Part shown: piece after piece, positions 1 to 64,000 of the stretch | How the letters are laid out: every line of letters begins with the position of its first letter | How positions within the stretch are numbered: position 1 is the first letter of the stretch | Virus record (IMG/VR): IMGVR_UViG_3300025364_000003 | Span: 62,001-126,000 of that record | DNA: 64,000 nucleotides | Direction: 5' to 3' (one strand) | Program-made: the position numbers and the translations under genes | The notes under the pieces: generated by a model | Database searches by the model: none | The model's input: only the letters and a program-made list of their open reading frames with translations | Told to the model about the DNA's origin: nothing

Positions 1-57
1 TAGAGATTAGTGTTTGGTAAACAAAAGAAAGAATATTAAAGAAAAAAGCATGACAAC

Positions 58-90
58 CAATTAAGGTGTCATGCAATTAAGGTGTCATGC
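58..90. repeat. Tandem duplication, 2 x 16 nt (CAATTAAGGTGTCATG)
   Basis: Two exact adjacent copies at 58-73 and 74-89, just past the stop of the 113..475 gene. Confidence 0.9.
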
Positions 91-112
91 TTTTCTTTTG
101 TGTCAAGTCACT

Positions 113-475
113 TTAGTTATTTTTCATACGAAACTTTTTTATGTATCGAAGATCTTTTTTTTCGATCCAAATTTTTGCTTCTTGATTGAAGAAAGAAAAG
201 TAAGTGTAAGGAGAGAACATTCCATCTGTTCTCTGAACAATTGTTTCGCCAATGTAAACAAAGGGAGGAGAGCCTACCCATCTCCAGGCCCAGGCCCCTG
301 TAATCTTACGGTCATCTTCAGAAGAGTAAGCAACAGGTTCCGTGTTCTTTCTTCTGGTATAGAGCTTACCTACCTGTAGTAGGATAGGCTTACCAGGATA
401 AGTGTGAAAATATGAAGGAGCCTGACCTTGTGAGAATTCCCCAGGGTTGTAGATGTAACGATCAGGCTCCCTCAT
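113..475 (-). CDS. Hypothetical protein (possible member of the SH3-like beta-barrel family)
   Basis: 120-aa ORF, GGAG upstream of ATG, same strand as the upstream VWA gene. Confidence 0.65.
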   Translation of the reverse strand: MREPDRYIYNPGEFSQGQAPSYFHTYPGKPILLQVGKLYTRRKNTEPVAYSSEDDRKITGAWAWRWVGSPPFVYIGETIVQRTDGMFSPYTYFSFFNQEAKIWIEKKDLRYIKKFRMKNN

Positions 476-543
476 TTTTCTTTTTTCTCCGTAGCGCTTG
501 ACCTGCTTTAGTTTATTAACGTCGTTTTCTAAAATAGAACAGT

Positions 544-2052
544 CTAATACCTTTTGAAAGCTTTGTCTCGCTTCATCTGAACTGCGAGGTCGCCCTTACG
601 GACGGCATCCATGGTACCATGCTCGGTGATGACCCAGATCACACGGGTTCCGATGATCTGACCCATGGTCGGAGCATAGCCATCGGTGAGCATAACGATG
701 CCGGCCCACTTGCCTCGGTTCTCGGGGAGGTTCATGAAATTCCGAACGCAGTCAAAATCGGTACCACCGCAGCGGGTACGATGGGCAGGAGGGAAGGGAC
801 GCCCCTTCTTCCAGACCGTGTGACTCCTCTCGTCCACCTGAGTATCGAAGTGATAGACATCGAGGTCGGTTTCACCAGCGAAGGACTCAAGCTCAGAGAA
901 CAACATTGCGATATCGTCATCGCTCATGGAACCCGACTGGTCGATGAAGCAAGCAAAGTTGGCCTTGTACTTGCGCTTGTAGCCTGGGAACATGTAAGGC
1001 GCCTTCTTGTTGATGCGCTTGATGGTGCTGTTACGCTCCATGGAACGACAACGACCGATGAACTGACGAAGGATGGAACGCCAGTCGATTTCCCTGGAAA
1101 GAATCTTACGAATGATTTCCGCAATTTCCAACGGAACCGAGCCCCAATCGTTGGTACGATCGGCACGCTTCACAGCCTTTTCGAGAACGTCACGGACCTT
1201 GTCACGAATCTGCTCCTTGACTTCCTCAGGGAGTTCGCCCCATTTTCCGTGGTCATCGATCGATGACATGCCCTTACCGACAGCGACGGTAACGGAATTT
1301 CCGTTCCCATTCTTCTTCTGCTCTTCTTCGATTTCTCGGAGCTTCTCGAAATAGAAGTCTGAGGACTCCATCTTTGGAGCGTTGGCGATAAACTCTGCGT
1401 AGGGACCATCAATTTCCTTGCCGGTAGCAGGATCAATGGGGTTCTTGCCGGGGATCAAGCAAGCGTCTGGGAGATTCTTTTCTCCAATGATGGAGTTGAT
1501 TGCAAGGTCGGTTGCCCAATTCCAAAGGACCTGATAATCCTTATCACCGGGAGCACGCTCGAAAATGTGCTGGAAAATCAGGTGGTACATCTCGTGCTTG
1601 ATGACGCCCTGTCGCTGACTCGGGGAGAGCGACTTGAAGAAATTCGGGTTGAAGCCCATGACCACCTCATGACGACGCCCGTTAGGACGAACGCCCACGT
1701 AAGCGGTAGGCATGTCATAGTCCGAGATCTTGGTAACTTCTGCGGACACCGTTCCGATGAACGGATCATTCATGTAGACCTTAAGGAAGTCGTGGTCGAA
1801 CTCACGGGCGCCTACGGTGCGCTCTTCCTCAGCCTTCTTAGCGATCTCACCAATTGCGGCATCGGCAGCAGCCTCGGCTTCCTGCCGAGACATGCCTTGT
1901 TCCTTCATGCGACGTTCGATGATCTGCTCACGGACCTGAGCCTTGATATCGTTCAGTTTTTCTGGAGAGACACCTGCGGTCTTCTTCTCCGACATTTCCT
2001 GTCCTGGCAGTCCCTTGTGAGCGGTGGTCTTATCTGACATATTTTCTCCCAT
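544..2052 (-). CDS. DUF2201-type metallopeptidase / VWA-domain protein (MoxR partner)
   Basis: HExxH motif (KHEMYH), WNWATDLAIN, C-terminal VWA with DQSGS MIDAS, FDT, GGTDF and TDG motifs; start may be 2040. Confidence 0.9.
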   Translation of the reverse strand: MGENMSDKTTAHKGLPGQEMSEKKTAGVSPEKLNDIKAQVREQIIERRMKEQGMSRQEAEAAADAAIGEIAKKAEEERTVGAREFDHDFLKVYMNDPFIGTVSAEVTKISDYDMPTAYVGVRPNGRRHEVVMGFNPNFFKSLSPSQRQGVIKHEMYHLIFQHIFERAPGDKDYQVLWNWATDLAINSIIGEKNLPDACLIPGKNPIDPATGKEIDGPYAEFIANAPKMESSDFYFEKLREIEEEQKKNGNGNSVTVAVGKGMSSIDDHGKWGELPEEVKEQIRDKVRDVLEKAVKRADRTNDWGSVPLEIAEIIRKILSREIDWRSILRQFIGRCRSMERNSTIKRINKKAPYMFPGYKRKYKANFACFIDQSGSMSDDDIAMLFSELESFAGETDLDVYHFDTQVDERSHTVWKKGRPFPPAHRTRCGGTDFDCVRNFMNLPENRGKWAGIVMLTDGYAPTMGQIIGTRVIWVITEHGTMDAVRKGDLAVQMKRDKAFKRY

Positions 2053-2113
2053 TAGGTTAAGTATGGGTCTCGATTATCACAACAGAGATACGGATCCCAT
2101 CCTCACAAGGGGT

Positions 2114-2144
2114 AGCATACATCGCCAAAAGCCTGAAGTAAACC
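2114..2144 (-). promoter_or_regulatory. Early-type promoter for the VWA gene (GG-TTTACT-17-TATGCT)
   Basis: Matches the recurrent motif with 17-nt spacing. Confidence 0.6.
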
Positions 2145-2194
2145 GGATTTTAATATTTTCGGGCTTTCCTTATAGGTCCCCTACCCTTTGGAAT

Positions 2195-2224
2195 ATATCG
2201 TGCGACTCCATATCGTGCGACTCC
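2195..2224. repeat. Tandem 2 x 15 nt ATATCGTGCGACTCC (TCGTRCGAC motif)
   Basis: Exact tandem copies in the intergenic region between divergent genes. Confidence 0.9.
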
Positions 2225-2285
2225 AGGTTTGGAAAAAATCCCAAAAGGGGTTCAAGAAAAGAAGAAATGGTGGTATGGTTTCATC

Positions 2286-2459
2286 ATGGACGATTTAGTC
2301 ATTCCAGTGTTTCGCCCGGCGAATCCTTGGTGTGGCAACGAACGTATTTCGTGCGACTCCAAAAAGCTGCTTCCGTTGGAGCAGGCAGTGGTAAACTACA
2401 TGGAATCCAATTTTGGAGACATCGATCTTCGAGATAAAAATGAAGTAGATGGTCATTGA
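2286..2459 (+). CDS. Small hypothetical protein (57 aa, leaderless)
   Basis: ATG 2286 lies 6 nt after TATGGT of a GG-TTCAAG-17 promoter. Confidence 0.6.
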   Translation: MDDLVIPVFRPANPWCGNERISCDSKKLLPLEQAVVNYMESNFGDIDLRDKNEVDGH

Positions 2460-2556
2460 CCATAAAACGAAGTTGTGGTTCACTCACAACTTTAGAGGTG
2501 CTACCTTCTTAGAGGTCATCCCACAGGGAAAAGGTTGAAAGGTAAGGAATAGATTT

Positions 2557-3876
2557 ATGAGTGTACTTTGTCAGATTGTCGGCATGGAAAGTCTCAAGCG
2601 GGTGCTTCGCCATGTTAGTTCCGATATCACCATCTGCGTACGTGGTCGCCACGCTGTCGGTAAGTCCGAGGCCGTCTACCAGGCAGCTTCCGAGATTCGG
2701 TCCGACTTCTACAAGGACCCAGCCAATTGTGCCAAGATGATGATGGCTCTTGGTGGAGAGGTTCGTACCGTTCTCAATGGCGAGAAGGTGTGGACGTCCG
2801 AGTGGAAGTACGAATACGGCATTCCCGTCGTCGAGCGCCGTCTTTCTCAGATGACGGAGGGTGATATCATCGGTCTCCCGGAGATGGTGCAGCTCACCGA
2901 CGGTGAGCGCCAGTGGAATTCTACGGCTTTCCGTCCGTGCGACTGGCTCATCCAGGCATGCCAGTTCCCTGTTATGCTCTTCCTCGACGAGCGCAACCGT
3001 GCTCTACAGGGCGTGAAGCAGGCTGTGTTCCAGCTAGCAGATTCCAAGGTGTTCTATGGTGCCAAGCTTCACAATGACACTCACATTGTCGTTGCTGAGA
3101 ACGTCGGCGAGAACTATCAGGTTGAACAGAGCGACCCGGCTGAGGTGTCTCGTTGGGTTACTTTTGAGCTGGAGCCGTCAGAGGACGAGTGGCTCAAGTG
3201 GGCAGAGGGCAAGTGTCATCTAGCAACCATCGAGTTCATTCGTGCAAACCCGAAGGCTCTAGAGCACAAGGGTACGTTCGAGGCGGACAAGAAGTACCCG
3301 GACCGTCGTTCTTGGTTCAAGCTCGATCAGGAGTGTCAGCGTCTTGGCATTTTTGATACCGACGATAAGGATCTTGTCGGCAAGGCAGGTCTTTTGTACC
3401 ACTTGGCCGGTGGTTTCATCGGGCCCGAGTGGGGTTCGAAGTTCACCAAGTTTGTCCAGGAGCGTGACCGTGAGATTAAGGCCACCGACATTCTGAATTC
3501 TTGGAAGAAGGCCAAGAAGAGGTTGTCGAAGGGTCAGAACGGCCAGATTTCCAACGAGCAGTACATCGAGGCGGTTCATAAGCTCGGTGACTGGTTGAAG
3601 GAAGAAAAGAACCAGCTTGATGTTCGTCAGGCCAAGAACTTCGCTGCTTTCATGCACGATTGTCCCCCGGAGCCCTGCATGAGTGCCTGGGCAATGCTTC
3701 AGAAGAACACGAAGAACCTTTTCAAGGTTCACCCCTACATCGAGAAGCTCATGGTCGCCCGTGCTTCTGGTCAGTCCATCACGGACCTCACTCCTCCGGA
3801 TCCGGACGAGGATGACAGTGTCAGCGATACTGAGGCTGCTCCAAAGCCTCGTAGCAAGCGAGGACGACGTCTGTAA
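2557..3876 (+). CDS. MoxR-family AAA+ ATPase
   Basis: Walker A GRHAVGKS, RLSQMTEGDIIGLP, Walker B LFLDERNRA, sensor region DPAEVSRW; SD AAGGA. Confidence 0.9.
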   Translation: MSVLCQIVGMESLKRVLRHVSSDITICVRGRHAVGKSEAVYQAASEIRSDFYKDPANCAKMMMALGGEVRTVLNGEKVWTSEWKYEYGIPVVERRLSQMTEGDIIGLPEMVQLTDGERQWNSTAFRPCDWLIQACQFPVMLFLDERNRALQGVKQAVFQLADSKVFYGAKLHNDTHIVVAENVGENYQVEQSDPAEVSRWVTFELEPSEDEWLKWAEGKCHLATIEFIRANPKALEHKGTFEADKKYPDRRSWFKLDQECQRLGIFDTDDKDLVGKAGLLYHLAGGFIGPEWGSKFTKFVQERDREIKATDILNSWKKAKKRLSKGQNGQISNEQYIEAVHKLGDWLKEEKNQLDVRQAKNFAAFMHDCPPEPCMSAWAMLQKNTKNLFKVHPYIEKLMVARASGQSITDLTPPDPDEDDSVSDTEAAPKPRSKRGRRL

Positions 3877-3897
3877 AATCCCAACCTCCCTTTCCCC

Positions 3898-3925
3898 GGC
3901 CGGGGGGCAATTCTGCCCCCCGGCC
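3898..3925 (+). terminator. 12-bp GC hairpin after the MoxR gene
   Basis: GGCCGGGGGGCA-ATTC-TGCCCCCCGGCC followed by CCTCTTT. Confidence 0.65.
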
Positions 3926-3951
3926 CCTCTTTGTCTGGATACCCCTTCATA

Positions 3952-3982
3952 TATTTCGTACGACTCGTATTTCGTACGACTC
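3952..3982. repeat. Tandem 2 x 16 nt TATTTCGTACGACTC(G) (TCGTACGA palindrome)
   Basis: Exact tandem copies upstream of the 3995 gene. Confidence 0.9.
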
Positions 3983-3994
3983 AGAAAAGAGGAT

Positions 3995-4297
3995 ATGAGA
4001 GATCTTGATGAAGCCATCGGAAAGTTTGTTCGTATTGGTTACAACACAGTTGAATACAACAACGTAACCAGACCACGAGCTTATCCTGCGTGGCTCCCAG
4101 GTGTGGCTTTGAAACCAAGTTCATCGGAACCATATCTTTTTATACCACATGGTTCGGTAGTTTTGTTGATTTCGGCAGGTTACGACTTTAGTAGCATTTT
4201 TTATGGCGAGCAGGTTTTATTTGTTCATTCTGGACATTTGAGCAAAATGACTTCTGAAGAAGTAGAGGAGTGGGCAAATGCCCAACCGCAAGTTTAA
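3995..4297 (+). CDS. Hypothetical protein, SH3-like beta-barrel family
   Basis: GAGGA SD before ATG 3995 (MRDLDEAIGKFVRI...IPHGSVVLL). Confidence 0.65.
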   Translation: MRDLDEAIGKFVRIGYNTVEYNNVTRPRAYPAWLPGVALKPSSSEPYLFIPHGSVVLLISAGYDFSSIFYGEQVLFVHSGHLSKMTSEEVEEWANAQPQV

Positions 4298-4622
4298 AGT
4301 TCCTGAACCGGGGACATTAGTTTTGGCTAAGGGCCGTTGGTCTTTGTTTACCAAGGCTCCAAGTGTTATAATTAAAAACTATACAAGTTGGCCTGATGGT
4401 CGTGGTGAAGTCATTGAGCTGATTCCAGGACAACCTTTGATGTTTTTGGAGACAATAACCTGCCCAGGTAGTGTTACACTTGGCTACAATAAATTTGTTT
4501 ATAAGTTTTTGGCAGATGGTAAAGTAGCTTATACAGTTCCTACCAGAGACAAGCCGAAGAAGTTTTTGGCGCAACACGTTAGAATACCAAAGAATAAAAA
4601 TGAACGCAAAACCAGAAGTTAG
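4278..4622 (+). CDS. Hypothetical protein, SH3-like beta-barrel family
   Basis: PEPGTLVLA...IPGQPLMFLE...YKFLADGKV signature; overlaps both neighbours as in an operon. Confidence 0.75.
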   Translation: MPNRKFKVPEPGTLVLAKGRWSLFTKAPSVIIKNYTSWPDGRGEVIELIPGQPLMFLETITCPGSVTLGYNKFVYKFLADGKVAYTVPTRDKPKKFLAQHVRIPKNKNERKTRS

Positions 4623-4827
4623 TTCTTCAGTTGAATCATTGCTCATAAAAGAAGTTCATTATGATCCTTTTATGAGTGTAATGACACTTACATTTTCCAA
4701 TGGTGGAATCTACGAGTACATCGAAGTCCCTGAGGAAACTTACAAGGAACTTACGGAAGCCCCTTCAGCTGGAAAGTATTTCCACATGAACATCAAGAAC
4801 AAGTTCCAGTTTCTTAGAAGAAAGTGA
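4600..4827 (+). CDS. KTSC-domain protein
   Basis: SS..I.EVHYD...L.F.NGGIYEY..VP...Y..L..APSAGKYF..NIK pattern. Confidence 0.9.
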   Translation: MNAKPEVSSSVESLLIKEVHYDPFMSVMTLTFSNGGIYEYIEVPEETYKELTEAPSAGKYFHMNIKNKFQFLRRK

Positions 4828-5045
4828 GATTTATTTTCAATGAAGTTTTTCATTCCGGTTACTTTATGCCGGAAAGACGAAATCTGGAAAACAGAAGAAG
4901 TCCTTAGGAGACTTTTGGGCGAAACTCGTGGATTTCAACCAGATTGATTCGGAAATTATCGACGATAACGTACGACTTCATAAGTAATAAATCGTACGAC
5001 ATGACCGAAGTTTACATCTAATCTCCAATATGGTATATTGGACAT

Positions 5046-5540
5046 ATGTCTAAGGGAATTAAAAATCCACGACTCACAGACCAGCCCTGGATGCTTCCTC
5101 AGCCGAGGAATGCAGTAAATACTCCAGATGAGCCGCTTACCCGAGGTCAGGAGTTAAAGGTAGATTGTATTGAGCACGGATTTGATTTTATTCCATGCTT
5201 TCCTAAACCGGGTGAAGAGCGTACGATTACAAGGATTGCTAATGGTACATGGATTATCTACCTTGGAACGGTAGAGTTTAATGGTGCGACTTGTATGGAG
5301 TTTATGACCAAAGAGGGAGAACAATTCTTCTATCTTGGTGATGGAGCCCTACGGCATCTTTTGAATATCCCGGTGAGGAAAATCAAGAAAGGCAACCCTT
5401 TTAGAAAAAAGAGCGGCTCCAAGGTTGGTCATCGGGGTGGTCAACGACATAAACCCCATGGTCGCAAGAAGCGTCCTGGGGAGGGATTGATCAATTTAGC
5501 TAGTGGCAAAGCTCGAACTAAAAAGGAACGTAGGAAATAA
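5046..5540 (+). CDS. Hypothetical protein with basic C-terminal tail (leaderless)
   Basis: TTTACA-17-TATATT-6-ATG promoter; IANGTWIIYLG beta-barrel-like core; K/R-rich tail. Confidence 0.75.
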   Translation: MSKGIKNPRLTDQPWMLPQPRNAVNTPDEPLTRGQELKVDCIEHGFDFIPCFPKPGEERTITRIANGTWIIYLGTVEFNGATCMEFMTKEGEQFFYLGDGALRHLLNIPVRKIKKGNPFRKKSGSKVGHRGGQRHKPHGRKKRPGEGLINLASGKARTKKERRK

Positions 5541-5755
5541 TGACCGACTTTAAAAAGTATCAAGTGGAAGCTGCATGTTGGGAAGACTCTATTACTAGAA
5601 TTTTTTTTGCTCCCAACAAGGAATCAGCTTTTAAAGCGGTCTTTAAAGAAATAAGCCGTACGCATCCTGGTTTTGATATCGTACGACTTTGGGGAGAAGG
5701 TAAGCTTCTCTGGACTATTGATGAAGGTTGGCTTAGGGAACACGAAGCCTTCTAA
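5540..5755 (+). CDS. Small hypothetical protein
   Basis: TAATG-coupled to the upstream gene. Confidence 0.7.
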   Translation: MTDFKKYQVEAACWEDSITRIFFAPNKESAFKAVFKEISRTHPGFDIVRLWGEGKLLWTIDEGWLREHEAF

Positions 5756-5761
5756 TCTACC

Positions 5762-6019
5762 TTAGACTCCTAGGATGTATCCCTCCACCAAGGAGGCCGA
5801 CACCCAACAGATTAAACCATTTGGTAGTGTCACTCGATACTCCAGTTCGGGTGTTCCAAGCCATTGGCTGGCTTCCATGTCGATATTCCAGCCGATGATA
5901 CGACACATCCTCTGTCGGATGTCCCCAAACAGGAATGCATCCCGAATAAAGATTCTGGTGCCCTCTGGAAGGATGTTCAGTCCATCCAGCTTCAAAATTT
6001 GCTTAGCATTACCTCTCAT
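5762..6019 (-). CDS. Hypothetical protein, SH3-like barrel
   Basis: LPEGTRIFI...CRIIGW...YRVTLPNGLICWV; start uncertain (6019 or 6028). Confidence 0.6.
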   Translation of the reverse strand: MRGNAKQILKLDGLNILPEGTRIFIRDAFLFGDIRQRMCRIIGWNIDMEASQWLGTPELEYRVTLPNGLICWVSASLVEGYILGV

Positions 6020-6320
6020 TTGAGCCATCCTCACGGTACGGAATTTGCTTTTTGGTAAAGTCCTTGATCGAGCCATCATAAACGTATTCGAGGCCGTACG
6101 ACTCAAAACAATGAAGCCAAGGGTTCGAGCGACCCTTTCTCATTCGTTTGATATAAACGAGATGTTCACCGGGCCAGATTACCCTTTGGATACTCTCAGT
6201 ATAATCCCAGCTTTCATCCGACGGAAACACTTGCTGAGCTTGTTTGAAGAAGCAAATGTCTCCATTGTGAATAAAGTTTGGGTTCTTTTTCTTCGTTGCG
6301 AATCGCTGCTTGTGATACAT
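6009..6320 (-). CDS. Hypothetical protein, SH3-like family
   Basis: IHNGDICFFK...IWPGEHLVYI signature. Confidence 0.65.
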   Translation of the reverse strand: MYHKQRFATKKKNPNFIHNGDICFFKQAQQVFPSDESWDYTESIQRVIWPGEHLVYIKRMRKGRSNPWLHCFESYGLEYVYDGSIKDFTKKQIPYREDGSNER

Positions 6321-6321
6321 T

Positions 6322-6543
6322 TTAGCTCTGGCTTAGCTCATCTGCTACAGCAATTAGCAACTCTACCCAATCCCTCGATTCGATAGCAGCTTCCATGCAA
6401 AGGGTAAGCAGATGGATCTTTTGTTCAAAATTCAGTGTGATAGGCTCGGTAACTTTATTGAGGTAAACGGTTACCTCTTTTGCTTTGTTCCATCCTGGCG
6501 TGTTCCAATCACCCAGCTGGAATGCTTCGGTTACCTTGTTCAT
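6322..6543 (-). CDS. Small hypothetical protein (leaderless)
   Basis: GG-TTCACA-18-TACGCT-7-ATG promoter with a TCGTACGAC motif in the spacer. Confidence 0.7.
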   Translation of the reverse strand: MNKVTEAFQLGDWNTPGWNKAKEVTVYLNKVTEPITLNFEQKIHLLTLCMEAAIESRDWVELLIAVADELSQS

Positions 6544-6696
6544 TCTCTTTAGCGTAACATATTCGTACGACTATTGTGAACCGAATTTCCCATAAACCAG
6601 ATGGTATCACCTTTGATACATCATCGGGCAGGGTTGCCGTTCCCCTCCTCCTGGAGTATTTTAAAGGTACCACTTCGGCTGACACTTTTAAACCGA

Positions 6697-6733
6697 ATAA
6701 AAGAAAAGGCGGCCCCAGGGGTGGGCCGCCTTT
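6697..6733 (-). terminator. Intrinsic terminator
   Basis: 11-bp stem AAAGGCGGCCC/GGGCCGCCTTT followed by a U-tract on the minus strand. Confidence 0.75.
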
Positions 6734-6753
6734 CTAAAGGGTATCACTCAGGA

Positions 6754-7005
6754 TTACCTGTTGGGAGGTGGAGTTGGAGGAGGGAGTGCCCCGTCCGGTC
6801 CGTCCTCAAAAATTCTGAGATACTTTTCTTCCTGGACATTGGCCTTGCAGTCCTTCTTGCGCTTATGCATCCAGCCGCTGCGTTCAATGCCCTCTACGAT
6901 CTGTCCTTCCTGGTAGCCCGAGGGAACACCTGGCCCCCAGATTTCCATGTGGCAATAATCACACTCGACGTCTTCTTCGACGATCTTTTCGGCCTTATTT
7001 GTCAT
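6754..7005 (-). CDS. Small putative Zn-binding protein
   Basis: CDYC...H...C motif, Pro-rich end. Confidence 0.65.
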   Translation of the reverse strand: MTNKAEKIVEEDVECDYCHMEIWGPGVPSGYQEGQIVEGIERSGWMHKRKKDCKANVQEEKYLRIFEDGPDGALPPPTPPPNR

Positions 7006-7069
7006 CGTTTCGTTTCCTTAACGTTTAGGGGAATAACGGCCTGAACAGGCCGTTATTTTTGTTTATGGC

Positions 7070-7852
7070 TCAAGCTTCGTCGAGGTCGTCCTCATCGTCG
7101 TCGTCTGCCGCTGCTGCTCGGGCCTGTTCGAAGCAGAGTCCCTTGGCAGTGAGATCGAAGTTGTAGAAGGTTCCGGCGACACCGAATCGGTTCTTGCGCA
7201 TCTCGCAGACTCGCTCCTCGTACTCGGGATCATAGGACAAATGAAGGTGACAGTCGACGATATGCTTGATCGTCTGCTTACCTGAGAATTCACCCTTCTT
7301 GTTCACGTGACCGATAAGGAACAGGGTGACCCAATTGTTCTTGGCATACTCAGTAAGCTTCTCTAGGGCCATGATCTGCTGCTTGTCCTTGCCAGGCGGA
7401 CGGCCCCGACCACCGGCCGGACGAACCGTAAGGCACTGGAGCGAATCCTGAATGAGGAAAAGCTGCTTGCCGGGGTGCTTAGCCCGGATGCGCTCGCAAT
7501 GTTCGATGATATCCTCGGCGTCTCGGTTGTACGACGGGATGAACCCATGCTTGAGGCTGAGACGCTTCGTCACACGGCGCACCTGGTAGAGGGACTCCTC
7601 ACCGGTGTTGACGATTACCTTGTGCCCCATGCGAGTCAGGTTGTCGGCCAACTGGAGCATTAGCGTGGTCTTGCCCGCACCGGGCCCACCGCTCACCAGA
7701 GAGACCGTACCGGCGATAATCCCATCGCCAGCGTAAAGCAGATCAATGTGCTGATGCCCCGTGGGGATCGCCACCTCCATCTGCGGGGGAACTTCGATAT
7801 CCAGAATGTTGCCATCGATATCGACGGTGGGCTGTCCGATTCCAAGCTTCAT
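7070..7852 (-). CDS. radA: RadA/Sms-like RecA-family ATPase (ATPase domain only)
   Basis: Walker A GGPGAGKTT, GEES, Walker B IQDSLQ, IGHVNKKG, H.VD, KNRFG signature; no N-terminal Zn finger and no Lon-like C-terminal domain. Confidence 0.85.
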   Translation of the reverse strand: MKLGIGQPTVDIDGNILDIEVPPQMEVAIPTGHQHIDLLYAGDGIIAGTVSLVSGGPGAGKTTLMLQLADNLTRMGHKVIVNTGEESLYQVRRVTKRLSLKHGFIPSYNRDAEDIIEHCERIRAKHPGKQLFLIQDSLQCLTVRPAGGRGRPPGKDKQQIMALEKLTEYAKNNWVTLFLIGHVNKKGEFSGKQTIKHIVDCHLHLSYDPEYEERVCEMRKNRFGVAGTFYNFDLTAKGLCFEQARAAAADDDDEDDLDEA

Positions 7853-8214
7853 GTTTCCCTCTTTCCTTTCGAGGCGACGCCGCCCCCTGATGTTGAATCG
7901 AATATAACTTATTCGTTCCGTGATTTAAACCGTTTGTCGGATTTTCTTTGTGACAGCCAGGTGACAGCCAAAATGGCGGCTGACCTGCTCGCTGTCCAGA
8001 AGAACGAATATGACATATTCCTTCAGGTATGTGAACCGGATGGCGGGGAAATTTGTAAGTTATTGAGATCGCTGAAGAATGCAGAAAAAATCCTAAAAGG
8101 AGTTCATACCCATGGATACCGTTGTTATTCTCTAACCATTGACGGGCCCTAGGGGGGCCGCAAGGCAAAACCAACGGAAACCAAACAAAACTTTGTGAGA
8201 AAAAGGTAGGAATC

Positions 8215-8748
8215 ATGACTCAGGATCGACTTCGTAGCACGGGCCGCAAGCCCACTCTCGACGTGACCGGCATCCAGGCGCTCCTGGAGCGCTACATGGA
8301 CGGCAGCAACGTCTCCATCTCCACCCTCGCCGAGGAGCAGAGCCTCACCACGGCCACCGTCCGCAAGTACCTCAAGGCGGCAGGACTCACCCTGCCCCGA
8401 GGCCGAGCCGCTCTCAAGCCCCGTGAGGTGATCAGCGTGCGCACCCTCATGAACCGTATGTCCGTGGAGGATCTTCTCGGTTCGGGCCGTGTGGAGCTTC
8501 TGCGCCGCCGCCTGGAGCTGGGTCAGAGCATGACCAGCCTCGCCACCGAGTTCGGCCTCAGCCGTGACCGGATCCGCAAGTTCCGGGACGAGTCGGGTCT
8601 GGCCCCGGAGGTCAGTGCGGAGGCCGAGGCGCCCGAGAGCCCCGAGGAGCCCACGGTCGAGGAGTCGGCCGAGGAGTCGGCCGAGGAGGCGGTGGCCGAG
8701 ACCACCGAGGATGCCATGGAGACGGCCGAAAGCACCGAGCGGGTCTGA
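8215..8748 (+). CDS. Tandem-HTH protein with sigma4-like C-terminal HTH and acidic tail (paralog 1)
   Basis: HTH1 ISTLAEEQSLTTATVRKYL; HTH2 MTSLATEFGLSRDRIRK; paralog of 27402..27878. Confidence 0.8.
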   Translation: MTQDRLRSTGRKPTLDVTGIQALLERYMDGSNVSISTLAEEQSLTTATVRKYLKAAGLTLPRGRAALKPREVISVRTLMNRMSVEDLLGSGRVELLRRRLELGQSMTSLATEFGLSRDRIRKFRDESGLAPEVSAEAEAPESPEEPTVEESAEESAEEAVAETTEDAMETAESTERV

Positions 8749-8915
8749 GCCAGACTTAGCTGAAAACTAAGAAAGCTTGAAGCTAGAAAACTAAGAAAAA
8801 AGGACCCTTGGTCGAAAGGCCAAGGGTTCGTTGTGTTTAACACTTGATAATAGTTCTTGATAGTTTTATTATAAAAGCTGTTCAGTAGTTGGACGTCCTG
8901 TGATAGATTTGTACT

Positions 8916-9926
8916 ATGGCAAGATCACGAAGAATTTCCAGAAAGAAGACTCCCGAGGTTGTGATTGCCGAGGGTGTTCTAACGAAAACAATTCCTGGAG
9001 ACCTTATCGATAGATTTGAGGTGCCAGAAGGCACTCGTGTTAAAATTGCACGTATTATCAATACGCCGATCGGACTACGTTTTCGTATCATTAATACGAC
9101 CAGGTGGATCCCCCAGGACAGTATCAACTGTGATTTCGATCATAATCTAATCGTCGATTATGTAAAAATCGCAAATGAAAACAGAAACAGGAAATTGACT
9201 CAGTCTGGGGACGGCTTTAACTCTAAAGGGTACAAACCTGATAAGGAGTTTGTTAGAACTGACAGTGTCTCAAGAAGGAGACATGGTAAACAAGGAAGGA
9301 CTAAAACCATGGATAAGAAAGACCTAAAAGATGCTATTGTAGCACTAACTACCGGGGACCGTGTCTCTGTGACGTTTCTTAGCACAATGCCTGGCGGTGC
9401 TTCAAACACCCGTTATGATGGCATTCGTGGCTTTGCTGGCAAGACCGTTGAGGCGACTCTTGTTGAGACGAAGAAGGGACGTGGCAAGGGCGGTTCCCAG
9501 CTGATGGTTCTCAAGACCGATGATGGTGAGAATTTTACGACTGGCACCCCACACTCTGATGTGATTCTGAACTTCACTACTCCTGCGGGTATGGTTGGTC
9601 ATGAGTCCGAGGCGGATGCTCCGAAGTCGTTCGAGACCAATGCTGGTCAGGCAGCTGAGTTGAAGGAGCAGTTCAAGAACCTCGTGGGCACTGTTGGTGC
9701 CACTGTCCGTGTTCAGTCCACCGAAAGTGAATACACGGGTGATTTCACGGTAACCGAAGTGGAGCAGCTCCGTGGCCGACACGGTCAGATTAGACTCCAT
9801 CTACAGGGTGACGATGGTCGGAACTTTACGCTCTGGAGCTACCGTCACAGTGGTGTGGTTACCAGTTTTGAAGTCCTTACTGAGGGCACCACACAGTCTG
9901 CATCTACGAGCACCGAGGCTGCTTGA
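8916..9926 (+). CDS. Hypothetical protein with duplicated beta-barrel domains (second start likely ATG 9309)
   Basis: Strong SD before 9309; internal repeat TGDRVSV..GRGKGG..TDDGENFT versus VGATVRV..LRGRHG..GDDGRNFT. Confidence 0.7.
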   Translation: MARSRRISRKKTPEVVIAEGVLTKTIPGDLIDRFEVPEGTRVKIARIINTPIGLRFRIINTTRWIPQDSINCDFDHNLIVDYVKIANENRNRKLTQSGDGFNSKGYKPDKEFVRTDSVSRRRHGKQGRTKTMDKKDLKDAIVALTTGDRVSVTFLSTMPGGASNTRYDGIRGFAGKTVEATLVETKKGRGKGGSQLMVLKTDDGENFTTGTPHSDVILNFTTPAGMVGHESEADAPKSFETNAGQAAELKEQFKNLVGTVGATVRVQSTESEYTGDFTVTEVEQLRGRHGQIRLHLQGDDGRNFTLWSYRHSGVVTSFEVLTEGTTQSASTSTEAA

Positions 9927-9980
9927 GAATTGCAGTAGCAGACTCATAGGGTTTGATAGGTTTCTGTATCTTACTCTTTA

Positions 9981-10197
9981 GGGCAAGAGCCCGTAGATTC
10001 CCCGGAGGTTGCACCCAAACAGCACGGATAAGGCCGGGTGCTGACTTGGTCCAACGGAAATAAAATTCTGGCCTTAATAGTCTTCTTGGCCTGCCCCCAC
10101 CTAGAAGATGAAGTCGCCTGGGGGAAGTCTTGGTCATGCGGGAGTGCAACCCTGATCTTGTCCAAGGCGAGCGCTCTACGGCCCTCTGAGGGCTTTT
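9981..10197 (+). ncRNA. Candidate structured non-coding RNA (~185-215 nt)
   Basis: No credible ORF; nested long-range helices GGGCAAGA/TCTTGTCC and GGTTGCAC/GTGCAACC, inner hairpins, own terminator GCCCT-CTG-AGGGC-TTTT. Confidence 0.55.
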
Positions 10198-10200
10198 AAT

Positions 10201-10232
10201 AAAGAACCGGGCTCCTGGCCCGGTTCTTTTAT
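10201..10232. terminator. Bidirectional terminator
   Basis: AAAGAACCGGGC-TCCTG-GCCCGGTTCTTTT between convergent transcription units. Confidence 0.85.
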
Positions 10233-10322
10233 TTTGGCGGTCCTGAAAGCTTCTCAGACGTTCAAGAGGACCATCTCCATCGGGTGGCTTTCCGGGATCG
10301 GTCTCATCTCTGGGAGATATTC

Positions 10323-11081
10323 TTATTCCTTTGGGAAGAGGGTTTTGACCCTCTTATTCAAGCTGGCCAGCTTCATCATCTCGCTGTAGAGTTGACCCAC
10401 TTGATTCTGGGTAGCAGTTTTATTGTTGATATCCTTGAGGTACTGTTCCAGCTCTTGGATCAGATTTGTCACCTGGTTGCAGACGGCCATCTTTCGGTTT
10501 GTCTGTTGAGCAAGTCTGCGGGCCTTTCTCTTTTCCTGAGCTTCGCCCCAATTACCGTTTTCCTTTTGTTCCTTGACCCAAGCCTTGCGGGCTTCCTTAT
10601 AAGCTGGAAGAAATCGGCGTTCCTCTAGGACTTCAAGCTTCCTACGGGTTTTCTGCCAGTCGGGATGCCGATGCGTTTCGCTCGGACCATCCACCTCATC
10701 GGTCATGTATCGAAGATGGGGAGCGCCTTTCACCCAAACGATGGTCTTGAAGAAGGACCAGCCTCCCATACGGAGGAACACCTGGCCAGAAGGTGTAATT
10801 GCAAAATTAATCCTGGCATAAGACATGTTCTTAGCCCAATGATTTACTGACTTTTCGACCTCATAAGGCTTAAAATTTGGGTCGGCCTTCTCGGTTCGTT
10901 CTATAGCTTTCAAAAATTCACGGGATGTTCCAGAGAACAATCGAATGTCGTCGTAACAGTAAAGAACCCCGTGGTGTCGAGCGTACTCATTGGCATATTT
11001 CCAAAGGTCAGGAGCCGGAGGAGCCTTGTAAGACTTATAGCAGGGTAGCAGTTCGATTTCGTAGTTCTTTTTATTGTTCAT
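10323..11081 (-). CDS. Hypothetical protein
   Basis: 252-aa ORF with plausible composition and coiled-coil C-terminus. Confidence 0.75.
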   Translation of the reverse strand: MNNKKNYEIELLPCYKSYKAPPAPDLWKYANEYARHHGVLYCYDDIRLFSGTSREFLKAIERTEKADPNFKPYEVEKSVNHWAKNMSYARINFAITPSGQVFLRMGGWSFFKTIVWVKGAPHLRYMTDEVDGPSETHRHPDWQKTRRKLEVLEERRFLPAYKEARKAWVKEQKENGNWGEAQEKRKARRLAQQTNRKMAVCNQVTNLIQELEQYLKDINNKTATQNQVGQLYSEMMKLASLNKRVKTLFPKE

Positions 11082-11374
11082 TATTGCTTCACTTCCTTGG
11101 CGTTAACCGTAGTAGAGATTGAAAAGGTACGAAGTACAGTGCCCTCATAATTCGAGACCTGAACCACTACGGTATCATCCTTGAGCGAGATGACACTGGT
11201 AGGATAATTCCGTAGCTTTGCAGCCATGTGGTAATCGCATACCACTTTACCATTTCGACTCCCTTTTCTGGGTATCTGAAATATACGATATTCAAGGGAA
11301 AGTATGAACCAGATAACGAAAAAAGGCGCCTCCCTAAACGGGGACGCCTTGGTGGCTACTGCTCAAGTGTTCAG

Positions 11375-11755
11375 TTAGCCCCAATCCTCCAGCGCCTTCT
11401 TTACGTCTGCATGGTAGTCCCCCTCATAGGTACCTCTGCCCTTGTGTCCCTCATCGGTGGCCACCACATAGAGATCCTCTGAGCCGTTATTTAGCTCCAC
11501 CCACTGGACAACTGCACCCAGGTAGGGAACCCCATCCCTGTCTTCGGTGGAATAATATTTCGCATCCTGAGGGTCCAGGGGAAAATAAATACGGTCACCT
11601 GGTCGAGGCACGATCGGATATCCAGCTTCGGCATGAACAGAGACGGGTCGGAAAGGATTTTCTCCCCTGAGCTTGGCCATCCTGATCTTTAGGTCTCGGT
11701 TGGCGAAGCCCTCATAATAAATAATATTAAGCTTATGCACCATCAACCTCGACAA
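11375..11755 (-). CDS. Hypothetical protein
   Basis: PIVPRPGDRIYF core; start uncertain. Confidence 0.65.
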   Translation of the reverse strand: MSRLMVHKLNIIYYEGFANRDLKIRMAKLRGENPFRPVSVHAEAGYPIVPRPGDRIYFPLDPQDAKYYSTEDRDGVPYLGAVVQWVELNNGSEDLYVVATDEGHKGRGTYEGDYHADVKKALEDWG

Positions 11756-11942
11756 ACTTATCCGGGGGGTAACAAACCATCAACGAATACCCATTATCCC
11801 ATTCTACGGAAATCTGCCAAAACTGTTGTGGAGCGCCGAGGTAAATTAGTTCCGCTGAGGTGACCGTTCCTTCGGTGCCAGGAGGGATACCCTCTGGGTC
11901 GTCCATTTCGATAAGACGAATTCTCTGTCCTGTTTTAACCAT
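11733..11942 (-). CDS. DUF4314-family protein
   Basis: G.RIRLIEMDDP...PPGTEGTV....ISVEWDNG.SL....D pattern; TAATG coupling. Confidence 0.8.
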   Translation of the reverse strand: MVKTGQRIRLIEMDDPEGIPPGTEGTVTSAELIYLGAPQQFWQISVEWDNGYSLMVCYPPDKFVEVDGA

Positions 11943-12493
11943 TATTTGTTCTCCGGTCCTGTGCAATCGCTTGCATCATGGATAAGGTCAGTATAGCAGT
12001 ACCAGTCCCCCTGGTCAAGCTGATTATATTCGCCCTCGGAAACCGACCACGTAGCCGTTTGGCCTCGATAGGCAATGTCGACCGTCCAATACTCGGGATA
12101 GGTCGTACAGCTTGTGTGACCGTCCGAATCCGTAGTGCAACGAGTCTCCGGGGGGTGATACTCCTTGGAAGTGACCACACCCTCCTGAATATCAGTAAAA
12201 TACTGATATACGGACAATCCAATCATTCCAACAATGAACAAGAAAATCCCGCCAATGGCTAGGTTGTGAAAGCTCGGCATTGCCGGTATAGAAGGCATTG
12301 CTGGCATAGAGAAATGCCGGCGAGACAAAGAATGCTTAAGCGAAGCCTTTTTTTCCTTGGTGCGACGAAGTTCCTCTTCGGCCTTTCGGACCTTTTCGAA
12401 CATTTCCTCATCGTCAGCCTTGGCTCTCGCCAGCTCATCACGGAGCCTGGCGATTTCCTTTTCTTTGGCTGCCAGCGTAGGGTCTCTGTACAT
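11942..12493 (-). CDS. Membrane-anchored protein (coiled coil, one TM helix, exported beta domain)
   Basis: ATG 12493 coupled to the upstream stop; TM LAIGGIFLFIVGMIGLSVY; EGVVTSKEYHP..CT..CT..YW motif. Confidence 0.75.
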   Translation of the reverse strand: MYRDPTLAAKEKEIARLRDELARAKADDEEMFEKVRKAEEELRRTKEKKASLKHSLSRRHFSMPAMPSIPAMPSFHNLAIGGIFLFIVGMIGLSVYQYFTDIQEGVVTSKEYHPPETRCTTDSDGHTSCTTYPEYWTVDIAYRGQTATWSVSEGEYNQLDQGDWYCYTDLIHDASDCTGPENK

Positions 12494-12774
12494 TAGCGCA
12501 CCTTTGCTGAAAGGGGCCAGTACCAAGGGTACCGATGGAAATAGCCAGAGACGAAACCGCCCCTGCCCAGCTTTGGAAGCTTCATTCCATTTGGGTCGTC
12601 CGCCTCGTCTGGGGGATGCTGGCACTTGTGCCCGGCGATCATCAGTGCTTTTGGCTCCTCCAGGAGCAGAGACACGAAGTGTAGGTTGAGCCATCCAGAA
12701 CGGTCAACATGGAACGTAAGATAAAAGGGACCGACTTTTACATCGGTCTCGATATCATGTCGCTTGCGGTTCAT
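12493..12774 (-). CDS. Hypothetical protein
   Basis: 93-aa ORF inside the minus-strand operon. Confidence 0.65.
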   Translation of the reverse strand: MNRKRHDIETDVKVGPFYLTFHVDRSGWLNLHFVSLLLEEPKALMIAGHKCQHPPDEADDPNGMKLPKLGRGGFVSGYFHRYPWYWPLSAKVR

Positions 12775-12785
12775 TTTATACTAGT

Positions 12786-12977
12786 CTAATAAGAGGTATT
12801 GAGGATGCACTCGTGAAAATGATAGTTCGATTCGGAGATGTAAGCCCTGGGCAATCGGACCTTCTCCTGGGCCATGTGCTTGCACATGGCTTCTTCGGCC
12901 TTTTCTTCGGAGCTGAAGACGCCCAGGAAAGTCATATCCTTGTCGGGGTGCGACTCTACGTAGGTAACTGCCCACAC
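12786..12977 (-). CDS. Small protein with LGVFSSEEKA motif (common phage beta-beta-alpha family)
   Basis: WAVTY...FLGVFSSEEKAEEA; start uncertain. Confidence 0.6.
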   Translation of the reverse strand: MWAVTYVESHPDKDMTFLGVFSSEEKAEEAMCKHMAQEKVRLPRAYISESNYHFHECILNTSY

Positions 12978-13478
12978 TTCCTGATCATCGTCCTCGTCCT
13001 GGACGTATTTGGTGGAAAAATCCTCCTGAAGGATTTTGCTCTTGAACTCGATGATACATCATCGCCCAGGACCGCCGTTGCCCGCCTCATGATGTAAAAA
13101 TAGGATACCACATGGGCATCCTGTTTTGAACTCATTAACGGATTTTGCGGACAAGAACCTCGTGGAAATCAAAACACCTCGATCACGAGGACGTAGCGGT
13201 CGCTGTGCCTGGTATAGAGCTTGCTCTTGGCGTGAGCCTCAGAACGAGCCTTGGTACGCCACCAGTGCTTGACGCCATCGATGCTATAGTGTAGTTCGAA
13301 CATTTCACACTCCCGTAAGATGTGCGAGAATCGTTGCCGTGGTACAGGGGTCGAACGACCCCAACCGCCACATGAGTTTAAACATCCAGAGTCGCATCCT
13401 TTCTTTTCCTCTCATTAGTCCTTATAAGGTAGCACAGCTAGAGGAAGATGTAAACCTATTTTAGGATATTGGTGATTC

Positions 13479-13853
13479 TCAGAACGTGGAGGTATCGATA
13501 TAGCCACGACGGAAATAGTTGGCCAAAGCCTTGGTCTCATCCGAAGTGAGCTTGTCCAGAGCCTTCGCCACCAGGTTATCAGCGTCCTTACTGTAGGGGC
13601 TCCTGATGGAGTAGGTAGCACCGACCTCGGCTCTAAGAGCATCGGTCACAGCCTTGCCGCCTCGCTCCTCCAGTTGACAGAGGCTCGGGGCGACCCGCCA
13701 CTTGGCTCCAACCTTGGTTCGACCGCCCCTTCCTCGGCCCTCCAGAGTCTGGACCAGCAAGGTCTTTCTGTTGATCTTCACGATCTGACCAAGGGTCTGT
13801 TCGCCGTTCGGACGTCCGAACGTGACCACATCATCGATTCTGAATCCACTCAT
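13479..13853 (-). CDS. Hypothetical protein, SH3-like N-terminus with RG loop
   Basis: FRIDDVVTF...GQIVKINRKTLLVQT..GRGRGG...WRVAPSL. Confidence 0.75.
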   Translation of the reverse strand: MSGFRIDDVVTFGRPNGEQTLGQIVKINRKTLLVQTLEGRGRGGRTKVGAKWRVAPSLCQLEERGGKAVTDALRAEVGATYSIRSPYSKDADNLVAKALDKLTSDETKALANYFRRGYIDTSTF

Positions 13854-13864
13854 TTTATTACCTT

Positions 13865-14092
13865 TCAGTCTAGGGGACCTTCCCCGTCATTGGGGGCAAG
13901 CCCTCGAAATTCGTTGCAGAGGTGGAAGAAATCCGTGAGACTATGCCGCTTTGCAAACAAAACTCGGTCTCCCACAAGGCCAACCTCGAAGGTACCGCCG
14001 GTATTTCGAGCGATGCGCTGCTCGAAGGTAACCCTACCAAGCTTATTCTGCTCGGCGATTTCCTTCACATCCTCATGAGTTAGACTTGCCAT
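13865..14092 (-). CDS. Small hypothetical protein
   Basis: GAGG SD before ATG 14092. Confidence 0.6.
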   Translation of the reverse strand: MASLTHEDVKEIAEQNKLGRVTFEQRIARNTGGTFEVGLVGDRVLFAKRHSLTDFFHLCNEFRGLAPNDGEGPLD

Positions 14093-14099
14093 GTTTTCC

Positions 14100-14345
14100 T
14101 CAGGAGCAGTTAGGAACCTTCGGACCATCGGGTTTGGAAAATAGCGAGATGACTTCGAAATGGTCCGGATGTTGAGATCTTACTCCTGGACCTGGTGCGT
14201 CTCCTGGGTCTCCACAGCACGCTCTGCGATGCTCAGCCCCCACCAGATAGCATATCCGATACCACCCATGGTCGCCAGGCTCAACATGATACAAAAAGCG
14301 AACCAGAGCCCAAACCGAACCCAACTCGCTTAAACGTCCTGCCAA
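14100..14345 (-). CDS. Small hypothetical protein
   Basis: 81-aa ORF filling the gap in the operon. Confidence 0.5.
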   Translation of the reverse strand: MAGRLSELGSVWALVRFLYHVEPGDHGWYRICYLVGAEHRRACCGDPGDAPGPGVRSQHPDHFEVISLFSKPDGPKVPNCS

Positions 14346-14373
14346 AATGATCTTCCCTCATTTTATTCCTTCT

Positions 14374-14988
14374 TCAGTTGGAAGCCGCATGGCTTCCATC
14401 TTCGTTCAACCAAGGGCACTTCTCGTTGTAGAGAGCCGTAGCCTTGTCGCCCAGCTTCTCCATGAGAGAGCGAATCTCATTCATCCGTCGATTGCCAGCT
14501 GCGTAGACGCTGTAGTCATCGGAGTAGTGGTAATACCAATCGTGATTGGTGACCAGGCGCTCGAACTTTTCCCAATCCGTCTCGATCATGGTCTCCCAAA
14601 CCGTGAACACGTCATGGACAGCTGCCGGGTAGGTACAACCGTCGACCGACGGCAGCTTTCCCTGAAGCTCTCCAAGCTTACGGTTACGGGCATCACGGAG
14701 GAGCTTTTCCTCGCAGCGAATGTCCTCCGCACGGCCACGGTAGCGCTTCTGGAACCTCGGAAGCTTTTCCAGCTCTTGGATCCTTCGTCGGCACTCCTCG
14801 TCCACCGGAGCTGTCAACTTCTTCCAGGCATCGGACTTGCGCTGGTTAGCCTCGCCGCAGCGCTTGACGGCTTCCTCACGGAGAGCTGTGCGCTCCGTCT
14901 TGGACAGCTGCTTGTAATCCTCGAAGTAATAGCTCTGGCCATCGACTCGGACGAAATCGAAAAACTGACCGAAGGTGTGCCTGTACAT
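14374..14988 (-). CDS. Hypothetical protein with HDWYYHYSDD motif
   Basis: Own promoter (GG-TTCAAA-17-TATATT) and GAGGAG SD; C-terminal HDW.Y.YSDD motif recurrent in phage proteins. Confidence 0.8.
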   Translation of the reverse strand: MYRHTFGQFFDFVRVDGQSYYFEDYKQLSKTERTALREEAVKRCGEANQRKSDAWKKLTAPVDEECRRRIQELEKLPRFQKRYRGRAEDIRCEEKLLRDARNRKLGELQGKLPSVDGCTYPAAVHDVFTVWETMIETDWEKFERLVTNHDWYYHYSDDYSVYAAGNRRMNEIRSLMEKLGDKATALYNEKCPWLNEDGSHAASN

Positions 14989-15075
14989 TCGCTATCTCCT
15001 CTTTCCTTGATATGCTACGAATATAGCATATTGCCAGAGGGGTTTGAACCTATTAGCAAAAGGTTTGGGTTACAG

Positions 15076-15363
15076 TTATACTGGATTCTTTAGCACGAGC
15101 TGATCTTGTGTGGCTGGAACAAAATCACCCCAACGTGCTTCTGTGCCCAGGAAACGAAGCCCCTTGACCTGATCATCCTCGAAGAGGATTCGGAACTGAT
15201 ACCTCTGGACCTTGTCCAGATGCTCCCACTGGAGTCCAGATAGCTTGGCGGCCATATAAAAGGGTCCGCCCCCTCCAACATAATCTTCGGGCCATACGGA
15301 GGCATTCTCATCCTCCACCCACATTTCCTGTTCGGGGTCGTACTCAATCGTAACGAAATTCAT
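15076..15363 (-). CDS. Hypothetical protein
   Basis: 95-aa ORF with AGGA SD. Confidence 0.65.
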   Translation of the reverse strand: MNFVTIEYDPEQEMWVEDENASVWPEDYVGGGGPFYMAAKLSGLQWEHLDKVQRYQFRILFEDDQVKGLRFLGTEARWGDFVPATQDQLVLKNPV

Positions 15364-15395
15364 GTTCGTTTCCTGTGCGAAAGGTGGAACTGGAT

Positions 15396-15545
15396 TTACC
15401 TGTAAGGTCCAAACATTATGCTTTTTTTGGGTAACCAGAATTTATTGATATACCATCGGCTGATGGCATGACCTATCATGATTCCCAGGATAAACAACCT
15501 GACATGTAGCCAAGTTTTAAACAGAAATATTGCAATTGTAAGCAT
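15396..15545 (-). CDS. Small membrane protein
   Basis: Hydrophobic 49-aa ORF downstream of tRNA-Glu. Confidence 0.45.
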   Translation of the reverse strand: MLTIAIFLFKTWLHVRLFILGIMIGHAISRWYINKFWLPKKSIMFGPYR

Positions 15546-15666
15546 TTGATTTAGGCTCCTACCCGGCATTGCAGCACGAACCAAGTCGACATTGGTTCTC
15601 GGGATCTTCTGTGAGCAATTTCCCAATGGGAACACAGATGTTCTCTGCTTGAACTATAAGAGCTAG

Positions 15667-15739
15667 TGACCCCAACGGGATTCGAACCCGTATTAACAGC
15701 GTGAAAGGCTGCTGTCCTGAACCGTTAGACGATGGGGCC
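15667..15739 (-). tRNA. trnE: tRNA-Glu(UUC)
   Basis: GGCCCCA/TGGGGTC acceptor stem, GCAGC-CTTTCAC-GCTGT anticodon arm, GGTTCGAATCC T-arm; followed by CTA, not CCA. Confidence 0.95.
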
Positions 15740-15902
15740 AAGCGTGTAGAAGTTGCGACCCACAGAGTCTACACCCTCTGTGCATGTCCAGCAGTGTCGG
15801 TGGTGGCCATTTGTAGTGCGGGCCTGTTAGGAGGCAACCGCCGGGGGACATTATTAGTTTAGCAGGAATTAGCTTGAATATGAACCCCATTGGGGAATTT
15901 AG

Positions 15903-16301
15903 TTATTCTCGGTTGTCTTTACAGCGATGACAATCATCACAAAGGGGTTGAATGTTGTCAACAGTGTTGGAACCGCCATCACTCATCGAGTGGATGTGAT
16001 CAAGTTGTAAATTGAGATCAAATGTTCTGCAATAGCTGCATTTATGCTTGTAATCAAGCAAAATCTGGGCCCAGGCCCGAGATTGCAGTCTGCCAGGCAG
16101 TTTTCTCTTTTTTGCTCGTCTGTTGTGCCGATGAGTTCTTCGTTGGCTGTCAGCAAAACAATCGTAACAAATTTTGTATTGTCGTTTGTTTGCGACGCAT
16201 TGCTGATCAATGGTATGTCCTCTGTTTTGTTTTAGGCAACAAAGCGCACAGTGCACCTTTGTCGTGTTGAGCACAACAATGGGAGGAGCTGACAGTGACA
16301 T
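15903..16301 (-). CDS. HNH endonuclease with N-terminal Cys motif, inside the tRNA cluster
   Basis: CSYC...LDHIHSMSDGGSNTVDNIQPLCDDCH. Confidence 0.9.
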   Translation of the reverse strand: MSLSAPPIVVLNTTKVHCALCCLKQNRGHTIDQQCVANKRQYKICYDCFADSQRRTHRHNRRAKKRKLPGRLQSRAWAQILLDYKHKCSYCRTFDLNLQLDHIHSMSDGGSNTVDNIQPLCDDCHRCKDNRE

Positions 16302-16335
16302 AACTTTATCAATTTACTGTAAAATGCTTCGCTTA

Positions 16336-16419
16336 TAGGGCCGGTGGGACTCGAACCCACAAGGGCTTGCGCCCGAGAGATTTTAAGTCTCCTCTGTATG
16401 CCAATTCCAGCACGGCCCC
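16336..16419 (-). tRNA. trnL: tRNA-Leu(UAA)
   Basis: Anticodon loop CTTAAAA, long variable arm GGGCGCAAGCCC, GGTTCGAGTCC T-arm; no encoded CCA. Confidence 0.95.
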
Positions 16420-16502
16420 GTGAAATGTTTAACTATAGGTCACCCAAAGTCCCTGCATCCACTTTGAAAAAATGGTGACTAAAATCTTACTCATATCATT
16501 GA

Positions 16503-16575
16503 TGGGTCCAGAGGGAATCGAACCCCCAACCGTCGGGTTAAAAGCCCGCTGCTCTGCCGATTGAGCTATGGACCC
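16503..16575 (-). tRNA. trnK: tRNA-Lys(UUU)
   Basis: GGGTCCA/TGGACCC acceptor stem, loop CTTTTAA, GGTTCGATTCC T-arm; no encoded CCA. Confidence 0.95.
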
Positions 16576-16659
16576 AATACCAGGTTCTCCCACCATTGGG
16601 ACATTGCCTGGCTAGAACATCTCTATGTTAGCATGCCCGAGCCCAAGTTTGAACCGATT

Positions 16660-16944
16660 TTAGTTCTTGCTGTTGCTCTTAGGCATGAAAGCCCAGAGGA
16701 ACAGTGTGGTCACAAAGGCGTGCCAGTACGAGATCGCATGGGGCAGCATGGGCACCATAGCCGGAACGTACCAGGCCCAGAGCAGCTGAAACAGCCAGGC
16801 GAAGCCGAACAGTAGTCCGACATTCAGAGCGAAACCCAGGAACATGAACGTGGTCGCCTGCGACTTGGTTGCACCCTTGAGCCAGAGCTTCGTGAAGCCA
16901 AGGAGGGGCACGTGTACATTGTAATTGCTGTTGTATCCGAACAT
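16660..16944 (-). CDS. Small membrane protein (2 TM)
   Basis: Two hydrophobic segments; AAGGA SD. Confidence 0.75.
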   Translation of the reverse strand: MFGYNSNYNVHVPLLGFTKLWLKGATKSQATTFMFLGFALNVGLLFGFAWLFQLLWAWYVPAMVPMLPHAISYWHAFVTTLFLWAFMPKSNSKN

Positions 16945-17055
16945 TTTCCATTCCTTCTTTTAAAGGCCCAGAGCTGCACGCTCATCAAAGGTGTGAACCG
17001 ATTATAGAATATTGGTGGCTACAGTATAGATGTAATTTGATAGGGGCGGAAAGTT

Positions 17056-17433
17056 TCAGTAGGAACTTGCGAGTTCCTTGGCATTTGCCAGGATGGTGGG
17101 CCAGGGATGGTTCTCCAGTTCCTCTTGAGCTGCTAGGAGGAGGGCTTGGTTCTTTTCGGAGTTGTTCTTCTCCACGAGAAGGCGCAGGTCGTCGACCTTG
17201 CGGAGCAAACTCTCGTATTCCTGACGAGTCGGCTTGGTGTCGCCGTGTCCGGCCTGACAGAGGAAGCAGAAGTGCTTCTTCTTGTGCATGTAAATGCTTC
17301 GGGCAATTGGTGCTCCTCGATGGTAAGGACACATACCCTGCCCCAAAGCGTTCTTCATCAAGGAATCGCCACCATTATGCCTGTAAGGCGGCTGCTGGAC
17401 CACATATGTCATATCACCGTCGTCGTTGCTCAT
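17056..17433 (-). CDS. Putative Zn-finger / coiled-coil protein
   Basis: CPYH...CFLC motif then coiled coil; GAGG SD before ATG 17433. Confidence 0.7.
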   Translation of the reverse strand: MSNDDGDMTYVVQQPPYRHNGGDSLMKNALGQGMCPYHRGAPIARSIYMHKKKHFCFLCQAGHGDTKPTRQEYESLLRKVDDLRLLVEKNNSEKNQALLLAAQEELENHPWPTILANAKELASSY

Positions 17434-17496
17434 TTGTTTACCTCTTGTTATAAACACTGGTAGGCTACCATAGATGCAGCCACAATTTTACCTAAA

Positions 17497-17679
17497 TTAG
17501 ATTGGCTTCCAATCTTCATCCAGCTCGGTTACGTGCTCCACATGGGTCTCTTCCTGATACATCTCGTCGAGTTCCCCTCGGCGAATGACTTCTTCCACCT
17601 TTTTCTGAGCTTCTCGCCAATCTTTGGCTTCGACAAAAACCTGTGTAGAAACCGAAACCTTATACTTTCTCTTAATCAC
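17497..17679 (-). CDS. Small hypothetical protein (DpnD/PcfM-like pattern)
   Basis: KYKVSV.TQVFVEAKDWREA; GTG start overlapping the upstream stop. Confidence 0.55.
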   Translation of the reverse strand: MIKRKYKVSVSTQVFVEAKDWREAQKKVEEVIRRGELDEMYQEETHVEHVTELDEDWKPI

Positions 17680-17909
17680 TAAGTTCCTCCTCTGATGTTG
17701 CTGCAAAGCCAACACCTGGCATTCCAGTCGGTCTTTTCCGCACGAAGAGCCTTGAGCCATTTCTCTTCTTCTTTGCGGCAGTCCTTGAACAGGGTCACAA
17801 GCTCTTGATCTTTATTTTTGTATGCTTGGCCCACCAGTTTTTTATAAGAGGCCACACGGGCCTCTGAGGCCGCAATGTACCTAGAAAGTGTTTTGCCCCA
17901 ATCTTCCAT
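17679..17909 (-). CDS. Small coiled-coil protein
   Basis: 76-aa ORF in the operon. Confidence 0.65.
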   Translation of the reverse strand: MEDWGKTLSRYIAASEARVASYKKLVGQAYKNKDQELVTLFKDCRKEEEKWLKALRAEKTDWNARCWLCSNIRGGT

Positions 17910-18105
17910 ATTACTTTAGATAAAAGAGAAGGTTACCCTCTCTTTTGCGAAGAGGGGAAGTTTCTTCTTTGTTCTCGAAGTGGCAATCCACGCAAACATG
18001 TGCCTGTTCCGACACTCCTGCGAACCGTTGTATCACAGTGCACGCAACGAGTCATTGTCCACCAGAAAACGAGTTTTTTCCAAAGTTTCTGAAGCCAATA
18101 CATGC

Positions 18106-18804
18106 TCACTCTCCAATGGAGAAACGCAAGCGCAAGACCCTCTCTTCTCTCGGAGAAAGAGTGCGAAGCAACTGTTTTACGATATTGGCCTGAGACTCAG
18201 ACTCCAACTGCTCCTGGGCAGATGAAACCTCGGTATCTTCGATAAAATCGCCAAGAGAAGCATCCCCCTCTTCTCCAATGCTCATATCAAGCGACAGAGG
18301 ATTTTTGATATATTCAAAAATTCGTACGACCTTATCTTTCGGCAGCTCCAAGAAAGCGGAGAGTTCTTCTGGAGAAGGTTCGGAGCCGTTGACCTCCATC
18401 ATGAGCCGAATGGCCTTACGGAGTCGGCCAATGGTTTCCTGCATATGCACAGGAATACGAATGGTGCGAGCTTTATCTTGAAGGGCTCGACCAATCGCCT
18501 GACGAATCCAGTGGGTTGCGTAAGTAGAAAAACGGAATCCCTTGGTGTGATCGAACTTCTCTACTGCTCGCATGAGCCCGATGTTACCCTCCTGAATGAG
18601 GGCCATGAAGTCCATGCCTCGACCACGGTAGCGCTTTGCAATAGAAATAACCAGACGAAGATTCGACTCGACCATTTCGTTTCGAGCACGATCACCGTCT
18701 GGTCCACCTTTGAGTACCCGCTTGGCGAGCATAACCTCGCCCTCTCGGGTGAGAAGGTTGTCCTTCATTTTGTTGATATACACGCTTGTGGTAGTTTTGG
18801 TCAT
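18106..18804 (-). CDS. RpoD-derived sigma factor A, ending before region 4.2
   Basis: Regions 1.2 (LLTREGEV), 2 ([40 protein letters not shown]), 3 ([18 protein letters not shown]) and 4.1 ([13 protein letters not shown]), then IGE-stop. Confidence 0.92.
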
Positions 18805-18839
18805 TGTTCAACCCTACCACATTTTAGTGCATCTGTCAA
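18805..18839 (-). promoter_or_regulatory. Canonical sigma70 promoter for sigma A (TTGACA-17-TAGGGT, extended -10, leaderless)
   Basis: Exact TTGACA at 18839-18834, TG before the -10, ATG 6 nt after the -10. Confidence 0.8.
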
Positions 18840-18964
18840 TCGACTATAATTTATTGGCGGTTTAGTAAACCACCTTCGGCATCACAGTGTAACCATCTGG
18901 TGACAGTCGACGAACCCTTTCCTGTGAATTCTCATAACCTGGCATGGGCCTTGCTTCGATTGCA

Positions 18965-19150
18965 TCAGCCCCACCCCAGTTCACGGTCACGACGAATCAT
19001 CCGAGCGATATATTCCTCTTCCTTGGCAGTTCCTTGAAGCAAGCTCGGAAAGACAGGCTTGAGTCGCTGACTCAAGCACCGCTCGGTCGTAGTCTTCTCC
19101 AGAGTAGTCTGCCCGACTCGAAATTCGACCCGCTCGTTACCGTCAGCCAT
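18965..19150 (-). CDS. Small hypothetical protein
   Basis: 61-aa ORF overlapping the HNH stop, GGAGG SD. Confidence 0.6.
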   Translation of the reverse strand: MADGNERVEFRVGQTTLEKTTTERCLSQRLKPVFPSLLQGTAKEEEYIARMIRRDRELGWG

Positions 19151-19559
19151 TGTTGCCTCCCATTTCCTTCAATACTAGCATGAAGTCGTCCGGGAGTGAA
19201 CCGATTAGGATCATTTTCGAGACTTCTCGCTGTAGCTGAATCAGCCTCTCAGCCTCAGGAAGATTTTCGCCCTTCTTGCACAGCTCGATTGCTTGTCCAA
19301 TCGAAATCCTGGTCTCATGGAGGATCTTCCTCCGCAAAACCATATCGAGTTGAGCAGGCGTCGGGTTACTGTCGCCCTTCGTCTTGTTGCAAGGCAAACA
19401 AGAGATAACAAGGTTCCACGCCCGGTGAGGACCACCCTTGGACTTGGGGATCACGTGGTCCACCGTCTTGGAGTCCCAAGTCAGAGACTCCCCACAGTAG
19501 AAACAACGTCCCTTGTCTCGCTTCCAGAGCGTGCGCTTGACCTTTAGTGAGGCCGACAC
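19143..19559 (-). CDS. HNH endonuclease
   Basis: CFYCG...TVDHVIPKSKGG...NLVISCLPCNKTKG. Confidence 0.92.
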   Translation of the reverse strand: MSASLKVKRTLWKRDKGRCFYCGESLTWDSKTVDHVIPKSKGGPHRAWNLVISCLPCNKTKGDSNPTPAQLDMVLRRKILHETRISIGQAIELCKKGENLPEAERLIQLQREVSKMILIGSLPDDFMLVLKEMGGNNG

Positions 19560-19573
19560 TTTCTTTCCTCGGT

Positions 19574-19915
19574 TTAGCTGTTTGGATCGAAACCAGCGTG
19601 ATAGATGTGATAGATCACATCCTCCCGCTGAGGAACGCTCAGTACAGAGTCATTATCCCAATGGATATGCCCCTGACAATCCTGTGAATTGCTCTTCACT
19701 GCCTCGTACCACTCGTCATCGTCCATCTGGACCAGGGTCCCAGGAAGAGCCTCGATATTATCATAAAACGGCACGACAGAATCGAGACTCGACCACCAGG
19801 CTACTAGCTCAGACTCCGACATCCCGGTGTCCCACCGCCAGTAACGGTAACCGTATTCCTCCTCTAGCCAGACGATAACGGTGTTGTTCATGTTTTCCTC
19901 AGCAGTCACGGGCAA
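19574..19915 (-). CDS. Hypothetical protein (acidic, aromatic-rich)
   Basis: 113-aa ORF in the operon. Confidence 0.7.
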   Translation of the reverse strand: MPVTAEENMNNTVIVWLEEEYGYRYWRWDTGMSESELVAWWSSLDSVVPFYDNIEALPGTLVQMDDDEWYEAVKSNSQDCQGHIHWDNDSVLSVPQREDVIYHIYHAGFDPNS

Positions 19916-20174
19916 TTTTCATATCGATCTCGCCGATGAGATCGTGCATCTCTTCCAGCTCTTCCAGGGTACAGAACAGGTTAAACCCCGAGCGGTAACG
20001 GAGCTCCTGAAAACGGAGCGAGTGCTCCGTTTGGATACGAACCATTCGGAGCGGCTGTCCCTTATTGATCCCGGAGGTCATCGTGCCAACATGGCACACC
20101 GTCGAGGTGTTGCCGTAGTCGTACGACTCCGGAGCATCGGTAAAGCGGATGAAAACCTTGTCTTCGTTGTTCAT
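19899..20174 (-). CDS. Hypothetical protein (leaderless)
   Basis: GG-TTCATT-17-TATATT-6-ATG promoter. Confidence 0.75.
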   Translation of the reverse strand: MNNEDKVFIRFTDAPESYDYGNTSTVCHVGTMTSGINKGQPLRMVRIQTEHSLRFQELRYRSGFNLFCTLEELEEMHDLIGEIDMKIARDC

Positions 20175-20188
20175 GTTCTGAATATACC

Positions 20189-20362
20189 TTATTCGGAGTT
20201 AGAAATGAACCGAATATGAATTTTGTCGTAGGCTTTCTTGGCCTGCTTCAGGGTGGTGACAATTCCCTCCCTGGCTTGAGTGGCAACAATCACCCTGCTG
20301 AAGAGTTCCCGACGTTTGATCGGATCCTTGAGGATCTCACGGATATTGACTCGCTGCCTCAT
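20189..20362 (-). CDS. Small hypothetical protein
   Basis: ATGA overlap with the upstream stop at 20359-20361. Confidence 0.6.
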   Translation of the reverse strand: MRQRVNIREILKDPIKRRELFSRVIVATQAREGIVTTLKQAKKAYDKIHIRFISNSE

Positions 20363-20604
20363 CGGCCACCCTGACGAGCGGTCCATTCTGCCTCGAACGC
20401 TTCCTCGGCCCGTTCGCCCACGTCCACAGCTACATCCCAAACCCAATGACCTGGATCGTCGAGCCAGTGATCGCAATCGAAGTGCCAAGCGGCATTCTCT
20501 GCAAGGCGGGTACAGTTGACCTCACCACCCTGCCAAAGGTCCGGGTGACTATGGTCGGAAAGTTGTTCCCGCATGAATTGGCGGACTTGTGTCTTGACGA
20601 ACAT
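20359..20604 (-). CDS. Small acidic protein
   Basis: GEVNCTRLAENAAWHFD..WLDDPGHWVWDVA; AAGGAG SD. Confidence 0.7.
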   Translation of the reverse strand: MFVKTQVRQFMREQLSDHSHPDLWQGGEVNCTRLAENAAWHFDCDHWLDDPGHWVWDVAVDVGERAEEAFEAEWTARQGGR

Positions 20605-20616
20605 TATTGCTCTTTC

Positions 20617-20808
20617 TCAGTAAATCTTGACCCAGCCAGCCTTTAGAGCCGGCTGTAGCTGAACGCCGTTAACCGGATGACGGTGGCCCTCGTTGAGGAG
20701 CACGAAATAATTTCCCTCGTGGTCCTTGACCAGGGACTGATTAACGTCACTGCTAACGTGCTTACCGTTTCGGTAGTAATGAACCTCGACGTAACGTACG
20801 TGCTCCAT
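20617..20808 (-). CDS. Small hypothetical protein (leaderless)
   Basis: GG-TTCACA-17-TAATAT-7-ATG places the start at 20808. Confidence 0.65.
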   Translation of the reverse strand: MEHVRYVEVHYYRNGKHVSSDVNQSLVKDHEGNYFVLLNEGHRHPVNGVQLQPALKAGWVKIY

Positions 20809-20966
20809 GGTTCCCATATTAGTAAATAAGTCATCAGGTGTGAACCGAATATGGATTTTATCCATGAATCAGACCCATATAGAAAAATACTGTTGTCCCC
20901 ATTTGGTGACCGGCCTTTTTATTTAATTCGGTGCAAACTGAGGAAAGCCCGTGATAACTTAGAATC

Positions 20967-21482
20967 ACGGACGCACTTGTAGAAAAGGCTCGTCGATTCG
21001 CCCTGGAACATCATGGGGACCAGAGATATGGTGAACATCCGTACAGTCCCCATCTGGGGGAGGTGGCTGATTTGGCTCGGCCCTGGGGTCCGGTAGCGGA
21101 AGCGGTTGCCTGGCTTCACGATGTGGTCGAGGATACGGACGTGTCGAGCTACGACGTGTTCATGTCTTTCGGGGATCCTGTGGCGTCCTGTGTCTGGATC
21201 GTTACGGATCCAGGCGGTAGGAACCGCAAGGAAAAGAAGCTCCGACTTCACGAGAGACTCAAAGAAATCGTAGCCAACGATGCTAAGGGTTATGTTCAGT
21301 ACCGTCCAGCCCTCCTTGTCAAGGTCTGTGACCGCCTGGCTAACCTACGAGCAGGCAAGGCCGGCAATCCAGGGCTCCTGAAGATGTACCGTAAGGAGCA
21401 TACTGCGTTCAAGGATGCAGCATATGTGCCAGGTCTCTGCGATCGGCTTTGGAACGAAATCGAAGAAATCCTAGCCGATTAA
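20967..21482 (+). CDS. HD-domain small alarmone hydrolase-like protein (SpoT/Mesh1 type) with ACG at the start position
   Basis: KARRFALEHH..QRYG..PY..HL..V, LHDVVEDT, LLVKVCDRLAN; frame open from 20958 with ACG exactly 6 nt after the promoter -10. Confidence 0.85.
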   Translation, partial: TDALVEKARRFALEHHGDQRYGEHPYSPHLGEVADLARPWGPVAEAVAWLHDVVEDTDVSSYDVFMSFGDPVASCVWIVTDPGGRNRKEKKLRLHERLKEIVANDAKGYVQYRPALLVKVCDRLANLRAGKAGNPGLLKMYRKEHTAFKDAAYVPGLCDRLWNEIEEILAD

Positions 21483-21528
21483 CAGAAATAGGTTCAAACC
21501 TAGTCTAGGGCATGGTATATTCATAAGC

Positions 21529-22119
21529 ATGAAGGTACACGTCAACAGCTTCGTCAAGCGTCAGACCCCGGAGTCGGAGTTTTCTCATTTCGAGGGACCT
21601 CCAGGTTGTGAGGACGTCTGGGAAAACCTCCGTGTTTCGATCGAGCTAATGATCGAGCAGGATCATGGCATCGAACCCGGTTACCGGGATGGCGTGATTC
21701 TCGTTCACGTGAACCCCCAGCATTTCTTTTCTGGCGTGGTTCAGCTCAAGGAGGGTGACCACCTTGTGGGAGAGTTCAAGGCCCGTCGACCCGGCGAGTC
21801 TCCTCGGAAGTCGATCGGCGTGGTTGGTGCAGAAAAGATGCCCGCCAAGACCGCTTTCGTGGTTCTCTACGCTTCCACCGTGCTTGCGGAGGGTGGAGAT
21901 AACGAGCTTCCGGCCGAGGAAGGGAATTGGGAGATCATTTCCTTGAATGCCAGTCCGGTCGAGGGTGAAATGCCCATCAGTCCGATGGTGCTTCTTCACA
22001 ACCACTTCGGTAGCGACGGTGGCACCAGTACCAACCTAAGCGATTCTGAGCTGGTCGCCATGCTCCGTGAGTCTTTCGAGTTCTGGAAGGACAAGGCAAT
22101 GGTAGCCCCGAAGGGTTGA
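21529..22119 (+). CDS. DUF3228-like protein (leaderless)
   Basis: F..RQ, GYRDG, VVLY, WEIISLNA, E.P..P...HN.FG..GG, FEFW..KA pattern. Confidence 0.65.
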   Translation: MKVHVNSFVKRQTPESEFSHFEGPPGCEDVWENLRVSIELMIEQDHGIEPGYRDGVILVHVNPQHFFSGVVQLKEGDHLVGEFKARRPGESPRKSIGVVGAEKMPAKTAFVVLYASTVLAEGGDNELPAEEGNWEIISLNASPVEGEMPISPMVLLHNHFGSDGGTSTNLSDSELVAMLRESFEFWKDKAMVAPKG

Positions 22120-22337
22120 ACATGTCCCAAAAAAGCCCCGAATATCGAAATGGATACGGAGACGCAAAAGCTGATCTCCTACGGCTAGTCAAGGAGGCTC
22201 TCAAGAGCCTCCATGAGGCTTGCCAAAATAATGGCTTCTGCGACCCCTCCGAAAAAGATAAGGAGCTTCTGAGGCTCCGTGAGGCCGAGCTACGCCGCAT
22301 TAGGGGCATGATCAAGGCATTAAAGCCAAAAGAGTGA
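22116..22337 (+). CDS. Small helical protein
   Basis: TTGA overlap; EYRNGY motif. Confidence 0.65.
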   Translation: MNMSQKSPEYRNGYGDAKADLLRLVKEALKSLHEACQNNGFCDPSEKDKELLRLREAELRRIRGMIKALKPKE

Positions 22338-22379
22338 ATTCTCTTTACCTGGGAAACCGGAAAAGGTAAGTTGTAGCAC

Positions 22380-23153
22380 ATGAGTATCCCGAATCGTCCG
22401 TTTGGTGTCGAACTTGAGTTCAACAGTGCACCTCCACCGGAAGTGCTGGCGTGGCTTCTCAGAGATAAGGGCATCAAGGCTCATGATGACGCCGTTGCCC
22501 GTGATCATTCGTTTTGGCTCGTGCATGATGATGCCTCTATCACTGGACCTGGGGTGCATATTGAGGTTTCTTCCCCGATCCTCCGAGGAAAGAAAGGTTT
22601 GGCCGAGGTTCGTTCAGTCTGTCGTTTTCTCACCAAGTTGGGCTGTAAGACGAATTCGTCTTGTGGGCTTCATGTCCACGTGAGTGATAGCAGAATCACC
22701 AATTCGACTCTGATAAACATTCTCAAGCGCTATGCAGAAAATGAAGAATTGATCGACTCTTGGATGACAAAGAGTCGTCGTGGAAACCGAAACCCATTTT
22801 GTCGTTCTCACAAGAGGGACTGGAAAGATATGGTTGCATGTCTTTCCGACAAGGAAGAGAATCTTAGATTGCGTTTTGGTGAACGTTTTGAGGTTTCTTC
22901 TACTGTTGGTGGTGATAAGATCAACTTCGATTCCAATTACGCCACCCTGGAATTCCGTCACCATCATGGGACACTCAACTCCACAGAAGTCTCCAATTGG
23001 GTACAATTCTGCCTAAACTTCGTGGAGGTTTCTGCCGATCTCACCCCTGGAACCCGACGAGCAACCAAGCGCACCAGGGACACTGGACCTCTGATGGGTT
23101 TGTCCACAAATATTCGGAATCATTTCACTTACCAGGCCGAGCGTCTTCGCTAA
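22380..23153 (+). CDS. Putative amidoligase (Amidoligase_2 family)
   Basis: FGVELE, D.SI, EVSSPIL, NSSCGLHVHV, TLEFRHHHGTLN motifs. Confidence 0.88.
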   Translation: MSIPNRPFGVELEFNSAPPPEVLAWLLRDKGIKAHDDAVARDHSFWLVHDDASITGPGVHIEVSSPILRGKKGLAEVRSVCRFLTKLGCKTNSSCGLHVHVSDSRITNSTLINILKRYAENEELIDSWMTKSRRGNRNPFCRSHKRDWKDMVACLSDKEENLRLRFGERFEVSSTVGGDKINFDSNYATLEFRHHHGTLNSTEVSNWVQFCLNFVEVSADLTPGTRRATKRTRDTGPLMGLSTNIRNHFTYQAERLR

Positions 23154-23206
23154 CGAATAACAGTTATTTGGTGTAAATCTTAGAACGTCTATAATAGGAT
23201 AATAAC

Positions 23207-23452
23207 ATGCTCATCAAGCTCAAAGACCGCAACGGAACCATCCCGGACTTCGATCGCCAGCTCGGGGAGGCTCGATACTGTCTGCCGGACATGGAAATGT
23301 ATCACCGAGCCTGTCTCGTCCTGTACGACACCGAGGCCAACAAGTTCACCCTGTTCACCCGTGATCTGGTCACTTCGGAGTACATGGTGACTCAGGTGGA
23401 GGGAACCCGTCGGGGCTTGCAGTACAAAAAGTTCTGGGAAAAAGCTTCGTAA
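23207..23452 (+). CDS. Small hypothetical protein (leaderless)
   Basis: GG-TGTAAA-17-TAGGAT-6-ATG. Confidence 0.7.
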   Translation: MLIKLKDRNGTIPDFDRQLGEARYCLPDMEMYHRACLVLYDTEANKFTLFTRDLVTSEYMVTQVEGTRRGLQYKKFWEKAS

Positions 23453-23491
23453 TAGGTTCACAACCAGGCTTTGGCCTGATATATTAAGACC

Positions 23492-23656
23492 ATGGCCAAG
23501 CGAAACAAGAAGAACGTCTCGGACGTGAAGCGACGCAGTGCCGCTGCCGTGGCCGCTATCCTCAAGACTGGTGCTGGTAAGCACGGGGACCGTCGCTTGA
23601 AGCGGATGAAGACCCGTGCGGCCCAGAAGCGGGCTGCCTTCCGAGACTGGAGGTGA
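23492..23656 (+). CDS. Very basic 54-aa protein (MAKRNKK...GAGKHGDRRLKR...)
   Basis: Below the ORF-track cutoff; leaderless GG-TTCACA-17-TATATT-6-ATG promoter; stop overlaps the next start. Confidence 0.75.
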   Translation: MAKRNKKNVSDVKRRSAAAVAAILKTGAGKHGDRRLKRMKTRAAQKRAAFRDWR

Positions 23657-23853
23657 GCATTACTGAACGGGAAGAAGAAGCCTTCAAGAAGGGCTACGAG
23701 CGCTGTCGGCTGGATATGGCCCGAGAGCTGGGTCAACTCATTGCGTATTACTACAACAAAGGTCAGACCAATGGTGGTGATGCGCTCCGTCATGCTAGCA
23801 CCGTGCTGCGAGCTGTGAAGCCTGGACAGAAGCCTTGGAATCCAGATATTTGA
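23653..23853 (+). CDS. Small helical protein
   Basis: GTGA overlap; FKKGYE motif. Confidence 0.65.
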   Translation: MSITEREEEAFKKGYERCRLDMARELGQLIAYYYNKGQTNGGDALRHASTVLRAVKPGQKPWNPDI

Positions 23854-23879
23854 ACCGATTAATAATCGGTTCAAATATC
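23845..23879. repeat. Perfect 16-bp inverted repeat containing back-to-back GGTTCAAA elements
   Basis: GATATTTGAACCGATT-AAT-AATCGGTTCAAATATC. Confidence 0.9.
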
Positions 23880-23907
23880 GAGAAATTCGGGATAAGCTAA
23901 ATTTAAG

Positions 23908-24243
23908 ATGACCAAGCCCACCTTGATATTCTACACCACGTTCAAGAACGTTCCTTATTCCGATGAGGAGTGGGAGCGTGCCAATAAGTGGCGTGCCAAA
24001 TTGGCCCAGGACAATCCGACCTGGGCTGAGAAGCACCCCGAAGACGTAGAGCCGCTGAAAACCCGTCCCGTTCATTCGTTCAGATATGGTCACGCATGTT
24101 TCTCTCACGAGGAAGCCCGTAAGGTCTGTGAGCAAGCCTTGGAAAGTGGTGTCCAGATGGTGACCTACTCAGCTTGGGACAGTAATAAGCAGGTAGGGGA
24201 GTGGTCTAGGCGTCAGGGTGGACATTGGTACCAGAGTAAATAA
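23908..24243 (+). CDS. Hypothetical protein
   Basis: 111-aa ORF downstream of the promoter at 23870. Confidence 0.75.
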   Translation: MTKPTLIFYTTFKNVPYSDEEWERANKWRAKLAQDNPTWAEKHPEDVEPLKTRPVHSFRYGHACFSHEEARKVCEQALESGVQMVTYSAWDSNKQVGEWSRRQGGHWYQSK

Positions 24244-24508
24244 TACTAGTATTTGGGTTCACATTCATCTTTACAAGCGCACCACCAAGCGCATTCAGAA
24301 CTTGAATTCTGAGCTTCGCAGGCTTCGTGCCAAGGCTAAGGCTATGAAGCCGGGTCTTGACGACATCCATGCCTTGGAGGAGATGTATCCCGAAGAAAAG
24401 GCTATCATTTGGGGGCGTACCGAATACATCTGAGGTATCAAATATGCAGTTAGCCGAATTTTCTTGAAATAGGTTCAGAATCCAACAAATATAGGACATA
24501 TTAAGAAC

Positions 24509-24772
24509 ATGAGTAACCGACGTAAGCGTAAGCAGGCCCGTAAGCAGGCTCGCCGTGAGGAGCGTAAGACTCGTTTGGTCGAGCTGGAGTCCCGTCGCCT
24601 CCAGGAGGAGGATGCTGGGCTGGAGATGAGCACTGAGCGTGTCTCCCCGGTTCTGGTGGACGAGTGGGATGACTTCGACCCGGAGTACGAGGAGCGCATC
24701 CGCAAGGACCGTGCCATCAAGGATCGTCGTGCCCGTAAGCAGGAGCTTCTCAACGAGGCTCTGAGCCGCTGA
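24509..24772 (+). CDS. Highly charged small protein (paralog 1)
   Basis: Leaderless promoter; C-terminus EWDD..EERIRKDR..RKQELLNEAL. Confidence 0.75.
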   Translation: MSNRRKRKQARKQARREERKTRLVELESRRLQEEDAGLEMSTERVSPVLVDEWDDFDPEYEERIRKDRAIKDRRARKQELLNEALSR

Positions 24773-24822
24773 AAAAACCTAAAAAGGTTTAAAACCCCAC
24801 CCTAATAAGGTATATTCTAATC

Positions 24823-25140
24823 ATGGCAGACAACAGGACCCGTAAGCTCGACCGCAAGGCCATCAAGCGTCTCCAGAAGGCCATTCAGCGTCTCGATCGT
24901 CAGATCGAGCGGGAGATCGAAACGCACCCTGACGGAGCCGAGTCCCCGTTCCTCTTCGACTTGAACGACGTGAGGTGGGTTCTGGAGCTACAGCTACAGC
25001 GACTCGACCAGCAGATGGACCCTCCGGGCGAGTGGGACGATCGGGACGAGTCCCGTGAGGACCGAATCCGGGAGGACCGCAGCCGTAAGGCTTGTCGTGC
25101 GGACAAGCAGTTTTTGTTCGATGAGGCCCTGGGTCTTTAA
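24823..25140 (+). CDS. Highly charged small protein (paralog 2)
   Basis: Leaderless promoter; C-terminus EWDD..EDRIREDR..DKQFLFDEAL. Confidence 0.75.
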   Translation: MADNRTRKLDRKAIKRLQKAIQRLDRQIEREIETHPDGAESPFLFDLNDVRWVLELQLQRLDQQMDPPGEWDDRDESREDRIREDRSRKACRADKQFLFDEALGL

Positions 25141-25157
25141 AAGAAAAGAAGGTAAAA

Positions 25158-25442
25158 ATGGACGCTCTAGACAAGATCAAGGCCATGAGGGGTGACGCTA
25201 AACTTTCTCCCAAGGTTGCCATGTGTTTGGCACGGGAAATGCACGATTTGCCGGATGACCGACTCAAGGAAGCCTGGCGAGAGCTTACCGTGAGCAAGGC
25301 CCTTGAAGGGAGTGAGCTTTTGCTCACTCTGCATCCTTACATCGAGGTACTGATGGTGAATTTGGCCTCGGGTCTTCCTCGCCCGACCTGGGAAGAGACA
25401 CTGTCAGGCAAGGATCCTGCGGCTGGGCAGACCGTGGAGTGA
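25158..25442 (+). CDS. Stand-alone homolog of the MoxR C-terminal domain
   Basis: MHDLP..AW..LHPYIEVLMV..ASG matches MHDCP..AW..VHPYIEKLMV..ASG in 2557..3876. Confidence 0.75.
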   Translation: MDALDKIKAMRGDAKLSPKVAMCLAREMHDLPDDRLKEAWRELTVSKALEGSELLLTLHPYIEVLMVNLASGLPRPTWEETLSGKDPAAGQTVE

Positions 25443-25535
25443 CACAAGGGCTGAATCCGTTCGGCTCCAAATCCCCAAAAAGGTTCAAACCTGGCCTGAA
25501 TATGATATATTCAAGGCTAAGGAAGGGAGACCTAC

Positions 25536-25910
25536 ATGGGTTTTGAAATGCGTGACGAGTACATGGTTCGAGGTGAGGACGTGGACCACTGGTGCCCTGC
25601 TTGTGGTCACAAGATCGTTCCAATGGATACCTCGGATCGTCGGGGATGGTGGGAACACGAGAGCGTCGAGGCTTTCGGGCTCTGTGATGTGGCCGACGAG
25701 CTGGAGTCTCCGGTGATGCACGTGGAGTTCCTGCTGGCCTGGGACGACATGACCTGGGATACCGAGATTCTGGAAGTTCCGCCCATTCTCCACCACGAGG
25801 ACTGCACCGACGAAAATCGAATCGATTGGTTCCATCGGGTTCATGGAGGTGAAGCTAGGTACAGGAAGCTCGCTATGGCTGCCGTGTACCATCTTCAGCC
25901 TTACGCATAG
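25536..25910 (+). CDS. Putative Zn-binding acidic protein
   Basis: CPACG..HE...C motif; own promoter and SD. Confidence 0.7.
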   Translation: MGFEMRDEYMVRGEDVDHWCPACGHKIVPMDTSDRRGWWEHESVEAFGLCDVADELESPVMHVEFLLAWDDMTWDTEILEVPPILHHEDCTDENRIDWFHRVHGGEARYRKLAMAAVYHLQPYA

Positions 25911-26126
25911 GTTTAGGTTGGGCCTCATCAGCCCATAGTAGGGGTGGCGAGTTCCCTATGAACAAGTGAGGTGATGCTCACAAAAAAAGCCCCTAGCCTC
26001 GGAGAGGCCGGCGGTGGGAGCCGTAGCGGGACCCGTGGGGCCTGAAAAGGTGACGAAGCGGTACCGTACCCACAATTCTATCCATATTAGGTTCAAACCC
26101 CAAGGGGGATAGGATATTCTAGGACC

Positions 26127-26423
26127 ATGAAGACGATCACGAAGGCAGACCTCACCAAGATCCGAAGCAATCTTGCCCTGCACGCCCTACCGGAGGATGC
26201 GGTCAGCTACAAGTGGGAGCAGGTTTCCAGCGCCATGGGAACGGTTCCTATGCTTGAGACCGTTCGGGGGCTCAAGATCGTTCTGTTTCTCGTCAAAAAG
26301 GCCGAGGTCATAATGACGAGCGAGGTTGCTCTCCGGGGCTCTGAGGGCACCTTTGTGGGCTTCGAGAAGATTGAGACTATCAAGAACAAGGCCAATGAAC
26401 TTTTGGCCGTTTTGGAGGGATGA
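26127..26423 (+). CDS. Hypothetical protein (leaderless)
   Basis: GG-TTCAAA-17-TATTCT-6-ATG. Confidence 0.75.
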   Translation: MKTITKADLTKIRSNLALHALPEDAVSYKWEQVSSAMGTVPMLETVRGLKIVLFLVKKAEVIMTSEVALRGSEGTFVGFEKIETIKNKANELLAVLEG

Positions 26424-26533
26424 TTTATGGGTGTGTCGAGACGCATCTCGGAAATTGTCCTCCGTAAACAAAAAAGGGTTCAAAGATTAGCCAGACTATG
26501 GCATTCTAAGAACCATAGAGAGGGAGACAACGA

Positions 26534-26815
26534 ATGACCTGGTACAGCAGCAAGCGAGCGACGACGGTTCTGGACGACGGTGAGGGGATGGAAGCGTGCG
26601 TCTACCACCGAACGAAGGTGGTCCGGTGGGGCCGAGGAACGGTGACGCTCAACTCTGGTGGACACGAGACGTACACCACCAAGAAGCGCATGAACGAGGT
26701 CTCTGAGGAGTACCGCCTGGGCTTCCGGGTCTTCCAGAAGGACCACCAGTGGTTCGTCAAGCTCCCCACGGGTTCGGTGGTGGAGTTCCGGGATGGGATG
26801 ACCTTTTCCTACTGA
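26534..26815 (+). CDS. Conserved-type phage hypothetical protein
   Basis: YH.T.VV...TLNSGG..T.TTK.RMN...FQKD..WFV motif; promoter and SD. Confidence 0.75.
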   Translation: MTWYSSKRATTVLDDGEGMEACVYHRTKVVRWGRGTVTLNSGGHETYTTKKRMNEVSEEYRLGFRVFQKDHQWFVKLPTGSVVEFRDGMTFSY

Positions 26816-26872
26816 CCCGAAAAAAAGAAAAAGGCGGTTCAGAAAATAACCGCCCCATGCTATAACAAGAAC

Positions 26873-27184
26873 ATAGGCAAGAGGCTAACCCAAGGAAGGC
26901 AGGGCCGCACCATTGGACAAGTGACACCTAGCTAGCTTCGTTGTTCTCGTCGAGCTAGTATTAGGACACCCGAGAGGGCCAGTAAAACAAGCCCCCATAA
27001 GTTACCTACCCCATTAGGGATGGCAGGGGGTGCAAGCGAGGACTCGGGGAGAGCCAAATGGCCTCGGCTCTCCCTTAAAGGAACCGGCCAAAGGTTATGG
27101 GTCTAAGTGCTAGGTAAAAGACCTGAGGCGGTGGGACGTTGAACGTCCCCGGAGAGCACTCAAGCTAGGGTCTGCCCAGTCTAC
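26873..27184 (+). ncRNA. Candidate ~310-nt structured ncRNA co-transcribed ahead of tRNA-Ala
   Basis: Promoter GG-TTCAGA-17-TATAAC but no ORF; 5'/3' end pairing and several strong internal stems. Confidence 0.6.
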
Positions 27185-27257
27185 GGGGTCGTAGCTCAAT
27201 TGGGAGAGCACCTGTTTTGCACGCAGGGGGTTGAGGGTTCAAGTCCCTCCGATTCCA
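27185..27257 (+). tRNA. trnA: tRNA-Ala(UGC)
   Basis: GGGGTCG/CGATTCC acceptor stem with G3:U70, loop TTTGCAC, GGTTCAAGTCC T-arm; no encoded CCA. Confidence 0.95.
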
Positions 27258-27401
27258 TTTAAGATGAACCTCAAAAAATTGATAATCGGTTCATAATCCT
27301 GACCAAGTCTGTGATTCTTAGAATCATGGAGGTTGAGGCTAGCTCCTAAAAAGCCTCCCAACAACCAACCAAGTTCACAGAGAAACCAAAGGAAACAAAT
27401 C

Positions 27402-27878
27402 ATGCCCAAGCTCACTTCCACCGGTCGCAAGCCCGCTCTCGATCTCACCGGCGTCGAGTCCCTTCTCGGTCGCTACTTCTCGGAGGACCAGCCCGGCGTC
27501 GAGGCCCTCGCCAGCGAGTTCGAGATCACCCCGGCCACCGTCCGCAAGTACCTCAAGCTCGCCCTCGGCAGCCTTCCCCGTGGCCGTGCGGCCCTGCTCC
27601 CCCGTGAGCCCCGCAACGTCAAGGTGCTCATGAACGGCATCTCGACCGAGGATCTTCTCGGTGCCGGCCGGGTCGAGCTTCTCCTGCGTCACCGTGAGGC
27701 CGGCGTCAGCCTGACCGCCCTCGCCAGCGAGTTCGGGATCAGTCGTGACCGGGTGACCAAGCTCGTCCGGGCCCACGAGCCGGAGAGCGAGCCGGAGGTC
27801 GCCGAGGCGTCGCCGGAGCCGGAGAGCGTCCAGGTGCCCGATTCGGAGCCGGTCTGCCTCGACGAGGCGGTGGCCTGA
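27402..27878 (+). CDS. Tandem-HTH protein with sigma4-like C-terminal HTH and acidic tail (paralog 2)
   Basis: STGRKPALDLTG, ATVRKYLK, LPRGRAAL.PRE, LLG.GRVELL, LTALASEFGISRDRV shared with 8215..8748. Confidence 0.8.
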   Translation: MPKLTSTGRKPALDLTGVESLLGRYFSEDQPGVEALASEFEITPATVRKYLKLALGSLPRGRAALLPREPRNVKVLMNGISTEDLLGAGRVELLLRHREAGVSLTALASEFGISRDRVTKLVRAHEPESEPEVAEASPEPESVQVPDSEPVCLDEAVA

Positions 27879-27907
27879 CACCAGCCAAGGTCTTAGCATT
27901 GGCCGTA

Positions 27908-27946
27908 GCCCCCTTCTCCCTGACCGGAGAAGGGGGTTTTTCTTTT
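27908..27946 (+). terminator. Intrinsic terminator
   Basis: GCCCCCTTCTCC/GGAGAAGGGGGT stem followed by TTTTCTTTT. Confidence 0.85.
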
Positions 27947-27987
27947 ATTCGGTACAAACCCAGTCTCGGATATGAGATATTAGAACC

Positions 27988-28560
27988 ATGACGAACGACA
28001 CGCAGAAGACGACGACCATTTCCCCTGACCCCGAGCCTCAGAATCTCACGACTCGGCTCATGTTTGAGGATAGTTGCAAGACTGTCCCCTGGCCTGCTCT
28101 GAGTCAGAGTCTTTCTGGGCTCCTTGAAAGGGACTTCATTCGGTTGGACGAGAAGTTGCATGCGAAGGGCTGGGATCTCCTGGGCGAGGGACGACATCGA
28201 ACCGGCTATTTTCACAAGAACGCCAATGGCGTTCTTAAGGTTTCCAGCAATGTTGCTGGCGTGAAAGCAAACCTGACCGAGCTGCACTATTCCAAGCTAG
28301 GCACCAAGATTTCTGTGACCTTGCCCTGGGCCGACTACAGGGTAGTAACCCTTCCCATTCCTCGGGTGCTGGGTCATCGACGAGTGGGACTGTTGTCGGT
28401 TCTTTGCGTCGAGCGAGTGCAACGAGTCTCGTACAGGGCTGCTAAAAATTTGGCCCAGAACCATCCTTGGATTGACGACGTGGATGAAGATGAAGATGGT
28501 CCCCAGGTTGGGTACACCAACGATGGACGGCTGGTCTGCTTTGACTGGTGTAACTTTTAG
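27988..28560 (+). CDS. Protein kinase-like fold protein (atypical)
   Basis: Gly loop LGEGRHR, VLKV, N..E, terminal GRLVCFDW; catalytic loop atypical. Confidence 0.5.
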   Translation: MTNDTQKTTTISPDPEPQNLTTRLMFEDSCKTVPWPALSQSLSGLLERDFIRLDEKLHAKGWDLLGEGRHRTGYFHKNANGVLKVSSNVAGVKANLTELHYSKLGTKISVTLPWADYRVVTLPIPRVLGHRRVGLLSVLCVERVQRVSYRAAKNLAQNHPWIDDVDEDEDGPQVGYTNDGRLVCFDWCNF

Positions 28561-28605
28561 AATATTCGGTTCACTAGGCTAGCGGATTTTGGTATATTAA
28601 AGACT

Positions 28606-29796
28606 ATGACGACGTTGGTACAGAAGTTCCTCCGTGAGCGCTCGCTGGCCGAGCTTGAGGCCGAGCACGGTGTCAAGGCTCGTGTGGCCGGGCACAAGTT
28701 CTCGCTCAACTACGATCAGATCGAGGCAAAGGACAGCGATCCGCTGGCACAGGAGTGCCGTGGCTTGATCCTGACGCCCGTTCAGGGTTCGATCGTGACG
28801 GAGGCTCCGCTTGGAGAGACCCGAATTCTGGCCCGTCCGTTCAACCGTTTCTTTAATCTGGGCCAGGAGGCTGCTGCCCCGGTCGACCTCGATCACCCGG
28901 AGACTTGTTTCTACGAGAAGATGGATGGAACGTTGACGATCCTCTACTTCGACGATGTTGTGGAGAAGTGGCATGTTGCCACCCGTGGGGTGCCGGAGGC
29001 CGATCTCCCGATCGATGGTTTCGGGCAGTACACCTTTCGGACGCTTTTCGAGCACGCCTGCCGTGATACCACTGGTCGTGACTTCAAGGATTTCGTTCGT
29101 TACTTGGATGTGCAGAGCACGTACATCTTCGAGCTGACGACGCCGATGAACCGTATCGTGGTTGATTATCAGGATTACAAGATCACCCTGTTGGGTGCTC
29201 GTGCCCGAGAGACCGGGGTGGAGTTTGATCCGGTGGACCTGGCACCGGTGCTTGAGGTGCCTCACGCTCCGGTGTACCGATTCGGCTCGTTGCAGGCAAT
29301 GGTGGATTTTGTGTCATCCCGTAACCCCCAGGACCACGAGGGCATCGTGGTTTGTGACCCCTCGTATCGTCGAATCAAGGTCAAGAACGCTGGCTATCTT
29401 GCCTTGAACAAGGTTCGGGACAGTGTGCTCAGTTCGCCCCGTGGGCTCGTGGAGTTGCTTCTTTTGGAGAAGCTCGACGATGCTCTGCCTCTGTTTCCTG
29501 ACCACGTTGTGGAGTGAGCTGAGAAGCTCCGAGATGCCTTCCGTGTACTGGTTCAGGATTTCCGCAAGGATTACCTAATCTGCCAAGAGGAGGCCGATCG
29601 GGGTTCCCCGGATGCACACCGCAAGTCTTTCGCTCTGGCGGTGCAGGCTCGGAAGCTTTGGATGGCTCCAATGATGGACGTGTACCAGGGCAAGGCTGAC
29701 GATCTTGTGAGCTGGATCAAGAGCCGGCGCCAGGTCGACGGTGGTTGGCCTAACAGCTTCTTGGATCAGGTTCTCCGGCAGCTAGAAAGCAAGTGA
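28606..29796 (+). pseudogene. T4 Rnl1-like RNA ligase interrupted by an in-frame TGA at 29515-29517
   Basis: ECRGL, FNRFFN, motif I YEKMDG, FEL, EGIVV, KVKN..Y; frame stays open 92 codons after the TGA to TGA 29794-29796. Confidence 0.8.
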
Positions 29797-29847
29797 ATAA
29801 GGTATAATGGGGTTCAAATCCGGGCCCCATTATTTTATAATAAAACC

Positions 29848-30021
29848 ATGATGAACCTGGATACGTCCAATATGGCTGACAGTCTCCAAAAGGATGTCCA
29901 GGCATTGCAGGGCCAAATTGAGGACGCCAGGCGGAACGTCGCCCGAGCCCAAGGGTGGGAAGAAGGCTACAGGGAAGGGCTGCGACAGGCTCTAGAACTG
30001 ATCAATATCACCTTGCGATAA
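29848..30021 (+). CDS. Small coiled-coil protein (57 aa, leaderless)
   Basis: GG-TTCAAA-17-TATAAT-6-ATG; WEEGYREG motif. Confidence 0.7.
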   Translation: MMNLDTSNMADSLQKDVQALQGQIEDARRNVARAQGWEEGYREGLRQALELINITLR

Positions 30022-30096
30022 ATCCAGAAAATCCCATAAAGGGTTTAAATCTCTCGTCGATTATCGTATATTCAAGAGTGTTGGGAGATCACGAGA

Positions 30097-30275
30097 TGGA
30101 AGCGAAGTCTGGCATGGTCGTTTACGCCGTCCACGTGTACATGGACTACGAGTACAACGACGTGATTTCGATCCACCTCACGGCCGAGGGTGCCGAAGCA
30201 AAGCGGGCCAAGGTTCAGAAGGACGAGCCGTGGCACCACGGGGTCTATGTCCGGGAGCGAAAGGTGGAACTGTGA
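30097..30275 (+). CDS. Small beta-beta-alpha family protein
   Basis: VYAVHV...VISIHLTAEGA; GGAGA SD. Confidence 0.6.
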
Positions 30276-30520
30276 AATACGTTCGACGAAAGTTCTTCCG
30301 GGAGTACCGTAAATACGGCCTTCCCTTCATGGCCGCCCAGCGGCTTGCCAGGCTTCGTGCCATTGGCGGTTTTGCCTGCGAGCTTCAGGCAGAACTCCAC
30401 AAGGAGGGTTTCGTGGTCGAAGTCTTGACCTTCTGTGACTGCTGCGGTCCCGAGGTCGTTCGCCTGCTCAAGGACGAAAAGACGTGGGATCTTCACTACT
30501 TCAGCCTCGCCCCCTGTTGA
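30272..30520 (+). CDS. Small protein with CDCC motif
   Basis: GTGA overlap with the upstream gene. Confidence 0.6.
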   Translation: MKYVRRKFFREYRKYGLPFMAAQRLARLRAIGGFACELQAELHKEGFVVEVLTFCDCCGPEVVRLLKDEKTWDLHYFSLAPC

Positions 30521-30578
30521 GCGAAAAAAAGTTCGCTATTAGGTTCAGAACCAAGGGCGAATAAGCTATATTCTAATC

Positions 30579-31469
30579 ATGGGCCGAGGGACGGCCCGAC
30601 CGGGAGTCAGGCCGGCGCAACCCAAGCACCTGACAGAAAGCAAAAAAATGGCCATTCGTTTTCGTCACATCAAGGTCAGCTCCACCATTTCTTACGAGCA
30701 GCGCCGTGAGATCGAGGAGCAGACGGGATCCAAGATCGGTTACCCCCGAATCCACCTGAGCAACCTCGACGACGAGGTCAAGCTCTCAATGAGCACCGGT
30801 CGGAACGAGTGCCTCGGGCTCTACTACATCGAAGAGGATGAGACGAGCCATGAGGGCCACGTGGTCGGGATCGAAGTCGATTACAACGTCCGCATCATGA
30901 GCGACGTTTGGGCCGATATCACCTATGCGGTGGTCTACGAGCCTACCCGTGAGCACACTGGCTGTCACTCCACCACGGTGGTGGATTACGCCACCATGGA
31001 AAAGGGACCGAAGGGGCCTTGTGGGATGTTCCGGCGTATCCAGATCGCCAACTCGGAATTTTCCGAGGCGATCAGCGAGATCACCCGTGCCGAGGTGGAC
31101 GCCGATCCGTGGCTTTTGGAGGTCTACGAGACGTGGAAGGCTGCCCAGAAGTACGCCAAGGCGCTTCAGAGCTACAACCGAAGCCAGGAGGACATTCAGC
31201 GCCACCGGCGGGCCGTCGAGCGTGACAAGTGGGTCCGTGTGACCCGTGGTCGCAAGGTCGCCCAGGGGACCGAGGGGATCGTGTTCTGGATCGGCGAGTC
31301 CCAGTATGGGGACAAGGTCGGAATCGCCCTCCCCAGGGAGGGTGGCACCTTCCGCAAGGAAAAGAAGACCGGACGTTACGGCAAGGTTTACGAGAGCTAC
31401 GCCGACGTGGCCTGGACCTACGCAAGGAACGTGGACGTGATCTCCGGCCCTGGTGGTCGGGTCCTCTGA
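30579..31469 (+). CDS. Hypothetical protein with C-terminal KOW/SH3-like segment (start 30579 or 30648)
   Basis: Own promoter; VRVTRGRKVAQGTEGIVFWIG...VGI. Confidence 0.8.
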   Translation: MGRGTARPGVRPAQPKHLTESKKMAIRFRHIKVSSTISYEQRREIEEQTGSKIGYPRIHLSNLDDEVKLSMSTGRNECLGLYYIEEDETSHEGHVVGIEVDYNVRIMSDVWADITYAVVYEPTREHTGCHSTTVVDYATMEKGPKGPCGMFRRIQIANSEFSEAISEITRAEVDADPWLLEVYETWKAAQKYAKALQSYNRSQEDIQRHRRAVERDKWVRVTRGRKVAQGTEGIVFWIGESQYGDKVGIALPREGGTFRKEKKTGRYGKVYESYADVAWTYARNVDVISGPGGRVL

Positions 31470-31475
31470 GAGGGG

Positions 31476-31501
31476 AAGGGGCCTCCGGGCCCCTTTTTTA
31501 T
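31476..31501 (+). terminator. Intrinsic terminator
   Basis: AAGGGGCC-TCCG-GGCCCCTT followed by TTTT. Confidence 0.85.
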
Positions 31502-31715
31502 TCCTATTCGGTTCACATTTTGTCTACCGTGGGCTATTCTAGTACCATGCTGAACAAGGAACCGAGGGCTGAGGATGTTCTAAAGCGAGTTTTGGCTCGT
31601 ATCGAGAAGAACACTCCCAAGTACCATCATCACCGAGATGTGAGTCGGACCTTGGATTCGATCTAGCAGATCCTACTTACGGAGCTTCGTTCTCTACAGA
31701 ATCGAGACTGATACC

Positions 31716-31946
31716 ATGTACAAGCCCCTGTCCTACCCTTCCCGTTTTGGGATGCACTGCACCTCTTGTGGGTCCCTCGTGGAAGCCTGCGAGCTTGCCA
31801 ATGGCTCCTTGGAGCAGTGTAAGGAGGATGCCAGCTTTCATATCGAAGAGTCGATCCGAAACGGGGACATAGACCATCCCATTCTAGGGACTGCCCATGA
31901 GATGCTCTGCGACACCATCCTGAGAGCCCGTTCACGGGCCCTGTAG
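31716..31946 (+). CDS. Small Cys/His protein
   Basis: HCTSCG...C...H. Confidence 0.6.
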   Translation: MYKPLSYPSRFGMHCTSCGSLVEACELANGSLEQCKEDASFHIEESIRNGDIDHPILGTAHEMLCDTILRARSRAL

Positions 31947-32035
31947 CCTCCTGGGAGGGCCAAAGTTTTTTCCCATAAGGGTTTAGACCTGGCCCTAAAT
32001 CTGTTATTCTAAAAACAATCGAGGGAGCACAAAAG

Positions 32036-32752
32036 ATGGATACCACGACTCAGGACCGAATCGCTCGCATGAAGGCTCGGAACGCCAAGCACAACCCGTG
32101 GGATCGCTGGTCCCCGTCGGAGCGTTCGATGTCGCTCCAGACCATGGGTGGTGCTCGTCCGATCAAGTGGACCACCGACGTCACCAAGGCGGGACAGGTC
32201 ACCGAGGACGGTTTCGTGTGGGCCTTCGCTGGTGGTCCGGTGGAGGGTACGCCGCAGGCTTCGGTCAAGAAGCGTGCCGATGGCAAGGTCGACGGTCGCT
32301 CCAAGGGTGTCCGCAAGTGCGGCAAGTGCGGGGAGTCCGGCCACAACGCTCGCACCTGTGGTCGCCAGCGCAAGTCGATCGCCAGCCTTCCGGCAAGCCT
32401 TCGCAAGCCGGTGGGCGAGTCCGAGCCGGCCAAGGGGCCAGAGTCTAAGCCGGTGCCGGACCAGATTTCGGCGGCAATGGGTCTTCCGGTGATCGAGCGT
32501 CCGACGAAGAGCACGCCCTCCGGCAAGGCTCCCAAGCCCCGCACCATGGCGGACCGTGAGTCGGCTCGTGGCGAGTCTCGGGCGAGCAGGAAGGGTTCTC
32601 GGAAGTGCGGCAAGTGTGGTCAGTCAGGTCACAACGCTCGGACCTGTAGCAAGGGTGGTGCCAAGCCCAAGGTCAAGCACTCTCGGGCTCGCCAGAACAC
32701 CTGTGGTCGCTGCGGTGGCAAGGGTCACAACGCTCGGACCTGTAATAAGTGA
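32036..32752 (+). CDS. Basic protein with three CCHC zinc knuckles
   Basis: CGKCGESGHNARTC, CGKCGQSGHNARTC and CGRCGGKGHNARTC (CX2CX4HX4C). Confidence 0.9.
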   Translation: MDTTTQDRIARMKARNAKHNPWDRWSPSERSMSLQTMGGARPIKWTTDVTKAGQVTEDGFVWAFAGGPVEGTPQASVKKRADGKVDGRSKGVRKCGKCGESGHNARTCGRQRKSIASLPASLRKPVGESEPAKGPESKPVPDQISAAMGLPVIERPTKSTPSGKAPKPRTMADRESARGESRASRKGSRKCGKCGQSGHNARTCSKGGAKPKVKHSRARQNTCGRCGGKGHNARTCNK

Positions 32753-32815
32753 AGGAATATCTGAATAACCGAAAATCGGTTCATAATCCCACCCTAGACT
32801 GGTATTCTTTAAACC

Positions 32816-33016
32816 ATGGACAAGCCGCTCACGAAGAACGACCAGATCAACATCTACCCCCTGATCGAGGACGGTGTCACCTACGGCTGGGCTGCCGAAA
32901 TCATGCTCTATCCCGGCGAAGAGTGTTCCTACCAGGACCGGGAGTGGCTCCGACTCGGCTACTTCTCCGACAAGGCCACCGCCCGCAAGCGGGCGCTTGA
33001 AGCAGTCAATGATTGA
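32816..33016 (+). CDS. Small protein (LGYFSDKATA motif, leaderless)
   Basis: GG-TTCATA-17-TATTCT-7-ATG. Confidence 0.75.
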   Translation: MDKPLTKNDQINIYPLIEDGVTYGWAAEIMLYPGEECSYQDREWLRLGYFSDKATARKRALEAVND

Positions 33017-33070
33017 CAGTGGAAGGGGAAACAAAAGGAAGAGCACAAAGAATTCAGCTCGTGTTATCAC

Positions 33071-33268
33071 GTGTGGTACGGCATCTGCCCCCATGAGGGC
33101 TGGGACATGCGCTGGTACTTCGTCCAGACCTATCAAACCGATGGGAATGCTATTGGCCGAGCCAGGAAGCTAGAAAAGGAAAGCAAGGCTGTCAGGGTCG
33201 TCCAGCACTGGTGGGATGGGAAGTCCTTCCAAGTCGAGGTAATTTACGAGAAAATGGGCAATACCTGA
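33071..33268 (+). CDS. Small hypothetical protein
   Basis: 65-aa ORF; start uncertain. Confidence 0.5.
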   Translation: MWYGICPHEGWDMRWYFVQTYQTDGNAIGRARKLEKESKAVRVVQHWWDGKSFQVEVIYEKMGNT

Positions 33269-33359
33269 ACATCCTAACAGGATAAGGAAAATAGGCGGCT
33301 AACCACATTTTTTCGATAATCGGTTCATAAAAGAGGTCTACTAGGGTATTCTCTTAACC

Positions 33360-33881
33360 ATGGACAACACGCACCACGGTGCCCCCAAGGGCACGCACAA
33401 GCTCTCCACCGCCGCCGTTCTCCCCTTCCTCCTCGCCGGTCGCTCGCTGGTGACCGTCCTGAATCGCACCACCGATGGTCACTACACCTACCGGATCCAG
33501 GCCCCCGGCAAGACCGCCAAGGAGCGCCGAAACGCCTCCATCCTCTTCGTGTCCGTTCTCACTGGACCGGACAACGGCGAGCGTGGCTCGTACACCTACA
33601 TCGGAATCCTCATCCGTCAGACCGGGGAGTTCAAGCTCACGGCGAAGAGTCGCCTTCCCAAGAGCAGCGCTTCTGTTGCCGGCTTCGACTGGCTCTGCCG
33701 TCAGGCTCGCCGGGAGAACCTCGACAGCTTCCCGCACGTGGAAGTCCGCCACCACAACGAGTGTGGCGCCTGCGCCCGAACCCTCACGGTCCCCGAGTCG
33801 ATCGACACCGGCCTCGGTCCAATCTGCGCCAAGCGCCTCGGCGCCCATTGGGCCAGGAACGACCAGCGCAAGGTCGCTTGA
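33360..33881 (+). CDS. DUF6011-domain protein (leaderless)
   Basis: C-terminal CGACARTLTVPESIDTGLGPICA; N-terminal TYRI..FVSVLTGPDN. Confidence 0.85.
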   Translation: MDNTHHGAPKGTHKLSTAAVLPFLLAGRSLVTVLNRTTDGHYTYRIQAPGKTAKERRNASILFVSVLTGPDNGERGSYTYIGILIRQTGEFKLTAKSRLPKSSASVAGFDWLCRQARRENLDSFPHVEVRHHNECGACARTLTVPESIDTGLGPICAKRLGAHWARNDQRKVA

Positions 33882-33975
33882 CCCAACATGGGGACCCCTA
33901 AGGGGTCCCCGCCCTTCAGGGCTTTTCTTTTGCTAATCGGTTCAAAAGGCAGTCCGGATCGGATATATTAGAACC

Positions 33976-34209
33976 ATGAGCACAACGACCTATCCCGCCG
34001 CCGAGTCCGCCGCCAAGGCCATGCAGCTTCCGGTCACCGTCTGCAAGGTGACCCGTAAGTTGTACAACAGGACGGTGCCTGCCCTCAACGAGGAGCTGGC
34101 CGCCTCCCTGATCGCTTCCGCCGGGTTCCCTTGCGGAACCCCGGCCCACGAGGCCGCCATGGGTGTCCTTCGGGCTCGGTTCGAGTCCTACCTTTACAAC
34201 AGTTTCTAA
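33976..34209 (+). CDS. Small hypothetical protein (leaderless)
   Basis: GG-TTCAAA-17-TATATT-6-ATG; flanked by GGGGACCCC/GGGGTCCCC hairpins. Confidence 0.75.
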   Translation: MSTTTYPAAESAAKAMQLPVTVCKVTRKLYNRTVPALNEELAASLIASAGFPCGTPAHEAAMGVLRARFESYLYNSF

Positions 34210-34303
34210 GGCCCAGGGGGTCCCCAAACGGGGACCCCAACCTTTCTCGAAAAAAATTGTCTAATAGGTTCATAAAAGGGTCCAGCTAGGGTAATATCAA
34301 AAT

Positions 34304-35023
34304 ATGCCGATGACGAAGACCGCTACCGACGCCTACCTCGCTCTCCTCACCGCTGACCTCCTCACCCGTGAGGATGAGGTCGCCCTCGCTGCCATCGCCC
34401 AGGACACCGAACACCCCGAGTCCGAGAAGGCTCGTCAGGCCATGATCGAGGCCAACCTCCGGCTGGTGGTCCACGTGGCGAAGAAGTACCGTGGCCGTGC
34501 TTCCAAGCTCGGCGTGTCTTACATCGATCTCATTCAAGAGGGTAACATCGGTCTCATGACCGCTGTCGAGAAGTTCGATGGTGACCGTGGGCACCGCTTC
34601 TCCACCTATGCCGTTCACTGGATCCGTCAGTCCATCGGTCGTGCCCTCCAGAACAAGGCGAGCACGATCCGGGTCCCGGTTCACGTCCACGAGGTCGTGG
34701 GCAAGCTCAAGTCCGCCGCTCGGCTCATCGGTGAGATGAACGGTGAGGGTCCGACCCCGGCTGAGGTCGCTTCCTTTCTGGAGCTTCCCGAGGACAAGGT
34801 TACTCGCCTGTGGCAGTACGTCCGCCCCTGCGATTCCCTCGATCGTCAGGTGGGTTCCGAGGATGGTGACTCCGTGCTCGGTGACTTCGTGGAGGACACC
34901 GGCAACAGCCTGACCGATGCGGTCGACGATGCCGCTTCCAAGTCGCTCGTGCACACCGTGCTCCGCACCCTGACTCCCCGTGAGGAAAAGGTGCTCAAGC
35001 TCCGGTTCGCCGTCGGCGCCTGA
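34304..35023 (+). CDS. RpoD-derived sigma factor B, ending before region 4.2
   Basis: [71 protein letters not shown] then AVGA-TGA-TAG; GG-TTCATA-17-TAATAT-6-ATG promoter. Confidence 0.92.
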
Positions 35024-35044
35024 TAGCAACCCGTCCAGAACTAA

Positions 35045-35072
35045 GCCGCTCTCCGGGGCGGCTTTTCTTTTT
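35045..35072 (+). terminator. Intrinsic terminator right after sigma B
   Basis: AGCCGCTC-TCCG-GGGCGGCT followed by TTTCTTTTT. Confidence 0.85.
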
Positions 35073-35113
35073 AATCGGTTCACATTATCATCAATTTGGG
35101 GCAATCTCTAACC

Positions 35114-35332
35114 ATGCGATACACCCTCTTCATCAAGTACCCCGACGTCCCCTACGACTTCTACGAGGGCAATGACCTCGACTCCCACATGAAGGAAGCC
35201 AAGCGCCTGGCCAAGCAGCACCCCAAGGCCACCATCACCGTCTGTGACAGGCAGACCGATACCATGCTCTTCTCCAGGGAGAACGGTAAGGGGGGAGAGT
35301 GCAAGTTCTCCCTGTCCGGCATGTTCAACTAA
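35114..35332 (+). CDS. Small hypothetical protein (leaderless)
   Basis: GG-TTCACA-17-CAATCT-6-ATG at 35114. Confidence 0.7.
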   Translation: MRYTLFIKYPDVPYDFYEGNDLDSHMKEAKRLAKQHPKATITVCDRQTDTMLFSRENGKGGECKFSLSGMFN

Positions 35333-35356
35333 CATTCAAACCATAAGACTACAGAA

Positions 35357-35690
35357 GTCGTACGACTCAAGAGGGGTGAGAGCCCCCCTTTTCTTATGGG
35401 GGGGGCCCCCCCCTTTTCACCCCCTATCGAACCCCCCATGCTTATAGGGGGGGGTCCCCCTCCCCCCCCCCCGGACAAGATCAGTGGGGGTCCTATACTG
35501 GCATATGAGGTGCTTGACCCTCAAAAACAATTTTTGGGAAATTTTGAAAATGAAAACCCTTTTCGCAATATTTGGCCCTAAAATGAAGATTCTAAACAAA
35601 AGAGAGTGGAAAATCTGGTAGGAGACAAGGGGGGGGTATGAAATCAAATTGGGAATTAAAATTTTTGGGAAATTTTGAATTTTGAAAAGG
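35357..35690. other. Non-coding junction of G/C homopolymer runs, A/T tracts and a 20-nt direct repeat (candidate terminal-repeat end or packaging site)
   Basis: G8C8 near 35398-35413, further G8 and C11 runs, AATTTTTGGGAAATTTTGAA at 35529 and 35660; marks the GC-to-AT switch. Confidence 0.55.
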
Positions 35691-35738
35691 GTTGTTTATA
35701 GAATATTGTGCGGATATTAGTATTGAAGTAGCATTGAG

Positions 35739-36140
35739 TTGAGAATAGTTGCTTTAATGGTGGTTCTCGTAGAGGTGAAAACTGTTCACAAGAGCAAGGA
35801 GATAATTTTGGAGGGATTGCATTATCAAAAGACGGATGATCCTGCGTTTAGGGAATTTTATAAGGAACTTAGGGTTGGAGGGCTTTTTGAGGTGAGTGTC
35901 GATTATTATGAAACCGGAGCGTTCTTGGGAGGAGAATACTATGTGCTATTACCTGCTTTACTTCCAGGGAAGTCTATGATGTTTTTGGGTTGGATTGACT
36001 CTCCAGGGGAAGAGGTTGTTCTTAGGTCTGTTAGTGGATTTGAAAAAGTTTGGAAGCTTACAGGACCCAAGTGGCTCTTAGACGGCAAGGTATGGATACA
36101 ACGTGTGCCTACAGGTATACTCCAGCCTGTTGTGGGCTAG
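35739..36140 (+). CDS. SH3-like family protein (close paralog of the next gene's C-terminal domain)
   Basis: LLPGKSMMFLGWIDSPGEEVVLRS...LTGPKWLLDGKV. Confidence 0.75.
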   Translation: MRIVALMVVLVEVKTVHKSKEIILEGLHYQKTDDPAFREFYKELRVGGLFEVSVDYYETGAFLGGEYYVLLPALLPGKSMMFLGWIDSPGEEVVLRSVSGFEKVWKLTGPKWLLDGKVWIQRVPTGILQPVVG

Positions 36141-36179
36141 AGATAGTTGTGGGCTAGAGATAGTTGTGGGCTAGAGATA
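36129..36179. repeat. Tandem 3 x 17 nt GTTGTGGGCTAGAGATA spanning a stop codon
   Basis: Three exact copies at 36129, 36146 and 36163. Confidence 0.92.
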
Positions 36180-36203
36180 AAAGAGAAAATGAGGAACGGG
36201 AAA

Positions 36204-36827
36204 ATGAGTGGAAAGAAAAAAGGCGGTACAGATAAGCTTAAAGACTCTCCAGCTATTTCTAAAGAAGACAAGGGGCCTTATGATTCTCAGGGGAATCTTA
36301 GAGAAGGATGGGTACTTGACAGGGCTGGGAAACCTTGTTGGGCTCCTTTGTGGAACAAACAGGATGCAGAAGCACTTCAGTATTCTGTAGATGACACTCA
36401 GCAACGGATTGGGGAGTTGGAGTTAGAACTTGAGGCAAGTAAGCAACTAATCACGGAGCAATTCTTTCAGGCTTTAGCACCCGGTGAGTTGGTTGAGTGC
36501 ACAGGCATCTGTGACAAGATAGGTATTTATTCAGCACCTACGATAGTCTCCGGGGGTTTTTCAGAATGCTTTGAAGTGTTCCCTGGGTTATCTCCTGGAG
36601 AAACCATGCTTTACTTGGGCTGGGCAGACCCTCCAGGGGAAGAAATAAAACTAAGGTCTAACCGTGGCACAGAAAAAGTTTGCATGCTCACAGGGCCAAA
36701 ATGGCTTATAGGAGACCGAGTTTACATAGCATCGGTACCTATAGGATTGTTGAATCCTTATGAGATAGAGGTAGAAGATGAGTTCGCCCAAAAAATTGGA
36801 ATTGATTTTAAAGTTTTAGACGGATAA
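36204..36827 (+). CDS. SH3-like family protein with N-terminal coiled coil
   Basis: LSPGETMLYLGWADPPGEEIKLRS...LTGPKWLIGDRV; start 36189 or 36204. Confidence 0.75.
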   Translation: MSGKKKGGTDKLKDSPAISKEDKGPYDSQGNLREGWVLDRAGKPCWAPLWNKQDAEALQYSVDDTQQRIGELELELEASKQLITEQFFQALAPGELVECTGICDKIGIYSAPTIVSGGFSECFEVFPGLSPGETMLYLGWADPPGEEIKLRSNRGTEKVCMLTGPKWLIGDRVYIASVPIGLLNPYEIEVEDEFAQKIGIDFKVLDG

Positions 36828-36870
36828 AGTTTAGAATGGATAAAAGCAAAAGAAACTGAGGAAAGCAAAG

Positions 36871-37704
36871 ATGAGTAATATTAAGACGCCTCAAGAAATT
36901 TCGGCAGAGATTTTCGAACGGGTCATGAAGGCATTTAATGAGGAATATGATAACCATCCAATCAACGAAAAAGCTGAACAAGTTTTTTTGAAGGCAGAAG
37001 CAAGTAGACAGAAATACCTTGAGGAAATTTTTAATCAAGTAGACTTTGATATGGAGAAGGGAACATTGATCAAGATTGATCTTGGTCCTAGTGATTCTTC
37101 TATCCGTGGTCAATGGGAGCTTGGAATAAACCGTCCTAGTGAGTTAGAGGAGGGAGAAATTTTACTTTACACGGGATGGTTTTCTCGGGAGGTAAAAGTA
37201 TCTACTCAATCAAAAAAGGCAATGGTATCCAAACCTGAAGACACAGAAGTTTTCAAGAGGAAGGATGGTTCGATTGGAGTTCAAGTTTCTGAGACCAAGA
37301 AAGCAGAAATTAAGAAAGCAGAAGCTGAGAAAGAAGATAACAATGAAGATTTGGGAACCGCCTTTTCTTCTAAAATCCAAGTCTTCCTACGAGGAGGCAG
37401 GGAGGATGTGTGGACGGGTTTAATTCCTAGTTGTTATTATGTTACGGTGGCCAAGGGCTCTGGCGGCCCCTGTAAGGAGCCGTTATTTGTTCAAGAGCAT
37501 GGACTAATATTTGACCCTGCCATTATTGGCAAGGTCAAAGAAAAAAGCAGAGATGTATCTTTGCCGAAGCTTGAAGAAGAACCGCCTGCTTTGAAGCAAA
37601 TTATGGGTGAAACAGGCATGAAAACGGTTGCTGGGGAAGTCAAAGAACGCCACACAAAAGCAGAAATAGAAAAATTAGCTAAAGCTTTAAAAGCCAACTA
37701 TTGA
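36871..37704 (+). CDS. Hypothetical protein (SH3-like core)
   Basis: EKGTLIKI...LEEGEILLYTGW. Confidence 0.8.
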   Translation: MSNIKTPQEISAEIFERVMKAFNEEYDNHPINEKAEQVFLKAEASRQKYLEEIFNQVDFDMEKGTLIKIDLGPSDSSIRGQWELGINRPSELEEGEILLYTGWFSREVKVSTQSKKAMVSKPEDTEVFKRKDGSIGVQVSETKKAEIKKAEAEKEDNNEDLGTAFSSKIQVFLRGGREDVWTGLIPSCYYVTVAKGSGGPCKEPLFVQEHGLIFDPAIIGKVKEKSRDVSLPKLEEEPPALKQIMGETGMKTVAGEVKERHTKAEIEKLAKALKANY

Positions 37705-37832
37705 TTTCGTCATTTATTTGCTTGCTTGCTGACAAAGCTGGCAGACTTTTATTGTCTGATGTGGTTTGCCTTCGTTTTGGGATTTTATATCTATGTGTAA
37801 GAAAGTGAATAAAAATCTCTGGAGTATATGTC

Positions 37833-38501
37833 ATGTCTGGTCGCAACAAAAGGAATAAAGAAATCTTTAACAAGATATTCCGCAAGCTATGCAAACAGGT
37901 TAAACCTGAACAGTTGACTGCAAGCAGGAGGCGATGGGAGGATCGACATGTTGGGCCTAGATTGAATCAACCGATGACGGTATCAAAGTTTAAGCTTTTA
38001 TCGAAGGAGACCCGTAAGTGGTATTTGAAGGAACCGAGGAAATTTGAGGCATGGGCTCAAAATTGGGATAGCACTACGAGACGTATCCATGAGTTGGATC
38101 GACCGCCTTATAAAAATAAGAATGTTATTGACCGCAACAAATTGGAAAAATCCCGTGAGGGGTTGATCACGGAATATTTTGAATCATTGAGCCGTTTTGT
38201 AAGTGGCCACGAGGGCGTTGACCCTCTTTTGAGGGAGGTGACGCCCGAGGCCCGAGTCGAAGCCGTATTGGAAAGGAGGCGAGCGAAGGTCACGAATAAA
38301 ATGGCCCGAGGTGTCCTTTGGTCACCTGGGACATTGCTTGAAGTGAAGGACTTTCACAAACACACACATTACGGATGGGCCCCAACGATAGAGTGGGCAG
38401 GATGGTTTTTCCCGACGACCGACGTCAACTGGAAGGCCATGGTCGAAGCTTTTAGCGCAGGTCAATCGTTATTATGCATCTTCCATTACACATTCATTTA
38501 G
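37833..38501 (+). CDS. Hypothetical protein
   Basis: 222-aa ORF; WSPGTLLEVK segment. Confidence 0.75.
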   Translation: MSGRNKRNKEIFNKIFRKLCKQVKPEQLTASRRRWEDRHVGPRLNQPMTVSKFKLLSKETRKWYLKEPRKFEAWAQNWDSTTRRIHELDRPPYKNKNVIDRNKLEKSREGLITEYFESLSRFVSGHEGVDPLLREVTPEARVEAVLERRRAKVTNKMARGVLWSPGTLLEVKDFHKHTHYGWAPTIEWAGWFFPTTDVNWKAMVEAFSAGQSLLCIFHYTFI

Positions 38502-38502
38502 G

Positions 38503-39267
38503 ATGACAAAGAGTCGAATGACACTATCAAGAGAGCAAAGAAGAAACCATGATCCGCTAGAAATTGGCATTAACGATCTTCTAGCAATGTTGTTCAACCG
38601 CTTAGAAGGAGATTGCGATTTTGCTGCAAAAATGCAGTTTTCAAAAGTCAACATACCCGATCCAGCTATTCGCTGGGAAATGACGATGGGTAGAAATGGC
38701 AGTCCGGATTTCTGTGGTAGTCATAGCCATAAATTTGCCAATCGACGAGAACGTCGAGAATTTCTTGCAGAAAAGCGTCGATGGCTTCAGATGGCGATTG
38801 ATTGGAAGATAAAAGAACATGGCCAATTCTTCTCAGTTGGAGAGATGATAAAATTCAAGGATGTGGCACAATTTTATCCCATAACTGATGACATGCGTCC
38901 TTTTGTTCAAGAAACTATTGTCAAAGAAGGTAAAATTACAGATTTGGCCAATTTCCATGGGACGAGGCACAGACTGTTTTATCCTCAGTATCTTCATGCA
39001 GAAGACACTGCTTTAGTTGTCAAAGATCAGATCTTATACAAAGAAATGATTTCCAATCCGGATGATTGGGCAGGAGTTGTTCGATTCCAACGTGAAGTAG
39101 AATTGTTGCTTACGAGTTTTCGGAGCACTAATCATGTTGTGCCGAACGATCCTATGGACAAGAATGCCGATGAATGGAAGACCCGTAGGGCAATTCTATT
39201 GCTTTCGCCACACAACGTTTCAGGTCCTGGTCAGCAAAAGCGGCTTTTTGAACGAATGAGTGCGTAA
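38503..39267 (+). CDS. Hypothetical protein
   Basis: 254-aa ORF; FSVGEMIKFK segment. Confidence 0.8.
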   Translation: MTKSRMTLSREQRRNHDPLEIGINDLLAMLFNRLEGDCDFAAKMQFSKVNIPDPAIRWEMTMGRNGSPDFCGSHSHKFANRRERREFLAEKRRWLQMAIDWKIKEHGQFFSVGEMIKFKDVAQFYPITDDMRPFVQETIVKEGKITDLANFHGTRHRLFYPQYLHAEDTALVVKDQILYKEMISNPDDWAGVVRFQREVELLLTSFRSTNHVVPNDPMDKNADEWKTRRAILLLSPHNVSGPGQQKRLFERMSA

Positions 39268-39271
39268 ATAA

Positions 39272-39754
39272 ATGGCTTTTAATAAAAATTTCAAAAATTC
39301 TGTTATTGTCACATATACATCAGCAGATTTTCAAAGAGAGAGTCGCTTTAAAAGCTCTGAAGAAATGTTTATCAGGCTTTCGTACACGATTGGCATGGGT
39401 AAACCCAAGTCTGTTGATGATTTGTTTGGTGATTGTTTTACAGAAAAGGATTGGTGGTCAAGGTGGTATCCATTACTTGAATTGAAGGATTGGGCAGATT
39501 CGAATAATGGGTACAATCAATTAGTTCCAGGGCATCTGTCATCAGAAGTAAAAGCAAAGGCTCACACAATGGTTGAAGATTGGTCTGATATGCTTCTTCA
39601 GCTCTTAAACTTGGCTCGTCAAAAATGGCAATCACCCGCAATTTCAGTGGGGCAATTTATTAGAGCAGCCGAAGACGTGAGTAGAGAAAGCCATTCGCTA
39701 AGCTATAGACAATATATGCACCCATCTTCTGCTTTTGTTTCTAACAGATATTGA
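39272..39754 (+). CDS. Hypothetical protein
   Basis: 160-aa ORF in the operon. Confidence 0.75.
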   Translation: MAFNKNFKNSVIVTYTSADFQRESRFKSSEEMFIRLSYTIGMGKPKSVDDLFGDCFTEKDWWSRWYPLLELKDWADSNNGYNQLVPGHLSSEVKAKAHTMVEDWSDMLLQLLNLARQKWQSPAISVGQFIRAAEDVSRESHSLSYRQYMHPSSAFVSNRY

Positions 39755-39950
39755 ATGTGAAAAACGTTGGCAGCAAAAATCAACAAGTCTACCTGATGGG
39801 CTTATTCCTGATTTGTGGTTTTATCGAATTGTCAAGTGTTTAATGGTTTTGGAAGAAACGCCCAAAACCATTTGTTTGTTCATTAATCCAGAGTGGTCTG
39901 TTGATGATTTGATTCACTATGGTTTTGCATCAGCTGTAAAATAGTGTAGA

Positions 39951-40379
39951 ATGACGAGATTAAGCAGAGAAAGAATTCGCTCGTTGGATCCAAGGATTGT
40001 TCCTCCAACGCCTGAAGGATATAAAAAAGTTGTGCTTGACAGTTACGAATATTTGTCAACACTAACACCGGGAGATGTGGTATTTTCTTATTTTGCGCAA
40101 TATTGGTTGCGGTTTGATGAAACAAATGATGGCTATCCTATAACGGGTGGTATGCATTTTGTTAGTCCCGGTGTCCCTTTGATGTATTTGAAACCAACTG
40201 AATGGTATGCGGCCGATTCAATGGAAATCATTTCCTCAGCTCTTTGGCTTGTAGAAGATAAAATTAGAATTATTAATCCACTACCCGAAATAGTTGCCTT
40301 TTGGACAGATGAAAGAGTTTATGACTTCCTAAGAAAGTATGAACTTGGTTTAGATGATATTTGGATTCTGGTAGACTAA
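39951..40379 (+). CDS. SH3-like family protein
   Basis: LTPGDVVF...VSPGVPLMYL...LWLVEDKI. Confidence 0.75.
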   Translation: MTRLSRERIRSLDPRIVPPTPEGYKKVVLDSYEYLSTLTPGDVVFSYFAQYWLRFDETNDGYPITGGMHFVSPGVPLMYLKPTEWYAADSMEIISSALWLVEDKIRIINPLPEIVAFWTDERVYDFLRKYELGLDDIWILVD

Positions 40380-40903
40380 TTTCGGAGCTATGCGAGGTCT
40401 TTGTCTTGTTAAACACTATTGAAAAAACTATTGACAAGTTTTGCTGGCTATTGGTAAAAGCATTTCCAAGTAGAGTGAGAACAATTGAAGTTGAAGGTGA
40501 TAAATACCTACTTCGTTTTTATCTAAAGCATAGCAGCAAAAGATTTCCAGGTCTTTATCTACATTACTTTTATCGAGGTGACCAAGACAGAGATTTACAC
40601 AACCATCCTTGGACAAAGTCGGTATCATTGATATTGACTGGTGGTTATGTTGAGGAAAGACTCTCTAAGAAAGAGAAGATTGGACCAAACTACAAAGTTA
40701 TTAAGAGAGTTGTTGGTCCTGGCTCTTTAAACGTGATTAGGTCTGATGATTTTCATAGAATTGATTTAATCGGTGGTTCTACTTGGACTCTTTTCACAAG
40801 CGGCAAAAAAGTAAAAGATTGGGGATTTATAATCCGTGAAACTGGAAAGTACATGGACCACGTTACTTACGAAAAAACAAAATTAAATCAAAAAACTCAA
40901 TAG
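40361..40903 (+). CDS. Cupin-fold protein
   Basis: LHYF...D.DRDLHNHPW...SLILTGGYVEE...FHRIDL...WTLF. Confidence 0.8.
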   Translation: MDSGRLISELCEVFVLLNTIEKTIDKFCWLLVKAFPSRVRTIEVEGDKYLLRFYLKHSSKRFPGLYLHYFYRGDQDRDLHNHPWTKSVSLILTGGYVEERLSKKEKIGPNYKVIKRVVGPGSLNVIRSDDFHRIDLIGGSTWTLFTSGKKVKDWGFIIRETGKYMDHVTYEKTKLNQKTQ

Positions 40904-40939
40904 TAAATTCTTTCGACAAAACAAATCTACAATTTTTTC

Positions 40940-41584
40940 ATGAGGCAAAAAAAGCAAACATACAGTGTCCAAATGCCTGATAAATCAGGTGAAAACAAAA
41001 TATATTCAAAGATTGAAAACTTCATCAATATGATGTTTGATGATGAAGCTCAACATGACTTGATGGTCAAACATAAAAATCGTGCTTCCTGGGCAATGGA
41101 CAATATACGTGTTGGTTCGTTATTAACCACAAACTGTTCATATTTGTTAAACCTTTTTAACAATAAAGCTGATGGTAAACCTTTTGTTTCTAGTTGGATG
41201 GAAACGTTGCCTAAAAGCAGTCAGATTATGTCGTTGGGTTATCAACTAATTCAAATACATCGCTCTAACGTAGGGGAACCCCTCTCAGAACCAACTTACG
41301 AAATCCGTCACAAGTGGTTAATAAACGACAAAACCTTGCTTTGCAATATTCATCCAATGAATTTTGAGGTATCACAAATGGGGGCAGGGGATGTTTGGCA
41401 CGAATCTCTTCAAAAAGAACACAATAGAGCTACTCAGCTTTTGAATAAAAAATATAAAATCGACGATGAAGAAAAAATAACTTGTAAATTACTTCTTCCG
41501 CAATTAGAAACATTGGTCAATTTTTGGTCTGGTGCAATGGCAGGTAATCCAGTTCGGGTTGATGCTTTTGTAGATGATGAATAA
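40940..41584 (+). CDS. SH3-like family protein
   Basis: IRVGSLL...LPKSSQIMSLG...KWLINDK. Confidence 0.75.
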   Translation: MRQKKQTYSVQMPDKSGENKIYSKIENFINMMFDDEAQHDLMVKHKNRASWAMDNIRVGSLLTTNCSYLLNLFNNKADGKPFVSSWMETLPKSSQIMSLGYQLIQIHRSNVGEPLSEPTYEIRHKWLINDKTLLCNIHPMNFEVSQMGAGDVWHESLQKEHNRATQLLNKKYKIDDEEKITCKLLLPQLETLVNFWSGAMAGNPVRVDAFVDDE

Positions 41585-41634
41585 ACTTACGAAAGCAAGT
41601 GTTTTGTAAATGATCAACGACAAAAAACGTATTT

Positions 41635-42003
41635 ATGCCAATAGATCAACTCAACAAACTCGTGTCGCAACTTGAAGATTTTGAGCGGCAACTAAAAGAA
41701 GTAGAAGAAAAACAAAAATTGTTATTTGAGTTTGTTTTAAAAAATGGTGATATAAAACCAGGTGCTGTATTTGAAGTGTTGACAACGCAACATACATTAT
41801 GCCAAACCCAAAATGATAAAAATAAGAAAAAACACATCTTGATAAAAAAAGGCCAAACAATTATGTTTGTAGGTGTTGAAACAAGAAATGACAATTTGAT
41901 GTATGATTGGTTAATAGAAGAGAAAGTTACTTCAATTCATCCTGGTAACATAGTAACCAATATTGGTTTGGTGAAAACCGGCGGGTCGAATGAATCTACA
42001 TAA
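41635..42003 (+). CDS. SH3-like family protein with N-terminal coiled coil
   Basis: IKPGAVFEV...IKKGQTIMFVG...DWLIEEKV. Confidence 0.8.
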   Translation: MPIDQLNKLVSQLEDFERQLKEVEEKQKLLFEFVLKNGDIKPGAVFEVLTTQHTLCQTQNDKNKKKHILIKKGQTIMFVGVETRNDNLMYDWLIEEKVTSIHPGNIVTNIGLVKTGGSNEST

Positions 42004-42433
42004 TCCAGATAACTTTGATGAAAAAGTTAGAAACAAAAAAAGGCAAATCGTTTCTAAGGATGAGCTTGATTATAAGATAGAGTTGCCTGTGGTAGGTAAA
42101 CTTTATCAGGTCATTGCCGACAATGAATTTAACGATAAAATTCAAGCATGTTTTGTTCAAGAATTTGAGGAAGCAGCATATGCTAATACTGTGGCAAATT
42201 TTCCTACACTATATCGAGTTCGAAAAACTGTAGACGTACCAAAAGGCGAAGTGCTGCTCCTTCTTGATTACATTATTGAAAAATTACTTTACTTGCAATC
42301 TGCTGAAAAGAACGCAGCATACTCAATATTGTCAAAGTTTCTTTGGCAAGAACGTGTGGTATACTTTACGCATTGGGTAACCCCTAAATATAATGAATTC
42401 TACAACAAACTTTCTCTTTCTCCTGGAGAATAA
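41990..42433 (+). CDS. SH3-like family protein
   Basis: PVVGKLYQV...VPKGEVLLLL...KFLWQERV. Confidence 0.8.
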   Translation: MNLHNPDNFDEKVRNKKRQIVSKDELDYKIELPVVGKLYQVIADNEFNDKIQACFVQEFEEAAYANTVANFPTLYRVRKTVDVPKGEVLLLLDYIIEKLLYLQSAEKNAAYSILSKFLWQERVVYFTHWVTPKYNEFYNKLSLSPGE

Positions 42434-42771
42434 TGATGTCTTCCAACTGGACTAAAGAACTGTCAGCATGGTGTCAAAAGAAGAGATGGTCAAAACCAAT
42501 TTTTGATAAAAGAAAACAAAAACCAGCAGTTGTGCCCAAAAAGGGAATGTTGGTTCGAAAAAAAGAGTATTATATTTATTCTGATTTGTTACGTTTGCTT
42601 GACAGTGAAGACACTGGCAGTGGGCCGTTCTTTTGCATTATTGATTCTATTGTTGATGAAAGAGGAAGGTGCATATTCAAATATATTTCATCTGAAGAAA
42701 TCCAATGGACTGAATGGATGACGGTTAAAGAATTCAATGAAGAATGGTACATACAAAATCCTTGGATTTAA
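42433..42771 (+). CDS. SH3-like family protein
   Basis: PKKGMLVR...FCIIDSIV; TAATG coupling. Confidence 0.75.
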   Translation: MMSSNWTKELSAWCQKKRWSKPIFDKRKQKPAVVPKKGMLVRKKEYYIYSDLLRLLDSEDTGSGPFFCIIDSIVDERGRCIFKYISSEEIQWTEWMTVKEFNEEWYIQNPWI

Positions 42772-42792
42772 ACACGAAAAACTTTGAACGCA

Positions 42793-42901
42793 GATTGTAA
42801 TACAAAGATTTTTAATCCAACTTCTGAAAACATAAGGTTATGTTTTCGGGCGAACGACAATAATGGATTATAAACTTGTTTTTTATCTTTTTATTACAAT
42901 C
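42793..42901. other. Nested intergenic hairpin (three tiers)
   Basis: GATTGTAATA/TATTACAATC, TAATCCA/TGGATTA and CTGAAAACATA/TATGTTTTCGG. Confidence 0.6.
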
Positions 42902-42993
42902 AACAAACCAATAACAAAAGACCTAATTCGCAGGGTTTCTTGTTATCTTGCTAGTCAGGTAGTGGTACAATCTGCTTAGGAGTAAATTTAAAC

Positions 42994-43374
42994 ATGGCTA
43001 AGGAAACTGAAAGTATGGACAAGCTCAAAATTGATAATTCGGTTCAGGATGACGATGACCCCAAAAATTTTAAAACCGTTTCAAACGGAGCGGGTAGCCT
43101 TTTGCGGATCAAGCAAAATATTGAACATGTAATGAAGATTAAAGATCGTTCTTTTATTGAACTTGAAACAGGCGAAGGAGTTCTTGTACTTTATGATTTT
43201 CTAAATATAAAGACGGAGGAACGAACATTAATCTTCTTAATTGAAGAATCTCAGTATATGTATATGACCAAGGACTTTGACAAAGAATTTGAAGTTCTTC
43301 GTACTGGCACATACGAACATTCAAACATTGAAAAAGACTCAAATATAACTCAAGCCATTGAGGATTTGGAATGA
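42994..43374 (+). CDS. SH3-like family protein
   Basis: AGGAG SD; LETGEGVLVL..LIFLIEE. Confidence 0.75.
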   Translation: MAKETESMDKLKIDNSVQDDDDPKNFKTVSNGAGSLLRIKQNIEHVMKIKDRSFIELETGEGVLVLYDFLNIKTEERTLIFLIEESQYMYMTKDFDKEFEVLRTGTYEHSNIEKDSNITQAIEDLE

Positions 43375-43970
43375 TTCCTAATGTCAATGAAGAAAAATTT
43401 GATTTTGCAAATGTAAAGGCTGGTACATTAGTTTTTGTCAAGGACACAGTCCCATGCTTCAAACCTCAAAACCTTGAAGACAAAAGCAAAAAAATTCTCA
43501 TGAGTCCCCGCCATTACTCTGGCACGGTCAATTTATCAGGAAATGTTGTTCTTCTCACAAAAATTTCAATTGAAGAAAAAGAAAAGGACGAGCCTTTCTT
43601 TTCTGGGGCAGAAGCCCGACGTTATACTCTTGAAGTTCTTCACGAGGGAAAACTTTATTGTTGTGAAGTTGACACATATTCTCTCGTAAAAAGTTTGGAT
43701 TTTCTTCACATCCCAGAACGACCGATAACTGACAAAACAGATTTGTGGCTAACCACATATTTCGGTGTTGATTGCAACCCCTTTAGGGTCAGGAAAGATT
43801 TCCGGGCTCGCCGAGGAAATAGTTTGGAAGATTTGAAAAAATATCGTCGTCGACTGCCAAGAAGAGACGATGCAGTCAAAACCTTTTATGTTAAAGAGGG
43901 AGAGTTGTGCATTTGCATTGGTGCTCGAAGATCAGCTGCTCGCAGGCTCATCATAATTGATTTTTTGTAA
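43371..43970 (+). CDS. Double SH3-like protein, second domain cut by a stop right after T-TTT-TTG
   Basis: VKAGTLVFVKD...VKEGELCICIG; the -1 frame continues FFVNGVLCWIEL to 44137. Confidence 0.75.
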   Translation: MIPNVNEEKFDFANVKAGTLVFVKDTVPCFKPQNLEDKSKKILMSPRHYSGTVNLSGNVVLLTKISIEEKEKDEPFFSGAEARRYTLEVLHEGKLYCCEVDTYSLVKSLDFLHIPERPITDKTDLWLTTYFGVDCNPFRVRKDFRARRGNSLEDLKKYRRRLPRRDDAVKTFYVKEGELCICIGARRSAARRLIIIDFL

Positions 43971-44066
43971 ATGGCGTTCTGTGCTGGATTGAATTGGAAG
44001 AGACCAGGAAATCCAAAGCAAAGAGATTTGAGCAATTTTTTTATTCTCTGAAGGGAGCAACACCTT

Positions 44067-44492
44067 ATGAAAAGGATCTCAGCACTGAAAGCCGCATTAG
44101 AAGCGAAGAAGGCTGTTCCACAGATTTCCACATCTAGTTTTAATAAAATTAGCTTAAATGGTGAAGGCTTATTGTTGCATTGCATCCTTCCGTTTGAAGG
44201 AAAATTTAAAAGAATAACAGACAAGAGTGGTCGAAATATGTATATCATGCCTGTAATTTCAAAGGATAGCGTTGTTCTTTTCTTAGGTTGTTGGCATTAT
44301 AAGATGAAATTGAAGCCACCAGTGCTAGATGTCGTAGCTAAAAAGGAATTAACTTCACCAATTTGGACCACATGTTTGCGATTCCTGAGTGGACAAGATA
44401 TAGTTAAAGTTGATTGGCACGGAAATGACAAACTTGATCAGTTATATCAAGCTGCAAGTTTTATTTATAAGCATTTCCGACTATGCGAATAG
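44067..44492 (+). CDS. SH3-like family protein
   Basis: ISKDSVVLFLG...RFLSGQDIV. Confidence 0.7.
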   Translation: MKRISALKAALEAKKAVPQISTSSFNKISLNGEGLLLHCILPFEGKFKRITDKSGRNMYIMPVISKDSVVLFLGCWHYKMKLKPPVLDVVAKKELTSPIWTTCLRFLSGQDIVKVDWHGNDKLDQLYQAASFIYKHFRLCE

Positions 44493-44505
44493 GTGAAGGA
44501 ATGCA

Positions 44506-45045
44506 ATGATTTTTATACTTTTTCTCGTGTTGCAAGTTGTACTTGGGTTGTTTTATGGCAACTTTATGGAATGGTTGCTGCACAAATACCTACTGCATAA
44601 CTTAGGCAAAAGGAAAAAATCATCTTTTTCATTTCACTGGTTTGATCATCATAGAAAATCTAGGTTGCATAATTTCTATGATGATGATTATGAAAAAAGC
44701 ATTTGGAATTGGAATGCAAGAGGAAAGGAAGCCGCAGGACTAGGGTTATTATGGTTAGCACATTCCTGGCTTTTCTTTATAGTTCCCGTGTTTGCTTTCA
44801 CAATAACCTATTGCGTATTCAATTATTATATAACGCACAAAATAGCTCATGAGAATCCTGGTTGGGCAAAAATTCATCTTAGATGGCACTGGGAACATCA
44901 CATGGGTAAAAACCAAGAAGCCAACTATTGTGTTACAAAACCTTGGTGTGATTACTTGTTTGGGACCCGTATTCATTATCGGGAAAAAGTTTTAAGAACT
45001 GGAAAAACAAAAATGATACCAATAAAGGAAAACTTTTTTAAATGA
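44506..45045 (+). CDS. Fatty acid hydroxylase / sterol desaturase superfamily membrane protein
   Basis: His boxes EWLLHKYLLH, HWFDHH, HKIAH, HWEHH; C-terminal NY.VT.PW.DYLFGT; TM segments. Confidence 0.88.
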   Translation: MIFILFLVLQVVLGLFYGNFMEWLLHKYLLHNLGKRKKSSFSFHWFDHHRKSRLHNFYDDDYEKSIWNWNARGKEAAGLGLLWLAHSWLFFIVPVFAFTITYCVFNYYITHKIAHENPGWAKIHLRWHWEHHMGKNQEANYCVTKPWCDYLFGTRIHYREKVLRTGKTKMIPIKENFFK

Positions 45046-45476
45046 CAACAGACGAAAGCAATTTCTCAAAAAAAGTTGGAATGACGCTTTCATTTGGTAG
45101 TGAGCAAACACCGTCTAAAGGATGGATACATTTAATTAAAGAAAGAAAAGTGCCCTCTGAAGCCCCGTGGAGAAAAGGCTCCCTAATAAAGGTAAATAAC
45201 TCTCCAGCTCCCTCTAAAATTCTAAACAACTCAGTTGTTATGTTTCTCGAACACAGTCTCATCAAATATAAGGTTTCTGAAACCGAGTACGTTACTGTGG
45301 TAGAAAGCAAAGATACAGAAGATGAGTTAATGGTAACAGCACATGAAAGAAAAGAAACAGACCATCTTCAACACCGAATTACTGTCCTTTTTGACGAAAA
45401 GATTGTTAATCTATACTCACAAGAACTTAGAGGCAACTTTGGAGAGGTGGATAAACAAGAAGCAGGAACAAGATGA
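45042..45476 (+). CDS. SH3-like family protein
   Basis: WRKGSLIKV...LNNSVVMFLE...TVLFDEKI. Confidence 0.75.
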   Translation: MTTDESNFSKKVGMTLSFGSEQTPSKGWIHLIKERKVPSEAPWRKGSLIKVNNSPAPSKILNNSVVMFLEHSLIKYKVSETEYVTVVESKDTEDELMVTAHERKETDHLQHRITVLFDEKIVNLYSQELRGNFGEVDKQEAGTR

Positions 45477-45834
45477 TTGGCGGCAGGTTGAAAAAATTGT
45501 TAATGAATTTAATATACGAGGCTCGGATAGATTTTACGTTGTTCCTGGCAACTTATTGCAACTAAAAGACCAGAATTTTATTAAACCATCAACACTTTCT
45601 CCTGTCGTGTTTTTACCAAAACCTGGGTCCAAGCTTATTAAAACGCCCGAACCAGGTGACACTTTCATGGTTGTATCTCATTCTTTCTCTCAAAAAGAAA
45701 AGGGAAAATTGAACATAGAAATGCTTTGGGGGGACAGAATAGTATTGGCAATAATAGACATGAAAAAATACTCTGTAAGAGATGTATTTTTTATTATTTC
45801 GTCATCATCAGACTGTCGTAAAACCAAACTCTGA
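45343..45834 (+). CDS. SH3-like family protein (true start probably later)
   Basis: VVPGNLLQL...PEPGDTFMVV...EMLWGDRI. Confidence 0.7.
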   Translation: MKEKKQTIFNTELLSFLTKRLLIYTHKNLEATLERWINKKQEQDDWRQVEKIVNEFNIRGSDRFYVVPGNLLQLKDQNFIKPSTLSPVVFLPKPGSKLIKTPEPGDTFMVVSHSFSQKEKGKLNIEMLWGDRIVLAIIDMKKYSVRDVFFIISSSSDCRKTKL

Positions 45835-45958
45835 GCTTGGTCTAATTTATAAAATAAATTTAACAAAATCAAAAAACGTCGTTTACAACTCTGTTTTTCT
45901 TTGTGATACTCATTGAATCGAAATAAAACTTAGATAAAGTATTGTTTGAAAGACTTTT

Positions 45959-46267
45959 TTGAAGAAGACCGAGATGAAAAAAGGTAATAACGATATGCTC
46001 TTATTGAGAACAATAGCCAAGTTTGGTTTTAGCGATAGACCTTGGATATCAACTGAAATTCCTGTTGGTGTCATTGTAAAATTTGTACGTACAATTAAAC
46101 CAAAAATATCAGCACATTCGCAATGTTATTATCACGGACACGGTTCCAATAAATGTCGACACATTGTGATTGAATGGGATGGAATCGAAGTGCCGACTTC
46201 CATTTGTATGGAGGACGCAGCGCTTCATTATTTTGTCGAGGTCAAGACGCAAAATGAGCAATCCTAA
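45959..46267 (+). CDS. Hypothetical beta-barrel protein
   Basis: IPVGVIVKFV...HIVIEWDG; TTTACA-17-GATACT promoter upstream. Confidence 0.65.
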   Translation: MKKTEMKKGNNDMLLLRTIAKFGFSDRPWISTEIPVGVIVKFVRTIKPKISAHSQCYYHGHGSNKCRHIVIEWDGIEVPTSICMEDAALHYFVEVKTQNEQS

Positions 46268-46568
46268 TGGACTTGAAGGACATGAAGGAAAGCTTCTTCA
46301 AGTAAAATCCTTGATCGCCGGATACCCAAAGTGCGAAAATAAAGAGAAGTGGGAAAAATGGGAAACCGCTACACCTGCTAGATGGAGCGGCAGTCAGGAC
46401 TTAGAAGCAGGTACAGTAGGCATGATTGTTTCTTTCGGGGTAGACCGATACGAACAAGCATGGCTTGATTTACTGACAGATGAGAAGGTTTTTAGAATCT
46501 TCTTTAGATACAACCGATGGATGGACCACTTTATCCCATGGCCACATGGTGCGTTTTTAAGAGAATAA
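46254..46568 (+). CDS. SH3-like family protein
   Basis: HEGKLLQVK...LEAGTVGMIV...DLLTDEKV. Confidence 0.75.
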   Translation: MSNPNGLEGHEGKLLQVKSLIAGYPKCENKEKWEKWETATPARWSGSQDLEAGTVGMIVSFGVDRYEQAWLDLLTDEKVFRIFFRYNRWMDHFIPWPHGAFLRE

Positions 46569-46619
46569 ACTCACTCTCTTAAAATTTCGAATATTTTGTT
46601 CGCTATTTAAATTGGCAAT

Positions 46620-47012
46620 ATGGCGTTTCCGTTTATAACAACTGATAAACGTTTTTTTCTTTTACAAGATGGTGTTGAGTATCTTGTACCCGATTCAAGC
46701 TTATTTGATGTCAACCAACAGCCTTTAGATTTTGATTTTTATAAGGTAGAACCCGGTGCTCAATCCGAAGAGTTGATTACAACGCTGTTGCCAGGTGACA
46801 GAGTTTTGAAAACTCTCAACTCAAATGGTGATGTAATCATCACACTCATTAAGCTAGATCCCGACACTGGTGATCGAAATCCTACATTCCAAAATAGAAG
46901 TGCCTTGGGTGACCCAGAAGGTACAGATTATTATCTATATGTTGGCGAAGGTGTAGATTTTAGTGGAGGCCAAAGCGGTCCCCCTGGACCCTCGGGACCT
47001 GGTGGTTTATAA
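46620..47012 (+). CDS. Hypothetical protein with Gly-Pro tail (possibly virion)
   Basis: 130-aa ORF ending GGQSGPPGPSGPGGL. Confidence 0.7.
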   Translation: MAFPFITTDKRFFLLQDGVEYLVPDSSLFDVNQQPLDFDFYKVEPGAQSEELITTLLPGDRVLKTLNSNGDVIITLIKLDPDTGDRNPTFQNRSALGDPEGTDYYLYVGEGVDFSGGQSGPPGPSGPGGL

Positions 47013-47104
47013 TTAAGCGAGTTCGGGTTCTATTTGACAGCTAATCAAACTTTACACTTTTACTATTCTATATTATCCTACTCAACAGCAACAATGGTAA
47101 ATTC

Positions 47105-47941
47105 ATGACTACGGATAATAAACAAAAGAATATTTCAACTAAGTTGAAAATTGGAAATCTTGTTTTCATAAAGACACACAACGCTTTCAGTGGCCACGGA
47201 AATAATTGGGCGACACAAACAACGGGTAAAATTACTCTTCCAAGTTATCAGCGTTCTATATCGCATAGAACAGTAACGGTTCCATATGTTGAACCGCAGA
47301 CAAACACGGGAGGTTGGTACGTAGAATCTCTTGACATTGATAATCATTCATATGATTATAGTGAAGTAATCGATACTACTGGCAAGTTTTCTAGTGAAGA
47401 AATCAATTCTCTAAAACAACTTTATGATGCTTATCTAAACCAAAGTTCTGGCAAAGGTAGGGGTAATAGTGGCAACCTTGGGATGTCCACATGGAACAGA
47501 CCTCCTGCATTTAGCTCGTCAAACAACTGGAAAATCACGACCGGTACTGCCAATGCCACCATTAGCCCAACAACTTTTGGAGGCACGGCAATAATATCCA
47601 CAAGCCTTCCAACGCAGCTTGACGTTTCTTTTTATGCCCATGGATTTGAAAAAATTGAAGACTATTTCAAGGGTCGTGTAAAGCCTGTAGAACAAAAAGA
47701 AGGCTTTACTGAAAAGGAAATTGAGAGTTTGAATAAAACTAAAAACCTGTCGCTTACCTGGGGGAAACCGTTTAAGGGTATAATCGTCGATGTGTTTTCG
47801 CCCAAGTTAAAAACTGTAACTGGCGAAGAGGTAAATCTTGATGTAACCAAAATGCCAACGCTGTACAAAGTATTAATTGATGAAAACAATTGTCTTTGGT
47901 TTAACGCAGACGATGTTTACGAAATGACCGATGAGGAATGA
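47105..47941 (+). CDS. SH3-like family protein with large Ser/Thr/Gly insertion
   Basis: LKIGNLVFIK...FKGIIVDV...YKVLIDENNCLWF. Confidence 0.8.
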   Translation: MTTDNKQKNISTKLKIGNLVFIKTHNAFSGHGNNWATQTTGKITLPSYQRSISHRTVTVPYVEPQTNTGGWYVESLDIDNHSYDYSEVIDTTGKFSSEEINSLKQLYDAYLNQSSGKGRGNSGNLGMSTWNRPPAFSSSNNWKITTGTANATISPTTFGGTAIISTSLPTQLDVSFYAHGFEKIEDYFKGRVKPVEQKEGFTEKEIESLNKTKNLSLTWGKPFKGIIVDVFSPKLKTVTGEEVNLDVTKMPTLYKVLIDENNCLWFNADDVYEMTDEE

Positions 47942-48233
47942 TATGAATCCGCCACTTAGAATGACCACTGGAGTTGAAAGAGTTTTTAGAGCAACCTTTG
48001 ACGGGTTATTCCGTGAGGTTTATCTTCACTGGATTCACTTCTTAGATGAAAACAGCAACATAGTAAGAACAAAGCTTGATAAATCGGTCAAGGGTAGACT
48101 GTATAAAGTTGCTGGACCTAACGAGCACTCACAATATGGAGAAGTAGAATACAAGTTCCCAGACAGTGAAGAGCCGGTCCGCTTAATAGCACTTGGAATT
48201 GACCGTGAAGATCAAAGATATGGAAGGTTTTAG
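47931..48233 (+). CDS. Hypothetical protein
   Basis: 100-aa ORF overlapping the upstream stop. Confidence 0.65.
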   Translation: MRNDMNPPLRMTTGVERVFRATFDGLFREVYLHWIHFLDENSNIVRTKLDKSVKGRLYKVAGPNEHSQYGEVEYKFPDSEEPVRLIALGIDREDQRYGRF

Positions 48234-49408
48234 TCAAACATTTTCATCAAACGAACCTTAATCTCGTTTGGGTGAACTTTGCCTTGGCTGTTTCTTATTT
48301 CTACATTGTAATAAGCGGTCGTGGTGTAAATCTTAACGGTAACTTGTTTAGAACTACTTTTTGGATTCCAATAAGGGTAGTTCACAATTACACTTGTAAT
48401 GTCGCCAACCTTTTCCATTGCATCTTCCGCAGAGGCAAGGTTGATTAGTTGGTATCCCGGTCCTTGTGAAGCCATCTTTGGTCTGAGATACCAATATCCA
48501 TATCCATATGCACTTGCAAGATATGATTTTATAATTTCTTCATCGTAGTTGACTGGGACATTTCTATAAGGCGGGTTTGTAATTTTGTGCTGAACATAAT
48601 CATTCAGACCTTCGACGACTTTTGTTTTGTCTACTCCGCACCCATCAACTATAAATTCATCCAGTACATGAGTCCCGTTTTCAAAACCAATTATGTTTTT
48701 TCTAATAAGTTTTGGTATGAACGCAGAAAAATATCCTGAGTTTGCTAAAGTTTTACCTTCCCTATTCTTAAGGCTGATGTGAATTTTTCTTCCATTTTTA
48801 AGAAGAAAATCAAGGTCTGAGATCATTTCACCAACATCAGTTGGACCTCTTAGAATTGGTCTCTTCACTCTCTTGGAACCGACGTGAATAATTTCTGCAA
48901 CATCTGATGTCTTGATATTGAAAGCATTTAATAAAATCTTGTGAAGCTCTCCACGAGCTTTGTTGTTTTTCTTAACTGCTGCTTTTTGGCTTGCCTTAAG
49001 TTTTTCGATTGTTTGAGTTTCAAAATCGTGACCTCGGTTTGTGCCCTGACCAAATACAATGAAAAACTCAAACTCTCCATGACGCATTACGTAGGTGTTG
49101 AATTTGCTTGAGTCTGACCCTGGCGCACCAGGCGGAATGATCTTGATGACAGAAGCCCCAGCTTCTTTAATAATGTCGGCAAGTTCATCGGACGGCACTT
49201 CCACTTTTGAATTTTGCCTTTGGATTCTATAGGATTTACGTTTTTTACCACTCAGTCTAAGTCTTCCATTAGACAGGTCCACAATCCTACGAGCAATTTC
49301 AACTGGCGACCTAGCTTTGGTTATTTCCAGTTCGGAATTGGGCGTAATAGACACGTCTTCTTTGAGGGTTGGTAAAAATGTTTTGGTTAAAGTTTTCATA
49401 AAAATCAA
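48230..49408 (-). CDS. Putative PD-(D/E)xK-fold nuclease-like protein
   Basis: G..FE early helix and ISDL....ISLK motif. Confidence 0.55.
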   Translation of the reverse strand: MIFMKTLTKTFLPTLKEDVSITPNSELEITKARSPVEIARRIVDLSNGRLRLSGKKRKSYRIQRQNSKVEVPSDELADIIKEAGASVIKIIPPGAPGSDSSKFNTYVMRHGEFEFFIVFGQGTNRGHDFETQTIEKLKASQKAAVKKNNKARGELHKILLNAFNIKTSDVAEIIHVGSKRVKRPILRGPTDVGEMISDLDFLLKNGRKIHISLKNREGKTLANSGYFSAFIPKLIRKNIIGFENGTHVLDEFIVDGCGVDKTKVVEGLNDYVQHKITNPPYRNVPVNYDEEIIKSYLASAYGYGYWYLRPKMASQGPGYQLINLASAEDAMEKVGDITSVIVNYPYWNPKSSSKQVTVKIYTTTAYYNVEIRNSQGKVHPNEIKVRLMKMFD

Positions 49409-50121
49409 TCCTCAAGTGCTTCGTCAAATTCACCATAACGAGCATTGTCTTGTGTTAGAGCCGAGACAACATCAGTTTTAGAAACTTCTTCACGATCGTC
49501 AGCATCGTCGCCATGTGGTGTTTCTGGAATATTGTTCGACGAGGCAATGTTCAATTTAGATTGGTAATCAACTTCGGCACTGTCAGTAGTTTGTACACCA
49601 TATCGTGTCTCTTGCTCGTTTTCAACTATCCCGCCAGCCGAACTTTCAATGTCATCACTTTCTAAAAATAAAGCTTTGAGACTATATTTTGATTGTTTCA
49701 TGTGTTCTTTCCTGGTACGCCAAGCAATTGGTCTGCCACCTCTCATAATAGGATATCGTTTTCCCTTACTATTCTGCGAAGGTTGCCCAGACAAATTTTT
49801 CATAAAGCTCATGAGATCCATGCTGCGCTCATCGTCGTCCCCATCAGTTAATTCACGCTCAATAGCTGGAATCGCTTTATCAAGGTCCGTATCAAACATT
49901 TTTTTCACACCAAGCTTATTTAACTTTTTCAAGATACCAAGCGTTTTTTTGCTAAGCTCATATTTCCCCTTCTTATGAAATTTTTTGAGCTGGTTATCAA
50001 TTATTTGTTTAATAATTGAAGAAAATTCTTCATCCAATATACCCTCTTCAAGAATAAGTTGGTCATTGATGCTTACAGATGCGAAAGTTTCTTTTAAGGA
50101 AGTTTTGGACATTATATACAC
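49405..50121 (-). CDS. Acidic hypothetical protein (possible internal head protein)
   Basis: 238-aa ORF with several LxE motifs; divergent from the portal unit. Confidence 0.7.
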   Translation of the reverse strand: MYIMSKTSLKETFASVSINDQLILEEGILDEEFSSIIKQIIDNQLKKFHKKGKYELSKKTLGILKKLNKLGVKKMFDTDLDKAIPAIERELTDGDDDERSMDLMSFMKNLSGQPSQNSKGKRYPIMRGGRPIAWRTRKEHMKQSKYSLKALFLESDDIESSAGGIVENEQETRYGVQTTDSAEVDYQSKLNIASSNNIPETPHGDDADDREEVSKTDVVSALTQDNARYGEFDEALED

Positions 50122-50163
50122 TCTGGATGTATTTCAAGCATAATTAGACGTTGATAGGTTAAT

Positions 50164-50985
50164 ATGGCACGCAACGAATCATTCTTTCAAAGACTAATCG
50201 AAAGTCATGCTCTTATTCCCCTGGTGCGCAAAGCTCACATGGGCAAGTCTGGGATTTATTTAATTCACAATGTAAGAACTGACCGGTTTTATGTTGGAAG
50301 TGCTACCAACCTCTATACTAGAAAAAATGTTCACCTGACTCAACTAAGAAAAAATAAGCATCACAATATCTTCCTTCAAAGAGATTTTAATAAGACTAAC
50401 GGTGAAATCAAATTTTTTGTATTACATTCAACAGAGAAATCATTACTGATTTCCAAGGAACAAGAAATTTTAGACAAGGTTTTTGGAAAGTCAGATTGTT
50501 ATAACCTAAATCCAATTGCCAATAGCTGGTTGGGTCGAAATCACAATGAAAAAACCAAAAATTTGTTGTCAGTTATAGCACTCAAAAGAAAAATTTCAAA
50601 TAAAACTCGTAAAAAAATGAGCGAATCTAAAAAGGGAATTCCGCTTCCTGAAAACCACTCAATCAGAAACGGCCACAGCGAAAAAACGAAAGAAAAAATC
50701 AGAAATTCGATGATTGGTCAGAAAAATCACTTTTTTGGCAAGACGCATTCAAAAAAAACAAAGAAAAAAATCAGTGAAAGTCTAAAGGGAAAATATTTTG
50801 GTCCCAAAAGCAAAATAAAGGCAACAAACATTATTTCTAGTGAAGTGTTATATTATGAAAGCATGGCCGAAGCTGCCAGAGATTTGAAATTAAACCAAGG
50901 GCATATTAGCAGTGTCTGCTCAGATAAATTTCAACAAACGGGGGGCTGGAAATTTGTAAAGGTGGAAAACAATGGCTCGGAATGA
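50164..50985 (+). CDS. Free-standing GIY-YIG homing endonuclease with NUMOD3-like repeats; begins with the portal's first 11 residues
   Basis: SGIYLI...FYVGSA..R, HHN..LQ.DF, HSEKTKEKI and HSKKTKKKIS repeats, C-terminal YESMAEAARDL HTH. Confidence 0.92.
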   Translation: MARNESFFQRLIESHALIPLVRKAHMGKSGIYLIHNVRTDRFYVGSATNLYTRKNVHLTQLRKNKHHNIFLQRDFNKTNGEIKFFVLHSTEKSLLISKEQEILDKVFGKSDCYNLNPIANSWLGRNHNEKTKNLLSVIALKRKISNKTRKKMSESKKGIPLPENHSIRNGHSEKTKEKIRNSMIGQKNHFFGKTHSKKTKKKISESLKGKYFGPKSKIKATNIISSEVLYYESMAEAARDLKLNQGHISSVCSDKFQQTGGWKFVKVENNGSE

Positions 50986-53900
50986 AAGTTTTTTCCAGCG
51001 TCTGACGAGGCTCTTTAGATCTGGCCCTGCAATTCAGCGTAGGATCAAAGGCCAGAATGTAGCTTCGTACTATGATACAAAGCTCATTCAGGGCAATTAT
51101 GGATATCGTGCCCCTGCACCATTCGGCTTTGGCCGAGAAAATTCTCCATTTTCCGTGCTTGGTTCATACGGAATGCTCGATCGTATGGCTCGTTATGCTG
51201 AGTTTGCTGAGATGGAGTATTGCCTTCATGGGGATACAAAAATTGCAGTTCCTGGTGGATACAAAACCATCAAAGAGTTAGCTGAGCAGCATGGCCTTGA
51301 TGGTGAGTTTATTGTTTACTCTTGGGACCACTCAAAAGAAAAAATCGTTCCAGCAGTTGGACGACAGGCACGGCAGACACGAACAGATCATGCGTTTAAA
51401 GTCACATTCGACTCAGGCAAAGAAATTATTGGAACAAGTAATCATCGCCTAATGAAGCGAGATGGTACCTATTGTGAAATTGGTGATCTGAAGCCTGGCG
51501 ATGCTATGATGCCATTCTACAGACGTTCTGTTGCCTCAGATAGAACTGAAGGTCAGGAAAACCTATACCAAACAATCTATACGGTCAACAGAGAAGAAAA
51601 TCCATATGGATGGACAGCTGAACATAAGTTGCTGGCCGAGTTTATTCTTGGTCGGTCATTGACTGAGGATGAGGTTGTTCATCATAAGAATTTCAAGGTA
51701 CACGATAATAGGATTGAGAATCTTGAAGTCATGAGCGCAGAGGATCATCGTCGTTTGCATGCTGAAATTCTCAATGGTAAAAAATGGGATTACAAAACCA
51801 ATTCTGAATGGATTGAAAACTTCAAGAGACAACATAGTACATGGATGAAAGCTAACAATCCTGCGGAGCGTAAAGACATCACGTTCGAACGTATCCTTTA
51901 CTGGTGTGACACAAACAGTTTCAACCTATACAAGGTTGCACGTGCATTTGACACAGACACCAATACCATCAAGCGAAAGTTGGCCTCAAAGGGTTTCACA
52001 TCCTGGATTGATTTTGCAACGGCATATTCTCCTGGCTGGAGAAGTGAAAGCTGGATCAACGCAGGAAAGCAGAACCCGAGATACCGATCCGATGTGTCTT
52101 TTGGTAAGATTTGTGACGTGTACAAGCAAGGTATGACCAAAAAGGCGATTGCAGAAGCGCTTGGAGTTTCCGTAGTGCCAATTCAAAATCGCTTGAAGGA
52201 GGCAGGTTACCAAACTTGGACTGAATTTGTGTCAAGTTATGAAAACCACAAGGTGGTTTCGGTTGAATACTACGGAGAAATTCCCTTATATGACCTTACG
52301 GTTGATGGGTATAAGAATTTCGCAACTGACAGTGTCATCTCACACAACACTCCTGAGATTGCAACAGCATTGGACATTTATGCTGACGAATCTGTGGGAG
52401 GCGATGAACACGGACATTCTTTCCATGTGTTTTCAGACAACGTTCAGATCAAACGAGCTTTAGAAGAGCTTTTCTATGATGTTCTGAACGTAGAATTCAA
52501 CATCCGAGTTTGGGCAAGGAATCTTGTCAAATATGGAGATTTTTTCCTTTATAATGAAGTTCTGCCAGACATTGGCGTGATCAATGCACAGCCGATTCCA
52601 GTAAACGATATTGAACGTGAAGAAGGTTTCGACGAAGAGGACCCATATGCAATTCGCTTCAAGTGGCTTACTAGAGGAAACGTTTATTTGGAAAACTGGC
52701 AGGTTACACACTTCAGAATCTTGGGCAATGACTTGTTCTTGCCTTATGGTACCGCCGTTTTAGAACCAGCACGAAGAATATGGCGTCAGCTCATCATGAT
52801 GGAAGATGCCATGTTGGTCTATCGAGTTGTCCGTTCACCTGAGCGTCGAGTTTTCTACATTGATGTTGGGAATGTAGCGCCAAACGATGTTCCTTCTTAC
52901 ATGGAAGCAGCAAAACAAACGCTACGTTCTCATTCTGTCATTGATAGAACATCAGGTCGTCAGGACTTGCGTTATAACCCACTTGCAATCGACGAGGATT
53001 ATTATATCCCCGTTCGAGGCAACCAGTCAGGTACTAAAATTGAAACATTGGCAGGTGGCCAGCATGTTACTGCTACGGAAGACGTTCAATATATTCAAAG
53101 CAAACTATTCGCAGCACTCAAAGTTCCCAAACCTTACTTGAACTATGATGAAAACCTTTCCTCTAAGGCGACACTTGCACAGACTGATGTACGATTTAGC
53201 CGTACCATTTCTGCAATTCAGAAGATTATTATTGCAGAAATGTCAAAACTTGCAATGATTCACCTTTATGCCAAGGGGTTTGATGGAGAAGATTTAATCA
53301 ACTTTGAATTGAAGCTCAGTAATCCTTCTACAGTGGCACTCCAGCAGAAACTGGAACTTTGGGCAACTAAGATGGACGTTGCAGGAACAGCTAAAGAAAC
53401 TAAACTGGTTGATGAGCGTTGGATTCAGAAGGTATTGCTTGAACTAACGGACGACGACATTAATAAAATCAATAAAGGACTTTACGAGGATAAGATTCGT
53501 GAAGTGCAACTTGACCAAGTTGCATTTGAAGAAGAGGTCTTTAAACCAACCACAACGGATGAATTCTCACCAGCTGGTTATGGCATTCCAGGAGAGAATA
53601 TTCCGAAGGGAGAAGTGCCATCCCCGCCACCTAGAGGCGGAAGTGAAATTGTCGGTCCGCCACCAAAGAAGAATCCATATAAGCTTGATTACAAACAAGG
53701 AACAACTCCGATTAAAGCTACGCCATTCTTGACGAGAAATCGAAAAAATAGAAAGAGAAGGGTTGGTGCTGGTGGGAGATCCAATACTGCAAACCCGGAC
53801 TTTGGCGCAATGCTTCATCCAGGTAAGAACAGATCCCTAAGTGACATTTATGGTCGTCAATCTCGCATGGAGGGAATTGAAATTGATGGTGAGGAATTCG

Positions 53901-54199
53901 TATTTGGTGAAAGCAACGACTTTAAGCCAGAACCAGTTTTACCTGGCGAACTTAAGAGTATCTTTAGAAGGATGACAGAACATTTTCAAAAAAACCAACA
54001 AAAGAGGACAAAAATTATTACTGAAGAACTTGAAACTGATATCATCGAAGAAACCGACGAAGACCAAAAACTTATTGAAGAAGTGTTATCAAATGGTGAG
54101 GATATGGAAATTAAGTCATCCTCATTAAAGGAAACATTTAGCCTAGAATCAGATGAAGAAGTTGACATAGAAGATATTATTGAAATCGACTTAGAATAA
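50972..54199 (+). CDS. Portal protein (T4 gp20-like) containing an intein
   Basis: PEIATALDIYADES, R.LVKYGD.F, FLPYGT.VLEPAR..WRQL..MEDAM.VYR..R.PERRVFYIDVGN, DEDYYIP, I.TL.GG, KLF.ALKVP motifs. Confidence 0.93.
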   Translation: MARNESFFQRLTRLFRSGPAIQRRIKGQNVASYYDTKLIQGNYGYRAPAPFGFGRENSPFSVLGSYGMLDRMARYAEFAEMEYCLHGDTKIAVPGGYKTIKELAEQHGLDGEFIVYSWDHSKEKIVPAVGRQARQTRTDHAFKVTFDSGKEIIGTSNHRLMKRDGTYCEIGDLKPGDAMMPFYRRSVASDRTEGQENLYQTIYTVNREENPYGWTAEHKLLAEFILGRSLTEDEVVHHKNFKVHDNRIENLEVMSAEDHRRLHAEILNGKKWDYKTNSEWIENFKRQHSTWMKANNPAERKDITFERILYWCDTNSFNLYKVARAFDTDTNTIKRKLASKGFTSWIDFATAYSPGWRSESWINAGKQNPRYRSDVSFGKICDVYKQGMTKKAIAEALGVSVVPIQNRLKEAGYQTWTEFVSSYENHKVVSVEYYGEIPLYDLTVDGYKNFATDSVISHNTPEIATALDIYADESVGGDEHGHSFHVFSDNVQIKRALEELFYDVLNVEFNIRVWARNLVKYGDFFLYNEVLPDIGVINAQPIPVNDIEREEGFDEEDPYAIRFKWLTRGNVYLENWQVTHFRILGNDLFLPYGTAVLEPARRIWRQLIMMEDAMLVYRVVRSPERRVFYIDVGNVAPNDVPSYMEAAKQTLRSHSVIDRTSGRQDLRYNPLAIDEDYYIPVRGNQSGTKIETLAGGQHVTATEDVQYIQSKLFAALKVPKPYLNYDENLSSKATLAQTDVRFSRTISAIQKIIIAEMSKLAMIHLYAKGFDGEDLINFELKLSNPSTVALQQKLELWATKMDVAGTAKETKLVDERWIQKVLLELTDDDINKINKGLYEDKIREVQLDQVAFEEEVFKPTTTDEFSPAGYGIPGENIPKGEVPSPPPRGGSEIVGPPPKKNPYKLDYKQGTTPIKATPFLTRNRKNRKRRVGAGGRSNTANPDFGAMLHPGKNRSLSDIYGRQSRMEGIEIDGEEFVFGESNDFKPEPVLPGELKSIFRRMTEHFQKNQQKRTKIITEELETDIIEETDEDQKLIEEVLSNGEDMEIKSSSLKETFSLESDEEVDIEDIIEIDLE
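51221..52348 (+). mobile_element. Intein (376 aa) with HNH endonuclease and two HTH repeats
   Basis: Starts CLHGDT, block B T..H, EHKL...VVHHKN..HDNRIENL HNH, ends YDLTV..YKNFA...SHN followed by Thr+1. Confidence 0.93.
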
Positions 54200-54275
54200 T
54201 GCTTGGATATTAGGGTCAAATGTCATCTATTTAATCATGCGTAAGGAACATAATACTGAAGCAAATGGATAGAAA

Positions 54276-55151
54276 ATGCTGAAACATAATAAAAAAAGAA
54301 ACGTTGGATTGTTAAACGAATTTTTTGCTCAATACATGGCAAATGCAGCAGTTGAATTTAGATTTGATGATTATGCCAAGGCAGATCGGCTTTGGAAGAA
54401 GCACTTTAGTGAAGGAACTGAATTGGCGAAAGAACTTCAAATGTTTGAGACGGTCTCAAGTGCAAATTTAAAGGACCGTACCATTGCTCATAAAATGCTT
54501 GAACAGGTAAAGAGGCATGTTAAAACACAAAATCAAGAGAGGCTCGATAGAGAAAAGACCAACTTGATTCATGAGATTAGGAATGAACTTTCAGACGACA
54601 ACTTTTTTGACCGTCAAATTGGCGATTACAAAACAAATGCAACGATTCAATTGGTTTTAAATCACTGGAGAAACGGTGATGATGAACACACAAGAAATTT
54701 TTCTACCATTTCTCATCTAGAAGAAAAGGTTGTTGATCACATGGTTTCAGGGAAAGCTGAACTGCCACCATTTAACAACACCCTTCTCGAAACCTCGAAA
54801 GAAGATATTGACAAGTTGGTAATCAATGTCTTTAGAGAAAAGGTAGATGCCAAATATAGTGAAGTATTAAACGAAGATCAAAAAGAAATCATCGGTCTTT
54901 ATACGTTTTCAAACGACAGTGAGGAGTCAAAAAAGGCTCTTACAAACAAACTTTCCTCAATTAAGGAAACCGTACTCAAGAAGATTAACGGCGAACTTTC
55001 TAAAACCAATGGAAAGTCTCCAAACGACAAACTAAATGAAGTTAAAAATTGTATTCAAGAAGAGAGTTACAATATTAATAACCCAGGTGAAGAAACAATA
55101 ACCTTTTACCTTTCGGTTTGTTCGTTGAAACATGAACTTGAATCGGATTAA
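54276..55151 (+). CDS. Helical hypothetical protein between portal and prohead protease
   Basis: 291-aa ORF starting LKHNKKRN; position suggests a head-assembly role. Confidence 0.75.
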   Translation: MLKHNKKRNVGLLNEFFAQYMANAAVEFRFDDYAKADRLWKKHFSEGTELAKELQMFETVSSANLKDRTIAHKMLEQVKRHVKTQNQERLDREKTNLIHEIRNELSDDNFFDRQIGDYKTNATIQLVLNHWRNGDDEHTRNFSTISHLEEKVVDHMVSGKAELPPFNNTLLETSKEDIDKLVINVFREKVDAKYSEVLNEDQKEIIGLYTFSNDSEESKKALTNKLSSIKETVLKKINGELSKTNGKSPNDKLNEVKNCIQEESYNINNPGEETITFYLSVCSLKHELESD

Positions 55152-55182
55152 AAGATAATTATATTTTAACCAAGGGTGCAGC

Positions 55183-55803
55183 ATGAAATTACTACAAGAG
55201 TTAACAGTTTTTGATTATGACCAAAGTCAGGTCAAAGAATCTATTGAGAAAAACAATGGTAAAATTATTGTGCGTGGAGTAATACAACGTGCAGACACAT
55301 TGAATGCAAACGGCAGAGTTTATCCAAGGCATGTTCTTGAGCGTGAAATCAGAAACTATTTGAAGCTCGTAGATGAACGCAGGGCCACTGGAGAACTTGA
55401 TCATGCTGATGACCCGGTTGTAAATCTTAAGAACGTCAGTCACGTTATAACAAAACTTTGGATGGAACATGACGGTACTGTCATGGGTGAAGTTGAAGTT
55501 TTGGATCAATTGCCAATGGGCAAGATTCTTCGAGGTTTGATTGAAGCTGGAATCAAGGTTGGCATCTCAAGTAGAGCACTTGGTTCTGTAGAACACAATG
55601 GCGAAGGCGACGTTGTTCAAGATGATCTTCATTTTATTTGTTGGGATTTCGTTTCCGAACCTTCTACGCCTGGAGCCTGGATGATGAGAGAGGGAAAGGA
55701 ATATGGACCTGACATTCTCGAAAAAGTATTTTCTCGTGAAGATCGTATCTGGAGAGCTGCGAACGACATCCTTTCAGTTCACAAAAGTCTTAAAAGTTTT
55801 TAA
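55183..55803 (+). CDS. Prohead protease (T4 gp21-like)
   Basis: IQRAD..NANGRVYP, GELDH, VSH, GISSR..GS, WDFVSEPSTPGA. Confidence 0.93.
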   Translation: MKLLQELTVFDYDQSQVKESIEKNNGKIIVRGVIQRADTLNANGRVYPRHVLEREIRNYLKLVDERRATGELDHADDPVVNLKNVSHVITKLWMEHDGTVMGEVEVLDQLPMGKILRGLIEAGIKVGISSRALGSVEHNGEGDVVQDDLHFICWDFVSEPSTPGAWMMREGKEYGPDILEKVFSREDRIWRAANDILSVHKSLKSF

Positions 55804-55848
55804 TCAAAAGAGTTATACTCAAAAACATAAGTGTGTTAAGATTCAATT

Positions 55849-56166
55849 ATGACCAATACCATAAATGATAACACATTTGCTTCCGAGGTACTTGCCAGCG
55901 ATCTTCCGGTTCTTGTTGATTTTAGTGCTTCTTGGTGCGGACCATGTCGCTTTGTGACCCCAATTATTGACAAGCTTGCTGAGGACTATAAAGATAAAGT
56001 AAAGATAGTAAAGCTTGATATTGACGATGCTCCTGATACAACTCAAGAGTTCGGTATTCGTGGTGTTCCAACTTTTGTTTTCTTCAAGGAAGGCAAAGAA
56101 GTAGAACGTTGGGTTGGCGCTAATAAATCTGACAAGGATTTCAGAGAAAAGCTGGACACTCTTTGA
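55849..56166 (+). CDS. trxA: Thioredoxin
   Basis: VLVDF.A.WCGPC, FGIRGVPT. Confidence 0.95.
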   Translation: MTNTINDNTFASEVLASDLPVLVDFSASWCGPCRFVTPIIDKLAEDYKDKVKIVKLDIDDAPDTTQEFGIRGVPTFVFFKEGKEVERWVGANKSDKDFREKLDTL

Positions 56167-56180
56167 GTTTTAGATTTCTT

Positions 56181-56783
56181 CTACTTCTTTGAAGCCTTTT
56201 TCTTTGGCTTTGACTGCTTTATCATAGGTATGGATTTAGCTAAGATGTCAAAAATTTCTTGACCATATCGTTGAATTGGTTGCGGCAAACCTGCCGTAAA
56301 ACCTGCTACGTCGCCAGCGATAATATAGTTTCGCATTTTGGTTCCAGAAATGTCAATGTTTTCCGCTCTGGCAAAACCTCGTCTTTCAATTTGATCATTT
56401 TCCATTAGCCTTGGAAAATATTTAATCAGGGTTTTGTCAGGGTAATACTTTTCTACGTCTTCGGCATCCCCGTAAAGAATATAGGTGTTGTCATTTGTTT
56501 CGTCATTTTCAGCATCACCCAATATTTGATAAGTTGTAGCTGTTGGATTTTTGACAAACATGATCTCAACATTGCCTGGCATTGCTTTGGTGAGATATTT
56601 GTCCCAAATTGTTTCCATTTGTTCATCCCAGAAAATTGGGAGTTCGCCTTTCCTCACACGGTTGCTAGTAGACACCAATAGCAAAATCTTATCTGCATCT
56701 CTTGCAGCTTGTTCAACTAGAAAATAATGACCCTTGGTAAAGGGTTTGAACCCACCGCCAACAATTCCAATATGTTGTCTCAT
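56181..56783 (-). CDS. HIGH-superfamily nucleotidyltransferase (cytidyltransferase-like)
   Basis: GGFKPFTKGH, YGD..D and ISGTKMR motifs. Confidence 0.85.
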   Translation of the reverse strand: MRQHIGIVGGGFKPFTKGHYFLVEQAARDADKILLLVSTSNRVRKGELPIFWDEQMETIWDKYLTKAMPGNVEIMFVKNPTATTYQILGDAENDETNDNTYILYGDAEDVEKYYPDKTLIKYFPRLMENDQIERRGFARAENIDISGTKMRNYIIAGDVAGFTAGLPQPIQRYGQEIFDILAKSIPMIKQSKPKKKASKK

Positions 56784-56820
56784 TTAATCTACCTTAGAGT
56801 TTACGTCAATAATTACCAAC

Positions 56821-57156
56821 GTGATTCCAAACGAGCTAAAAGAAATCATTGATTATGTTATCGATTATGCGAGCAAAAGCTCAAATGATTGGTTTCGAAT
56901 CAAAAAAGAACTTATTAAGTTGTTTCCTCCAAAGGAAAGAAGTCGGTTTTCAAGAAGGCATTATTCAACAAAAAAACAAATAATTAACGATTTCGATCGT
57001 GAGGTGATAAAATATTGGGAAAAGCAAACTGGACAGAAACTATTCATAGATGAAACAAAGCTTCATTCAAGCTCATGGAAAAGACGACCAAAAGGTTGGG
57101 GATTAGCGGTATATAATGAAAAAAGACGCAGAGAAAAAGCTAAAAGTTCTAATTGA
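56821..57156 (+). CDS. Basic hypothetical protein
   Basis: 111-aa ORF. Confidence 0.7.
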   Translation: MIPNELKEIIDYVIDYASKSSNDWFRIKKELIKLFPPKERSRFSRRHYSTKKQIINDFDREVIKYWEKQTGQKLFIDETKLHSSSWKRRPKGWGLAVYNEKRRREKAKSSN

Positions 57157-58267
57157 GTCATTGGTTGAACAATATATCAATGAATTTGAGGACGACATTG
57201 TCGCCCAAGACCCGTTGATTAAAATTTTTATCACTCCATTTACTGACGTTATCAAAACTGCAAAAGGAGAACTGGAAAAAACGGTTGCAGTTACAGCAAC
57301 CACCATTACAAGTCTTGCCAAACAAGCTGCTGTTTTAGCTATACCATTTTTTGCTTCAAGTATGATCGATGATATTCAAGAAGAATCACAAAAAAAGTTA
57401 GAAGAAAGACTTTCAACAATTAATGAAAGGTATGCTGACGTCCTTAAGAGAAACTGGGACACAGTTCGTGGAAGAGATGTTTGGGGCATTACTTTCATGC
57501 TTGACCCAAGTTTTGGTATTGCAGAAAAATTTGCACTTAGGGCACCGTATGCTGCGCTTGGCGTCCTTGAAGTTTTGACCGGTGGGCATCCAAAAGTAAC
57601 TGAGTTAAAGCAAAAGGCAAAGAAATTAGTCCACCATGTTACTCCCGATTACCTTTCCAGTGTGGGTGCTGCGACCTACGGCGGCGGCGGCGGTTTTGGC
57701 GGCGGCTTTGGCGGCTACGGCGAATATGGTGACTTTGGAGGATTCGGAGAATCTGTTAAAAGGTTGCGAGAACAACAAGCTCAACAAGCTCAGCCACGAC
57801 AACAAGTTCAACAACAACAACAAGCTCAGCCGCAACAACAACCTACTGCACAACAACAAGCTCAACTTGAAAATGTAAAAAAGAGAATTGGAGCAGCCAT
57901 TTCAGCACTTAAGCAAGACCCTGCAATACAGCAAGCCATTCAGCAAGGTCCGGTAGCGAAACAAATGCAAGCAGCAGCCTTGGAATCGATTCAGTCAGTG
58001 GTGCAGCCAGTTTTATCTGCAAGCACATACGAACAGCTTAAGAAGGCTATTGGTTCAGAATTTAACAAGTATGAGCAAGAATATATGAAAGAAATTCCTG
58101 AAGAAGTTAAAAATGATTCACAGGCATTAGAACAATTTCAAGAACAGTTAGTTCCGCAATTAAAGCAATCATATATAGCTGTTTTAGTGAAGCAACTACA
58201 ACGTCTTGCCAAGACTCATCCAAGCATCGCCAAGCCGATGCAATCACTAATTCAAAAAATTAGCTAA
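57116..58267 (+). CDS. Helical protein with central Gly/Tyr/Phe-rich and Gln-rich low-complexity tracts
   Basis: YGGGGGFGGGFGGYGEYGDFGGFG then QQAQQAQPRQQVQQQQQ. Confidence 0.8.
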   Translation: MKKDAEKKLKVLIESLVEQYINEFEDDIVAQDPLIKIFITPFTDVIKTAKGELEKTVAVTATTITSLAKQAAVLAIPFFASSMIDDIQEESQKKLEERLSTINERYADVLKRNWDTVRGRDVWGITFMLDPSFGIAEKFALRAPYAALGVLEVLTGGHPKVTELKQKAKKLVHHVTPDYLSSVGAATYGGGGGFGGGFGGYGEYGDFGGFGESVKRLREQQAQQAQPRQQVQQQQQAQPQQQPTAQQQAQLENVKKRIGAAISALKQDPAIQQAIQQGPVAKQMQAAALESIQSVVQPVLSASTYEQLKKAIGSEFNKYEQEYMKEIPEEVKNDSQALEQFQEQLVPQLKQSYIAVLVKQLQRLAKTHPSIAKPMQSLIQKIS

Positions 58268-58324
58268 ACATATTCTATACACGACACTTTGCTTTATTTA
58301 TCCTTTCTCATATTGGAGGATCAT

Positions 58325-58591
58325 ATGCAAGGACCGGAAAAACAACCTTCTGAACTTGGGGAACTCAAGAAAACAGTTGGAGAATTTGTCAGACGTTTAA
58401 AGAATGTGGAAAACGAGATGGAGTTGTTGAAAGAGCAACGAAAAGATCTTATTGAAGAATACAAAGAACAGCTAGACATGAAAACCTTGAATGCGGCAAT
58501 TCGTGCTGTAAAAATTAAAAAAAAGGTAGCACATAAAGATACTTTTGATGTATTTGTCGACATTCTTGAAGAATATGAGACTGTTGACTAA
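58325..58591 (+). CDS. T4 DsbA / GapR (DUF2312)-like DNA-binding protein
   Basis: F..RL..VE.E...L.E..KD...E.K..LD.K.L..AI pattern; GGAGG SD. Confidence 0.7.
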   Translation: MQGPEKQPSELGELKKTVGEFVRRLKNVENEMELLKEQRKDLIEEYKEQLDMKTLNAAIRAVKIKKKVAHKDTFDVFVDILEEYETVD

Positions 58592-58856
58592 AAGAAAATA
58601 TTTGGCAACTTGGTATGTCAATGTTGATGATGTTGATCCAAGCCAAGTTTACAAGTATCTTGATGCATTTAAGAGTGCTATCGCAAGAGGAGCGGGAAGT
58701 CCCTGGTATGAACTAGAAGTATTTTTAGAAGCACCAGTTTTAGGTTACTTTATTCCCGTTAGAGGATCCGATACAAGAATAGAAGTTCAAGAAATAACGT
58801 TTAGGACAGAAGATTACAATGAAGAAGCAAGTAAAAATTCCAGTAATACTCTATGA
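58545..58856 (+). CDS. Hypothetical protein
   Basis: YVNV....Q...Y, YFIPVRG..TRIE; start probably TTG 58584. Confidence 0.65.
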   Translation: MMYLSTFLKNMRLLTKRKYLATWYVNVDDVDPSQVYKYLDAFKSAIARGAGSPWYELEVFLEAPVLGYFIPVRGSDTRIEVQEITFRTEDYNEEASKNSSNTL

Positions 58857-59265
58857 ATCAGAAGAGCAGGCATTGCCGTATATTGAAGTTGAACAAGAAG
58901 AAGAAATGCCTCACGCTTTATTCATCCAAGAGTACAAACATACTGGCGAGTTTGAACCTGACCAAGATGGGGAAGAAGCCCCCATTGTTGATATCATGAT
59001 GCACATGTTTGTAAACATGACAACCTTGCAGGAAAAATTAACTCCAGAACTTAATGACAAAGTTCGTGTTGCCATCGGACTTCAACCTTTAGCCAAGGCA
59101 AAGGAAGAAGGGCGAAAAATCATGGACAAGGTCTATGAAAATGTTAACAAACGCATGGAAGATTCACATGCTAATAAAGAACAAGTTAAAGAAGAGCTTG
59201 GCCGTCATCTGAATGAAAAACTGACTGAGAAATTCTTTAAGACTGAGGAAATAAAAGAGGATTAA
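58819..59265 (+). CDS. Acidic hypothetical protein
   Basis: 148-aa ORF in the operon. Confidence 0.75.
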   Translation: MKKQVKIPVILYESEEQALPYIEVEQEEEMPHALFIQEYKHTGEFEPDQDGEEAPIVDIMMHMFVNMTTLQEKLTPELNDKVRVAIGLQPLAKAKEEGRKIMDKVYENVNKRMEDSHANKEQVKEELGRHLNEKLTEKFFKTEEIKED

Positions 59266-59266
59266 T

Positions 59267-59464
59267 ATGAAATTGCATCCAAGTGTAGTTGAAAAACTTC
59301 TGTATCTTTACAAGACCTACGGTGGTTTTGCAGACGAAAGAAAGCTTAAAGACCACGTTCAAGCTTTGGATCTAACCGTTTACGAACGTAAGACCACTGC
59401 CAATCAAGAAATGGTCCTTGTATTGACTGAAGATTACATTAAACAACTTAACCAGAACAAGTAA
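59267..59464 (+). CDS. Small hypothetical protein
   Basis: GAGGA SD, TAATG coupling downstream. Confidence 0.7.
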   Translation: MKLHPSVVEKLLYLYKTYGGFADERKLKDHVQALDLTVYERKTTANQEMVLVLTEDYIKQLNQNK

Positions 59465-60117
59465 TGTCAGATAAAAAACAACAATCTTTTGAAATTGGAC
59501 AGGTGGTTTACGTACTATCTGATAAAGCTGAGGCTATTGTTCCTGCTGTTATCGTTGAGGAAATGGTGGTCAAAAAGCTTGATGGTAGTTCTACATCTTG
59601 GAAGGTGGCCATAGGACCGCCTGGCAAGAAGAAGGTTGTTGAAACTCATGATTTAAGTGGCGATGTATATACATCGCTAGATGAAATCAAAGAGGTGATG
59701 TCAAAACGTCTAGAAGAATTTGTTGACAATCTTCTCACTCAAGCCAAACAAAGAACGGAAGCTTGGTACGGAAAACAGATTGAAAACTCAGAGCGGGCTC
59801 AAACCCCCGAGGGAAAAATTGATCCTGCAAGTCTAATAGACAGTATTGAGGGTAGAAGTAACGCCAAAGAATTCATACAGTCGCCTGGACAAGAAGTTCC
59901 AACTGGCAAATCTCTTGCAATTAGAGCGCCGGTCAATCAAGGTCCGCTTCAACCGCAAGAAAATGTAGATCCATCAGATCCCAAGTCAGTTCTTAGGGCC
60001 AGGTTGAGAAGTATGGCCGTGCCAGACGAAGAAGAAGTTGATGAAAATTATGAAGGCGAATTCATCATGACTGAAGATGGTAGAAGAATTCCAGTAAAAT
60101 ACAATCAAAATCAGTAA
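59464..60117 (+). CDS. Hypothetical protein (N-terminal beta-barrel)
   Basis: FEIGQVVYVL...PAVIVEE. Confidence 0.8.
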   Translation: MSDKKQQSFEIGQVVYVLSDKAEAIVPAVIVEEMVVKKLDGSSTSWKVAIGPPGKKKVVETHDLSGDVYTSLDEIKEVMSKRLEEFVDNLLTQAKQRTEAWYGKQIENSERAQTPEGKIDPASLIDSIEGRSNAKEFIQSPGQEVPTGKSLAIRAPVNQGPLQPQENVDPSDPKSVLRARLRSMAVPDEEEVDENYEGEFIMTEDGRRIPVKYNQNQ

Positions 60118-60120
60118 TAT

Positions 60121-61788
60121 ATGAGTCATCCAAACCAACCAATTGCTCCACAAGAACCAAACACTCAAAGAGTGGTGTTTAGGGAAACAGCACATTCAGA
60201 ATTGTTGAAAGGTGCTGATATCCTTGCGCAGGCCGTAGCAAGCACAATGGGTCCAAGTGGTCATAGTGTCATTATCGACAATGACCTTGGCGCACCTTCT
60301 ATCACCAAAGATGGTGTTACTGTAGCAAGATCAATTAATTTAAAAGACAGACTTCAATCTATGGGAGCAGAGCTTCTCAAAGAAGTCGCTTCTAAAACAA
60401 ATGACCAAGCCGGTGATGGCACCACAACTGCGACGGTTATTGGACACGCTTTACTAAAAGAGGGAATCAAACAAATTTCAACTGGTAGAAGCCCAATTCA
60501 TGTTAAGAAAGGCATGGAAATGGCTACCGAATATATCATTGATTTTCTCAAGGAAAATCGTATTCCTGTAGGTTCTAGAAGTGACATTGTAAACGTTGGA
60601 ACCATATCTGCCAATGGTGATCGAGAGATCGGTGAACTTCTTGCTTCGGCGATTGAAAAGGTTGGTAAAGATGGAATTATAACAATTGAGCCAGCTAAAT
60701 CGGTTCAGACTACTTTAGATGTTGTCGAAGGTATGCAACTTGAAAAGGGTTACATATCTCCATTTTTTGTTACCAATTCTGAGAAATCTACTTGCGAATT
60801 AGAAGATCCATATGTTCTTACAACGAGCAACAAAATTTCGTCTATCGGCGATATTATGAATGTTCTTGAAAAGGTTGCAAGAGCCGAAAAACCTTTGCTC
60901 ATTGTTGCTGATGAAGTGGAGGGTGATGCGCTTCACACCCTTATTGTTAACAAAATGAAGGGTGTTATCAAAGTTTGTGCCGTGAAGGCTCCGAGTTATG
61001 GAGAACACAGGGCAGATATTCTTAGCGACCTATCAACCGTTGTGGGTGGTGAAGTTTTTGGAGCTACAAGTAGCGTAGCACTTAAAAGTGCAGACCTGAG
61101 CCACCTTGGCAGAGCCAAGAAAGTTGTAGTATCCAGAAACTCATGTGTTATTGTTGGCGATGCCGGCAACACTGAACGTAGGACAGCTATTCAAGAAAGA
61201 ATTGAGTCTCTAAGAACCGCATTAGAAACTGATTCCACATTAGACGATTTAAGAATTAATCGTTATCGTGAGAGACTTGCCAAACTGTCTGGTGGTATTG
61301 CTATCATCAAAGTTGGCGGTTCCACTGAAGTTGAAATTCAAGAGAAGAAAGATAGAGTAGAAGATGCTGTAAATGCAACTATGGCTGCCACGCAGGAAGG
61401 AATTGTTCCGGGTGGCGGGGTTGCACTTTTTTATGCGTCACAAGCTCTTAGAGCCCAACTTAGAGCTGGAAAATGGAATGAATATCACGATGATACAATT
61501 AACGGTGTAAAGATCATTGCAGATGTTTGCGAATCACCTCTAAGAACAATTGTTAGGAACACGGGAGTCTCTGAAGACGTTGTTGCAAACCAACTTCTCG
61601 AAAAAATGAGATTAAATCCAGACTTCCGAATCGGGTATAATGCTGCCTCCAAAAATTACACAGATTTGATTCAAGAAGGTATTATTGATCCTGTGAAGGT
61701 TACTCGTTACGCATTAGAACATGCGACGTCGGTTGTTGGGCTCATGCTCACTTGTAATTGTGTAATTGTAAACGAAGAAAGTGATTAA
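60121..61788 (+). CDS. groEL: Group I chaperonin GroEL-like
   Basis: [61 protein letters not shown]; no GGM tail. Confidence 0.96.
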
Positions 61789-61834
61789 TATGACGAAGAA
61801 AGTGATTAATATGACGAAGAAAGTGATTAATATG
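61772..61834. repeat. Tandem 3 x 21 nt ACGAAGAAAGTGATTAATATG spanning the groEL stop and next start
   Basis: Three exact copies at 61772, 61793 and 61814. Confidence 0.92.
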
Positions 61835-62203
61835 ACCAATCAAACTTATAATGCTACCAACACAGTTAATGTTGACGATGAGTCAGCTCAATTGCTCAAA
61901 GAGGCCGAAGAGTGGATGGCCGAAGCCGCAAAAAAACAAGAAGAAGTCAACAAGACAAGAACCGAACAAGGTTTGTTTGAATTAGGTGCAATCGACTTCT
62001 TATCAGGCAAGGGTCCCAATGCATTATTGTTTGAAAATTCAGTTGCATATTTTCAAGGGTACGATTTTGGTCAACGATTAAGAACAGAAATTTTAGAAGA
62101 GGCGAAAAAAAGATTTCCTTCTCCTGTCGATGGCCCGAAAGCAAAAGTAGGCTTATATGCAAATGCGTTAATTAAAAAAAATACGGAGATAAAAGAACTA
62201 TGA
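61781..62203 (+). CDS. Hypothetical protein
   Basis: N-terminus MTKKVIN x2 arises from the tandem repeat; start ambiguous. Confidence 0.7.
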   Translation: MINMTKKVINMTKKVINMTNQTYNATNTVNVDDESAQLLKEAEEWMAEAAKKQEEVNKTRTEQGLFELGAIDFLSGKGPNALLFENSVAYFQGYDFGQRLRTEILEEAKKRFPSPVDGPKAKVGLYANALIKKNTEIKEL

Positions 62204-62553
62204 AAGGTGATAGAGTAAGAATTGTAAATTCGAGTCACGTCCACGAGGATGAGAGTGGAGCATTGGCTTACGTTTATGGAGTGGTTCTTGATGATCAAGG
62301 TCGTCCAGTTCACAACCATGATGGAACTGTTCAGGTTTTTAGTCAAGGAGGCGTAAAGAATGGCTCAACTGGCGTGGTAGTTGGTCATCCAGAAAAATGT
62401 CACAGAACCCAACTCAAAGAACAGGGACAAGCTGTAGGGCTTGGTGCAAATGATTTCGTCAACATCATTCCAGTTATGCTTGACACCTACCAAAAGCTTG
62501 GTTGGTTTCCAGCAGATAAAGTTCGTGTTGTTGCAGGTGGAGTTGCACAATAA
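62200..62553 (+). CDS. Hypothetical SH3-like protein
   Basis: KGDRVRI...GSTGVVVG...GWFPADKVRV. Confidence 0.75.
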   Translation: MKGDRVRIVNSSHVHEDESGALAYVYGVVLDDQGRPVHNHDGTVQVFSQGGVKNGSTGVVVGHPEKCHRTQLKEQGQAVGLGANDFVNIIPVMLDTYQKLGWFPADKVRVVAGGVAQ

Positions 62554-62580
62554 TACCTACTTAAAGCGTAGGAGTAAAGA

Positions 62581-63036
62581 ATGACAGTACCACCAAACCC
62601 ATTACAGGCTCACGAGACTTTCCAATACAGAAAAGCAGGCCAAGCAAGTGTTCTTGAATATATGGCTAGCGGATTGCCTTATGTGACGCAATCTAGCGTG
62701 GGAACAACTCCTGAAAAAATTGAGTTTCCTTTTGTTACAAAGTTTTTTACTGTGAAGAATACTAGTGCAAATGACCTTCATGTTGGCTTCACAGAAAATG
62801 GAGTTCAGGGCACGAATAGATTCACCCTTTCTACCAGTGAGTCTTTTACTGGCGATATTCGAATCAGAGATCTGTATCTGCAATCAGCTGGTGGCACAGC
62901 CGATTTCGAGATCATTGCCGGACTAACCGGTATTCTACGCAGAGATTTCTTTATTTTAACCGGTTCTTTCGTTGGTTTTAGTGGAAGTCAGCAAGATTTT
63001 GGTTATCGTGCATTTGGTTATGACGGAATAGGATAA
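62581..63036 (+). CDS. Beta-rich hypothetical protein (probably virion)
   Basis: SG.PYV, IEFPFVTK..TVKN, VGF..NG; GGAG SD. Confidence 0.7.
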   Translation: MTVPPNPLQAHETFQYRKAGQASVLEYMASGLPYVTQSSVGTTPEKIEFPFVTKFFTVKNTSANDLHVGFTENGVQGTNRFTLSTSESFTGDIRIRDLYLQSAGGTADFEIIAGLTGILRRDFFILTGSFVGFSGSQQDFGYRAFGYDGIG

Positions 63037-63085
63037 TTTAAACATATGACCTCTGATTGTCTAAACTTATCTAAGGAGTTTAGAC

Positions 63086-63931
63086 ATGAAGAAGACATAT
63101 GGTGGAAATGCTAATAAAAGTGGGATCTATAAAATCATCAACCATTCTAATGGACGATTTTACATTGGTTCCTGTAAGCGCTTTAAGCAAAGAGCATCCG
63201 AACATCACGGAGATTTAAGAACCAATCGACACTCGAATAAATTTTTGCAAAATGATTGGAATAAATGCGGGCCCGATTGTTTTGAATTTTTAGTGTTTGA
63301 GACTATAGAGAAACCAGAAGAAGAACGTCGTTTGCGAGAACAAGCGCTGTTGGACGAATTTTACGATGATCAAGTTCTTTGTTATAATATTGCAAAAACA
63401 ACTGTGGCAATTCCTCGACGAGTTTTTTCAAACGACCCTGATATCACCAAAAAGGTTCTTTCCCAAAAATCTAAGGCAATGTGGGCCGATTCTGAGTTTA
63501 GGGCTAAGATGAAAAAAATATATTCTGACCCTGGATTCCGCAAGAAGCAGTCTGAAAATCAGAAAAAAGTTTCACAAGACCCAAGCAATGGAAATTCGGC
63601 CGAAACTCTTCGAAAAAACATGTCGAATCCAGAAACGAAAGCGAAGTTATCTAAGAAGTTGAAAGAAGCTTGGGCTAGTGATGATGGAAGTCGTCGCAAA
63701 AAGGCTTCTAAAATTGCCAAGAAAGTGTATGAAGCAAACAAAGAAAAAATTACTAAAGCTAGGGTGAAAGCTAGAGCAAAATATTACGGCAAGGTTGTTT
63801 CTCCAGAAGGTGAAGTGTTTGAAATATACAACGCCAAGTCTTTTATAAGAGAGCAGGGTTTTTCGCAGACGTTTTATGACTTTTTAAATGGAAGGTACGA
63901 AGCCTATAAGGGTTGGAAGCGAGTGGAATAG
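63086..63931 (+). CDS. GIY-YIG homing endonuclease
   Basis: SGIYKI.N..NGRFYIGS..R, H.N.FLQNDW, basic helical repeats, YKGWK end. Confidence 0.92.
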   Translation: MKKTYGGNANKSGIYKIINHSNGRFYIGSCKRFKQRASEHHGDLRTNRHSNKFLQNDWNKCGPDCFEFLVFETIEKPEEERRLREQALLDEFYDDQVLCYNIAKTTVAIPRRVFSNDPDITKKVLSQKSKAMWADSEFRAKMKKIYSDPGFRKKQSENQKKVSQDPSNGNSAETLRKNMSNPETKAKLSKKLKEAWASDDGSRRKKASKIAKKVYEANKEKITKARVKARAKYYGKVVSPEGEVFEIYNAKSFIREQGFSQTFYDFLNGRYEAYKGWKRVE

Positions 63932-64000
63932 AATTAACGAATTCCGCTTCCCTCTTCAGCTTCAAGCTCGTTAGGTTTTCTAACGAGCTTTTTCTTTTCT

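What the first reader, a model, noticed from the sequence alone, without database searches (positions are those of the whole stretch)
18106..35023. Two RpoD-derived sigma factors both cut at the same point, just before the -35-reading region 4.2
Seen: sigma A (18106..18804, -) ends [17 protein letters not shown]-stop and sigma B (34304..35023, +) ends [17 protein letters not shown]-stop-stop followed directly by a terminator. Known: in primary sigmas this helix continues into the 4.2 HTH (…HTLEEVG…TRERIRQIE) that binds TTGACA. The two copies differ strongly in sequence and GC content yet stop at the same residue, which argues for a selected architecture rather than decay. Inference: this is either a -35-blind sigma needing a partner in trans (T4 gp55 plus gp33 is the precedent, but those are not full group-1-like sigmas) or a dominant-negative core-RNAP sequestering factor. 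The RF.IGE ending and ELP.DKV segment resemble deltaproteobacterial/myxococcal RpoD as I recall it, which hints at the host.
Basis: partly seen in the sequence, partly recalled or inferred. Interest (0 to 1): 0.9.

Follow-up and report, generated by a model that had tools for sequence, protein, structure and literature searches.

The report
Phage sigma factors lacking region 4.2
A roughly 461-kb T4-like phage carries two intact RpoD-like sigma factor genes that belong to a conserved, metagenome-only phage family whose members all end just before the part that reads the -35 promoter element, and the phage's own promoters are of the "extended -10" type that such a sigma could use.

Summary
Sigma A (18106..18804, -) and sigma B (34304..35023, +) have sigma-70 regions 1.2, 2, 3 and the region 4.1 hairpin. 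Both stop at position 17 of 50 of Pfam Sigma70_r4.

This is not decay. At least 27 metagenomic phage proteins (42-77% identical) end within a few residues of the same point. On a tree they form one side of a single branch, and the retained 4.1 helix is as conserved as region 2. A and B are paralogs that inherited the cut, so the shared stop is not convergence. No region 4.2 is encoded in any frame of the window.

The surrounding early-gene region holds 21 promoters built as AAT(C/A)GGTTCA, 19 nt, TAnnnT, against 0.6 expected. Most have G at -14, often TG. In most, the ATG sits 6-7 nt downstream, which implies leaderless mRNAs.

Best reading, inferred: these are working, -35-independent sigmas that use extended -10 promoters. 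The upstream box would be read in trans, possibly by a co-occurring phage-only tandem-HTH protein (8215..8748 and 27402..27878). That partnership is circumstantial only.

The suggested myxococcal host is not supported. I rate this a new variant of a known kind.

The parts
18106..18804 (-). Sigma A, 232 aa. RpoD-like sigma with region 1.2 (weak match), 2, 3.0-3.2 and the 4.1 helical hairpin. It ends with TGA where region 4.2 would begin.
   Evidence: ORF. Pfam r2 4.9e-22, r3 3.6e-20, r4 positions 1-17/50 only. AF2 model: sigma2 at 20-113, sigma3 at 119-166, disordered 168-195, helices 196-215 and 218-228, then the end.
18811..18839 (-). Sigma A's own promoter-like site: TTGACA, 17 nt, TAGGGT with TG at -15/-14. 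The ATG (18804) lies 6 nt after the -10 hexamer, so the mRNA would be leaderless.
   Evidence: Read from the sequence. A-type sigma genes in L005 (10043) and L006 (9966) also carry the rare TTGA variant of the box.
17937..17957 (-). Hairpin about 150 nt downstream of the sigma A stop, followed on the - strand by a T-rich run. Probable terminator, which would make sigma A monocistronic.
   Evidence: The scan flagged the hairpin on the + strand. The - strand reading is mine, from the sequence.
34304..35023 (+). Sigma B, 239 aa. Paralog of sigma A (53% identity) with two small insertions in region 2. It ends at the same point with TGA, followed by TAG.
   Evidence: The B-type subclade (P0019, P0020) has the same insertions and the same end.
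34263..34297 (+). Sigma B promoter of the box class: AATAGGTTCA, 19 nt, TAATAT, G at -14, ATG 6 nt downstream.
35043..35064 (+). Intrinsic terminator directly after the double stop of sigma B.
   Evidence: 9-bp stem, 6 GC pairs, T-run.
6577..35082 (.). Region holding the box promoters, AAT(C/A)GGTTCA-19 nt-TAnnnT. Their strand matches the direction of the genes.
   Evidence: 25 box matches vs 5.8 expected. 21 full sites vs 0.57 expected, G at -14 in 18 of 21, ATG 6-7 nt after the -10 hexamer in 14 of 21.
8215..8748 (+). Tandem-HTH protein 1, 177 aa, with an acidic C-terminal tail. Candidate reader of the upstream box in trans (inferred).
   Evidence: Pfam HTH_7 plus weak sigma-4-like hits. Phage-only family of 36 proteins found on the same contigs as the truncated sigmas. 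hhalign places it collinear with RpoD regions 3.1 to 4.2, E 7.6e-4 but probability only 25%. AF2 pLDDT 82.7.
27402..27878 (+). Tandem-HTH protein 2, 158 aa, paralog of protein 1 (53% identity). It lies behind a box promoter and an A/C-rich leader of about 80 nt.

Best explanation
Shown: the two genes are intact members of a conserved, phage-borne branch of the sigma-70 family that lost region 4.2 once and has kept that form. They retain the region 2.1-2.2 surface that binds core RNA polymerase. They retain the region 2.3-2.4 residues that melt and read the -10 element, and the region 3.0 His/Glu pair that reads the TG of an extended -10. They also retain a strongly conserved 4.1 helical hairpin.

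Inferred: each forms a holoenzyme with host core RNA polymerase that cannot read a -35 element. That holoenzyme would fire only at extended -10 promoters, which this phage and its relatives carry in large numbers: (T)GnTAnnnT placed exactly 19 nt downstream of a phage-specific AAT(C/A)GGTTCA box.

Inferred, weaker: the box spans about -41 to -32 and is more conserved than an ordinary -35. It would be read by a separate factor that occupies the space region 4.2 normally fills. The leading candidate is the phage-only tandem-HTH protein, which has two paralogs here. The sigma A gene sits behind a canonical TTGACA promoter, while sigma B and most neighbouring genes sit behind the TTCA box. This suggests a cascade: host sigma, then sigma A, then box promoters including sigma B.
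For: Family-wide end point. One origin on the tree, SH-aLRT 99 and 94. The 4.1 helix has about 0.9 per-column identity, as high as region 2. Region 2 and 3 motifs (QEGNxGL, FSTYA.(W/H)WIRQ, IPVH(M)xE) are invariant or nearly so. No region 4.2 in any of six frames of the window. Both genes have their own promoter, and a double stop with a terminator (B) or a terminator-like hairpin about 150 nt downstream (A). Promoter class: 21 sites vs 0.57 expected. G at -14 in 49 of 53 sites and TG in 37 of 53, summed over the window, L005, L006 and L007, against about 6% expected for TG. The TTGA variant lies upstream of A-type sigma genes in three phages. HTH family: restricted to these phages, on the same contigs, directly upstream of the sigma gene in L007, and weakly sigma-3/4-like. 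From established knowledge (Kumar et al. 1993, Barne et al. 1997, cited from memory): E. coli sigma-70 lacking region 4.2 still initiates at extended -10 promoters.
Against: There is no biochemical evidence at all. Host primary sigma could also use these extended -10 promoters, so the promoters do not prove that the phage sigmas act on them. The sigma-HTH link rests on co-occurrence, one adjacency and sub-threshold similarity. hhalign gives 25% probability, the best Foldseek E-value is 0.1, and distant relatives of the HTH profile are generic multi-HTH proteins. The fourth truncated subclade (L084, L088, L089) shows neither the box nor the HTH gene in the DNA fetched, and sits next to virion genes. 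The partnership therefore cannot be obligatory for the whole family. Only 64 kb of the 461-kb genome could be read, so a separate sigma-4-like or gp33-like protein elsewhere is not excluded.
Confidence: 0.5

Rival explanations
1. Decoy sigma. The truncated protein's main job is to occupy host core RNA polymerase and shut down -35-dependent host transcription, without itself directing productive phage transcription.
For: Core-binding region 2.1-2.2 is intact and region 4.2 is absent. A holoenzyme of this kind would be blind to most host promoters. The genes sit in an early-type region of small genes.
Against: A decoy needs only the core-binding surface. Yet the -10-melting residues, the region 3.0 residues, the 3.2 linker and the 4.1 hairpin are all kept over divergence down to about 42% identity. 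Matching extended -10 promoters are abundant on the phage. Two otherwise invariant DNA-contact positions changed in a clade-specific way, W to H and T to G, which looks like retuned specificity rather than lost DNA reading. Host shut-off could still be a side effect of the main explanation.
Confidence: 0.15
2. Two-piece sigma whose second piece is not the tandem-HTH protein. A gp33-like flap-binding co-activator, or another sigma-4-like protein encoded outside the window, would fill the empty region 4.2 position, as gp33 does for gp55 in T4.
For: The phage is T4-like: it has a gp20-type portal. Group 2 jumbo phages are reported to carry gp33 orthologs together with sigma factors (PMC7824862). 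Without region 4.2 the beta-flap would be left free for such a factor. The fourth subclade has truncated sigmas without a visible HTH gene.
Against: No such gene was identified here. Only 64 kb of 461 kb was readable. gp33 does not read DNA, so it would not explain the conserved 10-bp box.
Confidence: 0.2
3. The box promoters are ordinary early promoters read entirely by host primary sigma, with TTCAnA as a weak -35. The truncated sigmas would act on a different, unidentified promoter set, for example middle or late genes.
For: TTCAnA lies 17 nt from the -10 hexamer, which is the canonical -35 slot. Both sigma genes and both HTH genes are themselves behind such promoters, so some recognition that does not need phage proteins must start the cycle. 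In the fourth subclade the sigma gene sits at the head of structural genes.
Against: C replaces the most important G of TTGACA. The conserved bases extend 6 nt upstream of the -35 slot. They are nearly invariant across phages whose sigmas are only about 50-65% identical. No alternative repeated promoter motif was seen in the 36-64 kb late-type region.
Confidence: 0.15

Closest known systems
Cellular primary (group 1) and group 2 sigma-70 factors (RpoD/SigA), and the RpoD-like sigmas of cultured jumbo phages and cyanophages
   Same: Regions 1.2, 2, 3 and 4.1 are clearly homologous, at 50-58% identity to bacterial RpoD. The core-binding motifs and the -10 and extended -10 reading motifs are kept.
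   Different: There is no region 4.2, no region 1.1 and no non-conserved insert. All cultured-phage RpoD-like sigmas I checked continue 38-98 residues past the cut: Vibrio phage 2.275.O, KBS-S-2A, S-CBS1 and MaAM05.
Laboratory E. coli sigma-70 truncations lacking region 4.2 (Kumar et al. 1993, from memory)
   Same: Same architecture, with the same predicted property: -35-independent initiation at TGnTATAAT promoters.
   Different: Those are engineered constructs. Here the form is natural, conserved and duplicated, and it comes with a matching promoter set.
T4 AsiA (with MotA) and Thermus phage P23-45 gp39
   Same: Functional analogy. These phage proteins disable or move host sigma region 4, so RNA polymerase ignores -35 promoters and uses phage promoters that have extended -10 elements or a separate activator box. 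T4 review: PMC2988021. gp39: PMC3950348.
   Different: Those systems remodel the host sigma after it is made. Here the phage supplies its own sigma already lacking 4.2. No homology to AsiA, MotA or gp39 was found or claimed.
Two-subunit (split) sigma factors: T4 gp55/gp33, SPO1 gp33/gp34, B. subtilis SigO-RsoA, Tn916 Sig7-Sig8
   Same: Precedent for sigma functions being divided between two proteins (bioRxiv 10.64898/2026.10.01.756105). In L007 the HTH gene lies directly upstream of the truncated sigma gene.
   Different: In those systems the pieces are minimal, region 2-like and region 4-like. Here one piece is nearly a whole RpoD (1.2 to 4.1), and the proposed second piece is a tandem HTH whose relation to sigma regions 3-4 is unproven. 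No physical association has been tested.

Membership tests
Sigma-70 family (Pfam Sigma70_r2/r3/r4) | Region 2 (core binding, -10 recognition and melting) | tested here: met
   PF04542 matched over its full length: 4.9e-22 for A, 1.2e-17 for B. Invariant motifs are listed.
Sigma-70 family (Pfam Sigma70_r2/r3/r4) | Region 3 (3.0 extended -10 contact, 3.1 HTH) | tested here: met
   PF04539 at 3.6e-20 for A and 6.6e-12 for B. The IPVH.xE motif is conserved.
Sigma-70 family (Pfam Sigma70_r2/r3/r4) | Region 4 with the 4.2 helix-turn-helix that reads -35 | tested here: not met
   Only profile positions 1-17 of 50 are matched, below the Pfam cut-off. My own region 4.2 HMM finds nothing in any frame of the window, best E 0.44.
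Group 1 primary sigma (RpoD/SigA) | Region 1.1 and full length of about 360-620 aa including 4.2 | tested here: not met
   No PF03979 or PF04546 hit, and lengths are 232 and 239 aa. Full-length relatives carry these domains.
T4 gp55/gp33-type late sigma system | A minimal region-2-only sigma plus a flap-binding co-activator and dependence on the sliding clamp | tested here: not met
   Sigma A and B have regions 1.2 to 4.1, so they are not the minimal gp55 type. I did not look for a gp33-like partner or for clamp dependence.
Two-subunit sigma (SigO-RsoA / Sig7-Sig8 type) | Second protein supplying the region 4-like DNA-binding function, encoded with the first | tested here: inconclusive
   The tandem-HTH family is found on the same contigs and is adjacent to the sigma gene in L007. 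One member passes the Pfam Sigma70_r4 cut-off, 25.1 vs 24.1 bits. hhalign gives only 25% probability and Foldseek finds nothing significant.
Two-subunit sigma (SigO-RsoA / Sig7-Sig8 type) | [quoted passage not shown] | not testable with these tools
   This needs pull-down and in vitro transcription experiments.

The most novel reading that the evidence does not exclude
A natural two-piece primary-type sigma. In this reading a phage lineage removed region 4.2 from an RpoD-like sigma and passed upstream-element reading to a separate tandem-HTH subunit. That subunit would dock where region 4.2 sits, on the beta-flap and the retained 4.1 hairpin, and would read a 10-bp AATCGGTTCA box at about -41 to -32. 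The two sigma paralogs and two HTH paralogs would give combinatorial promoter classes that drive leaderless early genes.
Probability: 0.3. Interest if true: 0.85.

Novelty: new variant of a known kind. Interest (0 to 1): 0.72.

Why it matters
Region 4.2 is treated as a defining part of sigma-70-type factors, and its removal has been studied only with engineered truncations. This family is a naturally selected, diversified set of primary-type sigmas without it, together with the promoter set it would need. That combination offers three things. It is a ready test case for how much of promoter recognition can be moved off sigma. It suggests a way for phages to take over host RNA polymerase without an anti-sigma such as AsiA or gp39. 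It may also provide compact, orthogonal sigma/promoter parts. The leaderless promoter layout adds information about gene expression in uncultured huge phages.

Tried and rejected
1. Read-through or recoding of the stop. In-frame sequence after sigma A's TGA does not resemble region 4.2, and sigma B has TGA-TAG followed by a terminator. Rejected.

2. Split gene with region 4.2 nearby. HMMs built from 66 full-length relatives found nothing in six-frame ORFs of the window. The first HMM was built from only 2 sequences because of a regex error, and I redid it. The HNH gene lies upstream of sigma A, not downstream.

3. Small proteins downstream of the sigma genes as the missing piece. L005 and L006 share a small conserved protein there, but it is not HTH-like and is absent from the window.

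4. Pseudogene or assembly error. Rejected because of independent assemblies and family-wide conservation.

5. Descent of the tandem-HTH protein from sigma regions 3-4. The PDB sequence search (KorA 0.01, SigA 0.3), Foldseek (best E 0.1) and a profile search of 1.8 billion representative proteins returned only generic multi-HTH proteins. Not provable.

6. Mapping the promoter class across the whole 461-kb genome, and in IMG/VR, by pattern scans. Perfect-consensus hits in the genome all fall inside the window. Uninformative.

7. Host inference from sigma similarity. The best cellular hits are Bacillota at 58% identity or less, and the search is biased by its word patterns. No usable host signal.

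8. Literature. I found no description of phage RpoD-like sigmas lacking region 4.2.
Full report
**What is in the window**

The window is part of a huge phage. The sigma A protein occurs on 23 contigs from independent assemblies. Three of these are about 461 kb long: JGI 3300005974 and two ENA assemblies. One paper cites sample 3300005974 in a study of a hypersaline phototrophic mat (PMC5812542). The window also carries a T4-type portal gene interrupted by an intein, a GroEL-type chaperonin, four tRNA genes and long runs of small genes with no known function. No cultured phage matches it at the DNA level.

**Checking the observation**

- Pfam matches Sigma70_r2 and Sigma70_r3 over their full length in both proteins. 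Sigma70_r4 matches only at profile positions 1-17 of 50 in both.
- The two proteins are 53% identical.
- Sigma B ends with TGA-TAG and an intrinsic terminator. Sigma A ends with TGA, and a hairpin with a T-rich tail lies about 150 nt downstream.
- HMMs built from region 4 or region 4.2 of 66 full-length relatives find nothing else in any of the six frames of the window.
- The in-frame sequence after sigma A's stop does not resemble region 4.2.

**Is the truncation selected?**

A search of 5.8 billion proteins with sigma A found about two dozen metagenomic proteins of 221-237 aa that have r2 and r3 but lack r4. Some appear longer, but only because of N-terminal extensions. At least one extension is a mis-called start, since a promoter lies inside it.

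In alignment A1 every one of these proteins stops 1-5 residues after the ...LRxRF motif of the 4.1 helix. Full-length RpoDs continue from that point into ...TLEEVG..TRERIRQIE.

Three further members (L084, L088, L089; 42-45% identical) from other myovirus contigs end ...R(M/I)KFG(L/I)SD-stop at the same place.

I built maximum-likelihood trees with the columns C-terminal to the cut removed. In these trees the truncated proteins form one side of a single branch. SH-aLRT support is 99 for 24 truncated sequences and 94 for 27. The trait needs only one change. Sigma B, with P0019 and P0020, nests inside the A-type clade. The identical end points of A and B are therefore inherited from a truncated ancestor and are not two independent events.

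- The open reading frame and its motifs have survived divergence down to about 42% identity.
- The retained 4.1 helix (residues 213-228) has about 0.9 per-column identity, as high as region 2.
- The AF2 model shows sigma2, sigma3, a disordered 3.2 linker and a final two-helix hairpin.

**What the protein can still do**

The following motifs are invariant or nearly so:

- the core-binding motif of region 2.2 (LIQEGNxGL);
- the melting and -10-reading motif (FSTYA.(W/H)WIRQ);
- the region 3.0 motif (IPVH.xE).

My assignment of these motifs to core binding, -10 recognition and TG recognition rests on established sigma-70 structure-function work, recalled from memory.

Two positions that are invariant in the 96 full-length relatives are changed in most A- and B-type members: W to H at residue 98 and T to G at residue 105. 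This suggests retuned reading around position -12 rather than decay.

**The matching promoters**

A 10-mer, AATCGGTTCA, occurs 25 times with up to one mismatch, against 5.8 expected. Nearly all copies lie between 6.5 and 35 kb, and their strand follows the direction of the genes.

The full layout is AAT(C/A)GGTTCA, then exactly 19 nt, then TAnnnT.

- There are 21 such sites in the window, against 0.57 in shuffled sequence.
- G is at -14 in 18 of the 21 sites, and TG is at -15/-14 in 10.
- An ATG lies 6-7 nt after the -10 hexamer in 14 of the 21, so most of these mRNAs would be leaderless.

The same layout is found in relatives. In L007 all 11 sites read TGnTATA(A/C)T, 10 of them TGnTATAAT. In L005 all 14 sites have TG.

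These are textbook extended -10 promoters, the class that does not need region 4.2. The box covers about -41 to -32. It therefore overlaps only the upstream part of the normal -35 slot, where it reads TTCAnn with C in place of the key G of TTGACA.

Sigma B and the gene after it are driven by box promoters at 34263 and 35073. Sigma A has its own TTGACA-17-TGgTAGGGT promoter (18839..18811). The A-type sigma genes of L005 and L006 likewise carry the rare TTGA variant of the box. In the window there are 4 TTGA-type sites against 21 TTCA-type sites. This pattern suggests that host sigma starts the cycle at sigma A. The suggestion rests on only three cases.

**A candidate partner**

Two paralogous proteins (8215..8748, 177 aa; 27402..27878, 158 aa; 53% identical) each contain two three-helix HTH domains. 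The longer one also has an acidic tail.

Their family is small, 36 proteins. None of its members carries any source annotation beyond a generic "predicted transcriptional regulator", and the two window paralogs match no PHROG family convincingly. Members occur on the same contigs as truncated sigmas: the 461-kb, 48.6-kb and 67.5-kb contigs. In L007 a short member lies directly upstream of the truncated sigma gene.

The evidence that they resemble sigma regions 3-4 is weak:

- hhalign aligns them collinearly with RpoD region 3.1, the 4.1 helix and region 4.2 (SLATEFGLSRDRIRKF against TLEEVGQQFSVTRERIRQIE). E is 7.6e-4 but probability is only 25%.
- One member just passes the Pfam Sigma70_r4 cut-off.
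- PDB sequence hits are weak: KorA at 0.01 and SigA region 4.2 at 0.3.
- Foldseek finds nothing significant with a confident model.
- A profile search of 1.8 billion representative proteins recovers only generic multi-HTH proteins beyond the core family.

I therefore treat the partnership as an inference. The fourth truncated subclade has neither the box nor an HTH gene in the DNA fetched, and it sits beside virion genes. The truncated sigma is thus the more general feature, and the box/HTH system is at most an addition in one phage group.

**Comparison with known systems**

The RpoD-like sigmas of the cultured phages I checked all keep region 4. A comparative survey of jumbo phages describes "minimal" and "RpoD-like" phage sigmas without mentioning loss of region 4.2 (PMC7824862). 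My literature searches found no description of this family.

Functionally, the nearest parallels are these:

- engineered sigma-70 lacking region 4.2;
- phage factors that disable host region 4, namely T4 AsiA with MotA and P23-45 gp39 (PMC2988021, PMC3950348);
- two-subunit sigmas.

The host hint is not supported. The nearest cellular RpoDs are Bacillota at 58% identity or less, and none of them is truncated.

**Verdict**

The most likely function is a -35-independent phage sigma that works on extended -10 promoters, with upstream recognition handed to another factor. Everything beyond the sequence-level facts is untested.

Noticed in passing
window 6577-35082; also L005, L006, L007: In most box promoters the ATG lies 6-7 nt after the -10 hexamer (14 of 21 in the window). 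These early genes, including sigma A and sigma B, would therefore be translated from leaderless mRNAs.
   Followed up: partly
window 2198-6573, 19704-20129, 35355-35368: A second over-represented motif, (ATAT)TCGT(A/G)CGACTC, occurs 13 times against 0.5 expected. It is partly palindromic (GTCGTACGAC), sometimes appears as tandem copies 15-16 nt apart, and its ACGACTC core recalls T7-type promoters. Its function is unknown.
   Followed up: partly
window 35370-35480: A stretch rich in G and C homopolymer runs, including G8C8, lies exactly where base composition drops from about 60% to about 40% GC. It is also the boundary between the early-type and structural-type gene regions.
   Followed up: no
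window 8130-8214 and 27326-27401; L005 5650-5733; L009; L010: Unlike their leaderless neighbours, the tandem-HTH genes have leaders of about 80 nt that are rich in A and C (repeated aaccaa). This holds even in distant relatives and suggests special translational control.
   Followed up: partly
window 8215-8748, 27402-27878, 34304-35023 vs 18106-18804: Third-position GC is very uneven: HTH1 86%, HTH2 87%, sigma B 78%, sigma A 52%. The 36-64 kb half of the window is only 34-45% GC overall.
   Followed up: no
window 50972-54199: The T4-type portal (gp20) gene carries an intein with an HNH endonuclease domain in its N-terminal part.
   Followed up: no
L084 473-1165, L088 9953-10642, L089 6422-7114: A fourth subclade of truncated sigmas (230 aa, ending ...KFG(L/I)SD) occurs in other myovirus contigs. 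The gene lies immediately upstream of virion structural and tail-sheath genes. These proteins keep the RpoD-type W and T in region 2.3-2.4.
   Followed up: partly
L005 10766-10963, L006 10691-10981: A small conserved protein (…Y.VWR…N…G.PTG.IPANKR…) directly follows the A-type sigma gene in two relatives. It is missing downstream of sigma A in the window.
   Followed up: no
window 7070-9926; L234, L235, L005, L009: Conserved gene neighbourhood around HTH1: a KaiC/RecA-like ATPase is transcribed divergently from it, and a protein of about 336 aa with no known family lies downstream.
   Followed up: no
L005 10001-10762 (P0014), P0011, P0012: The longer family members (253-299 aa) probably have mis-called starts. 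In L005 a box promoter lies inside the annotated N-terminal extension, and the real start is MNKTT.
   Followed up: partly

What the first reader, a model, noticed from the sequence alone, without database searches (positions are those of the whole stretch)
18802..18839. Sigma A alone has a textbook TTGACA promoter, suggesting the trigger of a cascade
Seen: upstream of sigma A is TTGACA-17 nt-(TG)N-TAGGGT-6 nt-ATG, the only exact TTGACA-type promoter I found in the left arm. Sigma B instead has the phage-type GG-TTCATA-17-TAATAT promoter. Inference: host sigma70 makes sigma A first, which then turns on the GG-TTYANA regulon including sigma B.
Basis: partly seen in the sequence, partly recalled or inferred. 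Interest (0 to 1): 0.65.

Follow-up and report, generated by a model that had tools for sequence, protein, structure and literature searches.

The report
Distinct promoter on a truncated phage sigma gene
The promoter in front of a giant phage's first sigma-factor gene is real and differs, in every related phage checked, from the roughly 29 other promoters around it; but both phage sigma factors lack the part that reads the -35 box, so the proposed cascade needs an extra factor.

Summary
On the minus strand, TTGACA (18839-18834), a 17-nt spacer ending in TGG, TAGGGT (18816-18811) and 6 nt precede the sigma A ATG (18804).

The hexamer pair alone is at chance level (1 found, 0.57 expected). The promoter is still credible for three reasons:
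- It sits 6 nt from a start codon whose N-terminus is conserved, which implies a leaderless mRNA.
- It scores 3.6 bits against the local promoter class, whose members score at least 18.
- Sigma A orthologues in five lineages all carry TTGAnn, TGn, TAnnnT and 6 nt before ATG, while about 65 neighbouring promoters carry GG-TT(C/T)AnA.

The window lies in a 461 kb megaphage from hypersaline mats. Its 50-57% GC island holds 29 GG-TTCAnA-N17-TATATT promoters, and 17 of them have leaderless geometry.

The cascade idea is only partly supported. Sigma A and sigma B belong to an RpoD-derived family that always stops at the region 4.1/4.2 boundary, so neither can read the invariant GGTTCAnA box unaided. 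Orthologous sigma A promoters keep the phage-specific GG. A sigma B orthologue has a TTGATT-TATAAT promoter. No RNA data exist.

A third motif without a -35 box, CTA(C/T/A)TTA, precedes genes in the low-GC part and is a candidate target for these sigmas.

The parts
18834..18839 (-). -35 hexamer TTGACA of the sigma A promoter
   Evidence: Read directly. It is the only TTGACA-N17-TANNNT in the window. G at the third base is conserved in sigma A orthologue promoters of five lineages.
18817..18833 (-). 17-nt spacer whose last three bases (18819-18817) are TGG, a TGn extended -10
   Evidence: TGn is present in 6 of 6 sigma A-type orthologue promoters.
18811..18816 (-). -10 hexamer TAGGGT (TANNNT; 3/6 match to TATAAT)
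   Evidence: Orthologues have TATGGT, TATGCT, TAGGAT, TATACT and TAATAT. With the preceding GG it reads GGTAGGGT and could double as a weak Shine-Dalgarno sequence for read-through transcripts (inference).
18802..18810 (-). 6-nt discriminator (tgaaca) plus the ATG. The predicted transcription start is at or next to the A of the ATG, giving a leaderless mRNA.
   Evidence: This geometry is shared with 17 of 29 class-II promoters. An in-frame TGA sits 6 nt upstream. The N-terminus MTKTT... is conserved from this ATG in all orthologues.
18106..18804 (-). Sigma A gene: 232 aa, RpoD-derived, with regions 1.2, 2, 3 and the 4.1 helix only; no region 1.1 and no region 4.2
   Evidence: Pfam r1_2, r2 and r3. 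Only positions 1-18 of Sigma70_r4 match. Alignment A1. The truncated sigmas separate from full-length ones on a 100/99 branch.
18856..18876 (-). Hairpin upstream of the sigma A promoter (8-bp stem, no U-tract)
   Evidence: Fold. It is not a canonical intrinsic terminator, so read-through from upstream is possible.
19172..19200 (-). Class-II promoter GG TTCACT-17-TAGTAT upstream of a 61-aa ORF (18965-19150). It is a possible read-through source for sigma A.
   Evidence: PWM score 21.7. The same promoter is conserved in L111 and L115.
19143..19559 (-). HNH endonuclease gene, syntenic upstream of sigma A in relatives
   Evidence: Pfam HNH E=6e-12. Present upstream of the sigma gene in L009, L111, L113 and L115.
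6664..34297 (.). Span holding 29 class-II promoters, consensus tttnnTAATnGG TT(C/T)AnA N17 TAT(A/T)(T/C)T N6-7 ATG, on both strands. The span is divergently organised around about 20.9 kb.
   Evidence: GGTTCANA-N17-TANNNT: 16 found against 0.19 expected. PWM list: 0/29 have G at the third -35 base, 17/29 have leaderless geometry and 15/29 have TGn. These promoters also drive tRNA-Glu and tRNA-Lys.
34267..34297 (+). Sigma B promoter GG TTCATA-17-TAATAT, 6 nt before the ATG (class II)
34304..35023 (+). Sigma B gene: 239 aa, 55% identical to sigma A, truncated at the same point
   Evidence: It sits on a long branch nested inside the sigma A clade, consistent with a duplication. A terminator lies at 35043-35064.
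8215..8748 (+). Tandem-HTH protein P0122 (177 aa, acidic tail). Second recognition helix is SRDRIRKF. Class-II promoter at about 8103-8133 plus a CA-rich leader of about 75 nt.
   Evidence: Pfam HTH_7. Sequence. 36 homologues, some on the same contigs as truncated sigmas. pLDDT 82.
27402..27878 (+). Tandem-HTH paralogue P0121 (53% identical to P0122). Recognition helix is SRDRVTKL. Class-II promoter at 27290-27318 plus a leader of about 75 nt.
   Evidence: Weak Sigma70_r4 match, E=0.047.
8844..8872 (+). Second TTGA-type match in the island: TTGATA-17-TATTAT, 44 nt upstream of the 336-aa gene at 8916
   Evidence: Not followed up.

Best explanation
Window 18802-18839 (-) is a genuine promoter for a leaderless mRNA of sigma A. 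It forms its own regulatory class in a 461 kb megaphage.

Its features are TTGAnn at -35, TGn, a G-rich TAnnnT, and an ATG 6 nt downstream. These keep sigma A outside the roughly 29-member GG-TTCAnA regulon that fills the surrounding GC-rich island.

The most likely reader is the host primary-sigma holoenzyme, which can use -35, TGn and -10 together. That would make sigma A an early product.

Sigma A is an RpoD-derived sigma that retains core-binding, -10 and TGn-reading regions but lacks region 4.2. It would redirect host core polymerase to phage promoters that do not need a sigma-borne -35 reader. Candidates are its own TGn promoter, the half of class II with TGn, and/or the CTA(C/T/A)TTA sites of the low-GC part, which have no -35 box. 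If sigma A does drive the GG-TTCAnA class, a separate protein must read that box.

Shown: the sequence, its geometry, its class distinction, its conservation, and the truncation of the sigmas. Inferred: which polymerase form reads which class, and the timing.
For: - Sequence and geometry.
- Not a class-II member: 3.6 bits against at least 18.
- Orthologue promoters: L009 GG TTGATT-17-(tgc)TATGGT-6-ATG; L010-12 GG TTGAAT-16-(tgg)TATGCT-6-ATG; L111 GG TTGAAA-17-(tgt)TAGGAT-6-ATG; L115 GG TTGAAA-16-(tgg)TATACT-6-ATG. All co-resident promoters are TTCA or TTTA, with Fisher p about 1e-7.
- The N-terminus is conserved from the first ATG.
- Truncation at the 4.1/4.2 boundary in all family members, which separate from full-length sigmas on a 100/99 branch.
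- The alignment shows the PVHxxE motif (the TG-reading part of region 3.0, from established sigma70 knowledge) and the YATxWIRQ motif of region 2.4 retained in sigma A and sigma B.
- E. coli promoters need two of the three elements -35, TGn and -10 (PMC2988021).
- No phage RNA polymerase in the 206 kb held.
- The CTA[ACT]TTA motif is 34/53 intergenic where 19% of the record is intergenic, oriented 9-45 nt upstream of starts, with no -35 box.
Against: - The host is unknown, so its -35 consensus is assumed.
- Relatives keep the phage-specific GG in front of TTGA, and similar GG-TTGAAn leaderless promoters are scattered through the low-GC part. The TTGA class may therefore also be read by a phage factor.
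- The hexamer pair alone is at chance frequency.
- No terminator isolates sigma A from the class-II promoter at 19200.
- There are no transcript data.
- 255 kb of the genome could not be searched.
Confidence: 0.5

Rival explanations
1. All GG-TT(G/C)AnA promoters, including the sigma A promoter, are early promoters read by the host primary sigma. G versus C at -33 only tunes strength. The phage sigmas without region 4.2 serve the CTA(C/T/A)TTA promoters of the structural, low-GC part, which have no -35 box, much as T4 gp55 serves late promoters.
For: - Both classes share one architecture: GG, 17-nt spacer, TAnnnT, 6 nt, ATG.
- A sigma lacking region 4.2 fits promoters without a -35 box.
- A dense array of about one promoter per kb in an accessory or takeover-like island resembles phage early regions. 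T4 early promoters show extra conserved positions (PMC2988021).
- The tandem-HTH genes and tRNAs are all class II.
Against:
- G is strictly kept on sigma A genes.
- CTAnTTA ends in A rather than the T-7 that an RpoD-like region 2 is expected to require (established knowledge).
Confidence: 0.28
2. Two phage-encoded -35 readers exist. The tandem-HTH paralogues act with the truncated sigmas as a sigma split in trans. The P0122 type (Arg in the recognition helix, SRDRVRRF) reads GG-TTGAnn. The P0121 type (Thr or Ser there, SRDRVT/SKL) reads GG-TTCAnA. The G/C switch would then define two phage-specific regulons.
For: - There are two sigma paralogues and two HTH paralogues.
- The HTH family occurs on the same contigs as truncated sigmas, at 48.6 kb and 67.5 kb.
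- The two subtypes differ at the position that aligns with sigma70 R588. That residue is linked to the -33 base in classical suppressor genetics (my knowledge, not checked here).
- Several members carry precomputed Sigma70_r4 hits.
Against: - Similarity to region 4.2 is weak: hhalign probability 6.8%; PDB profile search gives KorA 0.02 and SigA 0.18.
- The best structural matches are the GcrA DNA-binding domain and resolvase/Hin HTHs at Z 5.4-6.3, not sigma domain 4. Foldseek sigma hits have TM 0.16.
- Both HTH genes sit behind class-II promoters, which creates a bootstrapping problem.
Confidence: 0.12
3. The TTGACA/TAGGGT pair is a chance match. Sigma A is made from read-through transcripts that start at the class-II promoter at 19200 (-), and GGTAGGG, 7 nt before the ATG, serves as a Shine-Dalgarno sequence.
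For: - The hexamer pair is expected 0.57 times per window.
- No canonical terminator lies between 19172 and 18839.
- The -10 region is G-rich, and L111 has TAGGAT.
Against: TTGA, the 16-17 nt spacing, TGn, TAnnnT and the 6 nt to ATG are conserved in five lineages whose spacers are otherwise unalignable. L115 has TATACT, which has no Shine-Dalgarno potential.
Confidence: 0.07

Closest known systems
Bacillus phage SPO1 sigma cascade (host sigma A, then gp28, then gp33/34)
   Same: A lytic phage uses host core polymerase. The first phage sigma gene sits behind a host-like promoter, and a second sigma gene sits behind a different, phage-specific promoter class. A third motif marks the remaining genes. 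SPO1's switch from host sigma A to phage sigmas is described in PMC13401047 (listed).
   Different: Here the sigmas are close RpoD derivatives, about 55% identical to bacterial primary sigmas, and are truncated before region 4.2. The phage-specific class keeps a -35-like box that these sigmas cannot read. Most transcripts are predicted to be leaderless. The wiring of sigma B is not conserved in L114. Nothing has been tested experimentally.
T4 late transcription (gp55 plus gp33) and T4 middle transcription (AsiA/MotA sigma appropriation)
   Same: A sigma without a -35-reading domain works with a separate factor, or a separate DNA-binding protein reads a box near -30/-35 while -10 recognition stays sigma70-like (PMC2988021). 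Jumbo phages without their own polymerase encode minimal or RpoD-like sigmas plus gp33 (PMC7824862).
   Different: Sigma A and sigma B retain regions 1.2, 2, 3 and helix 4.1, unlike gp55. No gp33, AsiA or MotA homologue was identified, although I did not search for them systematically. The box sits exactly at -35 with a 17-nt spacer.
Extended -10 (TGn/-10) promoters
   Same: TGn directly upstream of TAnnnT is found at the sigma A promoter and its orthologues (6/6) and in 15 of 29 class-II promoters. A sigma lacking region 4.2 is expected to depend on such promoters (E. coli sigma70 truncation work, from my knowledge; promoter classes in PMC2988021).
   Different: The sigma A promoter also has a perfect -35, so it is a -35/TGn/-10 promoter rather than an extended -10 promoter without a -35 box.
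Leaderless mRNAs (lambda cI from PRM; the middle and late genes of Thermus phage phiYS40, from my knowledge; actinobacterial and Deinococcus genes)
   Same: A TANNNT -10 lies 6-7 nt upstream of the start codon with no Shine-Dalgarno sequence (general background in PMC3160421, listed).
   Different: Here leaderless geometry is concentrated in one GC-rich island of a megaphage whose other genes often have Shine-Dalgarno sequences.

Membership tests
Sigma70-type -35/TGn/-10 promoter (host primary-sigma class) | -35 hexamer close to TTGACA | tested here: met
   6/6 match.
Sigma70-type -35/TGn/-10 promoter (host primary-sigma class) | Spacer of 17 +/- 1 nt | tested here: met
   17 nt in the window; 16-17 nt in orthologues.
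Sigma70-type -35/TGn/-10 promoter (host primary-sigma class) | -10 hexamer close to TATAAT | tested here: inconclusive
   TAGGGT matches 3/6. It keeps T-12, A-11 and T-7 but fails the scanner's 4/6 rule. TGn is present.
Sigma70-type -35/TGn/-10 promoter (host primary-sigma class) | Transcription by host holoenzyme, with a mapped start 6-8 nt after the -10 | not testable with these tools
   No RNA run holds the phage, and the host is unknown.
Phage class-II promoter (GG-TTCAnA-N17-TATATT) | GG at -38/-37 and C or T at the third -35 base | tested here: not met
   The sigma A promoter has 'ga' before TTGACA and G at the third base, whereas 0/29 class members have G.
Phage class-II promoter (GG-TTCAnA-N17-TATATT) | Overall PWM score of at least 18 bits | tested here: not met
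   3.6 bits.
Phage class-II promoter (GG-TTCAnA-N17-TATATT) | 17-nt spacer and -10 placed 6-7 nt from the ATG | tested here: met
Group 1/2 sigma70 (RpoD-like) protein | Regions 1.2, 2 and 3 | tested here: met
   Pfam r1_2, r2 and r3. About 55% identity to bacterial RpoD/SigA.
Group 1/2 sigma70 (RpoD-like) protein | Region 4.2 helix-turn-helix that reads the -35 element | tested here: not met
   The ORF stops after helix 4.1. Only positions 1-18 of PF04545 match, and no region 4.2 is found elsewhere in the 206 kb. The remaining 255 kb of the genome were not searchable.
Leaderless mRNA | -10 element 5-8 nt upstream of the start codon, no room for a Shine-Dalgarno sequence, and a protein conserved from that codon | tested here: met
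SPO1-type sigma cascade | The second sigma gene lies behind the promoter class that differs from that of the first | tested here: inconclusive
   True in this phage. The sigma B orthologue in L114 has TTGATT-17-TATAAT.
Sigma region 4 supplied in trans (tandem-HTH proteins P0121/P0122) | Detectable homology or fold match to sigma domain 4 | tested here: inconclusive
   hhalign probability 6.8%. PDB profile search gives SigA E=0.18. Best folds are the GcrA DNA-binding domain and resolvase HTHs at Z 5.4-6.3.

The most novel reading that the evidence does not exclude
A family of megaphages carries a primary-sigma derivative that has lost its -35-reading domain. Separate tandem-HTH proteins supply -35 recognition. 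A single-base switch at -33 (G versus C), matched by an Arg versus Thr/Ser change in the HTH recognition helix, separates two temporal regulons of mostly leaderless genes. A third class without a -35 box (CTAnTTA) is served by the fast-evolving sigma B. This would be a natural modular, split sigma system.
Probability: 0.13. Interest if true: 0.85.

Novelty: new variant of a known kind. Interest (0 to 1): 0.6.

Why it matters
Phage sigma cascades are textbook, but this one differs in three ways:
- Its sigmas are RpoD-like and naturally truncated before region 4.2. About 20 metagenomic members all end at the same residue.
- The phage-specific promoter class still carries an invariant -35-like box.
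- Most of the regulon is predicted to be leaderless.

If confirmed, it would show how a megaphage takes over host core polymerase with a sigma whose promoter-reading parts are divided between proteins. It would also provide a compact set of orthogonal promoter and sigma parts.

The conserved G/C difference at one promoter position gives a direct test by base swap.

Tried and rejected
- Complex prediction of sigma A with P0122(1-130) returned no verdict. This is not evidence either way.
- Foldseek against the PDB with the P0122 model found nothing at E <= 0.001.
- I looked for a region 4.2 in small ORFs downstream of sigma genes in the window and in relatives. Pfam found nothing, even at E <= 5.
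- I tried to search the full 461 kb record through locus L023. The record is not held, so absence of region 4.2, gp33/AsiA-like factors or a phage polymerase is shown only for 206 kb. The PF00940 control rang nowhere, so that search is uninformative.
- No RNA runs were found, so I did not use read laying.
- I considered chimeric assembly as the cause of the GC island and rejected it. The same protein lies on seven contigs of 0.2-1 Mb, including two 461 kb contigs from different samples.
- I considered that sigma A is interrupted by an intron, an intein or a frameshift and rejected it. All homologues stop at the same residue in different contexts, and three-frame translation downstream shows no region 4.2.
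- Host identification was not achieved. The best-scoring full-length relatives are alphaproteobacterial-type RpoD, which is only a hint.
- Literature searches found no description of RpoD-like phage sigmas lacking region 4.2. The library is incomplete.

Full report
**Context.** The window is bases 62001-126000 of a 206.5 kb IMG/VR virus record that CheckV rates 45% complete. The same sigma protein lies on 461 kb contigs from two JGI samples. Runs that hold the DNA are hypersaline-lake and microbial-mat metagenomes, and none is RNA. The record is about 39% GC except for an island of 50-57% GC at window positions of about 1-35400. No phage RNA polymerase was found in the 206 kb. A portal gene and a terminase-like gene mark it as a tailed phage.

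**Observation.** On the minus strand the sequence reads TTGACA (18839-18834), a 17-nt spacer ending in TGG, TAGGGT (18816-18811), tgaaca, then ATG (18804). An in-frame TGA lies 6 nt upstream of the ATG. The ORF (18106-18804) encodes a 232-aa protein with sigma70 regions 1.2, 2 and 3. Sigma B (34304-35023, 55% identical) is preceded by GG TTCATA-17-TAATAT-6-ATG.

- The -35 is perfect, but the -10 matches TATAAT at only 3/6, so the consensus scanner did not list the site.
- TTGACA-N17-TANNNT occurs once in the window against 0.57 expected, so the hexamers alone prove nothing.

**The surrounding promoter class.**
- GGTTCANA-N17-TANNNT occurs 16 times against 0.19 expected.
- A weight matrix finds 29 sites between 6.6 and 34.3 kb and almost none elsewhere in the 206 kb.
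- The consensus is tttnnTAATnGG TT(C/T)AnA N17 TAT(A/T)(T/C)T.
- In 17 of 29 sites, an ATG that opens an ORF of at least 30 codons follows 5-8 nt after the -10 (typically agaaccATG). This predicts leaderless mRNAs.
- 15 of 29 have TGn, and none has G at the third -35 base.
- These promoters also precede the tRNA-Glu and tRNA-Lys genes.
- The island is divergently organised around about 20.9 kb.
- The sigma A promoter scores 3.6 bits on this matrix against at least 18 for members. It shares only the spacer length and the 6-nt distance to the ATG.

**Conservation.** Homologues of sigma A were located on metagenomic contigs. The promoters in front of sigma A orthologues are:

| Lineage | Promoter |
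|---|---|
| L009 | GG TTGATT-17-(tgc)TATGGT-6-ATG |
| L010-12 | GG TTGAAT-16-(tgg)TATGCT-6-ATG |
| L111 | GG TTGAAA-17-(tgt)TAGGAT-6-ATG |
| L115 | GG TTGAAA-16-(tgg)TATACT-6-ATG |
| L013/L117 | GG TTGAAA-17-(tgc)TAATAT-7-ATG |

The other promoters on the same loci are TTCA or TTTA types. L117 is the exception, with three further TTGAAA promoters. Counting the five closest lineages, G occurs at 5/5 sigma A promoters and at 0-1 of about 65 others (p about 1e-7; the lineages are not independent). The spacers are otherwise unalignable, so the TTGA, the TGn, the TAnnnT and the distance to the ATG are held by selection. This is the main reason to accept the site as a real and distinct promoter.

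Two points weaken the 'host textbook' reading:
- The orthologues keep the phage-specific GG and the AT-rich upstream context.
- GG-TTGAAn promoters with the same leaderless geometry are scattered through the low-GC part of the record.

**The sigmas.**
- Both proteins end at ...LR(L/M)RF..GE. Only the first 18 positions of Pfam Sigma70_r4 match, and no region 4.2 exists elsewhere in the 206 kb.
- About 20 metagenomic homologues of 227-237 aa stop at the same residue, whereas the nearest full-length proteins are bacterial RpoD/SigA at about 55% identity.
- The truncated proteins sit on one side of a 100/99 branch.
- Sigma B and its orthologues form a long branch nested inside the sigma A clade, which suggests a duplication followed by fast divergence.
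- The alignment shows that the region 2.4 motif (YATHWIRQ; tryptophan replaced by histidine) and the region 3.0 PVHxxE motif are retained. By established sigma70 knowledge these read the -10 and TGn elements.
- A sigma of this kind should bind core polymerase and read -10 and TGn, but it cannot read a -35 hexamer.
- The class-II box GGTTCAnA is invariant and sits at canonical spacing, so some other module must read it. This is the main problem with 'sigma A turns on the GG-TTYANA regulon' as stated.

**Candidate partners.**
- Two paralogous tandem-HTH proteins are encoded in the island and are 53% identical to each other: P0122 at 8215-8748 and P0121 at 27402-27878.
- Their family has 36 members, some on the same contigs as truncated sigmas.
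- The family splits into two subtypes whose second recognition helix reads SRDRVRRF or SRDRVT/SKL.
- The helix aligns with TRERIRQ of region 4.2, but the similarity is weak.
- The structural model has pLDDT 82. It matches generic three-helix HTH domains best: GcrA DNA-binding domain at Z 6.3, and resolvase and Hin at Z 5.4-5.8.
- The HTH genes examined (both in this window, plus one each in L116 and L117) sit behind class-II promoters and carry CA-rich leaders of 75-95 nt. They therefore cannot be the first step unless the host reads class II at some basal level.
- I treat the idea of a sigma split in trans as a minority hypothesis.

**A third motif.**
- In the low-GC part, CTA(C/T/A)TTA is 34/53 intergenic where 19% of the record is intergenic.
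- It points at a start codon 9-45 nt downstream, usually across a Shine-Dalgarno sequence.
- It has no conserved -35.
- It looks like a late or middle promoter without a -35 box, and is a natural candidate target for a sigma that lacks region 4.2.

Together the three motifs suggest three tiers: the TTGA type (including sigma A), the TTCA type (including sigma B here), and CTAnTTA. This resembles the SPO1 scheme, but the assignment of polymerase forms to tiers is inference. In L114 the sigma B orthologue has TTGATT-17-TATAAT, so the wiring varies between phages.

**Other considerations.** No canonical terminator separates sigma A from the class-II promoter at 19200. GGTAGGGT could act as a weak Shine-Dalgarno sequence on read-through RNA. 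This may explain why the -10 is G-rich.

**Verdict.**
- The site is a real, conserved, class-distinct promoter for a leaderless sigma gene.
- The cascade is plausible in its first step and incomplete in its second.
- The more notable result is the RpoD-derived sigma family without region 4.2, together with a largely leaderless regulon that carries a -35-like box these sigmas cannot read.

Noticed in passing
window 1-35400 (genome about 62-97.4 kb): An island of 50-57% GC sits inside a phage of about 39% GC. It holds both sigma genes, four tRNAs, nearly all GG-TTCAnA promoters, an RNA ligase, an amidoligase, DUF3228, an HD-domain protein, a KaiC-like ATPase and a DUF2201 metallopeptidase/VWA protein. 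Gene order is partly syntenic in L117.
   Followed up: partly
window 35373-35460 and 36129-36179: The right border of the island carries G8C8-type palindromes and homopolymer runs (GGGGGGGGCCCCCCCC, with inverted arms at 35400-35414 and 35446-35460). About 700 nt further on there are three perfect tandem copies of GTTGTGGGCTAGAGATA. This could be an origin, a packaging site or a recombination boundary.
   Followed up: partly
low-GC parts of the record, e.g. window 46603, 54227, 62557; genome 3807, 9166, 21892: The motif CTA(C/T/A)TTA is 34/53 intergenic, lies 9-45 nt upstream of starts and has no -35 box. It is probably a late or middle promoter class.
   Followed up: partly
window 8215-8748 (+) and 27402-27878 (+): Two paralogous tandem-HTH proteins have acidic tails. 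Each sits behind a class-II promoter and a CA-rich leader of 75-95 nt with a 5' hairpin, unlike the leaderless neighbours. The leaders are conserved in L116 and L117.
   Followed up: partly
window 50972-54199 (+): A 1075-aa ORF matches HNH endonuclease families at residues 98-291 and the portal protein phrog_213 at residues 591-854. It may be a portal gene carrying an HNH insertion or fusion.
   Followed up: no
window 19143-19559 (-): The HNH endonuclease gene upstream of sigma A is syntenic in most relatives (L009, L111, L113, L115), so it is probably not a sporadic homing element.
   Followed up: partly
genome 85, 2173, 31072, 41128, 43380, 51999(-), 107488 (window 45488), 132533(-) (window 70533): GG-TTGA(A/G)n-N16-17-TAnnnT sites (one has TATAAA as the -10), several with an ATG or GTG 6 nt downstream, are scattered outside the island. 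They have the same architecture as sigma A orthologue promoters.
   Followed up: no
window 29804-29841 (+) and many class-II sites: The box plus the following bases often reads GGTTCAAA(t)CC, which resembles a tRNA T-arm (B-box-like). The meaning is unknown and it may be coincidence.
   Followed up: no
L104:5451-9713 (genome 24451-28716, +): A 1421-aa protein combines metallophosphoesterase, terminase-large-subunit-like and SbcC-like PHROG matches.
   Followed up: no

What the first reader, a model, noticed from the sequence alone, without database searches (positions are those of the whole stretch)
20930..21482. Alarmone-hydrolase gene has ACG exactly where the leaderless ATG should be
Seen: the ORF track starts at GTG 21063, but the frame is open from 20958 and encodes the essential N-terminal HD-hydrolase helices (KARRFALEHHGDQRYGEHPYSPHL). 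The promoter GG-TGCAAA-17-TAACTT-AGAATC is followed by ACG at 20967, the same geometry as ~23 ATG starts. Known: SpoT/Mesh1-type HD domains hydrolyse (p)ppGpp/(p)ppApp, and leaderless initiation strongly prefers AUG. Inference: this is a silencing or attenuating start mutation, a rare ACG start, or a sequence error.
Basis: partly seen in the sequence, partly recalled or inferred. Interest (0 to 1): 0.6.

Follow-up and report, generated by a model that had tools for sequence, protein, structure and literature searches.

The report
Start-codon loss in phage alarmone hydrolase
In the main strain of a roughly 461-kb phage from a hypersaline lake, a gene for a small alarmone ((p)ppGpp-type) hydrolase has a real T-to-C change that turns its ATG start into ACG at the very 5' end of a leaderless message, which most likely silences or strongly weakens an otherwise intact gene.

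Summary
The frame is open from 20958 to 21482. ACG at 20967 lies 6 nt after a -10 box (TAACTT), in the register used by 16 strict leaderless ATG genes in the same 35-kb island.

Relatives with the same promoter (L005-L007, L008, L116, L118, and a 92%-identical contig) all have ATG at that codon. Of 109 full-length homologues, none starts at the GTG or TTG that gene callers chose.

ACG is not a sequencing error. It stands in every assembly of this strain (six loci 100% identical over 4-6.5 kb, 19 contig records, five lake runs at depth about 20). It is a derived change: the closest relative and a minor strain in the same lake both carry ATG.

The ORF shows no decay. It keeps 41 of 43 conserved columns, the H..HD..ED..D motif, and folds as a Mesh1/SAH domain (pLDDT 94).

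The minor strain keeps ATG but has lost the 3' half of the gene to an inserted promoter-plus-ORF cassette, so the gene appears dispensable in this lake.

Best reading: a recent null or hypomorphic start-loss allele. A weak functional ACG start, or a truncated product from SD+TTG 21072, cannot be excluded without RNA or protein data. This is ordinary biology and well documented here.

The parts
20930..20937 (+). -35-like box GGTGCAAA. It is a one-mismatch variant of the island consensus GGTTCAAA and is conserved as GGTG(C/T)A in orthologous loci.
20955..20960 (+). -10 box TAACTT, preceded by TGA (extended -10-like). It lies 19 nt after GGTGCA, and 6 nt (AGAATC) separate it from the start-equivalent codon.
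20967..20969 (+). ACG at the position of the leaderless ATG. T-to-C at 20968 is the derived change. The inferred transcription start is A20967 (inferred, not mapped).
20967..21482 (+). Full-length small alarmone hydrolase (SAH, HD_4 / RelA-SpoT hydrolase type) reading frame of 171 codons plus TAA. Numbering from ACG = 1, the motif residues are H16, H29 (21051-53), H51-D52 (21117-22), E55-D56 (21129-34) and D122 (21330-32). All are intact.
21059..21074 (+). Internal Shine-Dalgarno-like GGAGGTG (21059-65), with GTG 21063 (139-aa call) and, 6 nt further on, TTG 21072 (136-aa call). Products from either start would lack helix 1, the hairpin, most of helix 2 and the metal ligand H29.
20806..20846 (-). 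Divergent neighbour: GGTTCA-N19-TAATAT-N7-ATG (ATG at 20808). The promoter defines a leaderless 63-aa gene, where callers extend it to 82 aa.
21491..21531 (+). Promoter and leaderless ATG (21529) of the next gene (DUF3228-like, 196 aa). It shows the canonical island geometry immediately downstream.

Best explanation
**What the gene is.** It encodes a single-domain small alarmone hydrolase (SAH) of the RelA/SpoT hydrolase (HD_4, Mesh1-like) type. It sits in a 35-kb high-GC island of a roughly 461-kb phage from a hypersaline lake.

**How it is normally expressed.** In this island many genes are expressed from a phage-type promoter (GGTTCA-N19-TAnnnT). The promoter places the transcript's 5' end on the A of an ATG, giving a leaderless mRNA.

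**What changed.** In the dominant lake strain a single T-to-C transition at 20968 turned that 5'-terminal ATG into ACG. Leaderless initiation depends very strongly on a 5' AUG. The full-length enzyme is therefore most likely no longer made, or made only at a tiny fraction of the ancestral level. This makes the allele a recent null or strong hypomorph in a gene that is otherwise intact.

**Why the loss is tolerated.** The gene appears dispensable, or possibly counter-selected, in this habitat. A co-occurring sister strain kept the ATG but lost the 3' half of the same gene to a promoter-plus-ORF cassette.

**Shown:** the ACG is real; it is derived; orthologues have ATG in the same promoter register; the ORF and catalytic motifs are intact; there is a second, independent lesion in a sister strain.

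**Inferred:** the transcription start at A20967; the loss or reduction of translation; the dispensability of the gene.
For: 1. **Real.** Six loci from IMG/VR, JGI, ENA and Logan assemblies are 100% identical to the window over 4.3-6.5 kb, including the ACG. Contigs in runs X1 and X3 cover it at word depth 20.6 and 17.5 with no differences. The protein cluster holds only 136- and 139-aa calls, from 19 contig records, with no 171-aa member.
2. **Derived.** A 741-nt microbial-mat contig, 92.4% identical, has C>T at 20968, which restores ATG. The minor lake strain L116 and the loose end in X3 read ...TAGAATCATGGACGCAC. L005-L007, L008 and L118 all have ATG 6-7 nt after a -10 box in the same promoter register.
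3. **The N-terminus is needed.** Twelve of the 43 columns conserved at 85% or more lie upstream of the TTG. They include H16, Y21, H29 and V33, which are invariant in all 109 homologues. H29 aligns with the first metal-binding His of Rel hydrolase domains. The GTG and TTG starts fall inside helix 2 of a pLDDT-94 model.
4. **Leaderless starts here are strictly ATG.** All 16 strict-core leaderless genes use ATG. Published reporters show that any near-cognate drastically lowers leaderless initiation (PMC8459731; review PMC9031893). Even on SD-led E. coli mRNAs, ACG falls in the class giving about 0.01-1% of AUG (bioRxiv 10.1101/063800).
5. **Independent second lesion.** In L116 homology ends after codon 81. 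A GGTTCA-N19-TATTCT-N7-ATG cassette with a 115-aa ORF replaces the rest, leaving a 100-aa stub without D122. The same variant appears as contigs of depth 3.4-4.6 in X1 and X3.
6. **No rescue found.** There is no alternative in-frame ATG, GTG or TTG between the upstream stops (20952-57) and 21063. The 206-kb record holds no paralogue and no tRNA with a CGU or Met anticodon.
Against: - The ORF shows no decay. It has no stops or frameshifts, agrees with 41 of 43 conserved columns, and its only deviations are conservative (K for R, C for A).
- On the window's own branch since the split from the 92% relative, I count about 2-4 non-synonymous and about 5-8 synonymous changes. That is fewer non-synonymous changes than on the sister branch. 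This fits a very recent mutation, but it fits a gene still under selection equally well, that is, a usable ACG start.
- The ACG allele is the dominant haplotype in all five lake runs, so it is at least not strongly deleterious.
- There are no RNA, ribosome or protein data, and the transcription start is inferred from geometry only.
- All ACG-bearing assemblies come from one clonal population in one habitat. Their runs are flagged as possible sources of the record, so they establish reality but not evolutionary persistence.
Confidence: 0.68

Rival explanations
1. ACG is a functional, weak leaderless initiation codon. The full-length hydrolase is still made at a low level that selection maintains, so this is a tuned-down allele rather than a dead one.
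For: The frame and all catalytic and conserved residues are intact, and the window's branch shows no excess of non-synonymous change. The promoter elements are unchanged relative to the 92% relative. The allele is the dominant haplotype. ACG can initiate with Met at a low level in E. coli on SD-led mRNAs (bioRxiv 10.1101/063800).
Against: Leaderless initiation is much more AUG-dependent than SD-led initiation, and near-cognates drop drastically (PMC8459731, PMC9031893). All 16 strict leaderless genes of this island use ATG. Every relative has ATG. The sister strain destroyed the gene by another route, which argues against strong selection to keep it. An intact ORF is equally expected for a recent mutation.
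Confidence: 0.15
2. The mutated transcript now acts as a leadered mRNA. The internal GGAGGTG (21059-65) with TTG 21072 (or GTG 21063) drives a 136-139-aa N-terminally truncated protein, which is inactive, dominant-negative or has a new function.
For: GGAGGTG is complementary to the conserved 3' end of 16S rRNA and lies 6 nt before the TTG. Leadered genes of the island carry purine-rich SD-like leaders. Gene callers chose these starts in all 19 contig records. The 92% relative has TTA instead of TTG at 21072-74.
Against: The product would begin inside helix 2. It would lack the invariant H16, Y21 and H29, so it could not form the metal site, and it would probably not fold. GGAGG is common in the GC-rich island (106 occurrences), so an internal SD-like string is expected by chance. 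SD use in the rest of the phage is weak (12 of 30 long ORFs). The GAG codon that creates the SD is shared with the ATG-bearing relative, and polarity of TTG versus TTA is ambiguous.
Confidence: 0.1
3. Sequencing or assembly artefact: the true base at 20968 is T.
For: None found. Only contigs could be laid, not raw reads, and contigs drop rare variants.
Against: The C is identical in JGI/IMG, ENA (MEGAHIT) and Logan assemblies from at least five runs at depth about 20. The ATG-bearing sequences are distinct haplotypes with many other differences.
Confidence: 0.02
4. Correction or bypass at RNA or decoding level: C-to-U editing of the 5' codon, an upstream start in another frame with frameshifting, or a different genetic code.
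For: None specific. ACG-to-AUG start-codon editing exists in plant organelles (own knowledge).
Against: Two in-frame stops (TGA, TAA) lie directly upstream. The only upstream ATG-ORF (20851-20982) overlaps the divergent gene's start, is in another frame, and is not conserved in orthologous loci. The 206-kb record has no unusual initiator-like tRNA. No RNA data exist. Nothing in the genome points to another code.
Confidence: 0.02

Closest known systems
Phage-encoded small alarmone hydrolases (Salmonella phage PVP-SE1 SAH of the PbcSpo subfamily; phage SSU5 SAH of the PaSpo subfamily), which neutralise toxSAS toxins (PMC7229694; PaSpo also used in PMC9712102)
   Same: It is a stand-alone RelA/SpoT-type hydrolase domain of about 170 aa, encoded by a phage with no synthetase partner in the record. 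The plausible role is the same: lowering host alarmones or countering alarmone-based defence. That role is inferred.
   Different: Its subfamily within the SAHs was not determined. The host and any cognate toxSAS are unknown. This copy has lost its ATG.
Mesh1 (3NR1, 5VXA, 3NQW) and Pseudomonas aeruginosa SAH (6YVC, 6Z3O)
   Same: They are the best structural matches to the pLDDT-94 model (TM 0.70-0.76, probability 1.00). A profile of the family hits them at E 1e-13 to 1e-16. The H..HD..ED..D motif is shared.
   Different: Sequence identity is only 24-25%. Substrate preference ((p)ppGpp, (p)ppApp, or NADPH as for Mesh1) cannot be read from sequence.
Leaderless mRNA initiation in bacteria (Caulobacter crescentus reporters, PMC8459731; review PMC9031893)
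   Same: The -10 box lies 6-7 nt before the start codon with no room for a Shine-Dalgarno sequence. There is a strict ATG preference across the island's leaderless genes.
   Different: Here the 5' codon is ACG, which PMC8459731 did not test and which is not reported as a natural leaderless start in these papers. Transcription starts are not mapped for this phage.
Start-codon-loss pseudogenes or hypomorphic alleles in microbial populations (general knowledge)
   Same: A single transition in the start codon of an otherwise intact gene is fixed in one strain while relatives keep ATG.
   Different: Because the mRNA is leaderless, there is no SD to support residual near-cognate initiation. The expected effect is therefore more severe than in a leadered gene.

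Membership tests
Small alarmone hydrolase (RelA/SpoT hydrolase domain, Pfam HD_4 PF13328) | Significant sequence match to the RelA/SpoT hydrolase domain | tested here: met
   A profile of the gene and 18 homologues hits Rel, SpoT, SAH and Mesh1 chains at E 4e-19 to 1e-13. phrog_990 'metal-dependent phosphohydrolase' matches at E 4e-31. TIGR00691 spoT_relA gives a partial match at E 7e-11. Caveat: the single sequence scores 23.4 bits on PF13328, below Pfam's cut-off of 27.2, although most homologues carry the precomputed PF13328 hit.
Small alarmone hydrolase (RelA/SpoT hydrolase domain, Pfam HD_4 PF13328) | Metal-binding H...HD...D residues plus the HDxxED motif | tested here: met
   H29, H51-D52, E55-D56 and D122 (numbered from ACG = 1) are all present. 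The window agrees with 41 of the 43 columns conserved at 85% or more among 109 homologues.
Small alarmone hydrolase (RelA/SpoT hydrolase domain, Pfam HD_4 PF13328) | All-helical Mesh1/SAH fold as a single domain of about 170-200 aa without a synthetase domain | tested here: met
   The AlphaFold2 model has pLDDT 94.4 and pTM 0.90. Its top PDB matches are Mesh1 and bacterial SAHs at TM 0.70-0.76. No RelA_SpoT synthetase domain was found in the record.
Small alarmone hydrolase (RelA/SpoT hydrolase domain, Pfam HD_4 PF13328) | Mn2+-dependent 3'-pyrophosphohydrolase activity on (p)ppGpp or (p)ppApp | not testable with these tools
   This needs an enzyme assay or a toxSAS neutralisation assay.
Leaderless gene of the island's promoter class | GGTKYA-N19-TAnnnT promoter with the start codon 6-7 nt after the -10 | tested here: met
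   GGTGCA-N19-TAACTT-N6 precedes the first codon that is homologous to the relatives' proteins. Orthologous loci L005, L008, L116 and L118 keep the same register.
Leaderless gene of the island's promoter class | 5'-terminal AUG | tested here: not met
   The codon is ACG in every assembly of this strain. All 16 strict-core leaderless genes and all orthologues have ATG.
Leaderless gene of the island's promoter class | Transcript 5' end mapped on the start codon | not testable with these tools
   No RNA run holds the stretch.
Pseudogene (decaying, non-functional gene) | Disabling lesion | tested here: met
   The canonical start codon is lost, with no alternative in-frame start before codon 33.
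Pseudogene (decaying, non-functional gene) | Signs of relaxed constraint (stops, frameshifts, loss of conserved residues, raised dN/dS on its branch) | tested here: not met
   No stops or indels are present. The window agrees with 41 of 43 conserved columns. Window-branch non-synonymous changes number about 2-4, against at least 7 on the sister branch. The counts are small, so this fits a recent event and does not exclude pseudogene status.

The most novel reading that the evidence does not exclude
ACG at the 5' end of a leaderless phage mRNA is a genuine initiation codon, used weakly or conditionally. On this reading the dominant strain of a hypersaline megaphage has tuned down, rather than lost, its alarmone hydrolase. 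It would be a natural example of non-AUG, non-GUG leaderless initiation.
Probability: 0.1. Interest if true: 0.7.

Novelty: new member of a known kind. Interest (0 to 1): 0.3.

Why it matters
Phage small alarmone hydrolases are thought to counter alarmone-based host responses and toxSAS defences. Here one phage population carries two independent lesions of the same SAH gene: start loss in the dominant strain and replacement of the 3' half in a minor strain. Relatives in microbial mats keep the gene intact. That pattern suggests the gene is conditionally useful and can be lost without cost in this lake.

The locus also offers a clean natural ATG/ACG pair on a leaderless promoter, which could be used to measure how strictly leaderless initiation needs AUG outside model organisms.

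There is a practical point as well. Gene callers mis-start many genes of this island because the genes lack Shine-Dalgarno sequences. The 136- and 139-aa database entries for this protein are annotation artefacts of the missing ATG.

Tried and rejected
**Searches that gave nothing or could not be run**
- Megablast of 19000-24000 against GenBank phages found no match.
- The Pfam PF13328 search of the phage's own record missed even the gene itself, so it says nothing about paralogues. The alignment-based search found only the one copy.
- The complete 461-kb record could not be searched because it is not held.
- No RNA run holds the stretch, so there is no evidence on expression, transcript 5' end or editing.
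- Only Logan contigs were available, not raw reads. Polymorphism at 20968 within the haplotype therefore could not be measured.
- Sixteen of the 56 substitutions of the 92% relative (after 21312) were not listed, so its 3' end could not be checked for stops.
- The DNA of the P0091 locus was unavailable.
- A pattern scan of IMG/VR for the ATG variant returned only the ACG genome.

**Readings considered and rejected**
- An upstream ORF (20851-20982) with frameshifting. It is in the wrong frame, overlaps the divergent gene's start, and is not conserved.
- ATC 20964 as the start. It would need a transcription start only 4 nt after the -10.
- Another genetic code. Nothing supports one, and two different stops lie directly upstream.
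- A phage tRNA that reads ACG as initiator. None was found.
- Co-evolution of TTG 21072 with the ACG. The polarity is ambiguous.

- Read laying was given 1,601 letters.

Full report
**Context.** The window is bases 62001-126000 of a 206.5-kb IMG/VR virus record that CheckV rates 45% complete. Identical sequence lies on contigs of 381-461 kb, so this is a phage of about 461 kb. The runs that hold it are hypersaline-lake metagenomes. Weaker matches come from microbial-mat metagenomes.

- The mechanical ORF starts at GTG 21063.
- The frame is open from 20958, just after in-frame TGA and TAA. ACG at 20967 is in frame.
- Upstream lies GGTGCA (20930-35), 19 nt, TAACTT (20955-60), then AGAATC.
- This is the register of a promoter class confined to window 2114-34297.
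- GGTTCA-N19-TANNNT-N6/7-ATG occurs 14 times against 0.00 expected. The degenerate core occurs 31 times against 1.4 expected.
- Sixteen cores have ATG 6-7 nt after the -10. The others have leaders of 20-60 nt with purine-rich stretches.
- The HD gene is the only one in which a long frame (171 codons) begins at the leaderless position with a non-canonical codon and no canonical start follows within 70 nt.
- The island consensus is GGTTCA. The HD gene carries a GGTG(C/T)A variant that its orthologues share. By a plain sigma-70 consensus scan its promoter is weaker than its two neighbours' promoters.

**What the gene is.**
- The 171-codon product matches HD_4 weakly on its own (23.4 bits against a cut-off of 27.2).
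- It has 298 homologues, mostly 160-190 aa and annotated as HD-domain or (p)ppGpp hydrolase proteins.
- A profile of 19 of these hits Rel/SpoT hydrolase domains, bacterial small alarmone hydrolases and Mesh1 at E 4e-19 to 1e-13.
- phrog_990 matches at E 4e-31.
- An AlphaFold2 model (pLDDT 94.4) is all-helical. Its best PDB matches are Mesh1 and SAHs at TM 0.70-0.76.
- The H..HD..ED..D residues are present.
- The record has no synthetase domain and no second copy.

**Where homologues start.**
- The two closest full-length homologues (74% and 72% identity, 171 aa) begin with M aligned exactly on the T encoded by ACG.
- Of 109 full-length homologues, 107 start within -22 to +5 residues of that position, and 29 start exactly on it. 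None starts near the GTG or TTG.
- Twelve of the 43 strongly conserved columns lie in the 35 residues upstream of the TTG. They include invariant H16, Y21, H29 and V33.
- H29 aligns with the first metal-binding His of Rel enzymes. The GTG and TTG starts fall inside helix 2 of the model.
- The N-terminal segment is therefore part of the enzyme's core. The 136- and 139-aa database entries are artefacts of the missing ATG.

**Orthologous loci.** Syntenic relatives have a sigma-like gene upstream on the other strand and DUF3228 and amidoligase genes downstream. They carry the same promoter register followed by ATG:
- L005-L007: GGTGTA...TAGCTT-N7-ATG.
- L008: GGTGCA...TAATAT-N6-ATG.
- L116: GGTGCA...TAGTTT-N6-ATG.
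- L118, a 52%-identical homologue: GGTTCA...TATTCT-N6-ATG. There the caller had also chosen an internal ATG.

**ACG is real and derived.**
- Six loci from JGI/IMG, ENA and Logan assemblies are 100% identical to the window over 4.3-6.5 kb.
- Contigs in two lake runs cover the region at word depth 20.6 and 17.5 with no differences.
- The protein cluster holds only truncated calls, from 19 contig records.
- These assemblies all represent one clonal population from one habitat. Their runs are flagged as possible sources of the record. They therefore exclude an error but do not show long persistence.
- A 741-nt contig from a microbial-mat run is 92.4% identical with no indels and has C>T at 20968, which restores ATG.
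- In the same lake runs a minor strain (depth 3.4-4.6) reads ...TAGAATCATGGACGCAC. It matches L116.

**Is the gene decaying?**
- I rebuilt the first 116 codons of the 92% relative from the listed differences and polarised the changes with L116, L005 and L008.
- On the window branch the derived non-synonymous changes are the start codon, H/Y-to-P at codon 28 and A-to-S at codon 74. Two more are ambiguous. The sister branch has at least seven.
- Derived synonymous changes on the window branch number about 5-8.
- Overall there are about 12 non-synonymous and about 18 synonymous differences. That corresponds to a dN/dS near 0.2 by rough site counts.
- There are no stops or indels. The two deviations at conserved columns are conservative.
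- The mutation is therefore either very recent or does not abolish selection on the protein.

**A second lesion in the sister strain.**
- In L116 the homology ends after codon 81.
- The remaining 90 codons and the intergenic spacer are replaced by a cassette with its own GGTTCA-N19-TATTCT-N7-ATG promoter and a 115-aa ORF. This ORF has no Pfam match and no homologue in the record.
- The HD stub of 100 aa lacks D122 and the C-terminal helices.
- In this lake, then, neither the dominant nor the minor strain has a normal SAH gene. This is the main reason to favour loss of function over a tuned start.

**Mechanism.**
- Leaderless initiation depends on a 5' AUG. In C. crescentus reporters every near-cognate tested dropped drastically. 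Only 4.4% of natural leaderless mRNAs there use non-AUG starts. In E. coli, suppressor tRNAs rescue non-AUG starts on leadered but not on leaderless mRNAs (PMC8459731; review PMC9031893).
- Even with a Shine-Dalgarno sequence, ACG belongs to the class giving about 0.01-1% of AUG in E. coli (bioRxiv 10.1101/063800).
- All 16 strict leaderless genes of this island use ATG.
- I infer that the full-length enzyme is absent or made in traces.
- The transcript would now carry 105 nt before an internal GGAGGTG-N6-TTG (21059-21074), so a truncated product is conceivable.
- That product would lack the metal site. GGAGG is common in this GC-rich island (106 occurrences), and SD use in the phage is weak.

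**Comparison with known systems.**
- Stand-alone phage SAHs are known. Those of Salmonella phages PVP-SE1 and SSU5 neutralise all tested toxSAS toxins, and phage SAHs have been proposed as counter-defence (PMC7229694; PMC9712102 uses PaSpo).
- This gene is a new, distant member of that kind.
- The start-codon loss is an ordinary type of mutation, made more severe by the leaderless context.

**Verdict.**
- A functional weak ACG start stands at about 0.15, a truncated product at about 0.10, and error or recoding at about 0.02 each.
- Interest is modest at 0.3.
- The surrounding island is arguably more unusual than the finding itself.

Noticed in passing
window 1000-36000: A 35-kb island with GC 0.50-0.59 sits inside a phage genome that is otherwise 0.36-0.42 GC. 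It assembles identically on contigs of 381-461 kb, so it is not an obvious chimera. All 30 promoter cores of the GGTKYA-N19-TAnnnT class lie inside it. About half drive leaderless ATG genes, many of them short ORFs on both strands.
   Followed up: partly
window 18106-18804 (-) and 34304-35023 (+): Two paralogous sigma-70-like genes (232 and 239 aa) have Pfam regions 1.2/2/3 but no region-4 hit, and too little C-terminal sequence to hold one. Yet the island's promoters have a conserved -35-like GGTTCA box. What recognises that box is unexplained.
   Followed up: partly
L116:728-1170 (replaces window 21210-21487): A minor co-occurring strain has a promoter-plus-115-aa-ORF cassette in place of the 3' half of the HD gene. 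This suggests that promoter-bounded gene cassettes are exchanged in this island. The ORF has no Pfam hit.
   Followed up: partly
window 20617-20865 (-); L118:1426-1953: Gene callers mis-start leaderless genes. The 82-aa call at 20617-20865 includes its own promoter translated as '...KIHIRF...', and the promoter-defined start is ATG 20808 (63 aa). In L118 the SAH homologue was called from an internal ATG (150 aa) although a leaderless ATG lies 25 codons upstream.
   Followed up: partly
window 15666-16576 (-) and 27185-27257 (+); G000:C1:33199-33272: The island holds four tRNA genes (Glu-TTC, Leu-TAA, Lys-TTT, Ala-TGC). Elsewhere in the record ARAGORN reports Arg-CCT, Arg-TCT, a second Ala-TGC, and an odd tRNA-like gene with a two-base anticodon loop call.
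   Followed up: no
window 36000-64000: Only 12 of 30 long ORFs in the low-GC part have even a loosely defined Shine-Dalgarno-like motif upstream. This hints at a host with weak SD dependence. The host was not identified.
   Followed up: no
window 21137-21170 (+): A terminator-like hairpin followed by a T-rich run lies inside the HD coding region. The count is no higher than in shuffled sequence, so it is probably chance.
   Followed up: no
window 21529-23153 (+): The conserved downstream neighbours are a DUF3228-like protein (196 aa), a small 71-aa ORF and an Amidoligase_2 protein (257 aa). They are syntenic in L005 and L006. Any functional link to the SAH is unknown.
   Followed up: no
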